The notes under the pieces were generated by a model. That model searched no databases. It saw only the letters and a list, made by a program, of their open reading frames with translations, and had not been told where the DNA came from. Below are positions 1 through 64,000 of a stretch of DNA of 64,000 nt, one piece after another. The DNA lies in assembly GCA_002245135.1 (NCBI GenBank), contig NGBS01000586.1:1-64000 (forward strand), in the 5' to 3' direction. Origin of the DNA: Proteromonas lacertae (lineage: Eukaryota). The first letter of the stretch is position 1. The number at the start of each line of letters is the position of its first letter. The translations under genes and the position numbers were made by a program.

Positions 1-237
1 AATGTTTATTTTATCAAAGCACATTTTTGCTCATACATCAACTAAACAAACATAAAGAAAGTCAAATAAATGTATTCGACACTTCTCATAAAATTGATTA
101 CAACTACATCATTTTTAGATCAACTACGCAATCAGCAACATCACTAAAAAATCAGTGACGTTTTAAGTAATTTTCAAAATAGATTGTAATTAAATAGGAA
201 TTTTCTATACTTCAGATTTTTTTGTATTTCTGTCAAA

Positions 238-2209
238 ATGGCTAGTGAAATAAACGCTAATCTTCCTTATTATACATCAGATATTCACGAAGAGGTGAGA
301 TTAAGAGAAGGTAACACACCTGCTTCCAAAGTTGGGACATTTACAGTATCACAAATCTTTGAGAAGACTGTATCTGAGCATCATAACTGGGTTGCCCTTG
401 TCAGTTGTGAAGGAAAAGAATATACCTTTCGAGATTTCTATAATGCAGCTAAAAAGTATAAATAATGAGTAATCATATATTTAGATTTGCTATGTCAATG
501 ATACATGTCGGTTGTGAGACATTTACAACATGCCACGTTAGTGGTTTTAATGCTCCTGAGTGGATAATCGCTCATTTTGGCTCAATGTTAGGCCAATTCG
601 TCAGCGCAGGCATATATGCAACAAATTCACCTGAAGTATGTAAATACATTTTAAAAGATTGTAATGGTTCAGTAGCTGTAGTAGATGGTAAAGAACAATA
701 CGAAAAATACATATCAATCTGTGAAAATAGTAATTTAAAAGCAATAGTTGTATATAATAGTGAAGATGTAGTAATTGAAGAAAAATACAAAGGTTTTGTC
801 TATCGATGGGAAGATTTTTTGAAATTAGGAGATAACGAAGATGAAAAAGTATTCAATGAAAGACAAAAACTCATCAAGCCAAACCAATGTTGTTCTGTAA
901 TCTACACAAGTGGTACAACAAGCTATCCAAAAGGAGTTATGATGAGTCATGATAATATAATGTGTATATTATTAAATGCTAAGAAATATTTCTATCCCAA
1001 TGGTTAATGGACAAATGACATCAGTTTCATATTTACCATTAAGTCATGTTGCTGCTCAATGTTTAGAAACATTTGCATTATATTATGGAATAAGAATCTG
1101 CTTTGCAGATAGAAATGCCTTAAAAGGAACACTAGTGAAATATCTAAGAAAATATCATCCTCAAATGTTTTTTGGTGTTCCAAGAGTATATCAAAAGATG
1201 CAATCATCCATATTAGAGCAAATTAGTAAACTTAGTTCAATGAAGAAGTATTTAGTTGAAGCTGCAATGAGTAAAGGAATGTATTATGCTCAACATGATC
1301 AAGCTGGAGAGAATCACAAAACTAAATTTGGTTGGAGTATGTATAATAAGTGTATATTATCATCATTAAGAAAAGCAATTGGTTTAGATAAGGCACAGTT
1401 ATGTATAGTTGGTGGTGCTCCAGCTGATGCTGATTTGGTTTTATTCTTCAGATCTTTGGATGTGAAATTAGTAGATGTTTATGGTGCTTCAGAAACAACA
1501 GCAATTGTTACAGCCAATCATCAAGTAGAATGGAAAGCTGGATCAGTTGGTCAATCATTCGCTCATAGTGTTACAAAAATAGATCCTTTAACTCATGAAA
1601 TATTGGTATATAGTAGATCCTTGTGTATGGGTTATATTGGTAAACAGAGAGTAATAAAGCATTATATGATGATGATTGGTTGTCATACTGGTGATACTGG
1701 TATTATTGACAAAGATGGATTTCTATTTATCAATGGAAGATTAAAAGAGATTATTGTTACTGCTGGTGGTGAAAATGTTCCTCCTTTATATATTGAGAAT
1801 TGCTTAAGACCAAGATTACCTTTCTGCTCTAATATAATGGTAGTTGGTGATAAAAAGAAGTTTTTAAGTGTTCTATTGACAATGAAAGAAGAAAGCATTG
1901 ATTTAATTACTGGTGTTCATTCTGGAAGATTAGATAGCGAGAGTAGAAAAGAATTAGCAAAATTTGGATGTAATTGTCAAACTGTAGAGGAATGTAGAAC
2001 TTGTAAAGCTTTAGGTGATAAGATAAAAGAATCACTATCTGAATATAATAAAAAAAGAATCTATTTCTAAAGCTCAGTATATTCAGAAGTTTGTTATTTT
2101 ACCTCATGATTTTATGATTAAGACTGGTGAAATGACAGCTACTTTGAAAGTGAAGAGACATGTAGTATGTGAAAACTTTAAAGACCTGATTGAAGAAATA
2201 TATGCTTAA
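238..2209 (+). CDS. Long-chain fatty acyl-CoA ligase (ACSBG/bubblegum-like)
   Basis: AMP-binding motif IYTSGTTSYPKGVMMSHDN, plus YLPLSHVAAQ, YGASET, HTGDTG, GRLKEIIVTAGGENVPP and C-terminal GEMTATLKVKR. Intron 456-484 (29 nt). Apparent frameshifts near 980, 1645-1680 and 2050. Stop TAA at 2207-2209. Confidence 0.93.
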
Positions 2210-2380
2210 ATAATACTAAATATACATATATGTATAAAATTTGTGAATATAGTTTGTATTTGGGATAATATTATAATAGAATATTCATTATATAGTTCTT
2301 TAAATCGATTTTTAAATGTTTACCCATAAAAATAATCATTTTGATTAATTCTTTAACTAAAATCTTCTCGATCTAAATCA

Positions 2381-2500
2381 AAAAAAGGGCGTGGAGTTTT
2401 TTAACACACTTCCTTTATGGAGGTGGTGAATCGAAATCAAGAGATTTGCCCCGCATAATTTTTTAATTACTCCGATTGTTTTGACTCTTTTAGTTGAGAC
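2381..2500 (+). ncRNA. RNU11: U11 snRNA (minor spliceosome)
   Basis: 5' AAAAAGGGC; stem-loop GAATCGAAATCAAGAGATTT (2428-2447), matching U11 GAAUCGACAUCAAGAGAUUU as I recall it; GCATAATTTTTT Sm-site context (2453-2464); closing helix GCGTGG/CCCCGC; internal hairpin CACTTCC/GGAGGTG; weak 3' hairpin. It is a GC-richer island between two convergent genes. Confidence 0.85.
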
Positions 2501-2529
2501 AATTGGTTAAAAAGAAAAGTAAATGTAAA

Positions 2530-5500
2530 TTAATGTTTTATTTTGATTATTAAACCATCCAACCATGTTTTTGCTTTGTTATTGTAATATTCATATATAT
2601 AACTTGCACTACCTTTATAATCACCAGGAATTTCACCATTACTGTGAATTACAAATTCTTTCTCTTCATTTGGAGTTAACCCTCTCCAATACAGTATCAA
2701 TTCATTACCTTTCATTTCAAAAGAGGAAATTATTTCTCTTTTTACCAATTCTTTTAATTCCACAAATCTTATCTTTAAACCACCAGGTATACCAATGACA
2801 CTTACTACCATTCAATTCCTTCATTTATTTTATTCTTTATTTTTATTCTCAGATCAATTTCTTCTGATTCTTTAATCTCCTTCTTATTCACACTATATTC
2901 CATTGAAACTCTGCAATCTCTATCACTATCAGGGATTTCACTATTGAACTTCAAAGAAACAGATAATGGAATTGAACTTTTAAATTCTTTGCTTCTTTGA
3001 ATAACCAAATCATTTTCATTCGATTTTATAAATTTAGAATAATCTTTCAAATATAAAGAAGAATGATCAGATAGATTAGACAATAATTCACTAGAAATAA
3101 CTTCATTATTCAAATAACATTCAATTATAACATCTTTCAAATCATCACTATTTATTCTGTTGTTATATTCTTCATATATTTGTATCACTTTCAATGTTAA
3201 TATAGTTGATTGAGTTGATCCAAATAATCCATTTTCATTCTGTTTTCTTAACCATTCAACACTATCATCTATATAACTCTTATAATTATATTCTTTATCA
3301 TCTAATTTCATTAGCAATAACACACTTAAACAGGTTGTTTCTATTATTTTATTATCTCCATATGATTTGGTTATTGTTTCTATCAATTTATCATTATTTT
3401 CATCAATATTAATATGACCATCTTTAAACATATTCTTCAGCATTACACCTATTTCATTGCTTTCTTTTATCATTCCTATATTGCAATATGTCAATCCTAA
3501 TAAACTAATTAAATAAATATTCTTATTATCACTTATTGTAGTAATACTTGATACAAATTTCATAAATCCTTCTTTCAGATTGTTACTAATATTGTTTAAA
3601 TCTTCACTCAAAGACCAATATATATAAGCAACACTACAATCTTTACCTGAACCACCAAAACCATCAATAAAATGTGAACTTAAGTAAAATAACCATTTGA
3701 TAAAATCGTCTTGATAATAACCAAAATTTAGCTTTATTTATTTTTTCTTCATCTATACTAATTAATTCTTTCATTTCATTAAATTCCATTAATCCATATG
3801 AAGTTAATACTTCATTAGCTGGACTTTTACCAAACCACTCAAACCCTCCTTCTTCTTTAGTTTGATAATTTAATAACTTTTTATATCCATCCATCAAATA
3901 TTTTATATCCGTTTTTGTTATATTCATGTTAGTAATCCCATGCTTTTTCATATATTTTAATGATAATATCATTGGATAAACAGTGCTTGAAGTTTGTTCA
4001 AAACAACCATATGGTTCATGAATTAAAGATTCTAATGACTTTATATTCAATGACAGTGGAGATGTATAAATATTGATGTTTATCTTAAATGTATTTTATA
4101 TGTTGTATAAGGAATATTAAATGGAAAAATTGACTTATTATTTGTTTTATTCAACTTTGATGTGAATGATATCATTTGAGGATATCCACTTGGATGGATT
4201 CTGATTGGATAATACACTGAATCAGTTACATTTTTACTAATATCAATTACTTTGATTAATATACCACTTCTTATAGTTTTTATTTTTTCTTCTGTTTCTA
4301 AATCATTTTCACTTTCATCATTTCCATAGGTTATGGATTTTTTCTGTTCTTCATTGATTTTCTCATCATATAATCCCTATTGATAATAATAAGATATTAA
4401 TATACTTTCAATTCAATATACTCTTTATGACTATTTTCACTATCATTCCATTCATATAACTTCTTTTCAATTGATATTCCACCAAATACTTCTATTTCCA
4501 TTTTAATGTTATGATTATTTTTATTACTGTAATTATTATTTGTGACAATTACAGGTATGTACATAACATCATTATTTGATATTTCTTTTGGAATTTTACA
4601 ATCAATTTTCAATGGTTTATTAACATTAAAACTAATCTCATTATGTCCAAATATATTATTATTCAACTGATAACTATCAATTTTCACTTTATAAGTTGTT
4701 AAAGAATCACTTAAATGGAATTTTATACTTTTTCCATCACTTGTACAATGTTCACTTGCTGACCAGTAAACTGTGCTTGTAAAATCTTTTCGAATATTAT
4801 TCAACTGAGATTGTGAAGGTGGTGGATGAGCATATACTCTTATATTACTATCTAAATTAAACTCTAATATCTTTTCTATCTGTTTGAATAGTTTATTATT
4901 GTTATTGTTATTGTTTTTGCTTTTATCTTCACTATTATTACTTGTATCAACGGCACCAGCATCAGCTACAATAGCATTTTCCATTACATCACTATTCTTT
5001 GATCGTTTCATTCTATTCATAGCACCACCAAAAGTTAGAGTAGCACCTGCAGCTAATGGCATAGCAGCTGAATAAGCCATTGCTTCAAAAAATAATGGTT
5101 GATAATTCAATATTAGTTTATTATAATATTCATTCTTATTACATGTTGTACAATTAAATAAAAATCTTCTCCATCCTTGAGTTCCTAGTAATAAATCAAC
5201 ATATATATCACTATTATTATTATTATTATTATTAAAGTATTCTTCACTATCTTCTAAGTGTTTTACTTCATTCTCTAAGTAGATCATTGATGGTAAAGAA
5301 GGTTGATGTAATCTTTTCTCATTTATATTCAATACACTTTCATCTGTTACAGTTACACTTATTTCACTATTTATTGGTTTATTTGTGATTGAATCGATTG
5401 TTTTAACTTTCAATTCTACTTCTTCATCTGGTGTATATTCATTCTTTGAACTTTCTATCACTATTTTTATTGTATGAGAAGGTTTGATGAATATTAATCT

Positions 5501-6907
5501 TTCACTTAATGGATAATAACTTTCATTAAATAATGTAACACGAAATACACCAGATAAAGAACCAATTCGATTTTTATTGAATTTTATAATTGTTGATGGT
5601 TTTATTATTTTGACAAATATTATATCTATTAATTTCCATTTCTTATATAATGCTATAATATATTTATTATTATTATTGCTATTGTTATTTTGATTAATTA
5701 TTACATTCACATTTTCATTATTTTTATATATTTCTTCACTTGAACTGATGGTTATTCCTTCTTCCATCACTTTTGGCAATTTTATCATTTTTCTTACACT
5801 CGAAGGATTTGTTACTCTTATTTCATATTCTTTATCCATTTCAGCAACAAAATAATCACTTTTTCCTCGACCTTCATGAATTGTTTTAATTTTCATAACT
5901 TCTTTTATCTCTTTGTTCTTTATTTCAACTATTATTCCTTCAAAATCACAAGGATTTCCATTCTTTTCATAACATTCAAAATATATTCGATTATTTATAT
6001 CACTAATCAAATTAGATCCACTTTCTACATACACACGAATATCTAATTCATAGGATAATATTGGAATTGTTTTCATTATTGATTCTTTATAGTTATTATA
6101 ATATATGATCATATTTATTACAGCATTATTATCTTTTATATGATTTGGTAAATGCAAATTGAATTTCACTTCTCCTGCTGATATTGTTCCATTTCCTTTT
6201 ATTTCTTTTTCATCAATTATTGTACTGATTTCTACATTATTTAATGTTATTAATTCATTATTTCCACTTTCATTTACTTTCAGAATTCCACTCACTATAT
6301 CATTTTCACCATAGCCTTCTTTATTATATTTTATTTCACTTATAAAATGAGGTTGATAATATTCTTGAATATATATTGTTCGATTGACACTTGGTATTCT
6401 ATCAGCTTTTATTACATATTCTCCACAGCTTATATCTTCTATATATTAATTAATTAATAATATAAAAATATACTAGGGATATGATATACTAAAGATATTG
6501 TGTTGCTTATATACTCTAAATATTTCGAATATATTATGTTGTCGTTGTGAACTATCTTTAAATATACATCTCCAAAGCGAATTTCACTCATGTTATTTGT
6601 CACGACTGAAGATATTATTCCACGTATAAAAATATGTTCATTAGGTTGATAATATTGTTTATCAGTAGACATACACAAAAAATTGTCACTAAAACCATTT
6701 GAAGCTCTATTCACTGATAATATATCACTATTTGTTTCAATTATGTTCTTAGAATTTCCTTCAAATGTAAATATATTATATAAACAGTAGAAAGCGAAGA
6801 TTAAGAACACTAAACACAATGTTAGCTTCTACATTCATAATATGTAAATAAATATATACTTTATTAATACAACTGCTTGATTTATTCTTATTCCAATCAC
6901 TTTTCAT
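2530..6907 (-). CDS. Alpha-2-macroglobulin-family thioester protein with N-terminal membrane anchor
   Basis: Thioester motif PYGCFEQTSS (GCFEQ at 3994-4008); MG-domain motifs STDKQYYQPNE and HEGRG; SVTVTDESVL, DLLLGTQGWRRF, RKDFTSTVYW, GGFEWFG, GLFGSTQSTILTLK and C-terminal ASYIYEYY. ATG at 6905-6907, intron 6829-6859, then hydrophobic LTLCLVFLIFAFYCLY. Several short introns and apparent frameshifts. Confidence 0.88.
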
Positions 6908-7036
6908 TTTTTATTGTTTCAAAAATATAGTCGTTTCAAATTTATTTTTCTTTTGACATAGTTGATTAAATGACATTATTTTCATTGTAAACAAATAAAA
7001 ATAACAAAAATAACACACTATATTAACTAACTAATT

Positions 7037-7886
7037 TCATTGTAAAACTGAATTTAATCTATAAGTATGAAGAAAATTGGCTATTAAATATAACAAATAT
7101 AATGCATATATACAATAGCTATTATATTTATTACTTAAACTAAATCCCAAATATTTACATATATTCAATAATTCTTCTCTACTACGTATATCTAGGTATT
7201 CTTCTATTTTACTACATATTACATAATTATTTTGTTTTGTTAAACGTAATAAATGTTCATTTGAAATTAGATTACTTAGATTACTACTATCATTTAAACA
7301 ACTTGAAATATCAATTATAATTTTTACTCCTTTTGATACAGCATCTGTTAACTATTCAATTTTAATCATATATAGATACATACAGTACTTCTATTAATTT
7401 TATACATAAAATGACTATCAAAGCCAATATCTATACCATCCACTAAATATTGATTTGCAACATGATTAAAAACTTGCTCGCTTAATGGTTTGACAAATGT
7501 TAAGTCATATGAATTCCTGATACTCTTTATAAGTGGATGAACAATCAAAGACAAATCACTAGCAGTTATTTGTAATACTTTATAAATTTTGAATGTTTTT
7601 ATTGGACCTGCGTCTGTTGGCTTTAAACAATTGTATTGTACTTTTGAAGAAAAAGAAGATAAATCAATATTAGGACATTTCTAAATTAATTATTCTATAT
7701 AATAATTACATCAGCTTCTACAGGTTGTCTGTTATTTATTTCATGTGTCAAAAACAAAGCATCATGACCTTCTAATTACAAAAAATGTAATAAAGCATGA
7801 ATACCACTTTGTATCTTTGGAATTAATTCTTTGATATACTCTAAGTCATTCTTTGATGGATCAAACGAGAATTTAAGACAATACAT
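7037..7886 (-). CDS. RPP30: RNase P/MRP subunit p30 (Rpp1/RPP30), divergent
   Basis: Spliced across four roughly 30-nt introns: ...SYDLTFVKPLSEQVFNHVANQYLVDGIDIGFD...TLTDAVSKGVKIIIDISSCL...NLISNEHLLRLTKQNNYVICSKIEEYLDIRSREELLNICKYLGF. This follows the RPP30 pattern YD..AV.P..EK.F / A..RG..FEI / ISN..L....KN.I.SS......R.P.D..NL...G. Confidence 0.7.
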
Positions 7887-7988
7887 TTTAATAAATACAG
7901 GATCGGTGTATTAACCTACTATGAAAAAGCGGGAATCTTACAAAATTATAAGATTGTATCTTTTTATAATCTCACTTTATTCTTTATA

Positions 7989-9634
7989 ATGCCAGGTAAT
8001 TAAAGTTATATTATATTCTTATAGCTGCTGATATCAAAAAAGAATTAGGTGTAGGCGAGCAAGGAGAAGAAACTAAGGTTATCGATAGATTACAACAAAT
8101 GTATATTTGTAGTTAGATAATACCATTTAGATATGACTCAAAAATTAAGCCTTTAGAAAAGCTTTACTTATATGACCGTTTCTACCAACCTCTGTTAGAT
8201 AGTAAAGATTTTCATTGTAGACCTCAAGTTTTATTGATTGGTCAATATTCCGTCGGTAAAACTTCTTTTATTCAATATATGTTGGAGAGAGATTTCCCAG
8301 GACAAAGAATTGGTCCAGAACCAACAACTGATCGTTTCGGTGCAATTATGTATGGAGATGAAGAAAGAATTGTACCAGGTAATGCAGCAGCCATGTCAGC
8401 AGAGTTCCCATTCTCCAATTTAACCAAATTCGGTACTGGTTTCTTAAACCGTTTCGAAGTATGTCAATTACCTAGTCCAATATTAGAAAAAGTATCTTTC
8501 ATCGATACACCAGGTATTTTATCAGGTGCTAAGCAAACATTGAATCGTACATATAATTACGCTGAAGTGATTGAATGGTGGGCAGATAGAGTAGATAGAA
8601 TCTTATTATTATTCGATGCCAACAAATTAGATATTTCTGATGAATTTAAAGCTGCAATTGAAGCATTAAGAGGAAATGATGACAAGATCCGTATTATATT
8701 GAACAAAGCTGATTCAGTAGATCAACAACAATTAATGAGAATATATGGTGCATTGATGTGGTCCTTAGGCCGTGTTATTACCACTCCAGAATCATTGAGA
8801 GTGTATTTAGGATCATTCTGGGATCAACCATTAAAACATAGAGATTTCGAGTCATTATTTGCAATTGAACAAAGAGATTTATTCTCTGATTTAAAGAACT
8901 TACCAAGAAACGCAGCTATTAGAAAGATCAATGATTTAGTGAAGAGAGTCAGACTTGGTAAAACACATGCATTATTATTAAGTCACTTAAGAAATGAAAT
9001 GCCAAAGATGTTTGGTAAAGAAAAGAAGAAGCAACAATTAATCGATGATATGTTGGAAGTATTTAGATCTATTCAAACTGAGCATAGATTACCCGCCTCT
9101 GACTTCCCACCATTAGAGAAGTTCAAAGAATTATTGCAATCTTATGATTTTACTACATTCCCTAAATATGATAAGAAGATGTTTGATTCTATGGAAGATG
9201 TTATATCTCATGATATTCCTGAATTAATGGGAATGTTACCTTCGAAGAAAGAGAGAAAAGATGATGATGAAGAAGATACAACAACAGCTGAAAATCCATT
9301 TGAAACTATTACATTAGATAAAGGACAAGGATCTTGGTTAATTACACCAGCATTCAAAGCTGAAACTGATTCAGTATTCTCAACATTAAAACAGAATAAT
9401 GGGAAAGTGTCAGGTGCTGCTGCTAAAGATGTATTAATGAAGAGTGATTTACCTCAAGAAGATTTAAGAAAAGTATGGACTTTAGCTGATGTAGATAAAG
9501 ATGGAAAATTAGATTCAAGTGAATTTGCTGTTGCTATGTATTTGGTTAACATGAGAACAAAAGGTGAAGATTTACCATCCAAATTACCAGGTGAACTTAT
9601 ACCACCATCTAAGAGACAAAAGCATAAGATATAA
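7989..9634 (+). CDS. EHD1: EH domain-containing protein (EHD/RME-1 dynamin-like ATPase)
   Basis: GQYSVGKTSFI, IGPEPTTDRF, DTPGILSG, LNKAD, C-terminal EH domain (LRKVWTLADVDKDGKLDSSEFAVAMYL) and an NPF motif. Introns 7996-8024 and 8101-8130. Confidence 0.97.
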
Positions 9635-9824
9635 ATAAGAAGAAGAAGAAGAAGAAGTATAGAATTGTAATATAAAATAATAATAATAATTAATATGGTG
9701 TTTTTAAAAAAAGTTTAATATTATTATATATATACATTTCATTTTTGTAATGTTTGTTGTTGTAGATATTAAACCCTTTAAAACAACAATAATATAACAT
9801 AAAATCAATTCTTTTAAAAGTCAT

Positions 9825-10962
9825 TTAAACAATATCTTTTCCTAATTCAAGAACCATTTTAATTATGTCAGTTTTCTTCATAACATCCAATGCTGGTGGA
9901 TATTTTGATAATTTAGACAAACAAATAGCAGCATTTTGTCTCACTTTGGGATTATCAGTTGATTTTATCAACACAACTAATTCATCGATAATATCAGCTT
10001 CAAAAAATGTTTTATTAACATCACTATTATTTTGTAATGTAATTAATATTCTACATAGATTACCATATAGTTTACAGAAAGTTTTACCATCATTTTCAAC
10101 ACCTTTCAATAATGAAAGTAATTCTTTCATTCCATTGTTTGTTATATACTCTAAACATGGATTATAGTTAATAATAGCAGCAAATATTCTGATAATTGGA
10201 TCTATAAACTGTTTATTATTTCTATTCTCACATAAAAGCTTCATGAACATCTGACAATTGTCAGTCGTATTTATCTTTTTTTGAAATGATGGAGTGATTA
10301 ATATCCTTGCTATACATGTAATAACTCTGTAAGTAACATCCAACTATAATATTAAAAATAGTAATACAATATAAAAATACATTAATCTTCGTATTTTTCA
10401 TTAGATTTAACAAAATGTCTAACGCATTATATTGATCTAAAGCACTAACCATATTCATACAGTCTAACAGTCCATTTGCAAGTGAAGATAATGCATTTCC
10501 TTTAGTATTGATAGGTATTTCTTCATTTTGAATATTGTCTAAAATCAGTTTGATTATTCTTGTAGGATATTTGTTAAATGTATTTCTTCCTTCAGGCTCG
10601 AATGTAAGCTTGACTAATATCTCAAATATTTCACTTCTCAGCTTCTCTTTGGTGATAATTTCAGTAAATTCCAAAGTGTTTATTTTTGATAAAAGTAAGA
10701 ATATTTGAAATGTTAAATTTGGAAATTTCTTTATGTTTTCTTTATAAAGTGGTGAAGTTTCCAAATAATCAATAAATAGTAATATATAATACAATTCAGT
10801 AGAATCAATTTCACAATCTAATAATTCAAAAAGTGATTGGAAAATAGCTTTTGAATTGTTTTTAATTTGATTCCAAAATTGTGTATGTTTTGCTGATGAT
10901 AATAAGTAGAAACAACATTCAGTTGTGATTTTAGGAGATAAAGGAGTCATTATATACTATTT

Positions 10963-10993
<31 letters not shown>

Positions 10994-12382
10994 GCATGGA
11001 AAAATATAAATAAAGTCAAATAAAGTGAATTTTTAGAAATAAAAGAAATATTGAGATAAATGATTAATATAAATATATATATACATTGATGATGAGATCA
11101 TGAACTCCATTATCAATCAACAATACATTATTATACTCATCTTCAATAGCTATTCCCATTATGTATATCAATGAAGATATATTCTCAACATTATCATCAA
11201 AGTTCTTAGTGTCAGTGGATAAATCCAATAGATATTGTGATAATGAATGTAATAATCCACTACATCTGAAATATATCTTCATATCTTTATCAATATTCAA
11301 AGTCTCCTTGATTGCGTCATATGCTAAATCCTTCTGTTGATTGTTACTGTTTGAATCTAATAAAGTACCAACGGCTGCTTTAAATCCACCATATAAGTTG
11401 ATTTTCTTAGATAATATTGTATTTTCTATGAGTTTTTGAACTCTTTCATCATCAGCTGTTCTTGATATTTCTAATTCTATTTCGTGTAATAATAACATCG
11501 CTGATTCATTCTTGGGATTGACAGTTGTTAAGAGATTCTTTAAAATTGATTTAGATTCTTCCAAACTATACAAAATAAATAAATAATAATAAATAATACT
11601 TTCCCATATCTTTCAAAGCAACAGCTTCTCTATACATTCCTTTCTCATTCTTATCATCTAAAAACAACGCTCTTTTAGCAAAATCAAGTGATTGCTCTAA
11701 ATTATTCAGTTTATAATGTGTTATTGATATATTTGTTAATAATGTAACAACATACGGATCTACTTCTATTGCTTTCATGTAGTATTCTAATGATTTATCA
11801 TATCTTTGTTTCTTAAACCAAAAATTGCCCTTTTCTTTCAATTCTTCTACACTTAGTTGCTTCCTTTCTTGATTCTTACGACGCTGTTCAACATCTGCTT
11901 TTACCATATTACAAAAGTCGGGATTAGCTTTCTCAAATGCATCATTCTCAGCTTGTTCCTTTTTCTGCTGTAATTCCTCTTTTTCCCTTTGTGAAACTGG
12001 GTCATCAGGATCTTTAACCCATTTGTCCCACTTTTCTACGTTTATTGGGTCATATGGTTTTTTAACCTTTCTTTCTTCATGTTCTCCCGTGTCATTACAA
12101 AATGCTCTATGAATAAATCAATATAATGATTATACTCTTTATAATTTCTAGCTAAATCCCACCAATTCTCTCTTTCTTTTTTCTATTTCAATATAACAAA
12201 AATAAATATACAATATCATTTTGAATCCTTTCGTTTCTCAATTTTCGAAACTGTGAACCGTCTTCATCAGCATGAACCACAATTTCTGGTGCTTTGTCGT
12301 TATCATTACCTTTTGCTATTTTAGTAATCTCTTTACTAACTTTATCTACCCTTTCTAAGAAATCATCCAATTCCTCATCCAT
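9825..12382 (-). CDS. TTC12: TPR + armadillo-repeat protein, TTC12-like (dynein-arm assembly co-chaperone)
   Basis: N-terminus MDEELDDFLERVDKVSKEI; Hsp90-type TPR triplet LKEKGNFWFKKQRY...LLTNISITHYKL...KGMYREAVA; ARM-like helices; C-terminal VRQNAAICLSKL. Multi-exon. Confidence 0.72.
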
Positions 12383-12523
12383 TTCTTTTATAAAAACAGA
12401 ATTTTGTATTTCTTGTAGGCTTGAGGCTTGATTATTTATAAAACAAAAAACAACAAATGCATTACATATACAAATTAATTAAATATAAATATTTACACAA
12501 CATAAGCATATATACATTTACAA

Positions 12524-13670
12524 TCATGTAGGAGGCACATCTAACGATAAAATTGAAACTGGAATAACAGAATTCTGTTTAACAAGCAAATTATTCTTCT
12601 TAGTAACACAACTAGAAGTAGTAGTTGATCTACTTATAGAGTTTGTAGCTCTCAAGTATTTAGAATAATTAGAATTACTTCTTTCAGACTTAAACGAGTA
12701 TTCACTATTGGCAATTGACAATTTTCCTGGTCTTTTACTATATCCAAACATATTTCTCATCACAATTTGAATATGAGCTAATAATTCATTATAATCAGTA
12801 TCAATCATCCTATAACTAGTCACAAAAGGGGAAGGTTTATGCAAAACACAAATTCTATATATTTTACTACAATAACGCTCTTTTGGATAAGCTTTTACAA
12901 TCTGTTTATCAAACATTGTGTCATACAAGATTTTTCTATGTAAAATCTCACTATAACACTTTGGATTAATTATATTCTTCACTATTTTAGATTGTAAATG
13001 ATATAAAGGATCACATAAACAATAACTATTCTCAACTATCTTCATTACTTCTTTTAACTGCAAATTATTATCATTCTGATGTTTTTTTAACCAATGAGTA
13101 ACATTATCATCAATCACATAATTTGGATTTAAATTTCTGAAAAAATAACAGGTTTGTTGGTATGTTAACGATTTATTTGATTGAATACCATTGATAGATA
13201 CTAATATTCTACAACTTTTATTCAATGGAAGCAAAGCAAATATAAATATAAATGGAATGAAGTTATCTAATGTTACTTTGTTATCTATATTGATAAAAAT
13301 AAGTAATATTCACATAAATATATACGAAACTTCTGAAAAAAGAGGTCTACTATACCAATACTCTCTAATGAGAAGTATTTTATAAAATCATAATAATCTA
13401 TGTAAGTATGATAAGAATTTAAACTCCAAATCCTTAAATACTCATACTGCCACTTCGATATCTCATAATTGTTTACTAGAGAGATTTAAAAATATATAAT
13501 AAATACAACAATATAAATCACATATTAATATTGACAAATCATTGAGAGGGAAAAGTGATGTTGTAGGATATGAGCAAAGAAAACGGCTTTTATACCCTTT
13601 ATATATTTTCATCTAAAAATATATAATCTTTCTATACCATTCTTTCTGCTTCTTCTTTTTCAGATATCAT
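12524..13670 (-). CDS. Hypothetical protein (possibly degenerate EF-hand-like core, Ser-rich tail)
   Basis: 236-codon final exon preceded by short exons separated by roughly 30-nt GT-AG introns; ATG at 13668-13670. No family recognised. Confidence 0.55.
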
Positions 13671-13830
13671 AAAAGCTTAAACAAAAAAAATTAAATGGTG
13701 AGGCTTATTTTATTAATGAATTCAACTTATAATAAAAAAGAATACAGAAAGAATAAATGAATTCTGATTTATATTATGAATTTAAAGTAAATTATATGAA
13801 ATGAAATATAGATTTAAAAAAAGAAAAATA

Positions 13831-13912
13831 CGACAGCTGCAGGATTCGAACCTGCGCGCGGAGACCACAATTGATTTCTAGTCAATCTCCTTAACCACTC
13901 GGACAAGCTGTC
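13831..13912 (-). tRNA. tRNA-Ser(AGA)
   Basis: Reverse complement GACAGCTTGTCCGAGTGGTTAAGGAG-ATTGA-CT-AGA-AA-TCAAT, long variable arm, GCAGGTTCGAATCCTGC-AGCTGTCG, followed by a T-rich terminator. Confidence 0.97.
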
Positions 13913-13985
13913 TCATACTTTTTGTCTTAATTTTTGATTGATAATCTCAACACAATAATCTTTTTTTAATTTTGATTTTATTTCA

Positions 13986-15707
13986 ATGAGTGAAGGTATG
14001 ACTAGATTATAAAACCGATTTTATTATTTAGTTACTTTTGAGTCATTAAAAATGCAATATCAACACACCATTAATTGTCTTAGTGACGATAACATGAAAG
14101 TAAGAAAGATAAATATCACAAAAATATCAAAAGATATTAGTATATTTATTAATATGATGTTATAACAGAGAACAAAACTATTCCTTCTCAATTTTTAAAA
14201 CAATTCTATTTGGAATGCCTGTACAATGCTTTAAAGAAATCAGTAGTTGATTCTTATGACACTGTAAGAGAAGAATCAATTCAATTGGTATAATACTGAT
14301 TTATTGTTTTTAGATTCTGTATATCCTAAGAAACGAAGGTTCATTAGAATTAAGTGACTATATTACTGCATTTGATGATATAACACTCATTATTTTTGAT
14401 AGATTGGGAAAAAGTCCATTTCCAGAGCATCTAGAAGAGAATCGTTATGGCGTACAATATACCCTTATATAATATATTAAATAGTTGTTAGAACTTTTAC
14501 TCTTATTATTAGAGAAAATAAGCATTGCTGAAGAAAAAGACAAATATTCAGTTATAGAATCAAGACTTGATAAAATTATTACCGTTTTATGCAATACACA
14601 AAAAGACAAGAACAGTAAGATAGTCAATTTGAGTAGTAAAGTAATTATGAAAACATGTGAAGTAGTTCCATTATCCATTCATAGTTACTTGGATAAATTA
14701 GTAGCTTCAATTATTATCAACTTTAAACATAATAAAAATGAAGTAAGATGTTGTTCTATTGATGTATATATATATATATATATATATATTATTATTATTA
14801 TTATTATATAGGCAATAAGAGTAGTCATCCCATTAGGAAGTGAAAGTCTAAGTGATGTGATGAACAAATATGTAATTGAAGGAATGGATATGTTGAGTGA
14901 AGATGGTAAAATAAATGTTAGAATTGTATATAAATAAATAAATATTATTATTATTATATAGAATCGACTAACTACATTACACTATTGGTTAGAATCAATC
15001 CAACCATCTCAACTAGAGGAGTTTGAAAGTCGATTAATATGTTCTTATCTTAGAAGTTTTGGAGATGATATTGAAGAAGTTAGAAAAGAAGCATTAAAAC
15101 AGATTTATGAATACAGTCAAAAGAAATATAAAGATGAAAATAATGATAATAATATTGATAATAAATTACCATCTGTATAATAATAGTCATTATATTATAG
15201 GGTATAACTTTACCTTCTCCATTCAATGAATTACCATCTTATAAAAATACATTATTCGTTAGAAATCATTTGAATAATATATTTAAAGTGGTGTTGGATT
15301 TAATGAAAGAATCATGGAAAGATCAACAGCGAGTAAATATCACCAAATTACTTAGAACAGCAATTATCTTTGCTCAAGATTCACTCTCTTCATTTGCACT
15401 AAATGAAATATATACTATGTTAATACAAGCAAGAAATGATGAAAAGAATGAAGTTAAAGAAGCAGCAATTGATTGTAGTATGTATTTGGGTTGTTTTATA
15501 AAGGCTGACATGATTTTAGATACAATATTACCATTAATCAAAACGAGTAATAATGAAGAATCAGTAAAGAATTTAACATCCACAATTATATTACTATCAG
15601 CAGCTATAAGAGGATTTGATAAAAATAATAATAATAATCATTTGATGAATGAAATAGAAAGAATATGTAATTCTTTACAAGTCATTGATATTACAACATT
15701 GAAAGTA

Positions 15708-15758
<51 letters not shown>

Positions 15759-16955
15759 TGTTTTATTATTTTTAGTATCCTGAATTTCAAAATTCAATAG
15801 TCTCCCTATGTTCAAGTGTAATTGATCTTATTAAAAATATTGAAAATATGAATAACAAAGGCTTATTATATAATATATGGTATATATTATTACAAGTAGA
15901 TAGTGGTTTACCTCCAACAGCTGAAGAAAGTAAACATATTATTAGAGAAAATGTAACAAAAACATTTGAAAAATTAACAACAGAAGTATATAAAACTAAT
16001 GAAACAAAAGATGTATTTAATATGAATTTTGATAAGTGTTTTAAAGATATAACAGTAGATATTGATGAATGGGACTGTGGAACAAGTCATTTGTTAATAT
16101 TTGACAGATTATTAAGAAGATTAAGTGATAATATAACAAATCATAATGAAGAATTATTTGCAGCATTTGAAAAAATAAGTAAAAAAGGAAAATCTCCAGA
16201 AATGAGATTGAACGTAATTGCTCTGTTGGATGATATAATTAAATATTTCAGTAGTCATTCGTATAAAGTAATAACCATTTTAATTATTCCTAACATTGAA
16301 TGGGAAGTTGGTAATATTGCAAGTGCATTGAGAAAAGCTGCTATTTTATGTTTCTATAATTTATTATATCATAACAGTGATAATATTGATGTATATATAT
16401 ATATATAATATTATTTTAATATATAAAATAGTTGAGTAATAGTATAATTGAATTAAAAAATAACATTACACCTCCATTAATCAGTTGTTTAGATGATGAT
16501 GATAAAGATATAAGATATATAACAAGTCAATGTTTAACGTTTTATTTTGATATTTTGAAAGGTCATTTAAATGAAGAAGAAGTGAATAAAATATATGGTG
16601 ATTTAATGAAAAGATTAGATGATTCTGAAAATTCAATAAGAATAGAGTGTTGTAAGTATATGATAAAGTTTTTTGATTGTTCAGAAAAAGAAAGTTATCA
16701 TGGAACTTTAATCACTTACTGTTTGGATTGTTTTTTAATCCATTTAGATGATCCAGATGAAATGATTCAAAAGAATGTATTTGAGACATTGAAAGTATTA
16801 GTTGTGATGGATAAAAATGAAAGTCCAAAAAGCATTGAGAAAGGTATTTATTATTATTATTAATTATTATTATTATTTGTATTATAGCTAAAAGTCACAG
16901 TAGTAACAGATTTTATCAGAAGAATTGTGAAGAATTAATAAAATTATGTAATTAA
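13986..16955 (+). CDS. DNAAF5: Dynein axonemal assembly factor 5 (HEATR2)
   Basis: HEAT repeats with INCLSDDNMKVRK, PFPEHLEENR, IPNIEWEVGNIASALRKAA, SCLDDDDKDIR, IYGDLMKRLDD and LIHLDDPDEMIQKNV; C-terminus NCEELIKLCN*. About 10 short introns. Confidence 0.88.
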
Positions 16956-17387
16956 AAATATTATTATTGGATTATTGCTTTTGTTTTTTAATAACAATAA
17001 AAACAAAATAAAGAAGAATATGATTTGAAGAGCGTTTTTATCTTTATACCAGCATCTTTTAGATGATTTACCATTCATAAGAATGTCAATTATGAAAGTA
17101 ATAACTACTCCAATTAAAACATCTGTTGTATTTTTAAACACTCATCAACTGGAGGTTCTCATACAGCCATTGATAATGTATAAACGCATCTTCTTGCAAT
17201 ATAGCTTGTTTTTAATATTTTGGCAAATATGTTTCAAATACTTCATTTTTATATTCTAAGAATATATCGACAAACATATATACAAATTAGATAATGATTA
17301 TGCTCATATTATTTCACTTAGAACAGATTTCATTCATTTAATAATTTTCAAAAATATATTCGTTTCATAATATTCAAAATTTAAAAA

Positions 17388-18680
17388 ATGATGTTTAATA
17401 AAAATGAATGTATAAATGACATTTTTATTCATAGATTCATTAAGTGATGATATTTTATATCAAAACTGCAATAATGCATATCACACACTTGTTTCTGATG
17501 TATTTTAATGAGTTATTTGTGCTTATAGATGATATCTAGCAGCAAAAATATATTAAGTGAAAATGGTTGTGTTAGTGATATAAACGAACAATTAGAGAAA
17601 GTATTTCAATCTTTCTTAATTCTATTGTAGATAAAAGAAAATTATGAAATTCAAAAATTGAGATATTATAGGAACAGTTTATTATCGTCTATGATTGATG
17701 AAACAATAGAAGATAATGACATACAGCAATTGACAGGCGAAAATCCATCAGGCAATGTAGCAGTGGATATAAGAGTAATTGAATATACTAAAAGACAGAG
17801 AAATAGATTATTAGCTAACATATATCTGGAAAATGGCTTAAATTCTTCTGCTTCTGTATTTTTATATATAATATAGTATATAATATATAATGCATTAGGA
17901 AGATACATTATTTGGAATAACTCCAAAAGATTTAGGAGAAGAAGATTCAGAAAATAGTAAAATTTCTAAACTGTTAATTCCACAAATAGAACAGAAAATA
18001 TTAGCTTTAGAAAATAAAATATATAATATACTACCAAAATCTAAGAGTATATATATATAATTATTATAATTTAATATAGAAAATGAATATGAGACATTGA
18101 ATGAGAAAATGAAAGTAAATATTTTTAGTATATTATCATTAATAGAATATAACATCAAAAATAACAAATAATACAAAAGAAATAAAAGATTATCAAAACA
18201 AAATTCAAAATAAAATGATTGAAATATCTGAAGTATAATTTTAACTATCTTTAAAAATAGAATTTAATAAAAATAAGAGAAATATACAATAATCTATTAA
18301 CAAAAGTATCTGATGAAGAAATTGAATATTGTATGACAAAACTGCAATTCTTCAGTGAATTTAGTTTAACTTCAGAACTAAAAAGATTGGTGATAGAATA
18401 TGAATGTTTAAATGATAGTTATAATGAAAATACAATTCCTTGTTTAAGATTCATTCGAGAAAATCTTGATAGAGAAGGTGAAAGCCTTAAACATGAAAAA
18501 GAAAATGTATATTTCAATTTATCTAATGTTATATAGTTACTAGCTTCAATTCATCCTTTTAGAGATTTAGGACCAGAATATGATAAATTAGTAAGAGAAT
18601 ATACTTCATTATTAAGACAAAAGAAAGCGAAAGAAGATGAAATGGAGAAGATGTTAAATGCCAGTGTTTTACCAAATTAA
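17388..18680 (+). CDS. HAUS4: HAUS augmin-like complex subunit 4
   Basis: Spliced C-terminus LNDSYNENTIPCLRFIRENL...LGPEYDKLVREYTSL resembles HAUS4 (L.DTYT.E....HR.IR..L / LG.EFD.LV.EY). Multi-exon, coiled-coil. Confidence 0.68.
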
Positions 18681-19791
18681 TTAATATTTACTATCTTTAT
18701 CATGTTCTTGTCTGTATTTATATGATTTTTTATTTTCACTTCTCCAATTTCAAAGAATTCAATTTTTAAAGTCTTTAGCTAAAAATATCCTTCTCAATAC
18801 ATTTTATTATCTACAGTAGTATGTGTGTTTTTATCAATTAATCTATTTTTCAATACCAAAAGTAGAAATGCAAAGATTTTGTGTAATTGTTTTTTAAGTG
18901 TTGATAAGTATTTGAGAAGTTAATGATAATAGCTACTTTACATAAACTCAACTCATTCATACTTGCAATAACATCATTACTAAATATATTTCAATAATAA
19001 ATTACACAAAAATTAATTCATCACACAATATTATCATATACTAATAATATCATTCTTATGGATATATCTGAGATTAGGATTTTTATTTACAAATTCTTTT
19101 ACTTACACAAGCAATATATTATTGTTTAATAATATCATCATTAACCACTAGAACTTGAATATAACACAAATTCTTTAGATATAACGAAAATGAATAATAG
19201 AAAATATAGCATTTATATATAGCATATTACTCTTTTATAACTTTCTGATAGCTCTTATACCACTTCACTAGAAGATATTTTATCATTTTTTGTAATATAG
19301 GTTTATTTACAAAAGAATGAAAATATGCTAAATTAAATTATAGTTGCACTATAATACCTATAGTAACAATAGATTATATTTTGAGAAGAATTACCTTAAT
19401 ATAAGATTATTTAATACAAATAATATACTTTGTTATTATTATTATTATTATTACAAAGACAGTTATGAATATATTAAAGGCAAGAATGATGTTTTTTCTA
19501 TTTGAGAAAAAACGACTATATATTTTGAAACAAAATAATTTTGCTTAAATTCACATCTAGATGGATTATAATGTTGATTATAACAATTTAATGTTAAATT
19601 TTATAATATAATATACATTTACAGAGAATAAATAGATAGAAATACAATATTTTGTAAGATGTATGTATACAAGATAAAAATAATATTGGTATCATGAAGA
19701 TCATGAATAGAAGTGAATGAAATATTAGAATGGTAGAATAGCGAGAAAAAAAGAAAGAAAAAAGAAAAGTGAAACGACTTAATTTTCAGAA

Positions 19792-22700
19792 ATGTTAAAT
19801 CATCACATAGAAGAGATATTGAAATATAAATTACCGAAATTAGAAGTATTTGTTGTATATATATATACAATAGATCAAAGAAAGAAAAGAAAAGAATGAA
19901 AATGAAATAGATATGGTAATTAAACATGAAAATAACTGCAAAGTGGTTAAAATGTTGAATATTGATGGAATTAAAGAGAAGAAGATATTGAAATTTAGTG
20001 AAAATAATTGTTTTTTGTTAGATTATTGTTCATTTTTTACTTATCCTTCAGAAATACAGATCATCGGGTGTAATATGATGATTTTAGAAAGAGATTATTA
20101 TATGCGAGATTTGGAGGGGTTAATTCAAAATAAATCCTTATCAAGTGATGATATTTATAGTGTTATTCTGTCAATTTGTGATATTTTGATGATATTCAAT
20201 GAATATGAATTAGTGATAAGTAATTTGAAGAGTTCTAATGTGATATATGAAGATGATGGCAATATAAAAATGTGTGACTTATGTTCGAATGAAGTAAGAA
20301 AAGAAGAAGATATGAGTTTGTATGATTTGTGTTTCAAAAGTCCAGAAGAGTTGAATGGATATGAGTGTAATGAGAGAAGTGTGATTTGGTCAATTGGTTG
20401 TGTATTATATGAAATGATAAACAAGAAATTACCATTTAATGAAGATGATAACATGATTAAAACAATGAATAACATCCTGAAATGTAAATATAGTTTTAAA
20501 AGAAAAAGTAATAAGAAAATGAAAGAAATGATAGAAAGAATGTTGAAAATGAAGAGTGAAGATAGAATGATTTTAGAAGAGTTGGGAAAAGAAATGATTA
20601 AACTAAACGAGATATTGAAAGATGATAGTAATTATTTAATGTTGGATAATGAAAGAAAAGAATTGTTTTACCATAATGATAAAAAGAGTATTTCACTGCC
20701 AATGATATATCCGCCAATATATTATGTTAAAAATAAGACATGGAAAAAAATACGAAATGATTTAATAAAGTCATACAATAATAAGCCAAATGAAAGAATA
20801 CTATCAATATTATTAATGATAGAATGTGTCAATATAGATTATTCAATTAAAGAAAAACTGAAATTTCAAATTCATCATAAATGTAAAGAAGGCAAAAGTT
20901 GCTATTTGGATGAAATGATATTAAATTTATCTATTTTTATTGAAAGAAATGATGAAATAAGAATAGATATTGGATCAAAATGTATTTGTTTTTGTGAAGA
21001 AGGAATAGATTATTTCTTTAGAATAATAAAACTAATCAATCCAACAAAACTCAGATTTTGTATTATTTTTATAATTTGTATCTGATTAGATAAATATGAT
21101 AGAGATGTTATTTATTATTGTAATGATTATTTTAATATTCCAGTTCAATATCAGTCATTATTTGGATCATATTTTAAACAGTTATCAAACCTACAAGAAA
21201 TAGATTTATGTGGATATAATCTTACTTATGATTTCATTGAATCATTTATTAAATCAATTCTATTCATGAAACTGAAGTATATAGATATTCAACGTATATA
21301 TTATTCAAAATTATTTATTACATTGTAGGCAAGCCAATTGATAATAAGGGATTCAAATTATTAATTCCATATTTGAATTTATTGATCAACAACAAAAATG
21401 AATTAATCCTTTCTGAAATGAGATTGAATGATGATTCAATGATATTATTATCAAAAGAATTATATAAATATCCAAATCTTAGAAGAATAGACATTAGAAA
21501 TAATAAGAAAATTCATTCAAAAGGATTGAAAGCCTTATTCTCCAAATTTCCTATTTCAAAAATTGATTTTGATTTTGATGTTAAAAGAAATAAAGAATTA
21601 CTGATAGATAAAGACATTCCTGAATTGATGAAATTCATCAGATATAGTAATGAATTAGATCTTAGCGATTTAGATATTGATGATGATTATTTTTCATCAT
21701 TTATTTCATTAAGATTAAATGAACTTAGAGAGATTCAATATCTATATTTAGATAGTATAATTTGATGTTTTTCTATTGATTAGATAATAAACTTACAGAC
21801 AAAAGTGTGGAAGTATTAATGAACAATATGTCTTCTTTTTCAAGACTTACATGTCTTAGTTTAAGTGGAAATGAAATAGGAGATGAAGGAATGAGATTAT
21901 TATCTCCACATATGAATTTGTTAATACGTAAGCGTGATTGGAGAGAGAATATTGATTGTTCAAGTATTACTATAATCATTTATTGTGTTATAGGAATGGG
22001 ATTATCTTTAGTTGGATTGAAATATTTGGTTGATGGTTTAAAGAATATTCAGAAGAATATTGATACACTTTATTTATATGATAATAATATCGATTCAGAA
22101 GGAATGGAATATTTGATAAAAAATAAGACAAGCTTTAATAAGATGAGAATTAATAGTATATTTTTTATAGCATAATTATAGATAATCCAATTGGTAATAA
22201 AGGCTTTAAGTTGTTACTAGACGATTTATATATGTTAAAGGATGATTGTTATCCATATGAATTTGATTTGAATGATATCTCAATTGATGATGAAAGTGTA
22301 ATATTATTAAAAAATGCATTAGATTCAATAGGAGAATGTAAAATAATAGATCTGAAAGGAAATAATATCAAAATGAAAGCATTAAAATCAATTTGTTCAA
22401 AATCATTAAAAAAAGAAGAATATCCATTTATAGAAATGAAAAATTCATCATGGACAAATGAAGAAGTGAAATATTATTTGAATTATTGTGTTAAGAAAGG
22501 ATATCCATGCGATTTATCAAGTATATAATATAAATGTGTTATGAAATAGATTTGAATCTGAATGATTCTCTTATTCCATTAATAAAGAAGATTAATTATT
22601 GGAAAGTTTTCTTATCTAATAATCAAATCACTTCAAAAGGATTGAAAGAATTAGTAGAGTCTTTGCCTAAAAGAGCAGAATATATTTCAATATATGGCAA

Positions 22701-23121
22701 TCCAATTGGAGATGAAGGAATAGAGATAATATGCGATAACTGTGATGAATTTGCTGAATATCAATTATCATTAAATCTTTCAAGTATTTTATCAATATAA
22801 TATGTTGTTATATTATGAATAGATGTTGGAATGAATGAGAAAGGATTAAAAATGTTAATAAAAAGTATAAAAAAGTATGGAAGGTTAAGAAATGTGGATA
22901 TATCAGGAAATGAATTAAATGAAGAAGGGTTGAGATTAATGAAAGAAAATAGTAAAATATTTGAATATACTAAATTAACAATGACAGTAAAAGAAAACAT
23001 AGATAAATCAGAGTTAAAATCATTTCTAAAAACATTTTCATCAGTTCATACAATAAAATTAGATGGAATATCAGAAGAAGAAAAGAAAGAATTATCTAAA
23101 CAATTCTTTAATATTGAATAA
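19792..23121 (+). CDS. Pseudokinase + ribonuclease-inhibitor-type LRR protein
   Basis: Kinase C-lobe motifs are degenerate (ISNLKSSN, KMCDL, FKSPEE, SVIWSIGCVLYEM). They are followed by LRRs such as LSLSGNEIGDEGMRLL, LYLYDNNIDSEG and ISIYGNPIGDEG. First intron 19846-19873. Confidence 0.8.
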
Positions 23122-23139
23122 TTGATAGATAATTAAATC

Positions 23140-23930
23140 TATTGTTTCTGAACTTTTACCTTGAAGTAATGAGGATCTACTGATAGAACTAATAATTGAC
23201 GATTTAATTTGGATTATTTATCACTTGAGATTTATTAAAATCTGTCACCTGAATTAAGATAAATATTCTGTATCAACTCCTGGTGTTTCTTCATCTTCTA
23301 CTTCATCTAAACTAATATTATCACTATTTATTACATTCTCAAAATTATTATTCCAACATTTGATAATAATTTTTCACCTGAGATTAATTCAGATCTTGAT
23401 TTCGTTATTGGTGGAGGTAGAATATCAGCTACTGATGGAAATAATAACAATTCAGCAAATGAACAACAAATTAAAGAATTAATTATAATAGATGTAAAAT
23501 CATTGCTGTACAAACATTGCCTTCTTCAGATAAACTATCACATGAAGTTAAATATACTGAACATAATATGATATTCATCTCTTCAACTCCAATAGATAAA
23601 ATATCTTGTATATCACATAAGAAGACAAATATCTCTTCAGGTATATCATCTAATATTGCAGGTACTTGTACTGCGGATTGAAATAATACTGCATCTAATA
23701 AGATTACTTAATCTTTTATGCAAGTAAATTCCTTAGAAGATTTCATCCAAGTAACATATATTACCAAAGAAGTAGCTTCTAGATATCTTCCAGATAGTTC
23801 TTATATCACTTCACAAGAAGATATTTTAATCATTTTTTGTATATATAGGCTTGATTCTCTCAAATATTCAAGCCAAACTTTCTCATTTTCTTTTTCTCAT
23901 TATCTCACGATTCATGAATCAATTATTCAA
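23140..23930 (-). pseudogene. Decayed coding fragment, weakly CLEC16A/gop-1-like; second copy at about 53190-53985 (+)
   Basis: Coding-like stretch LDDIPEEIFVFLCDIQDILSIGVEEMNIILCS interrupted by stops. The family call is only a loose resemblance. Confidence 0.25.
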
Positions 23931-24000
23931 TCAAAATGCATATTCAAAAACAAAAACATATTAATAAGAATAATATAAGGTATAATAATAATAATAATTT

Positions 24001-27000
24001 CTATTCAATTATCTTCTTCTTTCTGAGTTCTTGTTTTGGTGCTTCAGATGATATTGTTCTTGTTTCAAATCTATTCACAGGATTAAAAGACTTTCTAGCT
24101 AAAGGAGGTAATAATCCACTCTTTGTTAATTGATTTAATGGTTTATTCAATACTTCAGGTAATTCAACTTTAGTAGGTTGTCTAGGAGATGTATTATCTT
24201 TACTACCTGTTGTATCTATCGATGAATTTGAACTGTTTGTGTTAGTTTCTCCAAACTTGTGTGTTATTGATGAAGCATTACTTGGAACTCTCTTATAATT
24301 AAACTCATCACTATCTCTACTATTCATTCGAAGACTAATTCCAGTATTATGTAACATCATTCCATCTGGCTTTGAAGAATTCAAATCTTCTTTATCAATA
24401 TCAGCATCATCCATTGTAACTGGTAATTGAGGAACTTTCAAAGCAGGTAATTGACTTGGTCTTGATCCAACTGGCTTTAGTTTTCTTCTAGTCATTCTTC
24501 TCTTTGGAGCATGGAATACTTTTTGTTCTATTGGTTTTGCATCAACTGGTGGATTTTGTCCATTCTGTCCATTTGAACCAACTGTTGCACTACTTATTGG
24601 ATTGGCATCAGATGGAATTATTGTTTTCAATTGTTTTTCTTCTTTCTTTTCACGTAATTTCTTATATAAATACATAAACAACAATGACATTAAAACCATT
24701 AACCACCAGAAACAACATACACCAGCTGATAACCCAATTACTAAAGCTCCATATTCATCCATAAATGATTTCTCTTTTAATCTTACACAAACATTATTCT
24801 TTTCTTCCCATAAACCATTTTCATTACATTTTCTTGGACCTGATCCTTCATTATATACGAAAGTTGGTTTACACATACCTTCTGTTGAGTTATTTGTTAA
24901 TGTCGCATTCCATATTGTTGATTCATCTTCATAACCAAGACATCCTAATAACAATGCTGATGTGGAGATTATTTCATTTGTTTGTGTCTTTTCTAATATT
25001 ATTGTGATATTATTGATGGATGTTCCATCTACACAAAGTGGTTCATTAAATTTATGTAAATCAATTATTCCTTCTTTACAATCATAAAGAAATTCCTCAA
25101 AGAAATGCTTTTGATCGCTGTTTGGATATTTATAGGATATTGTTAAAGGTATTACACTTGATTGATTATCACAACTTCCAACATGAATTGTTAATAATGT
25201 TCCTTCTACACAGAATCTATTATCTTCAGGTGGTTTACTCACATATACTTGATCTAAGGAGAATGTTGTATCTTGATAATCTGGATAAGTACAATAACCA
25301 CTTATATTCTCATATTTACCTTCATCTTTATTACATATTGCTTTGGGTCTACAAGATATATTCACATATTCATATTCTGATAAACAATCTCCTAATACTA
25401 TATCATCTCCACCTGGAGATAAACCAAATTGAAATCTATCAACTGAATATGATAAACAACCTAATGTTAATGGCGTTTCTGATAGTTTATTATCATTATA
25501 ATCTATTTCAAAACTCATTGTATTTATATTTTCTTCTAAACATATTTCAGGTGATATTCTATATTCAGATACTAATCCTGCTTTACAACTATATGGGAAA
25601 CTATATAAGAACTTTTTAACTCCATTTATTATATAATACACTTTCAATTGTAGATTCAATGTTGGTTTTCGACATTCTTCTCCATTGAAATACACTTCTA
25701 AAACTTCACTAATACAAAATTGTTTTTCATCTTTCACACTAATCTCAAGTTTAGCAACATTAACTTCAGGATAATCTTTTGGTAAACATTCACTTATACT
25801 ACTGTAACTAGAATCAGATTGACACTTTGCTGTTGGATAAGGTGTATCAAAGATTATATAACCATCTATACATTCTCCTTCAACTATATCACCTGGTAAT
25901 GAAAGTGGGAAATTGGCATTAGCAAACTCTGTTGATCCACATCCTAAATTAGCTGTTAAATCAGTTATGAAATCATTTTCATTTGATAATGAGAATAATA
26001 CATTCTCATATGTATCATTTACACAAATTGGAGATGATGGTTTTATTTTATATTCATTCATTGTTTTACAATCAAATGTTAAATTAGAAAATAGTAATTC
26101 ATCTATTTCACCTGATAAAAGATAAGTTAAACGATAATCTACAAATGTAGTATTACAACTATTTATCTCATATGTCAATATGACAGAATGAATACAAAAC
26201 TTATTCTCACTAATTGATAAGAATGAATCATCAACTGATAGTTTAAAGTATTTATACTCATCTAATACACATCTACTACTCATTACTCCCCATCCTTTAC
26301 CTGTACATTCTCTCATTGGATTACCTGTTGGAGTATTAGCTTTATAACCACCAGCATCACAATAACCTTCATTCATTCCAACTAACGATATATACCAATT
26401 ATCTCTACCAACTTTCACTTTTTCACATCCTAATACATATTTATCTGATTTTTCATATTTTCCATCAACATAAAGATCAAAAATAATGTAATTTGATTGG
26501 TTTATATAAATACATCTTTCTTCACTTATTGTGAATTTGTTATTCTCTTGACACATGAATGAGATATTTGTTGATGAATAAGATTGTTTTTCTTCATCTT
26601 CTGTAAAATGAGAAAACAATGATAATTTAAAGTATTTTTCTACTGTTGGACATTCTTTTGAATAAACCAAATTCACTGTTTGTGAAACACAGAATTGATC
26701 AGAAGCAGTCAAAGCTCTAACATAGAATTCTTTATAATCGAATGTTAAATCTTTATAAGCTATTTTAATAAGAATAAATAACAATATTATACTCTGTTTA
26801 TAACATGGATATTCTATTTCTTCCCATAATCCATCAGCATTACATTTTCTGAATGGATTATTATCATTATTTGGATTATCAGATACATAACCATTTGAAC
26901 ATTTACCTATTATTGTCCCTGGTAAGGAAGTATTGAAATTATTCTCACTTTCTTCTATATATTCACATCCAAGAACTATAATATAATAATATATAATAGA

Positions 27001-30000
27001 TATATCTATATACCTTCAACATGACGAATAAATTCAGTTCTATTAAACTCTAATGTCAATTCTAAAGTTGTGCCAGGATATTTAACCAACAATGGAATTG
27101 GTAAAACAAAATCACTATCAAATACATTTCCAGAATGACATGTATAATTAAATGTCGTTAATAACACTTTCTGAGCTGATGAACCATAATAACCATAAAT
27201 ATCTAATGGAACAGTATCATTATCATCAGGATGACAGTTGTAATTCTCAAGATGCATATTAAACTTTCCACTTACATCAAAATCTTTATTAACAACTTTC
27301 TTACTATCAACTGTTAAATCAAATACAAGATGAGTAAATGCATTACTTACACATTTATAATAAACAGCATCACTGAAATATAAACCTTGAAAACATTCTC
27401 TATATGAATGTCCATCTGGTCCAACTGATATATATCCTTCTTGACAATCACCATAAACTACAGGTTTTGGCACAGATAATGGCCAATAAGCGTTATATTC
27501 AATTTTATTAACACACCATCTATTTGGCATATCACATTTATAAGGAGTTAAATCCCATGTTCCATTCTGAAAACAAACTTTTGTTGGAACTTCTTCTGGA
27601 CCATTCCAACCTGATGTTTCCCATATACTTGTATTTGGACAAACATTTGTCATTGGTTTTAAAGGACTTGGATCCCAATCTAAACCATTGGAACTAACAG
27701 CTTCACAATACAATGGTTGTGTATATTTTTGAATTATCTTTTCACATTTCTTATCCATACACATTCTACAATTTAAATATCTCACATTTATTCCACTATA
27801 ATCAGTGAAATTCTTTGTAAATACATTCTTTTTCTTGAAAACAATAATCTACTTCTTCTGTTATTACATCTCCATCTATAAAACTATTCTCAAATTGAGA
27901 TAAAGTGTATTGAAGATAAATGATTGGTTGGAATTTTGTACATTTTTTCAAGTCAGTTAAATATAATGGACCATTCAGTGTTACAGCTGTTACTATTTTT
28001 CTGTTTGAACTTAAATTCAAGTGTATATCCAAATCACCAAATTCCCAATCAAATTCTGGTCTTATTTGATATGTACATCCTTTCGATGGTGAAGACCAAC
28101 TTCCTCCCACTAAACATTTTCTTGTTGGAAAATCTGCTCCATCATCATTATCATATATATAATCAGGTAAACATCTTCCTGTTATATTTTCATTCACTAT
28201 TGATTGTAACCAAGATGCATTATAAGCATTTTCTTCTTCTTTACATGCTATTGGATATGTTTCTTGTTGAGATGGAACACTACAATCATCTAATCTTGTA
28301 GCTAAACATATCTTTGCATGTAAATTCAACTTATTCTCTTCAGATGGATAAACATGAACTAATCTTGTAAAACTGACAGGAGGAGTATTTCGACAATAAG
28401 AATCATTAGTATAATCTAATGGAACATAATCATTAAATGATTTCTCTAACAATGAATAACCAAATTTGATTTGAGTATCAGGAGGTAATATACTACATTT
28501 TACATAAGCAACTGTAAATGTAAAGGTTATATTGTATTCACCAGTTTCATTATTTATATAATTACCACTAACACCACTTAATGTTATTACTGTTCCAGGT
28601 AAATCAATCAACATACAACTGTTATTATAAGAACCCCATTTTCCATCAATATTACATTGTCTTTCTAATAATTGACTTTCTGGTTGAGTATAAAACTCTC
28701 TACATTCACCTAAATGAGTTCCAAATCCTGCTTTTCTCCATGTTACTTCATTTGCTTCATTTTCTGAACAGAATACTCTTTGAGTTTTGGTTTTTAGTAC
28801 TTTTGAACATGATGAATCTACACATAACTCAAATGTGAAATAATCATAAGAATATTCTAATTGAGAATATGCAGGAATTTCCATTTCATACTTATTACCT
28901 TCCCAACAATAAGGGATTTCTTTTGTTTTATAATAATCCATTATACCATCTTCTTCAGAAAAACCATATCTTACATATAAACTAAATGGTGTGAAATTAT
29001 AATTACATTCAAATCGATCATAAAGTGAGATATTTCCAAATATTACATTACTATCATATTCATCAATACTTGAATTAAGATAATCAAATGAGATTTCAAA
29101 TCCTGTTGTAATAGCTTCACATTTATAAGTAGTATCAAATGCTTTCCATAATCCATTTATATCACAATATCTCAATGGTCTTAAAGTTTTACCATTATAG
29201 TTAGTAAATGGTGGACAATCTCCTTCATTATATTGATCTAAACTACCATAATCCCATGTAATACTATAGGCAGTATCTTTATTACAATATGTTGCTTCTT
29301 TAAGTTCAGCAAAGGCAGAACCACAATTAAATATAGGATCACCATCTGGAGCAATTAAATAACTACTTAAATATTTATAATCAGATACTTCATTCTTCTT
29401 TATATATACATCATGATATAATGTATATGTATTATTATCTGTGAAACAATAAGGTATTACAATTTCCTTTAAAGAACATGGAAGTCTAACATATTTGAAA
29501 TCTGCAAAGATATAAGCAACTCTTAATGAATCAGGTTTCTTTGTATATTTACAGTAATAATCATCTTTTATTACAACATATCCATTCAAATGATAATATG
29601 ATGAATTAACAGATTCTATACTAAAGTTTCTACTCATTACAAATTTTGTTCCTGTATATTTACATGTTTGTGAGGTTGAAAATGCTTCAAATTGACCAGA
29701 TGGTAAACACAATGCTTTTGGTATATTTCCACCATCATATTCATGAAATTCTTCACAATAACCATATCCATATTCTCCTATCACTGCAGCACCCATAAAT
29801 CCAGATGATATTGATTTTGAAACACATGATAATTTGATATGATGCTTATTTAAAACAGCATTACATATTGGATCATAACAAAACATGAAATTCAATTGAT
29901 TATATGCTTTATTCACACTTACAGTATCTTTCAAACCAGTCATATTAAAATGATATGTACCATTCTCAAAACAATATGGTATTTTATGGACAGTTGTTGA

Positions 30001-33000
30001 ATATTTATTTATATCATTATTTATTAAGAATTTTACATATATTTCATTTGGTGTATAGGAAAATCTACATTCATCATTATCACGTAATATCATTATTCCA
30101 CCAACATGAACTAATTCTTTTTCATCAATTGTTACATTCAATAAACTTGTATCTACTGTAAAATGAGTATCCATTTTTTTACAAGCACCTGGTGGATAAT
30201 TATCCCATTTTCCATCTTCTTTACATTCTCTATAAGGTCTATAACCATCTGTATAATTGTGAAAAGCTTGACATATTCCTTCTACTACTTCTGATACATT
30301 ACTTAATCTCCATGATATTAAATGTTTTTCATCTGGACTGCAGAATGTTGCTATTGATTTTTGATCAAATGTTGTTTTGTTAGTTAAAGCATATTCTGGG
30401 AATGTTGGATACATTCTCCAATTCAAATAATGGTAATACTCTATATTATTCTTATGAACATTCTTAACTTCAATTGGATATATTACACTATCATTCTCAA
30501 AACAATATGTAAAATTAACAAATTTATCACCTATTTCAAATGTACTTGTATCATTCTCTATTTCTGTCCATCTATAGTGATTTGATACTAAATCTTGATG
30601 ACGAGTATAATTACATGACCATTTATCATCAATTTGAACATAACCAATGAAATTATAATAATCATTATTAACACTTGGTATTATGGATATATTTCCAGAT
30701 ATTTCAAAACCTGTTCCTTTATAATCACATCTTTCACTTTGTTTATTTGGCTGAATAAATTTACCTGATTCTTGACAAACACTTTCTGGATATTCACCTG
30801 GAATTGAGTAAGTATAAAATGCATAACAATAACCTTTGCTAGTTTCATTAAATGGACCATATTTAATATATAAATTATTCTCATAAAATCTTGTTTGATT
30901 ACAATATACAGCTATTATATATATATAAATAACATATACTAAGATTATAATATTGATTATCTTCTATTCTTCCATCTTCAAATCTAGCATAAAATTTGTT
31001 CATATATTCAGGCTTATTTGCTTTAAAATTAACTAAATCATATTCATATCTATCAAAATCTTCATTATATTTAACTTCAATCACTATCATGATAACTTGT
31101 ACATCCTGTACATACATTTTCAATTGAATATACAAATCCCAAATATATGGAAAGATATGCAGGAATAAATTCATATTTAACTTTTACTGTTTGAGTAATT
31201 GTTATTTTACCATTAATCACAGCATATCCATCTTCATCCATATAGGCTGTAGCATTTACATCAAAAACAAATACTCTATCTAAATCTGTACATCCTGTTT
31301 TTGATCTATTAAAGTAATTATAATATCCATTCTTTTCACATCTTCTTTCAAGATCATTTTTATCACCATAAAATTCAGTAAATACAGGGACAATGTCAGC
31401 AGTATGATTTAAACCAATACTAGTAGATGTCCAATACAATAAATTAATAGTTTCACTTGGACAATATGTTGCTATTACTATTTCTTGAAATGTTAAAGAA
31501 CTAGTAAAATTCCATCTTGGTTCATTCTTATATGGAGATAATCTTATTAAAGCATAATGGATGAATTACCAGATTGATAGTGAATTGAAGTTAATTGTAA
31601 AATTATAATATAATTTATTATTGAAACAATATGGTATAGCATAAGAATATTTTGTATTACTATAATCTCGATCAAATGATGTATTACTACTTGAAAAGAA
31701 GAATGTAATGTTAATATAATTTTGATGATATATATAATTACATTCTGAATGATCATCAATGTTTGCATATCCTCTTATACTATAGTAATATTTATTTTGA
31801 CTATCATAATAACTATATGGTTTATTTATATAAGCATCTATTTCAAATTGTGTGCCATTATAAAAACAATATTCATTACTATCTAAACTAGCAAAATTTC
31901 CATCTAATTCACATTCAGTTGATGGCTTTTTAGAATCATCAACATAATAATACATTGGAGCACAATAACCTTCAGTTGATGTATTTGTTGGAGTTGGTAC
32001 AAACCAAGCATTATTCTCATATAAACTTCGACATGTTAATACTATTCAAATATATATAACAATTATTATACTTCTATAATCTACTCCATATACTTCATTA
32101 GCTAAGAATCTATTATCTTTAAAAATCTTCACTACAAAATAATTACTAAACACTGCATTCTGATTCACATATATTTTATCAATTGGAATACTTAATACAT
32201 TATTATTAAAACAATAATTATAATATTTATCTACATAACCATATTTATAATTATCACATCTATCTGTGTATTCACTGTAACAATATACTATAGATAACTG
32301 TGAAGGAGGAAATGGAGAACCACACTCCAATATATCATGAATTAACACATTACCACTCACTTTTGTTTTATTAAATGATAAAACTTCAATTTTCAATTGT
32401 GAAAAATCAATTTTGAATATGTCACTTTCTTTAATGCATTCATTTGTTGTTGCTTCCCAATTTCCATCATCTTTACATTTTCTCTTATTATCAACTTTTG
32501 GTTTCCAGAATGTAATACATGTTCCATTAGCTATACCTGGAACTGAATTAACATAAGACATTTCACCAACTTTTTCAGCTTTACAGTAATTATCTATACA
32601 TTATTATAACAAATAAAATATACATGTATAGATATTACTATCATATTTGTAAGATTTTGCATCAGATAAAACTATATATAATGTTCTAATAGTTAAACTG
32701 CTTATTCCAATATTCAAATTATATGAATATGTATTGTTTATAAATGGATATGATATTTTACTACCTGAATTACAAGGTGTTGCTGGATTTGTTACTTTTG
32801 ATTGAAAACAAACATATAAATAAACTTCTGAAGGAGGATATAATCGAGTATTCATTGATAAATCATTAATAACTATTGTTCCATAAGCTTTTGGATTATT
32901 CACATTGGTATTATCAAATGTTACACCATCAAAGTTCATTTTTAATTCAGGTGCTATTCATATTTATATATACAAACATATATATACGTTTAAATTCACA

Positions 33001-35493
33001 TGAACTACTTGTTTCAATCCATCCAGTTGTTTGACATGTCAGTTTTGGAGCTTTTCCTTCTTCTTTATATTCATAACTTGTATTACATTTTCCTTCAACT
33101 TCTCCAATCAATGATAATGGAAATATCATATTATTTTTTACATAATCTTTACAGGATAATCCTATATAATAACATCATAATTAAATATTTATATACTTTT
33201 AGTATAAACAAAATCACTTGGATTATTTTCATCAGTTCCAATTCTTAAATGTAAAAAGTGTTCTTTTCCAGCCAATGATATTTTATTAGGAGGTATAATA
33301 TCTAATTGATTTCCTATGAAACAATAATCTTTACTTCCTTTTATGAAGTTACAAGTTGAATTTGTAGTATATATCTCAGTATCACATATTCCATATCTAT
33401 AATATAACTTTCCTTTATTACCTTTACAATTTGTACTATCTGTTACTTTTACTTTTCCTTCAATTGCAACTATGTTATTATTATTCATTTCTGTTTTAAC
33501 ATCAGAAACATCAACATTAAATTCTATTCAATTACAATAACAAATAATATTATATACTTGCTCCTTCAAATAAACATATATATGGAGAATATTCCCAAGT
33601 TCCATTATCTAAACATTTTCTTGATATTGCTGGATTTGAACCATCAAATTCATAGAATGGTTTACAGGCAAAATCATCATATGTTCTTGTTTGACCAGAT
33701 GGAGTTCTTTCCCAAGTTATATTATTAGTTATTGTTTCTTGACATACTAAATACACATCTTTTATTAAAAATTCATGTTTCATATCTTTTGTAAAAAATG
33801 TGAATATCAGTTTACTTTGTTGAGGTGTTTTACCAGGTGCTAATGGTAATTTGTTTTCAATATTCTGAATACAAGAAGCAATCTCACTTTGTGGTTTGTC
33901 TTTTCCACCATCATAATTGTAAGAAACTTTATATGTTAATGGAAATGTATTCTTTGAATCACATGTTGGATAAATGATTGTATAATTTCCACCTAATACT
34001 TTCTCATAATTATCATCCCAATCAATTTCTAATTTTATGTCAATATCAGGAACTATAATAATTATATTAATATAAATATATAAATACTGAATTCTTCACA
34101 GTTAGTTTTATCATTTGTAGTATATTTATTATTTCCTAAACATTCTCTGGTTGGTTTATCACCAGATCCAATCCATCTATAATATTCAACACATTTACCA
34201 TAACCAATACCTTTGATAGTAATATCCCAATCGATATTATATTCAACAGGATCAGGTGAATTACATTGAATATCTATTTATCATAATTAATAATGTTAAT
34301 AAATATACCAAATGAATCTATTATTAATTCATCTGTCATTTTGTTTGTTCCAAATACTCCAACTGATACTTCATAAAAATTATATGCAACTTCTTGAGTT
34401 GGAATTGATACTTTATTATCACTAAAACAATAGCTAACATTAACAGGAGTTATTCCATCAAATTTGGTATTACTTTTACTATCAAACATTACATATACAA
34501 ACATCTTTGGTAATAAAGTATTATCACATTTATCTGTTCTTAATATTATATTACCAGAATATTTAATTTTACCTTGACTTGATCCACTTGATATATAGGT
34601 TGATTCTACTTCACTAAAATCAACTGTAACTTTTGGAAATTTATATTTTACACAAGCATTATTATCAGCTGTTTCCCAAACACTGTTTGTACATTTTCTC
34701 ATTGGATTTACACCATCTACTCTATTGTGATATGTTAATTCACATTCTCCAGTTGCTTCTGTGTTTGTTGCTGTTATTGGATAGAATGTGTTATAGATTG
34801 ATTCACTTTCACAAACAATTTCTATTTAATATAAATTCATATAAATATACTGTAAGATTGACTTAACAACTTAAAACTATCACCTTTGGGGTAAGCTTTT
34901 ACATTAAAATATACATTGTGTAAATCAGATGTATGAACATTTACATTAAAAACTTCTGTATAATTATTCTTTGTATGACAACTATCAACAATCACACTCT
35001 TTGATTCATATAATGTAGTATTATCTCTTCCAAAACCCCAAATGTATTCAACTTTATAACCAACAACACTAAATTTATCATTCAATGCACACATTTCAGA
35101 ATCATGCACAGTAAAATAACCAGTTACATCATATCCACTGTCACTTACTTTGATTATAAGATTTTCAAAGTTTACTTGATATGGAGGTGGCCCTATTATT
35201 GCTTTAATATTACAAGTATACATTGAGCTAGCATACGGGGAGAATGATTGAGATAACATTTAAAGCTAATTTCTGACCACTGACCATTTGTACAGTTTCT
35301 GTATGGTAACTTCTCACTCACATATCCTTCATGACATTTAGAGGTGACTTGACCTTCTTCTGACTCTGGCCAATCGGCATAACCGTCATTAAGCTTTAAA
35401 GGACATTTAGTTTGCTAAAACAGTATAAGAAAAAAATATAGTACCTGAAACTATAGCAATAAACGCAAAAAGAAACGCAATAAGCACTTTCAT
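24001..35493 (-). CDS. Giant modular type I surface protein, copy A (apparent frameshifts; error or pseudogene)
   Basis: Signal peptide MKVLIAFLFAFIAIVSA; same exon structure as copy B; TM helix and cytoplasmic tail. Extra bases relative to copy B near 35410, 31560-31590, 31390, 31083 and 27840. Confidence 0.85.
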
Positions 35494-36487
35494 TCAAAAA
35501 ATAATGATAAAACCACCAAAAGGTGTAATTTCTATAAATTCTATTTCTACAGTATATACATACAGTTCCTGCTCAATATTTTGTTTAAAGTAATCTTATA
35601 AATTTTATTCTGCTGGGATAGCATTCTAATACATAACAATGTGATATTAATTAATATCTATAACTACAAGAAAAAAAATCTTAATATAAGAATATATTAG
35701 TTTTACTTTTGGCTTTTCATAGTGCGGCTATGATTATAAGCGCATGTTGTTCTTTATGCTACAAATTCACTATTGCTACTCTTATAATAATCGTTTATGT
35801 AAAAAAATTTGCATTAATGAGTATAATTATAACATTCTTATATTATAATTATTTCATTTTATTATTTTCTAAAAAGAGAAATTATCTATACTCCTACACA
35901 CTGGTGCTTTAATTTCGATATTATTAGTAAGGTATATATTGTCATTATAGACTTCTAAGATAATAAGCATCTTACTACAATGTGCTTAAGAAAAAAATAA
36001 GAACTATTTATTAGGAAATTATAGAATAACTTATATTCGTATTGATATGAGTTAATTATCAGATACTGCATTCCTTTCATTCAATTATTTACTATCTTCT
36101 TAACTTACTATTAGTTTGCTATTTATGCTATTATCTATTAGATAAATTCTAAAGTAACTAATTTTAATTTCAAAAATTATATCCGTTATTTTATACACTT
36201 CTATTTTTAAAGGGCAAAAAAAATATAATGTAAATATTGAAGTATAAATTCACTTCACATTAAAAATAAGTTCTAAGGTAGATTACTACAATTAACACTA
36301 CTTTTATATATTATTATTTCAAATGCCTAATTATGATATACTAAATGTAAAACCGAATGACTAATGATAAAAAAACTTAAAACCAAAATTGTGCATTTTT
36401 TTTTATGGGTTTGATTTGAGCAAATAAAGTGAAACTGACAAAACATTTTTTTTTGAAGTAGAAAGATTATAAAGGAAAATAAAAATT

Positions 36488-39400
36488 ATGTCTAGAGTAA
36501 GTCCAGTTAAAGAAAAACTTCCAGCACCCTCTGGAATAGATAAAGAAGGGTTGGATCAGGATTATGCTCATACTTGTTGGGTATGATTATATTGATAATA
36601 TATTAGGTTAAACCAAGTATAGAAGAAGCTAAAAAACGTGCTGCAAATCATATGTTCGCTAATGGTACAGCATCAATATGTAAAACGCCTATTGAGAAGA
36701 TGACATCAATGGGATCAGGTATAGTTTTATATTTCTGGTTGCTTAAACAACTGTGCATTCTATTCTTCTTCCTCGCTGTTACTGCAATACCTGCAATAGT
36801 TGTATCAGTAAGTGGTGAAAGAATTAGCAAAGATTACGATGCAATAACCTTTGCTCTATCTTCTACAACTGTTGGTAACATATTTACACGAGTTGATGTT
36901 TCTAATTCAACAACTCATTCCTATATCACATTATTTGGTCGTGATTTTTATGCAGTAGATGTATCATTCGTGATATCAGTATGTGATGTATTTGCATGTT
37001 TGTTATTTCTATGTGTTATATTCTATTGGAAAAGAAAAGTTCAAGCAATATCAAAACAGATAAATATAGCTGAGGTAACAGCTAGTGATTATTCAGTTTG
37101 GGTAGAAGGTCTTCCAAAAGATGCAACACATAAAGAAATATTAAAGTTCTTCAATGAATTATATTGTTTAGAAGAAGGTAAAATCAAATATGCTGATAAA
37201 AGAAGTGTAACAAAACATAAAGCTACTAATAGAGGAGTTTTAGTGGATATGAAAAATGAAGAATTATCCAGAGGACCACCTAAAGATAAACCACATAATC
37301 CTTTAACTAATAAATATTGGAAAGGAAAATTAATAAAAGAACCAACTCATTTCTTTACAGTTCAGCAAGGACCTTATATGAACAAATGGATAGCTGAAGT
37401 GGTGGTTGCACATCCTAATGGTAAAGCAATAAGAGCCTATTTGAAGAAACAATCATTAATGAGAGAATTAAGAAGAGCTAGGGCGAATGTGAAGATGTTA
37501 TCTCAAAGCGATGATTATAATCCAAATAAAGTGAAGAAAGCAATGAATAAATTGGCAAATATACAATATAAGTTAGAGAATAATGTGAAAAATATAATTG
37601 ATGTATTTATTTATTATTATTATTATTATTATATGTAATAGAAAGAAGATGATAAAACGTGTATTGGAGCAGCTGTAATGTTTAATAATGAAGAATCTAG
37701 AAATAGATGTTTAACTGAGTTTAATCCAACCAATTTATGTTGTAGTTGTTGTTATTCTACTCCAGCCTATTTGAAGTTTAGAAAAACATATGAATTAAAG
37801 ATTTCCGAAGCACCAAATCCAAGTGATATGATATGGGAGAATTATGAAACTTCAAAATGTGAAATATGTCTGAGAAGAACATTTACTTATTTAGTCTCTT
37901 TATTCTTCTTATGTATTAGTGTTGGTATATTAGCATTTGCTACTTCTAAACAAGAGTATTATGTACAAACTTCTCCTAAGTTAACATTATGTAATTTAGA
38001 TTTACCTGCATTATATTACAAAACTTATAATTTTACCAATACTGATGTGAAGTTAAAAAGAGGAACTGCTGAACAAGATAAACAATGTAATAGTTTATTT
38101 AAGAAATCGAGTAGTAGTGATGATGATAATTGGTATTACATATATTACGATACTACAACTCCTATTATACCAACTAATACTAATGATAACAATAAATCCC
38201 CTTGTTATACACCTTGTACAAGTCCATCAACAACACAATCAATAATGTGTAATACACTCTCATGTTTTGATAAACAATATAATAAAAGATGTGAAAAGTT
38301 TAATATTATTACACAAAGTGGTTGTTATTGTAGTGAGATGCTAAGTAACAATATTGATGAGAAAGGTTGGTTTAAAGGACCATATGATACTCTATTTGGA
38401 GATGATGATTATTGTTATGATTTTGCATATTCATATTTGTATAGTTTAGTATTCTCATTTGCTACTGTATTGTTGACTCTAATTATTAACAGTTTATTGA
38501 TGAATATATTGCAATGTGTTACTAAATTTGAAAGAAGAAAAACAAAGTCCAGTGAAATTAGATCATCTGCCTTAAAGATTTTTGTCAGTTTATTCCTTAA
38601 TACAGCTATTATTATATTAATCGTACAAAGTAATGGGATTTCAGGTAATGAAGTTCCGTTGAAAGTAATTGGTTTATTTGGTGGACAATATCCTGATTTT
38701 ACATCTGCTTGGTATACTGGAGTTGGAAGTGCAATATTGAAAACAATGATATTGAATATGATTACTGCTCATTTATGGCCTATTTTGAATTATTTAGTTG
38801 TTTTACCTTTTACTAGACATTGTGTATATATTATTATTATTTATTTATTAGTGTCGTAAAGCAGTTCTTCAAGATGAATTAGATCAATTATATGAAGGTC
38901 AAGACTTTAGAATAGTTGAAAGACTGCCACTTATATTCAATACTGTGTTTGTTAGTACATTATATACCTCAGGAATACCATTATTCTATCTAGTAGCTTC
39001 ATGCTCATTCTTCATACAGTTTTGGGTAGATAAAGCCTTCTTCTTAAGAATGTATAGAAGACCACCAAGTTATGGTGTTGAATTAATTGCTGATTGTTTA
39101 GACATATTACCTTGGTCAATTGTATTGCATTTAATATTGGGTATATGGATGTTTGGTAGTAATGATGTATTATATGATTCATCTACAGGTGAAGGATTAT
39201 TGAATTTACATTTTATATCAGATAGCACTGGATTAGATTATATGGATATTGAAAATGCTTATAATGAATGGATTCAGAATAATAAATATGATTATTTGAA
39301 GTTATTACCAAAAGTATATTATATATATATTCATATATATATAAATAGATAATGAGAGTGAATGTATTTCCCTTATTTATATTACTTATTACCATATTAT

Positions 39401-39921
39401 TTGTATGGTTAATGTGGACTATATTTATGAAATATTTTATTACTTGTTGTTGCAACACATGTAAAGTATGTTTTTGTAGTTGTTGTTTTGAAAGATATAA
39501 TTTCGAGAAATATCCAAATACTCATATTCCAACTTATTCTGGAATGTTTATATATGAATTAGATCCTTATTATTACCATGAATTAGATAAATTAGCGATT
39601 AAAGAGAATTGGCATATTGAAGATTGTCAAACTGATGATGGTTATATCACACAAGTGAAAATGAAAGTTTGGACTTTAAAGCCTTTAATTCCAAAGAAAA
39701 CATATGAAGTACTTGCTGAGACTGGATTGCATACTTACAATATAAATGCTAATCCTATCTATAAGGATGCTATGAAGGCTAAAATGCAAGTAAAACATCA
39801 GGAGACATTTTCAAATATAAATGATATAAATCATAGGGGATCAGTAGATTATTCTGCAGATATAGAAAACTATGACTATATGCAAGATAGTCATGATCCT
39901 TCAAAAGATTGTGAAGTTTAG
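36488..39921 (+). CDS. OSCA/TMEM63/CSC1-like multi-pass ion channel
   Basis: GSGIVLYFWLLKQL, TASDYSVWVEGLP, APNPSDMIWEN, YPDFTSAWYTGVG, QDELDQLYEG, SGIPLFY and FWVDKAFFLRMYRRPP; about 10 TM segments and a Cys-rich extracellular loop. Four short introns. Confidence 0.85.
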
Positions 39922-40039
39922 GTTTTATGGTTAGATGTATATGTTTTTATTTTATTATCAATTATTGAATTATATATTGTTTTATTGAATAAAAGAATGA
40001 AAATGAATTTTGTAAAACGACTCTTTTTCTTTAATTACA

Positions 40040-41313
40040 ATGAAAAATCTTTTTATTTTTCTTGCTATAGGTATGATGTATCTTTTTTATTTGATTAGCA
40101 ACTCTCTGCTGTGCAGAAGATGTTCCTTTCAGTGGACTTGTCGCTGCTGTTTACAGTCCATTCAAACTTGTATCAAATTATTATTCATATTGTTGTAATA
40201 GAATGATAGTTATTCATTAAACTTAACAGCCGTTCCATTACAAGCTGCATACTTGAAGAAAACTGGAGTAAACGCAGTATTTGTTGGAGGAACTACAGGA
40301 GAATCATTGATAATGTCAATGGCAGAACGTAAAGATTTAGCTAAAGCTTGGGTAGAAGAAGGTAAAAAATCAGACATTAAGGTAATTATCCACGTTGGAG
40401 CTGAATCTTTACAAGAAGCACATGATTTTGCTGCATATTGTGAAAGTATTGGTGCTGATGGAATAGGTTCTATGTCAACAGTCTTTTTCAAACAAAATTC
40501 AGTCAATAATTTGATCCAAGGTATGGCTTATATAGCAGCTGGTGCACCAAAAACGCCATTCTTATATTACCATTTACCAGCAATGACTGGCTGTAAAGTT
40601 GGAATGCCAGATTTCTTAACACTTGCTTATGAAAAAATCCCCACATTTGCTGGAATTAAATTCACAGATACAACTCTTAATGATATAACAGAATTACAAG
40701 CCAGAATCGATGAGTTTGTAAAGCAAGGTAAAAAGAGGGTTTGCTTGTTATTTGGTGTTGATGAAGAATATGATGTATCTGTATTTATGGGATTAGATGG
40801 AGGAGTAGGTTCTACATACAATTATGCTGGTCAAGTGTATGTAAACATCATGGAAGCATATAAAGCTGGTGATATTGATGCTGTTAGAATGTATCAAGAT
40901 CGATCTCAGAAATTTGTTAGAGTATTTGCTAAATATACAGTTAATAATTACAATGCTCACAAGTTATTAAGTTCATGGACTACTGGTGTTGATTTAGGTC
41001 CTCCAAGATTACCATATTTGGAATTAACTGATGAAGCAAAAACAAATTTCAGAAAGGATTTAGAAGCTATTGGATATTTTGATTGGGTTAAGTATATATA
41101 TGTTTTATATATCGTTTATATAGCGAAAAGTACGCCCCAAAGAGTAATTTATTCGCTGTAAAATCAAATGGTGTGAAGTTAGTAGGAGGAATAATTCTTT
41201 GCTCATTATTGACTATTGCTGTTGTATTAATGGTTGCTATAATAGTGATTAAAGTAAAGATGAGTAATAATAAACAAGATAAGAGTGCAATCAAAGTTAC
41301 ATTATTGCCATAA
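40040..41313 (+). CDS. NPL: N-acetylneuraminate lyase with signal peptide and C-terminal TM anchor
   Basis: GGTTGES, YYHLP, Schiff-base Lys in GIKFTD, LLFGVDE, GGVGSTYNY and GPPRLP. Introns 40071-40098, 40170-40201 and 41092-41123 give MKNLFIFLAIATLCCA-EDVPF... and ...VGGIILCSLLTIAVVLMVAIIVIKVK...KVTLLP*. Confidence 0.9.
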
Positions 41314-41625
41314 ATAATTAAACAAAATGTGCTTATATAAAACCTTTTTGTGGGGTTAATCAGAAATAGAGATGAATTTACACCACTATTTGCTGTATAT
41401 AATTGCTACTATAGGGATTTAAAGTTCATAAGATGTTTTATGTACACACTACTTGTGATGAGCATGAAGTGTAGAGATAGTAAAATTTATGTTCTTTTTT
41501 TAACTTTTTCACAATCGACTTAAATATATTAAAATAATATACAACTCATTACAACTTCACGAAAAAATCAGAATAGAAGCTTTATAAAAAATTATCGGTT
41601 GGGGGGTTTCATCTTTTCTATTTGA

Positions 41626-44600
41626 ATGAAAGTGGTTATTGCGTTTCTTTTTGCGTTTATTGCTATAGTTTCAGGTACTATTTTTTTTTCTTATACTGTT
41701 TTAGCAAATAAATGTCCTTTAAAACTGAATGACGGTTATGCCGATTGGCCAGAGTCAGAAGAAGGTCAAGTCACCTCTAAATGTCATGAAGGATATGTGA
41801 GTGAGAAGTTACCATACAGAAACTGTACAAATGGTCAGTGGTCAGAAATTAGCTTTAAATGTTATCCTCATGGTTCACCTCGTATGTTACAAGGAATTTG
41901 TATGCTTGTTGTTTTTTAGTGTATAATAGGGCCACCTGAGTATGAGATTAACTTTGAAAATCTGATAATCAAAGTAAGTGATAGTGGATATGATATAACA
42001 GGATTATTTTCTGTGTATGATGGTGCAAAATGTGATATGAATGAAATGTTCAAAGATTATGGTTATAAAGTTGAATACATTTGGGGTTTTGGAAGAGATA
42101 ATACAACTTTATATGAATCAGAGAGTGTTACAATTGATAGTTGTTACTCAGCTACCAATTATAAACAGGTTTTTAATGTAAATGTTCATACATCTGATTT
42201 ACACAACGTATATTTGAATGTTAGAAATAGAATGGCAACTACTACTTTTGATATTCTAAGTTGGTCATATAGTATATTTATATGAATTTATATTAAATAG
42301 AAATTGTTTGTGAAAGTGAATCAATCTATAACACATTCTATCCAATAACAGCAACAAACACAGAAGCAACTGGAGAATGTGAATTAACATATCACAATAG
42401 AGTAGATGGTGTAAATCCAATGAGAAAATGTACAAACAGTGTTTGGGAAACAGCTGATAATAATGCTTGTGTAAAATATAAATTTCCAAAAGTTACAGTT
42501 GATTTTAGTGAAGTAGAATCAACCTATATATCAAGTGGATCAAGTCAAGGTAAAATTAAATATTCTGGTAATATAATATTAAGAACAAATAAATGTGATA
42601 ATACTTTATTACCAAAGATGTTTGTATATGTAATGTTTGATAGTAAAAGTAATACCAAATTTGATGGAATAACTCCTGTTAATGTTAGCTATTGTTTTAG
42701 TGATTATAAAGTATCAATTCCAATTCCAACTCAAGAAGTTGCATATAATTTTTATGAAGTATCAGTTGGAGTATTTGGAACAAACAAAATGACAGATGAA
42801 TTAATAATAGATTCATTTGGTATATTTATTAACATTATTAATTATGATAAATAGATATTCAATGTAATTCACCTGATCCTGTTGAATATAATATCGATTG
42901 GGATATTACTATCAAAGGTATTGGTTATGGTAAATGTGTTGAATATTATAGATGGATTGGATCTGGTGATAAACCAACCAGAGAATGTTTAGGAAATAAT
43001 AAATATACTACAAATGATAAAACTAACTGTGAAGAATTCAGTATTTATATATTTATATTAATATAATTATTATAGTTCCTGATATTGACATAAAATTAGA
43101 AATTGATTGGGATGATAATTATGAGAAAGTATTAGGTGGAAATTATACAATCATTTATCCAACATGTGATTCAAAGAATACATTTCCATTAACATATAAA
43201 GTTTCTTACAATTATGATGGTGGAAAAGACAAACCACAAAGTGAGATTGCTTCTTGTATTCAGAATATTGAAAACAAATTACCATTAGCACCTGGTAAAA
43301 CACCTCAACAAAGTAAACTGATATTCACATTTTTTACAAAAGATATGAAACATGAATTTTTAACAAAAGATGTGTATTTAGTATGTCAAGAAACAATAAC
43401 TAATAATATAACTTGGGAAAGAACTCCATCTGGTCAAACAAGAACATATGATGATTTTGCCTGTAAACCATTCTATGAATTTGATGGTTCAAATCCAGCA
43501 ATATCAAGAAAATGTTTAGATAATGGAACTTGGGAATATTCTCCATATATATGTTTATTTGAAGGAGCAAGTATATAATATTATTTGTTATTGTAATTGA
43601 ATAGAATTTAATGTTGATGTTTCTGATGTTAAAACAGAAATGAATAATAATAATATAGTTGCAATTGAAGGAAAAGTAAAAGTAACAGATAGTACAAATT
43701 GTAAAGGTAATAAAGGAAAGTTATATTATAAATATGGAATATGTGATGCTGAGATATATACTACAAATTCAACTTGTAACTTCATAAAAGGAAGTAAAGA
43801 TTATTGTTTCATAGGAAATCAATTAGATATTATACCTCCTAATAAAATATCATTGGCTGGAAAAGAACACTTTTTACATTTAAGAATTGGAACTGATGAA
43901 AATAATCCAAGTGATTTTGTTTATACTAAAAGTATATAAATATTTAATTATGATGTTATTATATAGGATTATCCTGTAAAGATTATGTAAAAAATAATAT
44001 GATATTTCCATTATCATTGATTGGAGAAGTTGAAGGAAAATGTAATACAAGTTATGAATATAAAGAAGAAGGAAAAGCTCCAAAACTGACATGTCAAACA
44101 ACTGGATGGATTGAAACAAGTAGTTCATGTGAATTTAAACGTATATATATGTTTGTATATATAAATATGAATAGCACCTGAATTAAAAATGAACTTTGAT
44201 GGTGTAACATTTGATAATACCAATGTGAATAATCCAAAAGCTTATGGAACAATAGTTATTAATGATTTATCAATGAATACTCGATTATATCCTCCTTCAG
44301 AAGTTTATTTATATGTTTGTTTTCAATCAAAAGTAACAACTCCAGCAACACCTTGTAATTCAGGTAGTAAAATATTATATCCATTTATAAACAATACATA
44401 TTCATATAATTTGAATATTGGAATAAGCAGTTTAACTATTAGAACATTATATATAGTTTTATCTGATGCAAAATCTTACAAATATGATAGTAAAATCTAT
44501 ACATGTATATTTTATTTGTTATAATAATGTATAGATAATTACTGTAAAGCTGAAAAAGTTGGTGAAATGTCTTATGTTAATTCAGTTCCAGGTATAGCTA

Positions 44601-47600
44601 ATGGAACATGTATTACATTCTGGAAACCAAAAGTTGATAATAAGAGAAAATGTAAAGATGATGGAAATTGGGAAGCAACAACAAATGAATGCATTAAAGA
44701 AAGTGACATTTTCAAAATTGATTTTTCACAATTGAAAATTGAAGTTTTATCATTTAATAAAACAAAAGTGAGTGGTAATGTGTTAATTCATGATATATTG
44801 GAGTGTGGTTCTCCATTTCCTCCTTCACAGTTATCTATAGTATATTGTTACAGTGAATACACAGATAGATGTGATAATTATAAATATGGTTATGTAGATA
44901 AATATTATGCTTATTGTTTTAATAATAATGTATTAAGTATTCCAATTGATAAAATATATGTGAATCAGAATGCAGTGTTTAGTAATTATTTTGTAGTGAA
45001 GATTTTTAAAGATAATAGATTCTTAGCTAATGAAGTATATGGAGTAGATTATAGAAGTATAATAATTGTTATATATATTTGAATAGTATTAACATGTCGA
45101 AGTTTATATGAGAATAATGCTTGGTTTGTACCAACTCCAACAAATACATCAACTGAAGGTTATTGTGCTCCAATGTATTATTATGTTGATGATTCTAAAA
45201 AGCCATCAACTGAATGTGAATTAGATGGAAATTTTGCTAGTTTAGATAGTAATGAATATTGTTTTTATAATGGCACACAATTTGAAATAGATGCTTATAT
45301 AAATAAACCATATAGTTCTTATGATAGTCAAAATAAATATTACTATAGTATAAGAGGATATGCAAACATTGATGATCATTCAGAATGTAATTATATATAT
45401 CATCAAAATTATATTAACATTACATTCTTCTTTTCAAGTAGTAATACATCATTTGATCGAGATTATAGTAATACAAAATATTCTTATGCTATACCATATT
45501 GTTTCAATAATAAATTATATTATAATTTTACAATTAACTTCAATCACTATCAATCTGGTAATCACCATTATGCTTTAATAAGATTATCTCCATATAAGAA
45601 TGAACCAAGATGGAATTTTACTAGTTCTTTAACATTTCAAGAAATAGTAATAGCAACATATTGTCCTAGTGAAACTATTAATTTATTGTATTGGACATCT
45701 ACTAGTATTGGTTTAAATCATACTGCACATTGTCCTGTATTTACTGAATTTTATGGTGATAAAAATGATCTTGAAAGAAGATGTGAAAAGAATGGATATT
45801 ATAATTACTTTAATAGATCAAAAACAGGATGTACAGATTTAGATAGAGTATTTGTTTTTGATGTAAATGCTACAGCCTATATGGATGAAGATGGATATGC
45901 TGTGATTAATGGTAAAATAACAATTACTCAAACAGTTAAAGTTAAATATGAATTTATTCCTGCATATCTTTCCATATATTTGGGATTTGTATATTCAATT
46001 GAAAATGTATGTACAGGATGTACAAGTTATCATGATAGGATTGAAGTTAAATATAATGAAGATTTTGATAGATATGAATATGATTTAGTTAATTTTAAAG
46101 CAGATAAGCCTGAATATATGAACAAATTTTATGCTAAATTTGAAGATGGAAGAATAGAAGATAATCTATATTATAATCTTAGTATATGATATTTATATAT
46201 ATATAATAGCTGTATATTGTAATCAAACAAGATTTTATGAGAATAATTTATATATTAAATATGGTCCATTTAATGAAACTAGCAAAGGTTATTGTTATGC
46301 ATTTTATACTTACTCAATTCCAGGTGAATATCCAGAAAGCGTTTGTCAAGAATCAGGTAAATTTATTCAGCCAAATAAACAAAGTGAAAGATGTGATTAT
46401 AAAGGAACAGGTTTTGAAATATCTGGAAATATATCCATAATACCAAGTGTTAATAATGATTATTATAATTTCATTGGTTATGTTCAAATTGATGATAAAT
46501 GGTCATGTAATTATACTCGTCATCAAGATTTAGTATCAAATCACTATAGATGGACAGAAATAGAGAATGATACAAGTACATTTGAAATAGGTGATAAATT
46601 TGTTAATTTTACATATTGTTTTGAGAATGATAGTGTAATATATCCAATTGAAGTTAAGAATGTTCATAAGAATAATATAGAGTATTATCATTATTTGAAT
46701 TGGAGAATGTATCCAACATTCCCAGAATATGCTTTAACTAACAAAACAACATTTGATCAAAAATCAATAGCAACATTCTGCAGCCCAGATGAAAAACATT
46801 TAATATCATGGAGATTAAGTAATGTATCAGAAGTAGTAGAAGGAATATGTCAAGCTTTTCACAATTATACAGATGGTTATAGACCTTATAGAGAATGTAA
46901 AGAAGATGGAAAATGGGATAATTATCCACCAGGTGCTTGTAAAAAAATGGATACTCATTTTACAGTAGATACAAGTTTATTGAATGTAACAATTGATGAA
47001 AAAGAATTAGTTCATGTTGGTGGAATAATGATATTACGTGATAATGATGAATGTAGATTTTCATATACACCAAATGAAATATATGTAAGATTCTTAATAA
47101 ATAATGATATAAATAAATATTCAACAACTGTCCATAAAATACCATATTGTTTTGAGAATGGTACATATCATTTTAATATGACTGGTTTGAAAGATACTGT
47201 AAGTGTGAATAAAGCATATAATCAATTGAATTTCATGTTTTGTTATGATCCAATATGTAATGCTGTTTTAAATAAGCATCATATCAAATTATCATGTGTT
47301 TCAAAGTCAATATCATCTGGATTTATGGGTGCTGCAGTGATAGGAGAATATGGATATGGTTATTGTGAAGAATTTCATGAATATGATGGTGGAAATATAC
47401 CAAAAGCATTGTGTTTACCATCTGGTCAATTTGAAGCATTTTCAACCTCACAAACATGTAAATATACAGGAACAAAATTTGTAATGAGTAGAAACTTTAG
47501 TATAGAATCTGTTAATTCATCATATTATCATTTGAATGGATATGTTGTAATAAAAGATGATTATTACTGTAAATATACAAAGAAACCTGATTCATTAAGA

Positions 47601-50600
47601 GTTGCTTATATCTTTGCAGATTTCAAATATGTTAGACTTCCATGTTCTTTAAAGGAAATTGTAATACCTTATTGTTTCGCAGATAATAATACATATACAT
47701 TATATCATGATGTATATATAAAGAAGAATGAAGTATCTGATTATAAATATTTAAGTAGTTATTTAATTGCTCCAGATGGTGATCCTATATTTAATTGTGG
47801 TTCAGCCTTTGCTGAACTTAAAGAAGCAACATATTGTAATAAAGATACTGCTTATAGTATTACATGGGATTATGGTAGTTTAGATCAATATAATGAAGGA
47901 GATTGTCCACCATTTACTAACTATAATGGTAAAACTGTAAGACCATTGAGATATTGTGATATAAATGGATTATGGAAAGCATTTGATACTACTTATAAAT
48001 GTGAAGCTATTACAACAGGATTTGAAATCTCATTTGATTATCTTAATTCAAGTATTGATGAATATGATAGTAATGTAATATTTGGAAATATCTCACTTTA
48101 TGATCGATTTGAATGTAATTATAATTTCACACCATTTAGTTTATATGTAAGATATGGTTTTTCTGAAGAAGATGGTATAATGGATTATTATAAAACAAAA
48201 GAAATCCCTTATTGTTGGGAAGGTAATAAGTATGAAATGGAAATTCCTGCTTATTCTCAATTAGAATATTCTTATGATTATTTCACATTTGAGTTATGTG
48301 TAGATTCATCATGTTCAAAAGTACTAAAAACCAAAACTCAAAGAGTATTCTGTTCAGAAAATGAAGCAAATGAAGTAACATGGAGAAAAGCAGGATTTGG
48401 AACTCATTTAGGTGAATGTAGAGAGTTTTATACTCAACCAGAAAGTCAATTATTAGAAAGACAATGTAATATTGATGGAAAATGGGGTTCTTATAATAAC
48501 AGTTGTATGTTGATTGATTTACCTGGAACAGTAATAACATTAAGTGATGTTAGTGGTAATTATATAAATAATGAAACTGGTGAATATAATATAACCTTTA
48601 CATTTACAGTTGCTTATGTAAAATGTAGTATATTACCTCCTGATACTCAAATCAAATTTGGTTATTCATTGTTAGAGAAATCATTTAATGATTATGTTCC
48701 ATTAGATTATACTAATGATTCTTATTGTCGAAATACTCCTCCTGTCAGTTTTACAAGATTAGTTCATGTTTATCCATCTGAAGAGAATAAGTTGAATTTA
48801 CATGCAAAGATATGTTTAGCTACAAGATTAGATGATTGTAGTGTTCCATCTCAACAAGAAACATATCCAATAGCATGTAAAGAAGAAGAAAATGCTTATA
48901 ATGCATCTTGGTTACAATCAATAGTGAATGAAAATATAACAGGAAGATGTTTACCTGATTATATATATGATAATGATGATGGAGCAGATTTTCCAACAAG
49001 AAAATGTTTAGTGGGAGGAAGTTGGTCTTCACCATCGAAAGGATGCACATATCAAATAAGACCAGAATTTGATTGGGAATTTGGTGATTTGGATATACAC
49101 TTGAATTTAAGTTCAAACAGAAAAATAGTAACAGCTGTAACACTGAATGGTCCATTATATTTAACTGACTTGAAAAAATGTACAAAATTCCAACCAATCA
49201 TTTATCTTCAATACACTTTATCTCAATTTGAGAATAGTTTTATAGATGGAGATGTAATAACAGAAGAAGTAGATTATTGTTTCAAGAAAAAGAATGTATT
49301 TACAAAGAATTTCACTGATTATAGTGGAATAAATGTGAGATATTTAAATTGTAGAATGTGTATGGATAAGAAATGTGAAAAGATAATTCAAAAATATACA
49401 CAACCATTGTATTGTGAAGCTGTTAGTTCCAATGGTTTAGATTGGGATCCAAGTCCTTTAAAACCAATGACAAATGTTTGTCCAAATACAAGTATATGGG
49501 AAACATCAGGTTGGAATGGTCCAGAAGAAGTTCCAACAAAAGTTTGTTTTCAGAATGGAACATGGGATTTAACTCCTTATAAATGTGTATATCCAGATGA
49601 ATGGTGTCCAAAGGAAACAAAGTATAATGCTTATTGGCCAATATCTGTGCCAAAACCTGTAGTTTATGGTGATTGTCAAGAAGGATATATATCAGTTGGA
49701 CCAGATGGACATTCATATAGAGAATGTTTTCAAGGTTTATATTTCAGTGATGCTGTTTATTATAAATGTGTAAGTAATGCATTTACTCATCTTGTATTTG
49801 ATTTAACAGTTGATAATAAGAAAGTTGTTAATAAAGATTTCGATGTAAGTGGAAAGTTTAATATGCATCTTGAAAATTACAACTGTCATCCTGATGATAA
49901 TGATACTGTTCCATTAGATATTTATGGTTATTATGGTTCATCAGCTCAGAAAGTGTTATTAACTACATTTAATTATACATGTCATTCTGGAAATGTATTT
50001 GATAGTGATTTTGTTTTACCAATTCCATTGTTGGTTAAATATCCTGGCACAACTTTAGAATTGACATTAGAGTTTAATAGAACTGAATTTATTCGTCATG
50101 TTGAAGGTATATAGATATATCTATTATATATTATTATTATTATAGTTCTTGGATGTGAATATATAGAAGAAAGTGAGAATAATTTCAATACTTCCTTACC
50201 AGGGACAATAATAGGTAAATGTTCAAATGGTTATGTATCTGATAATCCAAATAATGATAATAATCCATTCAGAAAATGTAATGCTGATGGATTATGGGAA
50301 GAAATAGAATATCCATGTTATAAACAGAGTATAATATTGTTATTTATTCTTATTAAAATAGCTTATAAAGATTTAACATTCGATTATAAAGAATTCTATG
50401 TTAGAGCTTTGACTGCTTCTGATCAATTCTGTGTTTCACAAACAGTGAATTTAGTTTATTCAAAAGAATGTCCAACAGTAGAAAAATACTTTAAATTATC
50501 ATTGTTTTCTCATTTTACAGAAGATGAAGAAAAACAATCTTATTCATCAACAAATATCTCATTCATGTGTCAAGAGAATAACAAATTCACAATAAGTGAA

Positions 50601-53120
50601 GAAAGATGTATTTATATAAACCAATCAAATTACATTATTTTTGATCTTTATGTTGATGGAAAATATGAAAAATCAGATAAATATGTATTAGGATGTGAAA
50701 GAGTGAAAGTTGGTAGAGATAATTGGTATATATCGTTAGTTGGAATGAATGAAGGTTATTGTGATGCTGGTGGTTATAAAGCTAATACTCCAACAGGTAA
50801 TCCAATGAGAGAATGTACAAGTAAAGGATGGGGAGTAATGAGTAGTAGATGTGTATTAGATGAGTATAAATACTTTAAACTATCAGTTGATGATTCATTC
50901 TTATCAATTAGTGAGAATAAGTTTTGTATTCATTCTGTCATATTGACATATGAGATAAATAGTTGTAATACTACATTTGTAGATTATCGTTTAACTTATC
51001 TTTTATCAGGTGAAATAGATGAATTACTGTTTTCTAATTTAACATTTGATTGTAAAACAATGAATGAATACAAAATCAAACCATCATCTCCAATTTGTGT
51101 AAATGATACATATGAGAATGTATTATTCTCATTATCAAATGAAAATGATTTCATAACTGATTTAACAGCTAATTTAGGATGTGGATCAACAGAGTTTGCT
51201 AATGCCAATTTCCCACTTTCATTACCAGGTGATATAGTTGAAGGAGAATGTATAGATGGTTATATAATCTTTGATACACCTTATCCAACAGCAAAGTGTC
51301 AACCTGATTCTAGTTACAGTAGTATAAGTGAATGTTTACCAAAAGATTATCCTGAAGTTAATGTTGATAAACTTGAGATTAGTGTGAAAGATGACAAACA
51401 ATTTTGTATTAGTGAAGTTTTAGAAGTGTATTTCAATGGAGAAGAATGTCGAAAACCAACATTGAATCTACAATTGAAAGTGTATTATATAATAAATGGA
51501 GTTAAAAAGTTCTTATATAGTTTCCCATATAGTTGTAAAGCAGGATTAGTATCTGAATATAGAATATCACCTGAAATATGTTTAGAAGAAAATGTAAATA
51601 CAATGAGTTTTGAAATAGATTATAATGATAATAAACTATCAGAAACACCATTAACATTAGGTTGTTTATCATATTCAGTTGATAGATTTCAATTTGGTTT
51701 ATCTCCAGGTGGAGATGATATAGTATTAGGAGATTGTTTATCAGAATATGAATATGTGAATATATCTTGTAAACCCAAAGCAATATGTAATAAAGATGAA
51801 GGTAAATATGAGAATATAAGTGGTTATTGTACTTATCCAGATTATCAAGATACGACATTCTCCTTAGATCAAGTATATGTGAGTAAACCACCTGAAGATA
51901 ATAGATTCTGTGTAGAAGGAACATTATTAACAATTCATGTTGGAAGTTGTGATAATCAATCAAGTGTAATACCTTTAACAATATCCTATAAATATCCAAA
52001 CAGTGATCAGAAACATTTCTTTGAAGAATTTCTTTATGATTGTAAAGAAGGAATAATTGATTTACATAAATTTAATGAACCACTTTGTGTAGATGGAACA
52101 TCCATCAATAATATCACAATAATATTAGAAAAGACACAAACAAATGAAATAATCTCCACATCAGCATTGTTATTAGGATGTCTTGGTTATGAAGATGAAT
52201 CAACAATATGGAATGCGACATTAACAAATAACTCAACAGAAGGTATGTGTAAACCAACTTTCGTATATAATGAAGGATCAGGTCCAAGAAAATGTAATGA
52301 AAATGGTTTATGGGAAGAAAAGAATAATGTTTGTGTAAGATTAAAAGAGAAATCATTTATGGATGAATATGGAGCTTTAGTAATTGGGTTATCAGCTGGT
52401 GTATGTTGTTTCTGGTGGTTAATGGTTTTAATGTCATTGTTGTTTATGTATTTATATAAGAAATTACGTGAAAAGAAAGAAGAAAAACAATTGAAAACAA
52501 TAATTCCATCTGATGCCAATCCAATAAGTAGTGCAACAGTTGGTTCAAATGGACAGAATGGACAAAATCCACCAGTTGATGCAAAACCAATAGAACAAAA
52601 AGTATTCCATGCTCCAAAGCGAAGAATGACTAGAAGAAAATTAAAGCCAGTAGGATCAAGACCAAGTCAATTACCTGCTTTGAAAGTTCCTCAATTACCA
52701 GTTACAATGGATGATGCTGATATTGATAAAGAAGATTTGAATTCTTCAAAGCCAGATGGAATGATGTTACATAATACTGGAATTAGTCTTCGAATGAATA
52801 GTAGAGATAGTGATGAGTTTAATTATAAGAGAGTTCCAAGTAATGCTTCATCAATAACACACAAGTTTGGAGAAACTAACACAAACAGTTCAAATTCATC
52901 GATAGATACAACAGGTAGTAAAGATAATACATCTCCTAGACAACCTACTAAAGTTGAATTACCTGAAGTATTGAATAAACCATTAAATCAATTAACAAAG
53001 AGTGGATTATTACCTCCTTTAGCTAGAAAGTCTTTTAATCCTGTGAATAGATTTGAAACAAGAACAATATCATCTGAAGCACCAAAACAAGAACTCAGAA
53101 AGAAGAAGATTATTGAATAG
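41626..53120 (+). CDS. Giant modular type I surface protein, copy B (intact, 3,690 aa)
   Basis: Thirteen introns (41675-41704, 41900-41929, 42272-42300, 42820-42854, 43041-43075, 43571-43604, 43932-43966, 44141-44174, 44505-44534, 45057-45086, 46182-46209, 50107-50145, 50329-50361; 422 nt total) leave an 11,073-nt reading frame. It encodes a signal peptide, 21 C-x-W-x-G-x-C-x-R-x-C-x-G-x-W-x-C modules, 19 beta-rich domains, TM GALVIGLSAGVCCFWWLMVLMSLLFMYLY and a Ser/Pro-rich tail. Confidence 0.92.
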
Positions 53121-54000
53121 AAATTATTATTATTATTATACCTTATATTATTCTTATTAATATGTTTTTGTTTTTGAATATGCATTTTGATTGAATAATT
53201 GATTCATGAATCGTGAGATAATGAGAAAAAGAAAATGAGAAAGTTTGGCTTGAATATTTGAGAGAATCAAGCCTATATATACAAAAAATGATTAAAATAT
53301 CTTCTTGTGAAGTGATATAAGAACTATCTGAAAGATATCTAGAAGCTATTTCTTTGGTACTATATGTTACTTGGATGAAATCTTCTAAGGTATTTACTTG
53401 CATAAAAGATTAAGTAATCTTATTAGATGCAGTATTATCTCAATCCGCAATACAATTACGTGCAAGATTAGATGATATACCTGAAGAGATATTTGTCTTC
53501 TTATGTGATATACAAGATATTTTATCTATTGGAGTTGAAGAGATGAATATCATATTATGTTCAGTATATTTAACTTCATGTGATAGTTTATCTGAAGAAG
53601 GTAATGTTTGTACAGCAATGATTTTACATCTATTATAATTAATTCTTTAATTTGTTGTTTATTTGCTGAATTGTTATTATTTCCATCAGTAGCTGATATT
53701 CTACCTCCACCAATAACGAAATCAAGATCTGAATTAATCTAAGGTGAAAAATTATTATCAAATGTTGGAATAATAATTTTGAGAATGTAATAAATAGTGA
53801 TAATATTAGTTTAGATGAAGTAGAAGATGAAGAAACGCCAGGAGTTGATACAGAATATTTATCTTAATTCAGGTGACAGATTTTAATAAATCTCAAGTCA
53901 TAAATAATCCAAATTAAATCGTCAATTATTAGTTCTATCAGTAGATCCTCATTACTTCAAGGTAAAAGTTCAGAAACAATAGATTTAATTATCTAATCAA

Positions 54001-54468
54001 TTATTCAATATTAAAGAATTGTTTAGATAATTCTTTCTTTTCTTCTTCTGATATTCCATCTAATTTTATTGTATGGACTGATGAAAATGTTTTTAGAAAT
54101 GATTTTAATTCTGATTTATCTATGTTTTCTTTCACTGTCATTGTTAATTTAGTATATTCAAATATTTTACTATTTTCTTTCATTAATCTCAACCCTTTTT
54201 CATTTAATTCATTTCCTGATATATCCACATAACTTAACCTTCCATACTTTTTTATGCTTTTTATTAACATTTTTAATCCTTTCTCATTCATTCCAACATC
54301 TATTCATAATATAATAACATATTATATTGATAAAATACTTGAAAGATTTAATGATAATTGATTATTCAGTAAATATATCAAATATTTATGATATTATCTC
54401 TATTCCTTCATCTCCAATTGGATTGCCATATATTGAAATATATTCTGCTCTTTTATGAAAAGACTCTA
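54001..54468 (-). pseudogene. 5'-truncated duplicate of the pseudokinase-LRR gene 3' end
   Basis: Matches 22655-23121 (last exon near-identical), locally diverged at 54360-54395, and lacks everything upstream. Confidence 0.85.
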
Positions 54469-55031
54469 ATCCAATAATAATATTTTTAATTACATAATTT
54501 TATTAATTCTTCACAATTCTTCTGATAAAATCTGTTACTATTGTGACTTTTAGCTATAATACAAATAATAATAATAATAAATACCTTTCTCAATGCTTTT
54601 TGGACTTTCATTTTTATCCATCACAACTAATACTTTCAATGTCTCAAATACATTCTTTTGAATCATTTCATCTGGATCATCTAAATGAATTAAAAAACAA
54701 TCCAAACAGTAAGCTGATTAAAGTTCCATGATAACTTTCTTTTTCATGAACAATCAAAAAACTTTATCATATACTTACAACACTCTATTCTTATTGAATT
54801 TTCAGAGTCATCTAGTCTTTTCATTAAATCACCATATATTTTATTCACTTCTTCTTCATTTAAATGATCATTCAAAATATCAAAATAAAACGTTAAACAT
54901 TGACTTGTTATATATCTTATATCTTTATCATCATCATCTAAACAACTGATTAATGGAGGTGTAATGTTATTTTTTAATTCAATTATACTATTACTCAACT
55001 ATTTTATATTTTAAAATAATATTTTATATAT
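54469..55031 (-). pseudogene. 5'-truncated duplicate of the DNAAF5 3' end
   Basis: Matches 16400-16974 (SNSIIELKNNITPPLISCLDDDD...) with substitutions and indels. Homology begins inside a TA-repeat intron. Confidence 0.88.
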
Positions 55032-55155
55032 GAATCAATCTTGTCACTCATTATAAAAAAGTCAAATCATAAAAAAATACAAGTCAGAGTCTTTTAAGAT
55101 GATGTATTTGATAAAAAAGAATCTAATAACAAAACATAAACAGACAAAATCTTAA

Positions 55156-56843
55156 TTAATAAAATGACTTGGGTATATCATTTTTAGTTACTATATTAAT
55201 CAATAAATTCATTGATTCAGAATCAAACAATTCAAAACTTGAACTCATAAATTGAATAAACAACTGCGTATCATCAGTAATATCCACATGAGGTTGAGCT
55301 GGTAAAATCCCATAATAGAATATAATTGAAATATTTTTCTATTTATATTTTATTAGTTATACATATATACTCATACATTTTCAACTATTTTGAATGAATT
55401 AGTATTTAATCTGATTCTTTTCAATGAAGTATTACTTTCTAATATTTCTAAATATCTTCTTGTTCTATATATATATAAATATGAATGAATGATAAATAAT
55501 AATACTTTGATTCACACCATCTATACCATTTAGCTAAACAATCATTATTATTTACAACAATTCTATATTCAATAAAATATGGAAAATCATCAAAAAATGA
55601 ACTACTACTAACAATCAACTTTTCAAACTTAATATTTTTTTCAATAACATCTTTAACTATAAAATTATAACTTATATTAAACTCAATCATGATATTATCA
55701 AATGTAGATTTAGTGATATTCACTGAGGTATTTTGAGATGGATAAACTGGACTAATTATTGGCATTATATGCTTTAAACATGGTACCCATACTAAATTAT
55801 CATAAGATCCATTGTTGTTATTATTCATTTCCATATCACATAAGGCAATTGGCTCAGGCCAATTCCATTGTAAGTAAAATGTAAAGAAATTGTAAATTAA
55901 TACAGGAAAATGGTGTTGATGGAAATAATTGACAAATTTTTCCACATAATATTGTCCAACTTATTCCACCTAAGTATCCGCAACAATTTCCATAGATTCC
56001 TCTTTTCTTTGACCATAGTTTAATTGTTCTAGTTAATAGTTGAAATATCTATTATATAATTACATTTTATTACACATATGTATAATAATACAGGAAAATT
56101 TGGCACTAATTGCGTTAAGGCTTGACTAACTCGAACTCCATTTAATTGAGGTATTGATTCATTAGGTAATCCTTTCCATGTATTAATATCACGAATATCA
56201 AACTCCTAATTAAAATTAGTAAATCTAAAGTTAATACATTTTTATTATTATTGTTATTATTCGTAGTAATTGCTAATGAAATGATGGATGGTGGTTGAAT
56301 ATATAATAAATCTATAGAAATATTGGTAAATTTGAATTTAACTATTGGGACATAGGCATTTCCTATTGGCACTACATCTGTTACTTCTTTACAGTTTTCT
56401 AGCTGGATAATAAAGGAATTGAAGAAAATATCCTTTGATATTCCTTGTGGACCAATACACAATCTATAAAAAAGTATCAATGATTATCACTAACTATACA
56501 TATCAATATCTGAATCATTTAAATATGTCCCTATTGTTTGTGATCCGAAAATTTCTAATTGGCAATATTTACCATCATGCGGCTAGTAATTTATAAACAC
56601 TGAATAAATACATGCGATCTACCTAACAGATCTAATTGGTTTTTTCCCCATTTCTCTAATATCTTCGACAAACTTTGCAATGATGTTTTTTATTGAAATT
56701 AAATGGTTACTGACTGCACATTGAACTGTAAATCATAAATTCATAGAATAATATACTCCAAGAGATGTTTGATATCAGACTTAACTTGCGAAGATATTGA
56801 TGAAAGCTTGTCAACAATTGAATACCCTGTAATTGGTTTCCAT
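55156..56843 (-). CDS. Canonical-type poly(A) polymerase, divergent
   Basis: GSQTIGTYLNDSDID, AYVPIVKFKFTNISIDLLY, LNGVRV, IKLWSKKRGIYGNCCGYLGGISW, WNWPEPI, MPIISPVYPSQN and WCES. Introns plus apparent frameshifts; start position uncertain. Confidence 0.85.
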
Positions 56844-56979
56844 TCAAAAATTAAAAATTAACATATAAAATCTAAATAAGAAGAAAAATGAAAAATGAAG
56901 AGTGATTTGTCAAACATTTTTTATGACCTTCTATAGTTACAACAAAATATCCTACAATATGAATAATAAAATAAACAAT

Positions 56980-57336
56980 CTAATATATGTTATATTCTTT
57001 ACCGATTTTTCCTGCTTTCAAACAGTGTTGGCACAAATGATGTCTTAACTTCCACTGTCCACAATTTCTACACATCATTACATGACATATTGGTTGTTGT
57101 TTCATTTGTATTAGATTTTGTCTTTTCTTTGCATGAGAAGTCTAATCAATAAATAAATAATCATCTTTATACTCTCTTTTTTGGTACAGCGAAATAATTT
57201 ATAAATGGTATTTCAAAAAAAGGTATAGAAACTGGGGGTAATCCATTCACTACAGCAACCTGATAAGCTGGAAAGAATTTGTTTATTGAAGCAAATAAAG
57301 TTGTTCTTATAGTTGCAAATATTCTCTCTAAATACA
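56980..57336 (-). CDS. MRPL32: Mitochondrial ribosomal protein bL32m
   Basis: Presequence-like N-terminus, then FAVPKKR|TSHAKKR...CRNCGQWKLRHHLCQHC zinc ribbon across one roughly 30-nt intron. Absent from the ORF track. Confidence 0.9.
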
Positions 57337-57531
57337 TATTTTATAAATAATAAAACGAGAAAAACAATAAAATTCAAAAACAAAATCAAACTTGTTGCTT
57401 GAATTTTGTTTTTATTAAATCAACAATCGTTGAATGATATTCAACAAAATATTCATCATTGAATATTATACATTCACAAACAAATGAAATAAGTAGAAAA
57501 TACCATATAATGTAAAAGATTAATCAAATAT

Positions 57532-57968
57532 TTACTGTTCTCCTTCATCTTCTGTCTGCGTTGTTTCATTCCTAACAGATGATTTTAATAGTATATGATT
57601 ATTCATCATTAACAACGAAGGCTTAGGAGTTAATCCAATCACAACTCATTCTCGAATTAGAGAATCCAGAATGAACAACACTAGGAGTAAACGGTAGTTT
57701 AGGTGGAGAAGGTGATTTTATTGGAGAATTACCAATTCTAGCAATATTAGAACCATCATATCTTTCAGTTTTCATTTGAGTATTATACAACACACATTTT
57801 GATAGAATTAGTTTAAACGCTGGTGATAATGAATATACAGTAAAATTCAATTCATGTCCCATTAATTCTTTAGCTTCATGTACCCACGGTAACATATCAG
57901 CTGGTGAGAATATATTGGGAGGAGATAAAGTGTTAGATTTAAACTGTAAAAAATTCTCATTATCAACC

Positions 57969-58004
<36 letters not shown>

Positions 58005-58867
58005 CATCTAAATTACTAATTTCATATGATTTTGTTTGTTCACACGTATCTTTTACTACCAATTTAAACTTCCATCCTTGTAATATTCTTGGATGATCAA
58101 TTTGAAATGATGATGAAATAATACTCTCTTGTATATGGAGATATTGCTCCATGTGGTGATTTATAAGTCATTAAATTAATTTTATATTGTACTGAAGGGG
58201 ATCCTAATCTACTTCGTGGTGAAAGTGATGAGTTATTTGATTGGACAGTATGTGATCTAGATCCTAATATTGGATATTTAGATGGAGAATATTGATTTGG
58301 TGAATCGTTATTATTGTCAGCATGTTGAATATCATTTGCATTTCCGTCCATCATATCTATTGATGATGATTCTAAATTTGCAAGTGATTCATCGTGATGA
58401 TTGCTTTCTGGAGTTGAAGATAGCGAAGATGAGAATGTAAAAGGAGGTTTTAAGTTAGGAGCTCTGACTTTATGTGGAGATAACTAGTCAGATAATTAAA
58501 TTGATATTATAATAAATATAATACTGGAGCAGTGTGTAATTCTCTAGTTTTATAACTAATTGTGTCTATTAAGCCAGTATCTTGTGATCTTAGTTCATAG
58601 GGATCTTCAAATGATGGCCACATATTATTTCGATATTTTTCTACCTTTGCTGCATCATCGATTTGATATACTATACAATATAACAATATTTCAACATACA
58701 ATCAGTTTTTGGTAAAGATGATGCTTGCCAATCTTCATTAAATCTCTTTTCTAAAGACTATAACAACAAATCGTACTTCTACTTCTAGCTTGATGTCTCA
58801 ATCTTTCATACTCATCCATCTTCTGAAATTCACTCTCAACTTGAGTGTAATACATGCTTCGGCTCAT
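57532..58867 (-). CDS. Hypothetical Ser/Pro-rich protein
   Basis: Chain of coding-like minus-strand ORFs joined by short introns and apparent frameshifts; many SP motifs; no family recognised. Confidence 0.55.
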
Positions 58868-59210
58868 TGTAAGATGAGATTTAGTAAAACGTTTTATTAT
58901 TCAAATCTATTTTGCAAAAATGAAGCATTTGGTTTTTATGAAAAAGAATCAGATTTTTATTAGTTTTATAGGTATAATACTCAACAAATTACCAATTAAA
59001 ACCTCTCATCATTCAATCTAATTTTAGATAAACTAATGTCAAATATTATGTTTAGTTATTCATGATCTATGTAATATCATGCTAATCTGTAAATTGAAAT
59101 CATTCTATACCCTAAAATTGGGATGAATAAAAGAATAAAAAATAAACTGTCATAAAATTCAAATTCAAATTTTTCAAATTCAAATTTCAATTATTGATTT
59201 TGAATAAACC

Positions 59211-62200
59211 ATGAATCACAATCAACAAAAATGTATATAGTATGTTTGTTATATATCAATAGTATACACAACTGGAAGGATACGATCTAAACCTTCAATC
59301 TCTTCACAAGGTTTATCACCCGGTGGTGATATCATTAATGTATACTCAATTATTCATTTATAACTCAGGATATCTTAAAGAAGCAAGCTGAATCCCGTAA
59401 GACAGCAGAAAATGCCTATCGAAATGCCACACTTCAGCAAAAAACATTGAATGATGGTATATTTTAACCATTTTATTTCATAGAATTATCTCAAAATAAA
59501 AAAGCTCTTCACAATATAGCCAACTATGTTACTTCTTCAGTATCTTTTCAATTATATGTATTAGCTATCACCAAAATACAAACGTACACATCATTCAACT
59601 TTTACACCAGCAGGACAAAGTACTGCCAGTCCAGCTGTCACTGCTGCTACTCCAGAATTTGATGATAAGTTAGAGAATGAAAACTCTGAGCTTCTAACCA
59701 TCATTCAAAAAGAGAAGACGGAATGTATCTTTCATATATTTTTATATTCATCTATAGCTATCAGATTAAGAAATGAATTAAATAACATGAGATCAGAATA
59801 TGAAAGAGAAACTGAAAACATTCGTAAACTCTGCAACTCTTCAATAGTATATATATATATATATATATATTATCCATATTATTACATTATAGACTGAAAA
59901 AAGACATTTACCTTATGTTGAAGATTTATTAAAAAGATTCAACAGTGATTTAAACACAATGAAAACCAATTTTCAATTAGAAAAGCACGAATTAAAGAAG
60001 AAATATCGAGAAGATTTTGAAAAAGTCAAACAAACAAACACTCAATTAAAAATCAATACTGAAAACCAACATTTTCAAGATCAATCTACTATCAACAGAC
60101 TTACTCAAGAGAATTCTCAATATTCCAACCAAATTCGTGATTTAAACCGTCAAATTGAAACAATTAGATCACATGGTAACTTGGCTGATACATTAAAGGT
60201 TCAAATCAATGAATTAAATGAAAAAGCCAAAGAATATCAAGAGGAGATATCACAACTTAATGATTTCAATAGAAAGATACAAAATGAGAATCAATTACTT
60301 ATACAACAACATCAGAATGAAGTAGAAGCTTTAAATAAAGATGCAGAAATCAGAGAAGCTGAGTTATGTACAAAGATAAGTCGAATTAGAATCAGATATA
60401 AAGAAGCTGACAAGTAGTGGTAATGAATTACAGAATGTAATTGACGATTATAAGAGTAACATTAATGATTTACAAGATCAGTTACAATCTCAACAAGAAC
60501 AATATAGAAACAGTAGTTTACAGATGAAGAAAGATATACAAACGCTACAACAACATGTATCTGAATTAGAAGAAGAGAAACAAGAATTATCAACACAATT
60601 AACTAGCTTAGAAAATAATGATGAGACTACTAAAGATGAACTATCTAAACAGATGAAGAATAATGCTAATAATAGTGTAATAATAAGTCAATTAAAGCAA
60701 AAGATCATTGATTTAAATGATCAAATCAATCAACATGATGAAGAAAATCAAGCCTTAGTTGATGATATTAAACAACAATTAGCAAGAGTAACTAAACAGA
60801 AGGAATTATTAGAATCATCTTCCAATGAAAAGATTAATCAATTAAAAGATCAAATAAAGTCATTAACTGATAAGTATAATGACTTACAAGATGAACATCA
60901 GAAATACGTTGATGAGACTGAACAGAATCTACAAGAAATAGGTCAAAATAGCACATCAAAACTATCATCTTATGAAAATCTATTAAAACAATATAAAGAG
61001 AAAATAGCATCTTATACACATAGCATTAATGATTTAACTGAACAGATTAATGATTATCAAATGAAAATACAATCATTAAGTGATGAAGTAGAGGATTTAT
61101 CATTACAATTATCATCTAAAGAATCAATGTTAGAATCAAATACTCAATTAATACAGAATATGAAGGAAAAGATATCTCAATTAAATGAAAAGACTACAAG
61201 CTCAAGCACAAGAGATTCATGTTGCTAATGAGAAATATGAATTAGATATAACATCCATACAAAACCAATTACAAACTGAAAAGAAATTATCATCAAGATA
61301 TGCTGATCAAATAGAATCATTAAAGAATGATAAGAAGAAAGCAAATGATTTAATTGAGAAGTTGAATAGTGAATTATCTCAGTTGAAAGATGAAGTAAGT
61401 GAATATGAAAACGAAATATTGAAACTAACTAATGAGAATAAGAAACAATCTAATGATATTGTAACATTAAAAGAACAAAAGAATACATTAGAGAATACAG
61501 TAAATGAACAAAGTGAAGAAATAGAATCAATGAAAGAAACATTAGAAGAATCAAATAGTGATAATAACAATATGAGAAAGAAACTTAGATGAATTAAGTG
61601 AAATGAATATCAAGAACAAATCAACAATAGAATTATTATCAAAGAACATAGAAGAAAATGATAAGAAAATGAAAGAATTAGAAATAGAATATGAAGACTT
61701 AAAACAGAAATCATCTGATGATGAAAGTACATTAATAGATCAATCTAATACAATTAGTGATATAACAAGACAATTAAATGATTATAAAATCCAAAGTAAC
61801 AGAGTTACAAACTACTATAAGAGATGAACAGAAACAATTAGAATCATTAACTCAATCATTAGATAATAGTACTAAACAATATAATGAATTAAATGATAAT
61901 TACAATAAACTAATGAGTGAAAAGGAAGAATGTGATAATACAATTTCAGACCAATTACAGAAGTTGAAGGTATTATCAACTGATGTTACAAATCATGAAT
62001 CAACTATTGAAACATTAAATCAAACTATTAATCAATATAAATCATTAGCAAATGATAAAGATGAAACAATAGAGAAGAATCGTAATGAAATATCCAATCT
62101 AACTAACGATTTGAATGATATAAAATCAGAATTTACCACATTACAACAAGAATATAAATCATTAGAATCAATAAAGAAGAATCAAGATACTGAATTAGAA

Positions 62201-64000
62201 GATGTTACACAATCTGCTAGTGGATTATCTCAACAATTAGATGCATGTAAAACAACTATTGAATCAATGAATGATTCAATAGAACATTACAAATCTGAAT
62301 TAAATGAAAGAGATAATACAATAGAATCATTAAAACATGAAATTGATGATTATAAAGATAAATTAAGCAGTTTAGATGAATCATTGAATCAATTAGAAGA
62401 AGAAAATAATGAATTGAAATCCAATAAATCTGAAATGGAGAATAAAATATTAGAATTAGTAGAAGAGAATAAGAATATATCATCTTCATTAGAAACAATA
62501 CAATCATCAAACACATCATTAAATGAGAGTATTGAACAATATAAACAGATTATTGAGAAAGATAATGCAATTAATTGATAAACAAAAGAGTGAAATCAGT
62601 AATTTAACCTCCAAAGTGAATGATATGGAGAATGAATTAGCTTTATTAAAGGATAATAATATACCAGTTACAATCAGATAATGATGAGAATAATCAACAA
62701 ATAAAGTCATTAAATGACCAAATAACCAATATGCAATCACATTGTACAAGATTAAAACAATTAACAGAAGAGAAAGAGAAAGAAAATAATGATCTTAAAA
62801 CTGAATTGAATAATCTAACAGAAGAAAAAGGATCATTACAAAACCAATATAATGAATTAAGTGAAGAAAAGAAAGTAAATGATGAAAAGATTGAAAAATT
62901 AAGTAAAGAAATAGAATCAATAAATGAAAAGAATAATGGTTTAGAAGATAATATTAAGACTTTAGAAGATAAAGTAAAAGAATATGAAGAAATCATTAAT
63001 AATAATGAGAATAAGATAAAAGAATTAGAGCAAAATATAAATGAAGAAAAGAACCAAAATGATGAGCAATTGAGTTTAATAGGTAAATATGAGAATGAAT
63101 TAAGACTTACCAATGAGAATCTAGAAACAGTAAAACGAGAATCAGAATCATCTATTAATATATTACATATTGATTTAGAGAATGTAGCTGTAGAAAGAAA
63201 TGAATTGAGAGATAAACTAGAGAATAGTGAGAATAATTACCAGTTATTAAATAATGAATATATTAAATTAGAAGATAGTTATAACGAAATCAAGAAGAGC
63301 TATGATGAATTAACATCAACTAAAGAATCAAATGAAAAAACAATGAATGAACAGATTGAAAAGATTAACAGTTTAACATCCAGTATTGAAGATAAAGATA
63401 ATGAAATTAAACAATTGAATGATGAATTAGAATCATTTAAATCAACATTTAGTGAGAAAGAAGGTAATATTAACAATTTGAGTGATGAAAATGAGAAACT
63501 AAAGAACAAATTGAATGAAATAGAAGAAGAATTAAAGAATAAAGAAGAAGAATTATCTCAAATAACCACCAAATTAACTTCAAAATCCAATGATTATGAC
63601 ATATTACAATCATCCTATGATAATCTAGTAAAAGAGAAAGAAGATGTAGATAAAGTGAATGAAGAATCATTAATAAAGATATCTCAACTGAATGAGCAAG
63701 TTCAACAATATAATATAATGATTGATAATATGAATGGAAGCGTATCTGATAAAGACAATTATATAGTTGAATTAAAGACATCTTTAGATGAAAAGATAAA
63801 TGAATATGAAATAAAAGAAAAAGAAAATGAATTATTGAAAAAGAATAATGAAGAATTAAACAATGAAATTGAAGTAAATAATAATGAGATAAAAGAATTA
63901 AATGAAGAAATTGAATTATTGAAATCTCAAGTGTTATCATCGAATTCAATAAGTAATAATCTACAAACTGAAATTGAAAATTTGAAAAGTACAATAGAAC
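59211..64000 (+). CDS. Very long coiled-coil protein (3' end outside window)
   Basis: Short 5' exons with roughly 30-nt introns, then several kb of E/K/N/Q/L-rich heptad sequence broken by single-base frameshifts. Confidence 0.8.

Follow-up and report, generated by a model that had tools for sequence, protein, structure and literature searches.

Two giant surface-protein genes lie head to head in the window, the whole 64,000-nt stretch of DNA that was analysed, where they occupy the arms of a large palindrome (Table 1). Self-BLAST of the window aligns 22655-35545 with 54468-41572 in inverted orientation over 12,913 columns at 98.07% identity, with 211 mismatches and 22 gap openings. The two start codons sit at 35493 on the minus strand and 41626 on the plus strand, and 6,026 nt separate the arms, in full agreement with the initial annotation, which had described a head-to-head pair around a 6-kb spacer. 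Its further statement that arms of about 13 kb are near-identical holds as far as the inverted repeat itself is concerned; the identity, however, is uneven and is interrupted by islands at 41866-42270 and 49586-49645. The extent given for the repeat proved too short, as a second inverted match pairs 16344-16974 with 55082-54467 at 93% and extends the right arm without a gap. By virtue of this gapless prolongation, the right arm corresponds to the left region with 5.7 kb (16975-22654) missing. The inverted repeat, with its duplicated giant surface-protein gene, is thereby confirmed as real. The spacer is unique sequence and contains two genes, the first presumably OSCA/TMC-like and the second one that we take to be N-acetylneuraminate lyase-like. 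On the outer sides, a DNAAF5-like gene and a kinase-LRR gene are whole next to the left arm and present only as 3′ ends next to the right, where the two orphan fragments meet at a 2-nt microhomology. Since the neighbors are whole on the left only, the right arm would be the derived copy. A search of Rfam gave no match in 14000-57000.

Table 1. Features of the palindromic locus, with positions in the window
Feature	Position	Strand	Remark
DNAAF5-like HEAT-repeat gene, 3′ part; intact left-flank gene	15201-16953	+	starts near 14050
Left-only 5.7 kb: small gene and most of kinase-LRR gene	16975-22654	+	
Left arm, main part	22655-35545		self-BLAST
Giant gene, left copy	24001-35493	-	frame broken in the assembly by 9 extra bases (8 sites)
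Tip exon 3, left version	34851-35192	-	open; domain pattern kept
Spacer gene 1, multi-exon membrane protein	36490-39921	+	sub-threshold Anoctamin match only (E 0.0096)
Spacer gene 2, DHDPS-family aldolase	40202-41161	+	E 8e-42
Right arm, main part	41572-54468		inverted copy, 98.07%; self-BLAST
Inner-edge relic, diverged 5′ leader	41572-41625	+	left copy 35494-35550
Giant gene, right copy	41626-53120	+	14 exons, computed gene model, open throughout
Near-identical block (exon 1, intron 1, most of exon 2)	41626-41865	+	4/240 differ; between two islands
Tip exon 3, right version	41930-42271	+	first Ig-like domain
Diverged patch, junction of tandem HRM-like domains 15/16	49586-49645	+	left copy 27475-27534
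Gene X, small, inside arm	53290-53870	+	approximate limits; left copy ~23250-23830, minus strand
Orphan 3′ fragment, kinase-LRR gene	54001-54468	-	source 22655-23121
Orphan 3′ fragment, DNAAF5-like gene	54467-55036	-	source 16391-16974
Outer-edge relic	55037-55082	-	aligns in register with 16344-16390 (DNAAF5-like exon) at ~70% identity
Poly(A) polymerase gene, 3′ part	55200-56483	-	right arm ends just behind

The right copy of the giant gene is interrupted, in the computed splice model, by 13 GT-AG introns of 28-39 nt (11 placed by script and two by eye), all of them in phase 1 and located at domain borders. Its predicted product is a single-pass membrane protein of 3,690 aa, with a hydrophobic N-terminus, one further hydrophobic, putatively transmembrane segment near aa 3441-3470, and a tail of ~220 aa. 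The predicted ectodomain consists of 21 HRM-like domains (cysteine-rich, ~55 aa; 16 recognized by pattern and five by eye) alternating with 19 Ig-like domains of ~115 aa. Pfam HRM (PF02793) scored above cut-off in four of the seven ORFs scanned from the gene; Pfam gave no match to a GAIN domain or to seven transmembrane helices, and there is a single hydrophobic segment besides the N-terminus. A structure prediction for one HRM+Ig unit (pLDDT 86) is all-beta and two-domained, and the protein as a whole may be shaped as a long surface rod. By sequence, solved structures yielded six weak PTH-receptor matches (best E 0.064), and the Atlas returned one low match (score 0.76, with HRM on 39% of 51 members) that serves as a lead only.

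The resemblance between the two copies varies sharply along their length. The stalks are 99.5% identical, and the core of the gene differs at 58 of 10,783 bases. The 3′ UTR is unchanged (0 of 200 bases), gene X differs at 14 of 580 bases and the LRR fragment at 8 of 459. Set into this background are five islands of 15-35% divergence, one at each arm end, one at the tip exon, a 59-nt patch in mid-stalk, and a spot of ~30 nt in the kinase-LRR fragment (22733-22761 in the left arm). It is because of these islands that the arms are 98% identical overall; measured against the 99% arm identity of gene-conversion palindromes, the whole arm stands at 98.07% and its 10.8-kb core at 99.5%, while the arm length of 12.9 kb exceeds their 8 kb. 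The island that spans the last part of exon 2, intron 2, and exon 3 has 56 differences in 374 aligned bases, in addition to indels. Intron 2 has eight mismatches and one gap in 30 nt, and its similarity to its partner is not significant when taken alone (p 0.10), compared with one mismatch and one gap in the 362 nt of introns 3-13 together. The divergence ends 2 nt before the donor of intron 3, which is itself identical between the copies.

Both ends of the arms tell a related story. The initial annotation had pointed to roughly 60 nt upstream of the two ATGs as homologous yet diverged, and this observation is borne out by 39 identical columns of 57 (p 5e-5); in the 5′ leader, 11 of 51 bases differ. 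Homology beyond ~55 nt upstream of the ATGs was not detectable (p 0.31 and 0.15). At the outer edge, the 45-60 nt past the high-identity block retain 33 identical positions of 47 (p 4e-4), or 42 of 62 (p 1.5e-4), the p values at this edge and for the 57 upstream columns being taken against AT-matched random pieces of the window. As the outer relic lies in DNAAF5-like sequence, which is single-copy, a third adhesin gene cannot be its donor, and its presence favors an old duplication that has since been homogenized. Local divergence in the islands, synonymous and intron sites included, lies far above that of their flanks (dS of 0.43 in exon 3 versus a pS of 0.014 in the core). The proposal that the duplication is older than the arm identity implies, and has been homogenized, thus gains from old-level divergence in the internal islands, their intron and synonymous sites included, as well as at either end of the arms. 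Judged from the alignment, islands of similar depth at the edges and inside are likely the trace of an old duplication with later arm-to-arm copying. A test for conversion tracts in the core was negative, the mismatches being evenly spaced (p 0.45); separate tracts are therefore not visible there, and one long recent overwrite fits equally. Synonymous divergence in the core rises mildly outward, from 0.9% to 2.3% (p 0.011).

The reading that we favor, at about two chances in three, is an old inverted pair of genes kept alike by gene conversion, with selection preserving two different binding tips. Some 19 kb of the left region would have been copied, in inverted orientation, into the interval between the aldolase and poly(A) polymerase genes, and the copy would have lost 5.7 kb, leaving the orphan 3′ ends of two neighbor genes. 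The arms would then have diverged by ~25-35% at neutral sites, after which repair that repeatedly used one arm as template for the other would have erased this divergence over ~13 kb, functionless fragments included, except at the edges. Conversion entering the tip domain would have been removed by selection wherever it touched the loops on one pole. As an outcome, the cell would display two long rods of one stalk type and two specificities, and inversion of the spacer would occur now and then as a by-product, to little effect. Divergence peaks under conversion are described, in the sections of PMC3924837 that concern them, as a signature of selection opposing conversion and are illustrated there by the opsin genes. 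The mechanism, arm-to-arm conversion, is well known; the protein family is apparently undescribed.

The even spacing of core mismatches can also be read as the mark of an inverted duplication that is recent (1-3% neutral divergence) and was followed by the import, into one of the copies, of leader, tip exon, and patch from a third member of the family at another place in the genome. Core, gene X, and LRR fragment indeed show similar neutral divergence (1-2.4%), and other family members (28-35% identity) occur in related organisms. These known members, however, are too distant to donate a tip that is 66% identical. Such a history would moreover have to include three or more independent imports, all of them about equally old, and would leave unexplained the ~70% in-register relic in the DNAAF5-like sequence. 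We consider it unlikely.

Under the preferred reading of an old pair homogenized by conversion, the two preserved tips would be the two versions of exon 3. These share 66% amino-acid identity, with a dS of 0.43 and a dN of 0.25; their dN/dS of 0.58 (95% interval 0.33-1.04) does not exceed 1. Differences affect 38 of 112 residues, and three invariant runs total 50 codons (p 5e-5). The tip is modeled as a seven-strand sandwich (pLDDT 68, pTM 0.54), for which a wide structural search gave generic Ig-like domains as best matches (Z 7-8.6); Foldseek at E 0.001 gave no match for either the tip model or the HRM+Ig model. The predicted N-terminal pole, comprising the N-terminus and the second, fourth, and sixth loops, carries 33 differences in 61 residues versus 5 in 51 on the other pole, in a comparison that was set up after the clustering had been noticed, that counts residues which are not independent, and that takes its pole labels from the model's strand list without coordinates, assuming alternating strand direction. 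When the labels are shifted cyclically, 2 of 112 shifts reach 33 differences. As a control, the poles of ten other Ig-like domains were compared with database homologues and came out alike (141/620 vs. 139/545). Synonymous differences are fewer within the three invariant runs of the tip (5 of 33 sites vs. 8 of 16; p 0.016), as if conversion reached those parts that stand without a selective guard. For the tip exon, the search for homologues came up empty, with none of 191 candidates aligning.

The second diverged site within the protein, the mid-stalk patch, differs between the copies at 14 of 59 bases and at ten residues. Comparison with database proteins places the protein in a small family, whose distant members stand at 28-35% identity. 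The last exon, 99% identical between the arms, is 74-79% identical to homologues; the search with this exon gave three among 5,801 candidates, at 80, 75, and 33%, and no relative is shown with two copies. Exon 12 has homologues in eight database proteins, among which P0015 is probably a generic HRM match only, and in none of 3,225 candidates when compared with longer proteins. Of the pattern matches in two metagenome scans, 596 and 297 in number, none was confirmed. For the P0009 cluster, 14 of the 15 members listed (of 20), with the divergent P0023 left out, vary at 23 columns, seven of which cluster in a 12-residue stretch overlapping the patch in its first half (p 2e-4); 88 of 153 informative site pairs among these 14 homologues occur in all four combinations. 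Within the five-member P0003 cluster, 32 of 36 variable columns lie in the tail and form two-type blocks in mixed order. Both mosaics are compatible with exchange between two versions and also with alleles, or with paths taken by the assembler through mixed samples. The patch variants of the homologues are different from those of the window's two copies. Pursued further, these patterns could describe an antibody-scaffold-like family of giant HRM/Ig-like adhesins in a gut-type protist, with a stalk that conversion between the arms keeps uniform, variable tip loops on one pole, a second hypervariable site in mid-stalk, and crossovers re-pairing tip and patch into new surface variants in living populations, a picture that we hold to be tentative and somewhat unlikely.

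As assembled, only the right copy is open. The extra bases of the left copy, the first of which leads to a stop in exon 2, fall into five clusters, and all nine inserted coding bases are in the left copy, with none in the right. One might take the left copy for a decaying silent one, at most a sequence donor for a single working right copy; among the six amino-acid differences that the homologues polarize clearly, four are derived in the left and two are not. Four against two is not significant, however, and the tip exon of the left copy has an open frame in which the domain's pattern is preserved. Between the copies, pN/pS is 0.23 (core pS 1.4%, pN 0.32%), and purifying selection in the core is established. 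Moreover, every break in the left copy is an insertion, and it has no coding deletion except for one in-frame 6-nt difference from the right copy. The same type of error is seen in an unrelated coiled-coil gene (59893-62679), where the frame shifts by +1 six times running and none of the shifts coincides with an intron candidate. The frame breaks are most likely assembly insertion errors of this type, and a silent left copy is quite unlikely.

It had also been suggested that a crossover within the arms, by inverting the spacer, would swap promoters and variable tips between the two stalks and so might act as a switch. DNA-inversion phase switches of the Hin and Fim type alter the pairing of promoter and gene, or of variable ends, possess a linked site-specific recombinase, and are found in both orientations within a clone. 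At this locus, the spacer contains both promoters, each immediately ahead of its own tip exon, so that promoter and tip move together and stay side by side in either orientation. A flip of the spacer consequently changes no expression state and cannot turn a tip on or off. It would only re-pair the tips with near-identical stalks, which differ at 25 residues, by a 2-residue indel, and in the 10-residue patch, and whose cytoplasmic tails are identical. At most, new tip-patch pairs would result. A scan of 30 of the 116 ORFs listed for the window revealed no recombinase. The palindrome is probably not an on/off switch. A working switch, in which arm recombination flips the spacer often enough to alter the cell's display, could still draw on 13-kb inverted arms able to recombine, on the new tip-patch pairs that would follow if crossing-over took place between exon 3 and the patch, on the four-way site combinations of the database homologues, and on the frequency of spacer inversions in primate palindromes (PMC8327919, in the portion dealing with them). 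The same portion reports these inversions as mostly harmless, and the mosaics among the homologues may have arisen in the assembly of mixed samples; with promoter and tip traveling as one, and no recombinase among the ORFs scanned, such a switch is very improbable. Scarcely credible is a fold-back chimera or a wrong joining of haplotypes, to which an assembly with uncorrected insertion errors might lend itself, as 31 of the 57 core coding differences are synonymous and 26 non-synonymous where synonymous sites make up 22% (p 7e-8 vs. random error), the islands preserve the reading frame, and the flanks are unlike each other in the 5.7-kb loss, the new junction, and the different neighbor.

The proposed old pair with homogenized arms has partial counterparts in several known systems. 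Primate sex-chromosome palindromes, as portrayed in the relevant part of PMC8327919, likewise have arms above 8 kb, a core of ~99% identity, a unique spacer, genes in the arms, and inversion as a common and mostly harmless by-product; the present locus differs in belonging to a microbial eukaryote, in its 98% overall arm identity, and in the 5.7 kb that one arm lacks. With exon 5 of the red and green opsins and with RHD/RHCE, in the cases excerpted from PMC3924837, it shares a single diverged exon beside a homogenized intron and remainder. Unlike those tandem copies, the copies here are inverted, and the divergence concerns a whole binding-type domain with its differences on one predicted pole. 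Among protists, a related layout is that of the inverted VSP pairs of Giardia, which are also head-to-head genes for cysteine-rich surface proteins whose flank identity ends abruptly; from what PMC2996952 relates of these pairs, their ORFs are identical, their spacers of 2-4 kb are non-coding, and they belong to a 300-gene switching family. Here, by contrast, the tips are 66% identical, the 6-kb spacer carries genes, and the protein is unrelated.

If conversion has erased nearly all differences, those that remain would mark the surfaces that matter, and the locus could be read as a natural selection map of a giant protein. Within 3,690 residues, such a map would single out three predicted loops of a 113-residue domain and the 10-residue patch as the probable points of contact with host, microbiota, or antibodies. 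Both the tip domain and the patch are small enough for expression and testing. The HRM domain (PF02793) itself links the protein to secretin/adhesion GPCRs and to the non-GPCR HRM proteins of Fonticula alba, which are covered, along with the near-confinement of HRM to holozoans, in the pertinent part of a preprint (bioRxiv 10.1101/2025.04.15.649019). Unlike the HRM GPCRs, it has 21 HRM-like copies alternating with Ig-like domains, one transmembrane segment, and no GAIN or 7TM match. A 21-fold HRM-like repeat outside holozoans would bear on the origin of the domain.

The lineage can be approached through the traits of the window. The text of PMC12129017, its supplements aside, makes no mention of an inverted or palindromic arrangement, of adhesion, or of Ig-like domains. 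More broadly, no paper linking Blastocystis to HRM repeats was found in the partly covered literature, again supplements aside, where gene lists may name the family. A Blastocystis genome is reported to contain near-identical duplicated blocks, for which conversion is one of the causes proposed in the part of PMC3129679 that treats them. The standard code, the GC content of 26%, the introns of 28-39 nt, and an excess of the TGTTTGTT polyadenylation motif would all resemble Blastocystis, at least as outlined in PMC5608401. Should the organism be a relative of Blastocystis, the giant protein would be a candidate major adhesin in a lineage with poorly described surface proteins. The excess of TGTTTGTT is modest, with 15 occurrences versus 6.9 expected and a maximum of 13 in 100 shuffles.

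The giant surface-protein gene, in its right copy (41626-53120, + strand), carries 13 introns, every one of them in phase 1 and situated at a domain border, a pattern characteristic of exon shuffling; its central part is a single 3.9-kb exon. Between the two arms of the inverted repeat, introns 3-13 of the gene's core differ together with the 3′ UTR at 1/562 sites, versus 31/2,251 synonymous sites (p 0.013). This higher identity may stem from base composition. Among five clustered database homologues of the giant protein (P0003, P0005-P0008), the outer part is nearly invariant, and the cytoplasmic tail shows blocks of two types that are mixed across all five.

A third copy of the start of gene X, the small gene inside each arm, lies within the 5.7 kb found only on the left. 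This 70-nt copy (19237-19307), 87% identical to its counterpart at 23783-23856, is a remnant tracing back to an older local duplication.

Features outside the giant gene
Feature	Position	Strand	Remarks
α2-macroglobulin/thioester-family gene	about 2500-7700	-	A2M, bait region and TED matches
DNAAF5-like gene	about 14050-16953	+	E 3e-15
DHDPS-family aldolase	40202-41161	+	in spacer, adjoining adhesin pair
Short ORF with hydrophobic stretch	about 41167-41314	+	between aldolase and right giant gene
Long coiled-coil gene	59893-64000	+	six +1 frameshifts in succession

No introns were found at the six frameshift sites of the coiled-coil gene, which shows that the assembly contains insertion errors left uncorrected. 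The spacer aldolase, which we take to be possibly a sialic-acid lyase, has an ORF that continues past a point near 41090 where an intron or an end is likely. DNAAF5 is a dynein assembly factor, and its relative here would be noteworthy if the organism lacked a flagellum. The α2-macroglobulin/thioester-family gene, for its part, occurs here in a protist.

What the first reader, a model, noticed from the sequence alone, without database searches (positions are those of the whole stretch)
40040..41313. Sialic-acid lyase converted into a type I membrane protein
Seen only after splicing: signal peptide MKNLFIFLAIATLCCA, sequons NDS and NLT, intact catalytic motifs, then an extra exon with a roughly 22-aa TM helix, a basic stop-transfer and a short tail ending TLLP. 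Known: NanA/NPL enzymes are normally soluble cytosolic tetramers. Inference: an ecto- or lysosomal/vacuolar enzyme that cleaves host mucin-derived Neu5Ac outside the cytosol, for feeding or to deplete sialic acid.
Basis: partly seen in the sequence, partly recalled or inferred. Interest (0 to 1): 0.8.

Follow-up and report, generated by a model that had tools for sequence, protein, structure and literature searches.

The report
Membrane-anchored sialic acid lyase in protist
A gut protist related to Blastocystis has a gene for a likely sialic-acid-splitting enzyme that, unlike its studied cytosolic relatives, carries a predicted export signal and membrane anchor, so it would break the sugar down inside digestive vacuoles or at the cell surface; the export signal is shared with many unstudied protist relatives and only the anchor is a local addition.

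Summary
Four exons (three GTAT..TAG introns of 28, 32, 32 nt) give a 393-aa protein: a predicted signal peptide (1-16), an N-acetylneuraminate lyase domain with all NAL motifs (closest structure human NPL, TM-score 0.88), a 24-residue hydrophobic helix (350-373) and a 20-aa basic tail. Relatives confirm the last intron: two clusters at 71-72% identity encode the spliced junction and helix contiguously, and relatives at 93-94% keep the exon while the intron varies. The organism is an Opalinata gut protist outside Blastocystis, probably Proteromonas-like. The story needs one correction. The change happened in two steps. Signal-peptide NPLs without an anchor are common in free-living protists (40 of 374 homologs; Cafeteria, a diplonemid) and fall in one eukaryotic clade next to animal NPL. 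Only the anchor is local (9 of 276 proteins, 3 clusters), added behind an intron at the old C-terminus. Most likely it is a luminal enzyme of the digestive endo-lysosome that splits Neu5Ac or related acids freed by sialidase. Location, substrate and host-mucin source are untested; no RNA run was listed. I found no published description in ten searches. New variant of a known enzyme; interest 0.5.

The parts
40040..40070 (+). Exon 1: ATG and first 10 codons of the predicted signal peptide
40071..40098 (+). Intron 1, 28 nt, phase 1, inside the signal peptide; stop in exon-2 frame
   Evidence: not confirmed by RNA
40099..40169 (+). Exon 2: end of signal peptide (predicted cleavage after Ala16, 40113-40115) and first beta strand of the barrel
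40170..40201 (+). Intron 2, 32 nt, phase 0; stops in exon-3 frame
40202..41091 (+). Exon 3: most of the DHDPS-family TIM barrel and the C-terminal helices (PF00701, E 8e-42)
40202..40228 (+). N-glycosylation sequons at Asn35 and Asn41
   Evidence: use of the sites is inferred
40286..40303 (+). Carboxylate-binding motif GGTTGE (Thr65, Thr66; E. coli Ser47, Thr48)
40568..40585 (+). Catalytic Tyr157 (E. coli Tyr137) and Met162 (E. coli Leu142)
40658..40660 (+). Schiff-base Lys187 (E. coli Lys165)
40754..40765 (+). Sugar-binding motif GVDE (219-222)
40805..40816 (+). Aldol-cleavage motif VGST (236-239)
41092..41123 (+). Intron 3, 32 nt, phase 2, at the position where anchor-less secreted relatives end
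41124..41313 (+). Exon 4: 19-aa linker, predicted transmembrane helix, basic tail, TAA
41179..41250 (+). Predicted transmembrane helix, residues 350-373
   Evidence: hydropathy 3.21; conserved 17-18 of 24 in P0122/P0001
41251..41310 (+). Predicted cytosolic tail, 20 aa, net +4 in the first 15, with a Leu-Leu pair near the end (no acidic residue at -4)

Best explanation
The four-exon gene encodes an NPL-type lyase domain between a predicted signal peptide and a predicted membrane anchor, so it is likely a luminal, membrane-tethered enzyme of the digestive endo-lysosome that would split free sialic acid into N-acetylmannosamine and pyruvate for feeding. Shown: gene structure, intact NAL motifs, conservation of the anchor exon, nesting in a clade of signal-peptide NPLs. 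Inferred: the signal peptide is cleaved after Ala16, the domain is N-glycosylated and faces the lumen, the helix stops transfer, and the Leu-Leu tail may sort it to endo-lysosomes. A sialidase would free Neu5Ac (or Neu5Gc, Kdn, related bacterial acids) from ingested mucus or bacteria; Lys187 forms the Schiff base and Tyr157 assists retro-aldol cleavage; the neutral hexosamine would cross to the cytosol, where the lineage's reported ManNAc-6-P epimerase/kinase fusion feeds it to glycolysis. History, inferred: an old soluble secretory NPL gained the anchor exon behind an intron at its former C-terminus after gene duplication in the Opalinata gut lineage.
For: Splicing and topology. Spliced junction plus helix encoded contiguously in P0002 and the P0003 cluster; same exon behind a variable intron in P0001/P0122/P0121. 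NAL identity: best PDB sequence hit human NPL 6ARH (E 2e-55); model pLDDT 95.7, best Foldseek match 6ARH, TM 0.88; motifs match those listed in PMC4016182. Secretory ancestry: 40 of 374 homologs have a signal-peptide-like start; they carry more sequons (mean 1.74, n 38, against 0.77, n 262; related sequences, so the p value is inflated); two such transcripts have an in-frame stop just upstream of the Met (L001, L002). In the ML tree all 28 signal-peptide sequences included lie in a 40-sequence clade (SH-aLRT 90) whose sister holds rodent NPL (94); the four anchored sequences form a clade (96.6). Pathway context, from supplement tables of PMC12129017: NAL, sialidase and a ManNAc-6-P epimerase/kinase fusion are listed for P. 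lacertae, with 5 DapA-like genes against 1 in each Blastocystis. Bacterial relatives at 35-42% identity sit next to NanM, SSF transporters or BNR sialidase-like genes in 13 of the 30 loci scanned (30 of 44 loci with flanks were given). Leu-Leu near the C-terminus in all 3 anchored clusters and the window.
Against: No RNA, protein, location or activity data. No anchored relative has its N-terminus on record, so the signal peptide is confirmed only through more distant homologs. The Leu-Leu tail lacks the acidic residue of canonical sorting motifs (recalled) and rests on two lineages. Characterised NALs work best at pH 6-8.5 (7.5-8.5 for AsNAL, with 60% left at 5.5; 6-7 for group 3), which fits the cell surface or a mildly acid vacuole better than a pH 4.5-5 lysosome. 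The protein is far below the NCBIfam nanA cut-offs (116 against 382; 120 against 281). 17 of 30 bacterial loci showed no nan-type neighbour within 1.5 kb. NALs are ring-shaped tetramers, and whether linkers of 13-19 residues let four anchors reach one membrane is open. No sialic-acid gene was seen next to it in the window.
Confidence: 0.55

Rival explanations
1. It is a cell-surface ecto-enzyme that cleaves Neu5Ac freed from host mucin in the gut lumen, so the cell takes up ManNAc and pyruvate and denies sialic acid to bacteria.
For: Same topology evidence; the anchor appears only in the gut-lineage clade; neutral to alkaline optima of studied NALs; no canonical lysosomal motif in the tail.
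Against: The ancestral signal-peptide form is in free-living protists such as Cafeteria (P0008) and the diplonemid Namystynia (P0423); products released outside would be shared with gut bacteria (inference); Leu-Leu is kept near the tail end.
Confidence: 0.27
2. It is a secretory-pathway aldolase that prefers another keto-deoxy acid (Kdn, Kdo or a bacterial nonulosonic acid) from ingested bacteria rather than host Neu5Ac.
For: The clade is mostly free-living protists; a Kdn-specific NAL-family aldolase is known (PMC10017367) and NPL orthologs have broad specificity (PMC13214540); only about 37-40% identity to the closest characterised enzyme.
Against: All NAL motifs match human NPL and E. coli NanA; the ManNAc-specific downstream enzyme is reported in the lineage.
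Confidence: 0.12
3. The main product is not anchored or not exported: intron 3 is retained or an alternative acceptor (40116 or 40119) shortens the signal peptide, giving a soluble or cytosolic enzyme.
For: In-frame alternative acceptors exist; no RNA evidence; P0004 and P0012 end at the intron-3 position in their records.
Against: Exon 4 is 69-71% identical in relatives whose intron differs in length and frame; the junction is contiguous in 7 sequences; the alternative first introns are 46-62 nt or use a GTGC donor, outside the enriched class.
Confidence: 0.05
4. It runs in the synthetic direction in the Golgi, making sialic acid for the protist's own coat.
For: The reaction is reversible; sialic acid was reported on the Blastocystis surface by lectins (PMC7477959).
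Against: Sialylation needs CMP-activated sugar made outside the Golgi lumen (PMC13214540); luminal pyruvate and ManNAc supply is not known (own knowledge).
Confidence: 0.02

Closest known systems
Human/rodent N-acetylneuraminate pyruvate lyase NPL (EC 4.1.3.3; PDB 6ARH)
   Same: Best PDB hit by sequence (E 2e-55) and fold (TM 0.88, 37% identity); same motifs, Phe at the E. coli Tyr110 position; rodent NPL lies in the sister clade.
   Different: Animal NPL has no signal peptide or anchor and acts on Neu5Ac after export from the lysosome by sialin (PMC13214540); this protein is predicted to face the lumen.
Bacterial NanA (E. coli 1NAL; Aliivibrio salmonicida 5AFD; Proteus mirabilis 6H4E)
   Same: TIM barrel with three-helix bundle, Lys/Tyr catalytic pair, GxDE and GST motifs.
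   Different: 24-31% identity, far below NCBIfam nanA cut-offs; acts after uptake into the cell; no introns, no anchor.
Blastocystis ST1 N-acetylneuraminate lyase OAO16509.1
   Same: Same annotated activity in the sister genus; listed as present in Cafeteria, P. lacertae and all Blastocystis, and judged unlikely to be a lateral transfer (supplement row of PMC12129017).
   Different: Single copy in Blastocystis against 5 DapA-like genes in P. lacertae. No named Blastocystis protein was among the 120 best hits, so it is probably not the close ortholog; I could not see its sequence or termini.
Uncharacterised signal-peptide NPL-like proteins of free-living protists (Cafeteria P0008, Namystynia P0423, P0005-P0011)
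   Same: Signal peptide with 21-26 residues before the first strand in P0005-P0011 (22 here), sequons, 44-49% identity, same clade.
   Different: The closest of them end at the Trp where intron 3 lies here; none has a membrane anchor.

Membership tests
N-acetylneuraminate lyase (NAL/NPL) | DHDPS-family TIM barrel with C-terminal helices | tested here: met
   PF00701 E 8e-42; model of exon 3 pLDDT 95.7, TM 0.88 to 6ARH
N-acetylneuraminate lyase (NAL/NPL) | Schiff-base lysine and catalytic tyrosine | tested here: met
   Lys187 = E. coli Lys165, Tyr157 = Tyr137
N-acetylneuraminate lyase (NAL/NPL) | Carboxylate-binding G-S/T-S/T-GE block | tested here: met
   GGTTGE 63-68 (motif from PMC4016182)
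N-acetylneuraminate lyase (NAL/NPL) | Sugar-binding G[F/Y/P/V]DE and aldol-cleavage [I/V][G/S][S/G]T blocks | tested here: met
   GVDE 219-222, VGST 236-239
N-acetylneuraminate lyase (NAL/NPL) | Homotetramer | not tested
N-acetylneuraminate lyase (NAL/NPL) | Cleaves Neu5Ac to ManNAc and pyruvate | not testable with these tools
   Needs an enzyme assay
N-acetylneuraminate lyase (NAL/NPL) | Soluble cytosolic location of characterised members | tested here: not met
   Predicted signal peptide and conserved membrane helix; this is the variant feature
Bacterial NanA equivalog (TIGR00683, NF003164) | Curated score cut-off | tested here: not met
   115.7 against 382 and 119.9 against 281 for exon 3, though these are the two best NCBIfam hits
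Dihydrodipicolinate synthase DapA | Arg at the E. coli NanA Leu142 position (recalled; the 1HL2 title names the L142R mutant) and TIGR00674 cut-off | tested here: not met
   Met162; 68.9 against 206 bits
Kdn-specific aldolase (Sphingobacterium) | Specificity residue at position 50 | not tested
   Named in PMC10017367; the sequence was not in hand to map it
Type I single-pass membrane protein | Cleavable N-terminal signal peptide | tested here: inconclusive
   Lys2, hydrophobic core, Cys14/Ala16 pattern, same register as signal-peptide homologs; no SignalP, no N-terminal data
Type I single-pass membrane protein | One 20-25 residue hydrophobic helix followed by a basic, hydrophilic tail (not a terminal GPI signal) | tested here: met
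   Residues 350-373, hydropathy 3.21, 20-aa tail with net +4 next to the helix; conserved in 9 homologs
Endo-lysosomal membrane protein | [DE]xxxL[LI] or DxxLL tail motif (recalled) | tested here: inconclusive
   Leu-Leu kept near the end in all anchored sequences, acidic residue missing

The most novel reading that the evidence does not exclude
Eukaryotes have a second, so far undescribed branch of NPL that works inside the secretory/endocytic lumen. It is widespread in free-living protists as a soluble enzyme, and Opalinata gut protists tethered it to the membrane with a new exon, building a luminal or surface route (sialidase, then anchored lyase, then ManNAc uptake) that degrades sialic acid without any sialic-acid transporter.
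Probability: 0.55. Interest if true: 0.68.

Novelty: new variant of a known kind. Interest (0 to 1): 0.5.

Why it matters
In the papers I read, sialic acid lyase acts in the cytosol after a dedicated transporter (NanT, SiaT or sialin) has brought the sugar in. A luminal or surface lyase would reverse that order and remove the need for the transporter. It would also show that gut protists compete with bacteria for sialic acid by a route of their own. The wider signal-peptide clade points to an overlooked role of protist grazers in turning over sialic and related acids. It is also a clean case of a membrane anchor gained by adding an exon at an old C-terminus, and a source of possibly acid-tolerant, glycosylated sialic acid aldolases.

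Tried and rejected
No whole genome is held. No RNA holder was listed for 39900-41500; this is no evidence either way. The first intron-enrichment test with mononucleotide shuffles showed nothing; the stricter one did. A metagenome scan with the gut-clade alignment found no relative, and the second returned no anchored member (best 49% identity), so the DNA behind P0002-P0004 and P0012 was not seen. The Atlas gave only DHDPS/NAL clusters at 0.79 for P0002; a second query did not complete. The single-sequence model of P0002 was poor (pLDDT 50.7) and is not used. P0261's apparent C-terminal helix is the second signal peptide of a tandem protein and was dropped from the anchor count. Supports printed and 71 were shifted by rerooting; one search gives the corrected values. 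Lateral transfer from gut bacteria rejected as origin: the gene nests among eukaryotic sequences and PMC12129017 reaches the same view for the Blastocystis gene. A GPI signal rejected because a hydrophilic tail follows the helix. Blastocystis proper rejected as source: EHD falls outside the genus, the window has an alpha-2-macroglobulin gene, a family listed as absent from Blastocystis. Four look-ups in earlier findings gave nothing relevant.

Full report
Observation. The region 40040-41313 (+) splices into one frame of 393 codons plus TAA with exons 40040-40070, 40099-40169, 40202-41091 and 41124-41313. The introns are 28, 32 and 32 nt, begin GTAT, end TAG and are AT-rich (GC 0.16-0.21). Such segments of 27-35 nt occur 57 times in the window against a mean of 24 and a maximum of 32 in 30 block shuffles (duplicated arms count twice). 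Candidate introns picked by eye in neighbouring genes are 26-35 nt. Hydropathy gives two peaks: the N-terminus and residues 350-373 (best window 3.21). Sequons lie at Asn35 and Asn41.

Introns 1 and 2 are needed for any enzyme. Both downstream frames contain a stop inside the intron. Exon 2 holds the first beta strand, which aligns with homologs, and the first Met in exon 3 comes after the GxxGE motif. Of 17 in-frame start/donor/acceptor combinations only the proposed one uses an intron of 27-35 nt; in-frame acceptors at 40116 and 40119 would shorten the signal peptide and cannot be excluded without RNA. No RNA holder was listed.

Intron 3 and the anchor are confirmed by relatives. P0002 (72% identity) and the six members of the P0003 cluster (71%) read WVNEKY, exactly the spliced junction, then a hydrophobic helix and a tail. 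P0001 and P0122 (93-94%) read through a 30-nt in-frame intron into an exon that is 43 and 44 of 62 residues identical to exon 4, and P0121 stops inside the intron. The exon is kept while the intron changes length and frame. Similarity of exon 4 to the P0002/P0003 anchors is weak (1 of 1000 shuffles reached the score) but position, the GGII start of the helix and a Leu-Leu near the end agree. P0004 and P0012 stop at the same place, which would fit an unread intron; their DNA was not seen.

The domain is an NPL-type lyase. Exon 3 matches PF00701, and its best PDB hits are human NPL 6ARH (E 2e-55), then Proteus and Aliivibrio NALs. A model from a 100-sequence alignment has pLDDT 95.7 and matches 6ARH with TM-score 0.88. 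Against E. coli NanA: Thr65/Thr66, Tyr157, Met162 (Leu142), Lys187, Gly219-Asp221-Glu222 and Ser238 are in register and fit the motifs listed in PMC4016182 (passages). It misses the NCBIfam cut-offs for both nanA and dapA, nanA being the best hit. Bacterial relatives at 35-42% identity have NanM (6), SSF transporter (4) or BNR sialidase-like (3) neighbours in 13 of 30 loci; I scanned 57 of 83 flanking ORFs, from 30 of 44 loci.

The signal peptide is old, the anchor is new. By a simple hydropathy rule 40 of 374 homologs have a signal-peptide-like start. Named ones are Cafeteria (P0008) and the diplonemid Namystynia (P0423); most come from unnamed contigs. They carry more sequons than homologs without one (mean 1.74, n 38, against 0.77, n 262; not independent). 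L001 and L002 have an in-frame stop a few codons before the signal-peptide Met. In an ML tree of 59 sequences all 28 with a signal peptide (27 homologs, two labelled by eye, plus the window) fall in a 40-sequence clade (SH-aLRT 90) that also holds members without one; its sister contains rodent NPL (94). The gut-lineage group has 100 and the four anchored sequences 96.6. A FastTree of 176 sequences put 21 of 22 in one clade (0.92). Sampling was enriched for these sequences, and the long tandem signal-peptide proteins P0258 (a moth) and P0261 were left out. An anchor after the domain is found in 9 of 276 proteins that have the C-terminal motif, in 3 clusters. The closest anchor-less relatives end at the Trp just before intron 3, so the exon was most likely added at the old C-terminus.

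Organism. The window's EHD protein has Blastocystis as best full-length hits at 63-64% and branches as sister to all Blastocystis, tortoise isolate included (100; Blastocystis alone 99.7). GC is 26.4% against 27.0% reported for Proteromonas lacertae, 21-23% for tortoise and 39-55% for the other Blastocystis (PMC12129017 section 5). The window has an alpha-2-macroglobulin gene, a family listed in P. lacertae and not in Blastocystis. I read it as an Opalinata gut protist, probably Proteromonas or a near relative; this rests on one gene tree. Supplement rows of the same paper list NAL in Cafeteria, P. lacertae and all Blastocystis as unlikely lateral transfer, 5 DapA-like genes and 2 sialidases in P. 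lacertae, and a ManNAc-6-P epimerase/kinase fusion gained at the base of Opalinata. Several paralogs fit the groups at 94, 72, 64 and 56% identity seen.

Surroundings. The gene lies in a unique spacer of about 6 kb between inverted arms of about 13 kb each (roughly 22655-35538 and 41581-54468) that carry a giant repeat membrane-protein gene. Upstream is a multi-pass membrane gene with a weak anoctamin hit. I saw no sialic-acid gene among the ORFs scanned.

Mechanism. Most likely (0.55): a luminal, tethered enzyme of the digestive endo-lysosome that cleaves sialic acid freed by sialidase; ManNAc and pyruvate then reach the cytosol. Surface ecto-enzyme 0.27; other keto-deoxy acid preferred 0.12; unanchored or cytosolic product 0.05; synthesis 0.02. 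The presence of the soluble form in free-living protists and the kept Leu-Leu favour the vacuole; the pH optima of studied NALs (PMC6559660 and PMC4016182, passages) and the non-canonical tail favour the surface. Oligomer state is open.

Literature. Ten searches, four of them aimed at this enzyme with Blastocystis, signal peptide, membrane or lysosome terms, gave no description of a signal-peptide or anchored NAL in the listings or passages I saw. Seen as passages: PMC5811610, PMC7477959 (lists NAL among enzymes secreted by or found in lysates of Entamoeba), PMC4977848, PMC10690189, PMC10017367, PMC13214540, PMC6559660, PMC4016182; PMC12129017 as passages, section 5 and supplement rows. Eme et al. 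2017 and Zahonova et al. 2023 were seen only as citations; they and their supplements may bear on novelty. Sorting-motif rules and the DapA arginine are recalled.

Verdict. Real gene, correctly described; a new variant of a known enzyme. The unusual part is twofold: an apparently undescribed secretory NPL branch across protists, and a membrane anchor limited to this gut lineage. Interest 0.5.

Noticed in passing
window 22655-35538 and 41581-54468: Inverted duplication of about 13 kb per arm, 97-100% identical over most of its length, each arm holding a giant multi-exon gene with signal peptide, many hormone-receptor/Sushi-like repeats, one membrane helix and a long tail. The inner ends are more diverged (82-94%), which argues against a pure assembly artefact. 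One notebook entry gives 19 kb; that is wrong.
   Followed up: partly
window 2805-6445 (-): Alpha-2-macroglobulin-like gene (PF00207, weak TED hit); the family is listed in P. lacertae but not in Blastocystis or Cafeteria.
   Followed up: partly
L001 1-24 and L002 1-27: Two different eukaryotic transcripts of signal-peptide NPLs share a T-rich 5' leader of about 24 nt ending in GAG, which looks like a spliced leader; lineage not identified.
   Followed up: no
window 36490-39921 (+): Multi-exon, multi-pass membrane gene directly upstream, weak anoctamin hit (E 0.01); resembles an OSCA/TMEM63-type channel by recall, with a cysteine-rich loop. It ends 118 nt before the lyase ATG.
   Followed up: no
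P0275, P0438: Signal-peptide NPLs with a long basic N-region; P0275 is on a 31.9-kb contig and nests among the eukaryotic signal-peptide sequences. They may be bacterial, which would mean a periplasmic lyase.
   Followed up: no
P0258, P0261: Proteins with two tandem DHDPS-family domains and signal peptides (P0258 is from the moth Plodia interpunctella), about 30% identical: possibly a separate secreted branch in insects.
   Followed up: no
P0017: Paralog at 64% identity with a 7-residue insert that looks like a 21-nt in-frame intron read through.
   Followed up: no
window 41675-41704: The neighbouring repeat-protein gene also appears to have a 30-nt intron within or just after its signal peptide.
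   Followed up: no
window 16399-16974 and 54467-55031: A second, short inverted duplication (about 570 nt, 97-99%) outside the large arms.
   Followed up: no

What the first reader, a model, noticed from the sequence alone, without database searches (positions are those of the whole stretch)
41866..42271. Hypervariable tip exon with three CDR-like patches in otherwise near-identical paralogs
Seen: exon 3 (41930-42271; copy A about 34850-35192) encodes the outermost beta domain. Differences cluster in three patches: SVYDGAKCDMNEMFKDY vs TVHDSEMCALNDKFSVV, VTIDSCYSATNYKQ vs VIVDSCHTKNNYTE, and RNRMATTTFDILSW vs KAYPKGDSFKLLSQ. Identical framework separates them (GYKVEYIWGFGRDNTTLYES, VFNVNVHTSDLHNVY), and both Cys are kept. 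The intron just upstream is largely unalignable between copies, whereas the signal peptide, intron 1, module 1 and nearly everything downstream are almost identical. Inference: a swappable specificity cassette on a constant stalk, serving ligand or kin recognition or antigenic variation. This is the strongest candidate for an undescribed system here.
Basis: partly seen in the sequence, partly recalled or inferred. Interest (0 to 1): 0.9.

Follow-up and report, generated by a model that had tools for sequence, protein, structure and literature searches.

The report
Two-tipped giant protist surface protein
Two near-identical, back-to-back copies of a gene for a giant surface protein of a microbial eukaryote differ almost only in three loops predicted to lie at one end of the first antibody-like domain, which likely gives the two proteins different binding surfaces; no sign of a larger set of swappable tips was found.

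Summary
A 12.9-kb inverted duplication holds two copies of a ~3,700-aa membrane-protein gene: 21 HRM-like beads alternating with 19 beta domains. The copies differ at 0.7% of positions downstream but at 26% in 41866-42270 (linker, a 30-nt intron, exon 3). Both tips are predicted as 7-strand Ig-like sandwiches. Amino-acid changes fall in the loops of one pole (19 of 27) and not the other (0 of 16). An outgroup tip shows no such bias, and stalk domains show the reverse. Silent changes are spread evenly (dS about 0.5), so the exon is an old island that escaped gene conversion, not an identical framework carrying fresh CDRs. dN/dS is 0.49 for the exon and about 1 at the variable pole, so positive selection is not shown. 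No third tip lies in the window. Eight outgroup sequences differ at two sites only. A second island exists at 49587-49641, and copy A carries seven frameshifting insertions (read errors or decay). Best reading: two binding specificities kept apart by selection against conversion, as in red/green opsins. A swappable cassette repertoire is not supported but not excluded, since no genome or reads were available.

The parts
41572..54468 (+). Right arm of the inverted duplication
   Evidence: blastn self-match to 35545-22655, 98.07% over 12,913 columns
22655..35545 (-). Left arm of the inverted duplication
41626..53120 (+). Gene copy B: about 3,700 aa; signal-like hydrophobic N-terminus, 21 HRM-like modules, 19 beta domains, one TM helix, cytoplasmic tail; 12 modelled introns plus a likely 13th at 50329-50361
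   Evidence: gene model; Pfam HRM PF02793 above cut-off in 4 exon ORFs; module count and hydropathy
24001..35493 (-). Gene copy A; 7 frameshifting insertions relative to B as assembled
41713..41862 (+). First HRM/sushi-like module (homogenised between copies)
   Evidence: Pfam HRM and Sushi both E 3e-4
41866..41899 (+). Variable coding linker at the end of exon 2 (inferred coding; start of the island)
   Evidence: 5 of 11 residues differ plus one-codon indel
41900..41929 (+). Intron 2 (30 nt), diverged between copies
   Evidence: 9 differences against 0-1 in each of the other 11 introns
41930..42271 (+). Exon 3, first beta domain of copy B (predicted 7-strand Ig-like sandwich)
   Evidence: AF2 pLDDT 76; best VIA Z 10.1, rmsd 2.8, 100 aligned
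42022..42063 (+). Predicted BC loop with short helix (patch 1)
   Evidence: DSSP
42136..42156 (+). Predicted DE loop (patch 2)
42235..42252 (+). Predicted FG loop (patch 3)
34851..35192 (-). Exon 3 of copy A, same predicted fold
   Evidence: AF2 pLDDT 81; best VIA Z 9.9
49587..49641 (+). Second divergence island, at the junction of the only two adjacent HRM modules (copy A about 27479-27533)
52368..52457 (+). Predicted transmembrane helix
   Evidence: hydropathy

Best explanation
Two inverted copies of a giant HRM/Ig-like repeat membrane-protein gene are near-identical, likely through ongoing gene conversion, except for an old 405-nt island whose amino-acid changes sit in the loops predicted to form one pole of the first Ig-like domain, where selection likely keeps two different binding surfaces. 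Shown: the duplication, the island, its silent divergence, the pole bias on predicted models, and an excess of derived residues in copy A. Inferred: the duplication is old; arm-to-arm conversion keeps the stalks alike; after duplication copy A's distal loops changed fast while copy B stayed near the ancestral state; conversion tracts that cross these loops are removed by selection, and the divergence itself then blocks further conversion, so the linked intron and silent sites diverged too. Inferred function: the 3,400-residue stalk holds the tip away from the cell, and the pole (three loops plus the unusually long linker, beside the constant HRM1 bead) binds something outside the cell, such as a host, prey or partner-cell surface molecule. 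The ligand is not known.
For: Pole test on DSSP-defined loops: A vs B 19 of 27 N-pole, 0 of 16 C-pole (Fisher p 3e-6); with copy A's model 20 of 29 vs 0 of 15. Outgroup control, B vs P0004: 13 of 27 vs 11 of 16, p 0.22. Stalk control (8 beta domains, 9 comparisons with P0001, P0012, P0013): N-pole 59 of 230, C-pole 62 of 140, the reverse bias. Silent changes are even across halves (pS 0.37 and 0.34) while pN/pS is 0.75-1.0 and 0.08-0.11, so both tips were under purifying selection at the far pole throughout. Outgroup sides with B at 15 sites and with A at 4 (p 0.019). Homology starts about 10 nt before the ATG, the 450 nt upstream do not align (p 0.26), and the 3' flank is more diverged (2.7%) than the gene body (0.7%), as expected of an old, converted duplicate. 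With conversion blind to divergence, a site would stay unconverted to dS 0.3 with probability about 2e-9 (crude exponential estimate). The pattern is a described signature of selection against conversion (PMC3924837, PMC2588116, PMC3966226; passages read).
Against: pN/pS at the N-pole loops is 0.88-1.26 with intervals spanning 1, so relaxed constraint fits as well as positive selection. A second island with similar silent divergence (dS 0.64) lies deep in the stalk, so islands can persist away from the tip. Copy A is frameshifted as assembled, so it may not make a protein now. One test hints at patchy conversion inside the exon (5 of 50 vs 8 of 25 silent changes, p 0.02), while two others do not (p 0.34 and 0.08). 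The models rest on a 22-row alignment of mostly internal repeats, the BC loop has pLDDT near 60, and pole assignment uses strand order, not coordinates. One outgroup tip only, of unknown orthology.
Confidence: 0.55

Rival explanations
1. Cassette repertoire: the duplication is recent and one tip was copied in from a third, older family member; tips are exchanged among several loci, copy A possibly being a silent donor.
For: The island's ends fall on module borders: just after HRM1's last cysteine and exactly at the end of exon 3. Copy A is frameshifted as assembled. The family has more than one lineage in Logan data: two exon-4 types, 60-67% alike, and a 25%-identical relative P0002.
Against: No third tip in the 64-kb window (six-frame profile search). 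One 50%-identity cluster among 1.84 billion representatives; its 8 members differ at 2 exon positions. Promoters unalignable and homology starting at the ATG argue for an old duplicate.
Confidence: 0.2
2. Neutral remnant: the island escaped conversion by chance and is now too diverged to convert; its N-pole loops drift because the long linker frees them from packing against the preceding HRM bead.
For: N-pole pN/pS about 1; whole-exon dN/dS 0.49; second island in the stalk; about 16 residues separate HRM1's last cysteine from the first strand, against about 6 in most internal modules, and stalk N-pole loops are the conserved ones.
Against: If the pole were simply free, B and the far more distant outgroup should differ there at least as much as A and B do; they differ less (13 of 27 vs 19 of 27), and the change is mostly on A's branch.
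Confidence: 0.2
3. Assembly artefact: the two arms are haplotypes of one locus, or a chimera, joined in inverted order.
For: All 7 frameshifting indels are insertions in one copy, 5 of them within 500 nt, which looks like an unpolished long-read consensus; no reads could be laid.
Against: The 6-kb spacer is single copy, the upstream regions do not align, and the island's 80 coding changes are in-frame substitutions with a pole bias that errors would not give.
Confidence: 0.05

Closest known systems
Divergence peaks in paralogs under gene conversion (red/green opsin exon 5; RHD/RHCE exon 7; Drosophila CG18281-CG17637)
   Same: Near-identical duplicates with one exon-sized peak of divergence at an outward-facing, probably functional part (PMC3924837, PMC3966226, PMC2588116; passages read).
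   Different: Those cases have polymorphism or sister-species data that prove conversion and fixed differences; here there is one sequence per copy and one protein outgroup. Here the peak resolves into three loops at one pole of an Ig-like domain.
HRM / HormR domain (Pfam PF02793) of secretin-family and adhesion GPCRs
   Same: Four-cysteine, tryptophan-bearing modules score above the Pfam cut-off in 4 exon ORFs.
   Different: 21 copies alternating with Ig-like domains, one TM helix and a low-complexity tail; no GAIN, 7TM or kinase hit in the C-terminal ORF.
Dictyostelium TgrB1/TgrC1 allorecognition proteins
   Same: Polymorphic membrane proteins whose locus duplicates, inverts and recombines (10.1101/2025.08.01.668227, abstract read); their Ig-like repeats and head-to-head arrangement are recalled, not read.
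   Different: No sequence match was seen; tgr alleles are highly polymorphic between isolates, whereas the outgroup tips here are nearly monomorphic; the two copies here are near-identical paralogs, not a ligand-receptor pair.
Antibody CDRs and FN3 monobody loops (BC, DE, FG)
   Same: Same loop positions on a seven-strand sandwich; diversifying one to three FN3 loops yields new binders (PMC4575168, two passages read; that these loops share a pole is recalled and follows from strand order).
   Different: No somatic diversification machinery or segment array is seen; two germline variants only.
Clustered protocadherins
   Same: Domain-specific homogenisation by conversion beside diverged ectodomains (PMC3966226, passage read).
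   Different: Those have many variable exons spliced to one constant part; here there are two complete genes.

Membership tests
Selection-maintained divergence peak under gene conversion | Local peak of paralog divergence inside otherwise homogenised duplicates | tested here: met
   105 of 405 columns vs 0.7% either side downstream and 2% upstream
Selection-maintained divergence peak under gene conversion | Orthologous divergence is flat across the peak (not mere relaxed constraint) | tested here: met
   B vs outgroup: patches 25 of 45, framework 27 of 54 identical; protein level only, orthology of P0004 unproven; tip 53% vs neighbouring beta domain 59-69% and stalk beta domains 61-89%
Selection-maintained divergence peak under gene conversion | Duplication older than its flanks suggest (conversion shown by sister species or shared polymorphism) | tested here: inconclusive
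   Indirect only: unalignable promoters, diverged 3' flank; no sister-species DNA found
Selection-maintained divergence peak under gene conversion | Both copies functional with different activity | not testable with these tools
   Copy A frameshifted as assembled; no reads listed
Antigenic-variation / cassette system | Repertoire of several variable cassettes | tested here: inconclusive
   Two in the window; no genome held; one outgroup cluster with 2 variable sites, but one search missed even that cluster
Antigenic-variation / cassette system | dN/dS above 1 in the variable part | tested here: not met
   Exon 0.49; N-pole loops 0.88-1.26, intervals include 1
Antigenic-variation / cassette system | One-at-a-time expression and switching | not testable with these tools
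   No RNA run listed
Ig-like / FN3-like beta-sandwich | Seven-strand sandwich superposing on Ig-like domains | tested here: met
   Seven strands in both models; Z 10.1 and 9.9 to the Ig-like domain of GH2 enzymes, 8.4-8.5 to cytokine-receptor domains; Foldseek gave no E <= 0.001
HRM domain PF02793 | Score above the Pfam gathering cut-off | tested here: met
   40.8, 60.5, 29.0 and 28.5 bits vs 26.2; HRM1 itself 21.5, below cut-off and tied with Sushi
Adhesion / secretin GPCR | GAIN/GPS and seven TM helices | tested here: not met
   One TM-like segment by hydropathy; no such Pfam hit in the ORFs scanned
Tgr-type allorecognition locus | High allelic polymorphism and allele-specific binding | tested here: inconclusive
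   Outgroup cluster nearly monomorphic, but at least 90% alike by construction; binding not tested

The most novel reading that the evidence does not exclude
An intron-bounded tip-swapping system in a gut protist: alternative Ig-like tips, each with its own promoter, sit at the inner ends of two inverted arms, and crossover or conversion between the arms moves a different tip onto the one intact stalk, a eukaryotic counterpart of invertible phage tail-fibre switches, fed by further tip exons elsewhere in the genome.
Probability: 0.1. Interest if true: 0.85.

Novelty: new variant of a known kind. Interest (0 to 1): 0.5.

Why it matters
The evolutionary pattern is known, but here it points to the probable business end of a giant surface protein for which no description turned up in four literature searches and whose only relatives found are unnamed Logan proteins. 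Two natural variants that differ at one pole of a 113-residue domain make a ready paired test: express both tips and compare what they bind. If more tips or switching exist, it would be a first antigenic-variation or recognition system for this kind of protist; if not, it is a clean case of selection holding out against gene conversion.

Tried and rejected
No whole genome is held, so the decisive search for more tips could not be run. No sequencing run was listed; that is no evidence either way. ESM Atlas could not read either tip. Word-based search with the A/B tip alignment scored none of 7 candidates and missed P0004, which is in its length range, so it is insensitive here. Two JGI metagenome scans found no relative among 110 and 62 pattern matches. 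Pfam has no family for exon 3. PDB sequence search with the beta-domain profile gave 4 rows, best E 0.1, treated as chance. Foldseek gave no E <= 0.001. Earlier notes of this scan: none for this genome or sequence. Literature (search listings only): Blastocystis with 'hormone receptor domain' or 'HormR' 0 papers each; two searches listed 12 papers each, none on such a protein; PMC10690189 (passages read, supplements not seen) has no hit for HRM, sushi, adhesin or hormone in its main text, but its supplementary domain tables could list this family. Rejected: patch-only dN/dS values (1.35, 0.41, 1.88), because the patches were picked for being different; I used loops defined by the model instead. 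Rejected: sequencing error as the source of the island. Rejected: pseudogene drift as the source of the island, because the far pole shows pN/pS 0.1. No complex was predicted, as no binding partner is claimed. Alignment A6 was out of register and not used.

Full report
Setting. The window is 21-32% G+C by 2-kb bin, with spliceosomal introns of 28-39 nt, so it comes from a compact, AT-rich eukaryote. A DNAAF5-type HEAT hit above cut-off at 15201-15797 suggests a flagellated cell. Published figures give 30-nt introns for human Blastocystis, which lacks flagellar genes, and 27.0% G+C for its flagellated relative Proteromonas (PMC10690189, passages read). A Proteromonas-like gut stramenopile is therefore my inference; it was not tested by phylogeny. 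No genome and no reads were available.

The locus. Self-comparison shows an inverted duplication, 22655-35545 against 54468-41572, 98.07% identical, with a single-copy spacer of 6 kb. Each arm holds one gene, transcribed outwards. Copy B (41626-53120) models as about 3,700 aa with 12 introns, all phase 1, and a probable 13th in-frame intron at 50329-50361. It has a hydrophobic N-terminus, 21 cysteine modules (a 22nd profile hit at E = 1 was dropped), 19 beta domains of about 105-130 aa, one TM segment and a tail. The modules score as HRM (PF02793), the first one equally as Sushi. Copy A has 7 frameshifting insertions relative to B, 9 bases in all, and no frameshifting deletion in coding sequence. 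All-insertion indels, five within 500 nt, look like unpolished long-read consensus, and the downstream substitutions still show purifying selection (31 silent, 28 replacement in 3,482 codons, ratio 0.22). But 3 of 4 replacement changes that P0001 can polarise fall on A, so recent decay stays open. I put error at about 60%.

The observation. The patches, framework runs and cysteines are as reported. 38 of 113 residues differ and they cluster (p 0.002-0.004). The island runs from 41866 to 42270 and differs at 105 of 405 columns, against 0.7% downstream. It begins two codons after the last cysteine of HRM1 and ends at the last full codon of exon 3. The framework is conserved in protein only: 13 of 75 identical codons differ silently, where 27 would at saturation. 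Exon 3 has dS 0.49 and dN 0.24; the rest of the gene has dS 0.015. The exon is therefore an old island. A second, 55-nt island with dS 0.64 lies at 49587-49641, at a junction where A, B and P0001 all differ.

Structure. With an alignment of both tips, two outgroup rows and the 18 other beta domains of copy B, AlphaFold2 gave seven-strand models for both tips (mean pLDDT 76 and 81). VIA-align matched them to Ig-like sandwiches (best Z 10.1, rmsd 2.8, 100 residues; 9.9 for A); this shows fold, not function. By strand order the patches are the BC, DE and FG loops, which lie at the N-terminal pole together with the variable linker. Using loops defined by the model rather than by the differences, A and B differ at 19 of 27 N-pole and 0 of 16 C-pole loop residues (p 3e-6), and at 33 of 58 vs 3 of 47 when strand halves are added. 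Copy A's own model gives 20 of 29 vs 0 of 15. I had no coordinates, so surface exposure was not measured.

Relatives. All are unnamed Logan proteins. The long stalk exon has a 75%-identical relative with the same exon limits (P0001) and a 25% relative (P0002). Exon 4 has two relatives at 68% and 62%. A profile of the two tips found one cluster among 1.84 billion representatives, P0004 (E 6e-28), 53% identical to B and 41% to A. Its 8 members, seen on 11 contigs, differ at 2 exon positions; three are short and lack most of patch 1. Variants between 50% and 90% identity to P0004 would have been hidden, and one search was too insensitive to show them. The outgroup changes the picture. B and P0004 are as alike in the patches (25 of 45) as in the framework (27 of 54), and where A and B differ the outgroup sides with B 15 times and with A 4 times, 16 sites differing in all three. 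B vs P0004 shows no pole bias (13 of 27 vs 11 of 16), and stalk domains show the reverse bias (59 of 230 vs 62 of 140, p 3e-4, pole labels carried over a low-identity alignment). So these loops are not hypervariable in general; they changed fast once, mostly in copy A.

Selection. Silent divergence is the same in both halves of the domain, while pN/pS is 1.03 (0.67-1.62) at the N half and 0.11 at the C half; with AT-biased site weights, 0.75 and 0.08. Positive selection is thus not demonstrated: the N pole evolved at about the neutral rate on average, which fits a mix of selected and conserved sites or a loss of constraint. What tips the balance to selection is that the same loops are ordinarily constrained over the much longer distance to the outgroup, and that the island has resisted a process that keeps its flanks thirty times closer. 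Evidence for patchy conversion within the exon is mixed (p 0.02; p 0.34 and 0.08).

Mechanism. Most likely (0.55): an old inverted duplicate, arm-to-arm conversion of stalk, signal and HRM1, and selection preserving a changed binding pole in the first Ig-like domain. Rivals: import from a wider tip repertoire (0.2), neutral remnant with a freed pole (0.2), assembly artefact (0.05). The inverted layout would let a crossover in the arms swap tips between stalks; this matters only if one stalk is really broken, and A's first frameshift lies upstream of its tip and would travel with it.

Comparison. It works like the divergence peaks of red/green opsins and RHD/RHCE. It is not shown to be an antigenic-variation or allorecognition system: the dN/dS criterion is not met and repertoire and switching are untested. 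It is not an adhesion GPCR. Two earlier notes of this scan describe HRM arrays ending in kinases in other genomes (unchecked AI notes); this protein differs by its interleaved Ig-like domains and lack of a kinase.

Verdict. A real and well-localised feature in an apparently undescribed protein family, explained best by a known evolutionary process. Interest 0.5; a switching system remains a 10% possibility.

Noticed in passing
window 49587-49641 (+) / about 27479-27533 (-): Second divergence island (19 of 55 columns, 10 of 20 residues) at the only place where two HRM modules are adjacent; A, B and P0001 all differ there.
   Followed up: partly
window 35493-24001 (-): Copy A has seven frameshifting insertions, five within 31584-31083; read errors or recent decay.
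   Followed up: partly
window 16344-16974 and 55082-54467: A 93%-identical inverted match continues the duplication beyond a 5.7-kb stretch (16975-22654) present on the left arm only.
   Followed up: no
window 19237-19304, 23783-23852, 53269-53338: A 70-nt element in three copies (87-89% alike), two in the 3' flanks of the duplicated genes.
   Followed up: no
window 40202-41161 (+): Intronless DHDPS-family ORF (E 8e-42), by recall most like N-acetylneuraminate lyase, in the spacer next to copy B; a candidate bacterial-origin gene for host sialic acid use.
   Followed up: no
window 36607-39921 (+): Multi-exon membrane gene in the spacer with weak Anoctamin and PHM7 hits, probably an OSCA/TMEM63-like channel.
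   Followed up: no
window 2805-6445 (-): Alpha-2-macroglobulin-like gene (A2M E 2e-8, bait-region and TED hits weak), unusual in a protist.
   Followed up: no
window 15201-15800 (+): DNAAF5 HEAT-repeat hit above cut-off, hinting at a flagellated organism.
   Followed up: no
window 41675-41704 (+): Intron 1 of copy B is 30 nt, in frame and free of stops, so its retention would lengthen the hydrophobic N-terminus by ten residues.
   Followed up: no
P0002 / P0003: A distant (25%) family member of at least 1,800 aa with the same HRM/beta alternation exists in Logan data, so the family has older branches.
   Followed up: no

What the first reader, a model, noticed from the sequence alone, without database searches (positions are those of the whole stretch)
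41626..53120. Unrecognised 3,690-aa architecture: alternating HRM-like Cys modules and beta domains
Seen: 21 modules of about 55 aa with four Cys (e.g. CSENEANEVTWRKAGFGTHLGEC...LERQCNIDGKWGSYNNSC). They alternate with 19 beta-rich domains of about 110-130 aa, each usually with an internal Cys pair. There are many N-glycosylation sequons, one TM helix containing CC, and a roughly 215-aa cytoplasmic tail. Known: the Cys/Trp spacing resembles the hormone-receptor (HRM) domain of class B/adhesion GPCRs. Inference: a long rod-like adhesin or receptor projecting its tip beyond the surface coat.
Basis: partly seen in the sequence, partly recalled or inferred. Interest (0 to 1): 0.7.

Follow-up and report, generated by a model that had tools for sequence, protein, structure and literature searches.

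The report
Giant sushi–Ig surface rod, variable tip
A likely relative of the gut protist Blastocystis has a gene for a predicted 3,690-residue membrane protein built from 40 alternating small domains, present in two near-identical copies that differ mainly in the predicted outward-facing loops of the tip, so it likely works as a long adhesion stalk with a changeable binding end.

Summary
41626-53120(+) is one predicted spliced gene (14 exons, 13 short introns) of exactly 3,690 aa: signal peptide, 21 four-Cys modules, 19 beta domains, one TM helix, ~218-aa tail. The Cys module passes Pfam HRM, but its predicted fold is closest to the Eph-receptor sushi domain (Z 8.3, against 5.1 or less for GPCR hormone domains). 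The beta domain is a seven-strand Ig/FN3-like sandwich. There is no GAIN, 7TM or kinase, so it is not a GPCR or Eph. (1) All 13 introns are phase 1 and sit at module borders; relatives share those positions. (2) A second, inverted copy (24001-35493) is 99% identical except the tip Ig domain (66%), where changes cluster in the predicted distal loops. (3) A neighbouring gene places the host as sister to Blastocystis; orthologues and paralogues with other module orders exist, unnamed. InterPro HRM counts for this lineage are already in a supplementary table, but I found no description of this architecture. Best reading: a lineage-specific adhesin or recognition stalk with a diversified tip. Expression and ligand are untested, and copy B is frameshifted as assembled.

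The parts
41626..53120 (+). Copy A: whole gene, 14 exons, predicted 3,690-aa type I membrane protein (H = 4-Cys sushi/HRM-like module, B = Ig/FN3-like sandwich)
41626..41674 (+). Exon 1: predicted signal peptide (aa 1-16)
   Evidence: hydropathy peak; intron 3 residues before Cys1 of H1
41705..41899 (+). Exon 2: H1 plus a longer linker (aa 17-81)
   Evidence: (Sushi E 3e-4, HRM E 3e-4)
41930..42271 (+). Exon 3: tip domain B1 (aa 82-195), the region that differs between the two copies
42301..42819 (+). Exon 4: H2-B2
   Evidence: orthologous exon ORF P0147
42855..43040 (+). Exon 5: H3
43076..43570 (+). Exon 6: B3-H4
   Evidence: HRM above cut-off
43605..43931 (+). Exon 7: B4
43967..44140 (+). 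Exon 8: H5
   Evidence: P0248
44175..44504 (+). Exon 9: B5
44535..45056 (+). Exon 10: H6-B6
   Evidence: P0143
45087..46181 (+). Exon 11: H7-B7-H8-B8
   Evidence: P0130
46210..50106 (+). Exon 12: H9-B9 ... H14-B14-H15-H16-B15 (1,299 aa); second variable patch at the H15/H16 junction (aa 2538-2549, about 49587-49622)
   Evidence: P0316, P0317, P0123
50146..50328 (+). Exon 13: H17
50362..53120 (+). Exon 14: B16-H18-B17-H19-B18-H20-B19-H21, TM helix, tail, stop
   Evidence: P0124 and P0318 end at the same C-terminus
52371..52454 (+). Single predicted TM helix (about aa 3442-3469) with CC; starts 12 residues after the last Cys of H21
   Evidence: 96% identical in orthologue
52464..53117 (+). Cytoplasmic tail, ~218 aa, Ser/Lys/Pro-rich, basic juxtamembrane stretch, no Pfam domain
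   Evidence: 77% identical in orthologue
24001..35493 (-). Copy B: inverted duplicate with the same 13 introns and a divergent tip; 9 single inserted bases in exons (3 uncompensated frameshifts) as assembled
22655..35545 (-). Duplicated segment (98.07% to 41572-54468), including 1.3 kb downstream of the gene

Best explanation
This is a predicted single-pass surface protein of a likely Blastocystis-related gut protist, whose 21 sushi-type and 19 Ig/FN3-like predicted domains likely form a glycosylated, disulphide-braced stalk that would hold a variable binding domain far from the membrane for adhesion or recognition. Shown by sequence: gene model, module order, phase-1 introns at module borders, two copies with a mosaic tip, purifying selection on the stalk. 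Predicted: both folds. Inferred: the abutting domains make a semi-rigid rod (about 130 nm at full stretch, from recalled domain sizes); the tip sandwich B1, freed from H1 by a longer linker, binds through its BC, C'E and FG loops as FN3/Ig binders do; the family grew by duplicating frame-neutral class 1-1 exons and swaps tip exons by recombination or gene conversion; the non-catalytic tail anchors to the cytoskeleton or trafficking machinery.
For: Model of H12-B12: pLDDT 93.4, pTM 0.84, seven strands in the beta domain; generic Ig/FN3/MG-type matches, best Z 9.4, rmsd 2.6 over 97 residues. H alone: pLDDT 94.9, EphA2 sushi Z 8.3, rmsd 1.6 over 57 of 58 residues. Sequon excess. Between the copies the stalk is 99.2% identical with dN/dS 0.22 (p 9e-9 against neutrality), the tip 66.1% with dS 0.52 against 0.016. 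Tip differences fall in BC/C'E/FG loops 21 of 27 against AB/CC'/EF loops 0 of 20, whereas stalk domains compared with orthologues show the reverse, 100 of 403 against 119 of 299. Orthologous exons are 68-78% identical, TM 96%, tail 77%. Paralogues keep the H-B-H-TM-tail end but vary module order. No catalytic or GPCR domain among the 13 exon pieces at E up to 5.
Against: No expression, localisation or ligand data. Tip dN/dS is 0.48, below 1, so positive selection is not shown. The loop result rests on two sequences, depends on the alignment (15 of 23 against 6 of 31 with the other alignment), and uses strand labels and pole assignment inferred from a model of B12, not B1; conversion tracts make residues non-independent, so the p value is overstated. 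Copy B has a stop at codon 19 as assembled and may be a pseudogene, an error-laden copy or an uncollapsed allele. The Ig-like match is generic and shows no function. Rod geometry was not measured. The host placement rests on one neighbouring gene and a quick tree.
Confidence: 0.58

Rival explanations
1. A structural coat or surface-hair protein: a glycosylated spacer with no specific ligand, whose exposed tip varies only to escape host antibodies or predators.
For: 66 sequons, repetitive build, several paralogues, a mosaic tip with dN/dS below 1. Exposed-loop variation fits immune escape as well as ligand choice.
Against: A conserved 218-aa tail (77% in an orthologue, 100% between copies) and strong residue-level stalk conservation are more than a passive coat needs. 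Only one of 40 domains varies much.
Confidence: 0.2
2. A kinase-less signalling or mechanosensing receptor that clusters through its Eph-type sushi domains and signals through tail adaptors, for example in self/non-self or mating recognition.
For: Sushi fold closest to the Eph CRD; unnamed proteins use the same module in front of FN3-TM-kinase (P0125, P0128, P0132, P0146); conserved TM and juxtamembrane motif across paralogues.
Against: No catalytic or adaptor domain in the tail; no GAIN/GPS; clustering surfaces were not tested.
Confidence: 0.15
3. A sensor of host peptide hormones through its HRM domains, as in class B GPCRs.
For: Pfam HRM above cut-off; best PDB sequence matches are CRFR and PTH1R ectodomains, E 0.002-0.008.
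Against: Four Cys, not six, and no helix in the models; structural Z 4.2-5.1 to GPCR domains against 8.3 to Eph sushi; 21 copies used as spacers; variation lies in B1, while H1 is identical between copies.
Confidence: 0.03
4. The second copy is an assembly artefact (an uncollapsed allele), so the tip variation is allelic and not paralogous; copy A is still a real gene.
For: 98% identity, duplicated flank, and insertion-only frameshifts in B that look like read errors.
Against: The copies are inverted on one contig with unrelated upstream DNA and a 6-kb unique spacer. Even as alleles the tip divergence (dS 0.52) would need long-term maintenance or conversion.
Confidence: 0.15

Closest known systems
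Eph receptor ectodomain (EphA2/EphB2 sushi-EGF-FN3)
   Same: Best structural match of the Cys module (Z 7.5-8.3, rmsd 1.5-1.7); sushi followed by beta sandwiches; single TM.
   Different: No ligand-binding jelly-roll, EGF, kinase or SAM domain by Pfam; the sushi-sandwich pair is repeated 19 times.
HRM (PF02793) of adhesion and secretin GPCRs
   Same: Sequence passes the Pfam cut-off; four-Cys, W...G-x-W pattern.
   Different: Single-pass, no GAIN/GPS, no 7TM, 21 copies; weaker structural match (Z 5.1 or less).
Fonticula alba non-GPCR HRM membrane proteins (PMC12716839) and unnamed HRM(n)-FN3-TM-kinase proteins
   Same: Tandem HRM/sushi-like modules in non-GPCR ectodomains; retrieved by my profile (P0182, P0125, P0128, P0132, P0146).
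   Different: They lack the B domain (no match) and the alternation; several carry a kinase.
InterPro HRM-superfamily genes counted in Blastocystis and Proteromonas (PMC10690189 Table S4)
   Same: Same lineage, same domain label: IPR036445 in 42 P. lacertae, 57-107 tortoise and 12-16 human Blastocystis genes, 0 in Cafeteria.
   Different: Only counts; no architecture given, and 'hormone' and 'sushi' do not occur in the main text of the published version.
Animal class 1-1 mosaic proteins such as CCP/Ig/FN3 adhesion molecules (PMC8001218)
   Same: Extracellular modules bounded by phase-1 introns.
   Different: Unicellular stramenopile host (inferred); 30-nt introns; duplication within a family is shown, shuffling between unrelated genes is not.

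Membership tests
Adhesion GPCR | HRM domain by profile | tested here: met
   Pfam HRM above cut-off in 3 of 13 exon pieces
Adhesion GPCR | GAIN/GPS domain next to the membrane | tested here: not met
   No Pfam match at E up to 5; only 12 residues lie between H21 and the TM
Adhesion GPCR / class B1 GPCR | Seven TM helices | tested here: not met
   One TM peak besides the signal peptide
Class B1 hormone-binding ectodomain | Six Cys and an N-terminal helix forming the peptide groove (feature recalled) | tested here: not met
   Four invariant Cys; no helix of 4 or more residues in either model
Eph receptor | Sushi-type domain of the Cys-rich region | tested here: met
   Z 8.3, rmsd 1.6, 57 of 58 residues, on a predicted model
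Eph receptor | Ephrin-binding domain, tyrosine kinase and SAM | tested here: not met
   No such Pfam match; the ectodomain is fully tiled by H and B units and the tail is ~218 aa, low in aromatics
CCP/SCR sushi (PF00084) | Profile match and fold | tested here: inconclusive
   Above cut-off only for H1 (21.5 against 20.7 bits); Z 6.5 to CD46/DAF, below Eph
CCP/SCR sushi and HRM | C1-C3, C2-C4 disulphide pairing | not testable with these tools
   Model coordinates are not returned
Ig-like/FN3-type beta sandwich (fold) | Seven-strand two-sheet sandwich | tested here: met
   Seven strands; Z 7-9.4 to Sec63 Ig-like, MG, GH2 Ig-like and FN3 domains; no single family stands out
Immunoglobulin superfamily proper | Core disulphide between strands B and F (feature recalled) | tested here: not met
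   The conserved Cys pair lies in the BC and C'E loops; strand B has no Cys
Class 1-1 modular protein (Patthy criteria, PMC8001218) | Introns at domain borders | tested here: met
   13 of 13: eight exactly 3 residues before Cys1, five 4-13 residues after Cys4; such windows cover about 10% of the ectodomain
Class 1-1 modular protein (Patthy criteria, PMC8001218) | Non-random, identical intron phase | tested here: met
   13 of 13 phase 1; blind detector 10 of 10 in copy A against 6 of 15 in other genes, p 0.003
Class 1-1 modular protein (Patthy criteria, PMC8001218) | Module moved between unrelated genes by intronic recombination | tested here: inconclusive
   Module order differs among paralogues and H occurs in other architectures, but no DNA of those genes was available

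The most novel reading that the evidence does not exclude
Blastocystis-lineage gut protists carry an undescribed family of giant recognition proteins, assembled independently of animals from class 1-1 exons, in which an antibody-like tip domain is diversified by exon-level exchange on a conserved stalk; and the Eph-sushi/HRM module is an old eukaryotic ectodomain spacer found well outside holozoans, from which the GPCR hormone domain and the Eph sushi both derive.
Probability: 0.3. Interest if true: 0.8.

Novelty: new variant of a known kind. Interest (0 to 1): 0.55.

Why it matters
How Blastocystis-lineage gut protists attach to or recognise host and microbes is poorly known, and this gives a concrete candidate with a single 113-aa domain to test. 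It also bears on two published generalisations. [quoted passage not shown] PMC8001218 holds that class 1-1 modular extracellular proteins are practically restricted to animals; this gene meets its two diagnostic signs, although exon shuffling in brown algae is already in print (PMC3341825, PMC11378527; search listing only).

Tried and rejected
No genome is held for the window. RNA runs: no RNA holder listed. Word-based search of exon 12 against longer proteins: none among 3,111 candidates. JGI metagenome contigs: 297 pattern matches, none confirmed. Earlier findings: nothing returned in three look-ups. ESM Atlas: only weak HRM/sushi clusters, score 0.77 or less. No tandem DNA repeats in the gene and no internal blastn self-matches, so the modules are old duplications. 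A reassigned genetic code was rejected: all three stop types interrupt each frame and the frame shifts between exons. The first gene-model script proposed 18 introns; I removed 5 in-frame, stop-free ones by hand (41940, 43256, 44977, 51482, 52425: three phase 2, one phase 1, one phase 0) because they cut conserved strands, a conserved Cys or the TM; orthologues align as protein through 44977, 51482 and 52425. Alignment A2 was misregistered and not used. Foldseek gave no match at E 0.001 or better for either model. A long-dead pseudogene B was rejected: at 30 of 36 stalk differences covered by orthologues, these match A 8 times, B 6 times, neither or both 16 times. Literature searches listed no description of this architecture; the library lacks most subscription papers, and the P. 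lacertae genome paper cited by PMC10690189 was not read. No complex prediction was run.
Full report
1. Observation. The interval is a eukaryotic gene in 25-29% GC DNA, broken into ORFs by short AT-rich introns. A splice-aware script proposed 18 introns. I kept 13 GTA...TAG introns of 28-39 nt and dropped 5 in-frame, stop-free calls by hand (see Tried and rejected). 11 of the 13 introns are forced by a stop or frameshift. The protein has a signal peptide, 21 modules with four invariant Cys (H), 19 beta domains of 106-133 aa (B), one TM helix and a ~218-aa tail. 16 of 19 B domains beat all 200 shuffles in a leave-one-out profile test. Sequons are in excess: 66 against 39.4 +/- 5.5, 0 of 500 shuffles.

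Independent support for the gene model comes from unnamed assembly ORFs that match single exons at 68-78% identity. P0147, P0248, P0143, P0130, P0123 and P0316 stop matching at the window's predicted donors and run into intron-like sequence; P0124 and P0318 end at the same C-terminus. No RNA holder was listed, so one transcript is predicted, not shown.

2. Host. The EHD gene at 8117-9634 is 63-64% identical to Blastocystis proteins and, among full-length matches, 57% or less to anything else listed. In a quick tree of 31 rows (30 of the 120 listed hits, picked by me, plus the window) it is sister to all eight Blastocystis-clade rows with SH-aLRT 100. A DNAAF5-type HEAT domain at 15201-15797 (E 3e-15) hints at a flagellated relative, since Blastocystis lost flagellar genes (PMC12129017, passages). 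I infer an opalinate stramenopile, Proteromonas-like; this rests on one gene.

3. What the modules are. Pfam HRM passes its cut-off in 3 of 13 exon pieces; Sushi and Ephrin_CRD match weakly; no GAIN, GPS, 7TM or kinase appears at E up to 5. An H+B profile finds CRFR and PTH1R ectodomains first among solved structures, at E 0.002-0.008. Structure says more. H alone folds at pLDDT 94.9 with no helix and matches the EphA2 sushi domain at Z 8.3, rmsd 1.6 over 57 of 58 residues; CCP modules reach 6.5 and GPCR hormone domains 4.2-5.1 (Foldseek TM 0.78-0.82 for the best EphA2 rows against 0.59-0.69 for GPCR domains). H12-B12 folds at pLDDT 93.4, pTM 0.84. B is a seven-strand sandwich with generic matches to Sec63 Ig-like, macroglobulin, GH2 Ig-like and FN3 domains, best Z 9.4. 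Its conserved Cys pair lies in the BC and C'E loops.

4. Family. Of 1.84 billion representatives, 197 matched the profile at E 0.001 or better; 150 were listed. 12 of the 150 carry B; the 8 of these 12 that I looked up are unnamed Logan proteins. They include orthologues and 25-36% paralogues with other module orders, such as P0121 and P0288. The other 138 showed only H, mostly tandem. Of 22 looked up, three carry organism names: Fonticula alba, Thecamonas trahens and Ca. Phycorickettsia. Four of 16 proteins scanned are H(n)-FN3-kinase receptors. A supplementary table of PMC10690189 (rows seen) counts IPR036445 genes: Cafeteria 0, P. lacertae 42, tortoise Blastocystis 57-107, human Blastocystis 12-16. 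So HRM-labelled genes in this lineage are on record as counts. Six literature searches listed no description of the architecture.

5. Exon structure. All 13 introns are phase 1. Eight lie exactly 3 residues before Cys1 of an H and five lie 4-13 residues after Cys4. A blind detector of ORF-joining introns found 10 of 10 phase 1 in each copy against 6 of 15 in other genes (p 0.003); 5 of those 6 lie in one LRR gene region. P0317 ends in intron-like sequence 4 residues after Cys4 of H12, where the window has no intron, so more borders once had introns. Paralogue ORFs also end at module borders with a phase-1-type read-through (13 of 20 by pattern; inferred from protein only). These are the two diagnostic signs of class 1-1 modules in PMC8001218 (passages and first part of section 2.3), which calls such proteins practically restricted to animals. 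Exon shuffling in brown algae is already reported (PMC3341825, PMC11378527; listing only). What is shown here is module duplication within a family, not exchange between unrelated genes.

6. The second copy. 41572-54468 is repeated, inverted, at 35545-22655 (98.07%). Outside two patches the proteins are 99.2% identical, dS 0.016, dN/dS 0.22. The tip (aa 72-196, ending at the exon 3 donor) is 66.1% identical, dS 0.52, dN/dS 0.48; a 12-residue patch at the H15/H16 junction also differs. The 33-fold higher dS means the tip has a different history, through conversion of the stalk or replacement of the tip exon. Mapped on the B12 model, differences occupy 21 of 27 positions in the BC, C'E and FG loops and 0 of 20 in AB, CC' and EF; with the other alignment, which shifts strand F, it is 15 of 23 against 6 of 31. 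In FN3-type topology (recalled) the first three loops face the N-terminal, membrane-distal end. In stalk domains compared with orthologues those loops are the more conserved ones (25% against 40% changed), as expected if they pack on the preceding H. H1 joins B1 by a longer linker, which would expose them. Copy B carries nine single inserted bases in exons and stops at codon 19 as assembled; it shows no excess of derived changes, so read error or very recent loss are both possible.

7. Mechanism. Most likely a glycosylated, disulphide-braced stalk presents a variable Ig-like tip for adhesion or recognition in the gut, anchored by one helix and a conserved non-catalytic tail (confidence 0.58). 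Rivals: passive coat or hair protein with immune-driven tip variation (0.2), kinase-less clustering receptor (0.15), hormone sensor (0.03). Rod shape, ligand and localisation are all inferred.

8. Comparison and verdict. It works like a stalked modular adhesin, and is not a member of the adhesion GPCR, class B1, Eph or immunoglobulin families by the tests listed. PMC12716839 (passages) reports HRM outside holozoans only in Fonticula but lists no stramenopiles among the proteomes searched; this gene and the InterPro counts extend the range, while the fold result suggests the label covers a wider sushi superfamily. PMC5608401 (passages) does not mention such proteins under the terms searched. 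Other supplements were not read. Verdict: real, a new variant of a known kind, interest 0.55.

Noticed in passing
window ~40042-41315 (+): DHDPS/N-acetylneuraminate-lyase-like gene (Pfam DHDPS E 8e-42) that, read across short introns by eye, starts with a signal-peptide-like stretch and ends in a hydrophobic TM-like stretch: possibly a surface-anchored sialic-acid lyase directly upstream of copy A.
   Followed up: partly
window 2805-6828 (-): Alpha-2-macroglobulin-like gene (Pfam A2M E 1.6e-8, TED E 1e-3) in a likely stramenopile.
   Followed up: no
window 15201-16863 (+): DNAAF5-type HEAT repeat gene (E 3e-15), hinting at a flagellated host.
   Followed up: partly
window 54467-55082 and 16344-16974: A further 93% inverted match continues the duplication beyond a 5.7-kb gap holding a kinase-LRR gene (19874-23121), whose 3' end is duplicated at about 54001-54303; the copy A side looks rearranged.
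   Followed up: no
window 36607-39921 (+): Multi-TM gene in the 6-kb spacer between the two copies; resembles an OSCA/TMEM63 channel by eye (recalled), but Pfam gave no such match on the three pieces scanned.
   Followed up: no
P0125, P0128, P0132, P0146 (unnamed metagenome proteins): Receptor kinases with 8-21 tandem HRM/sushi-like modules, FN3 and a TM helix; hosts unknown.
   Followed up: partly
P0210: A 2,167-aa protein of the bacterium Ca. Phycorickettsia trachydisci with about seven HRM-like modules.
   Followed up: no
window 59565-64000 (+): Long coiled-coil-like gene running off the window end.
   Followed up: no
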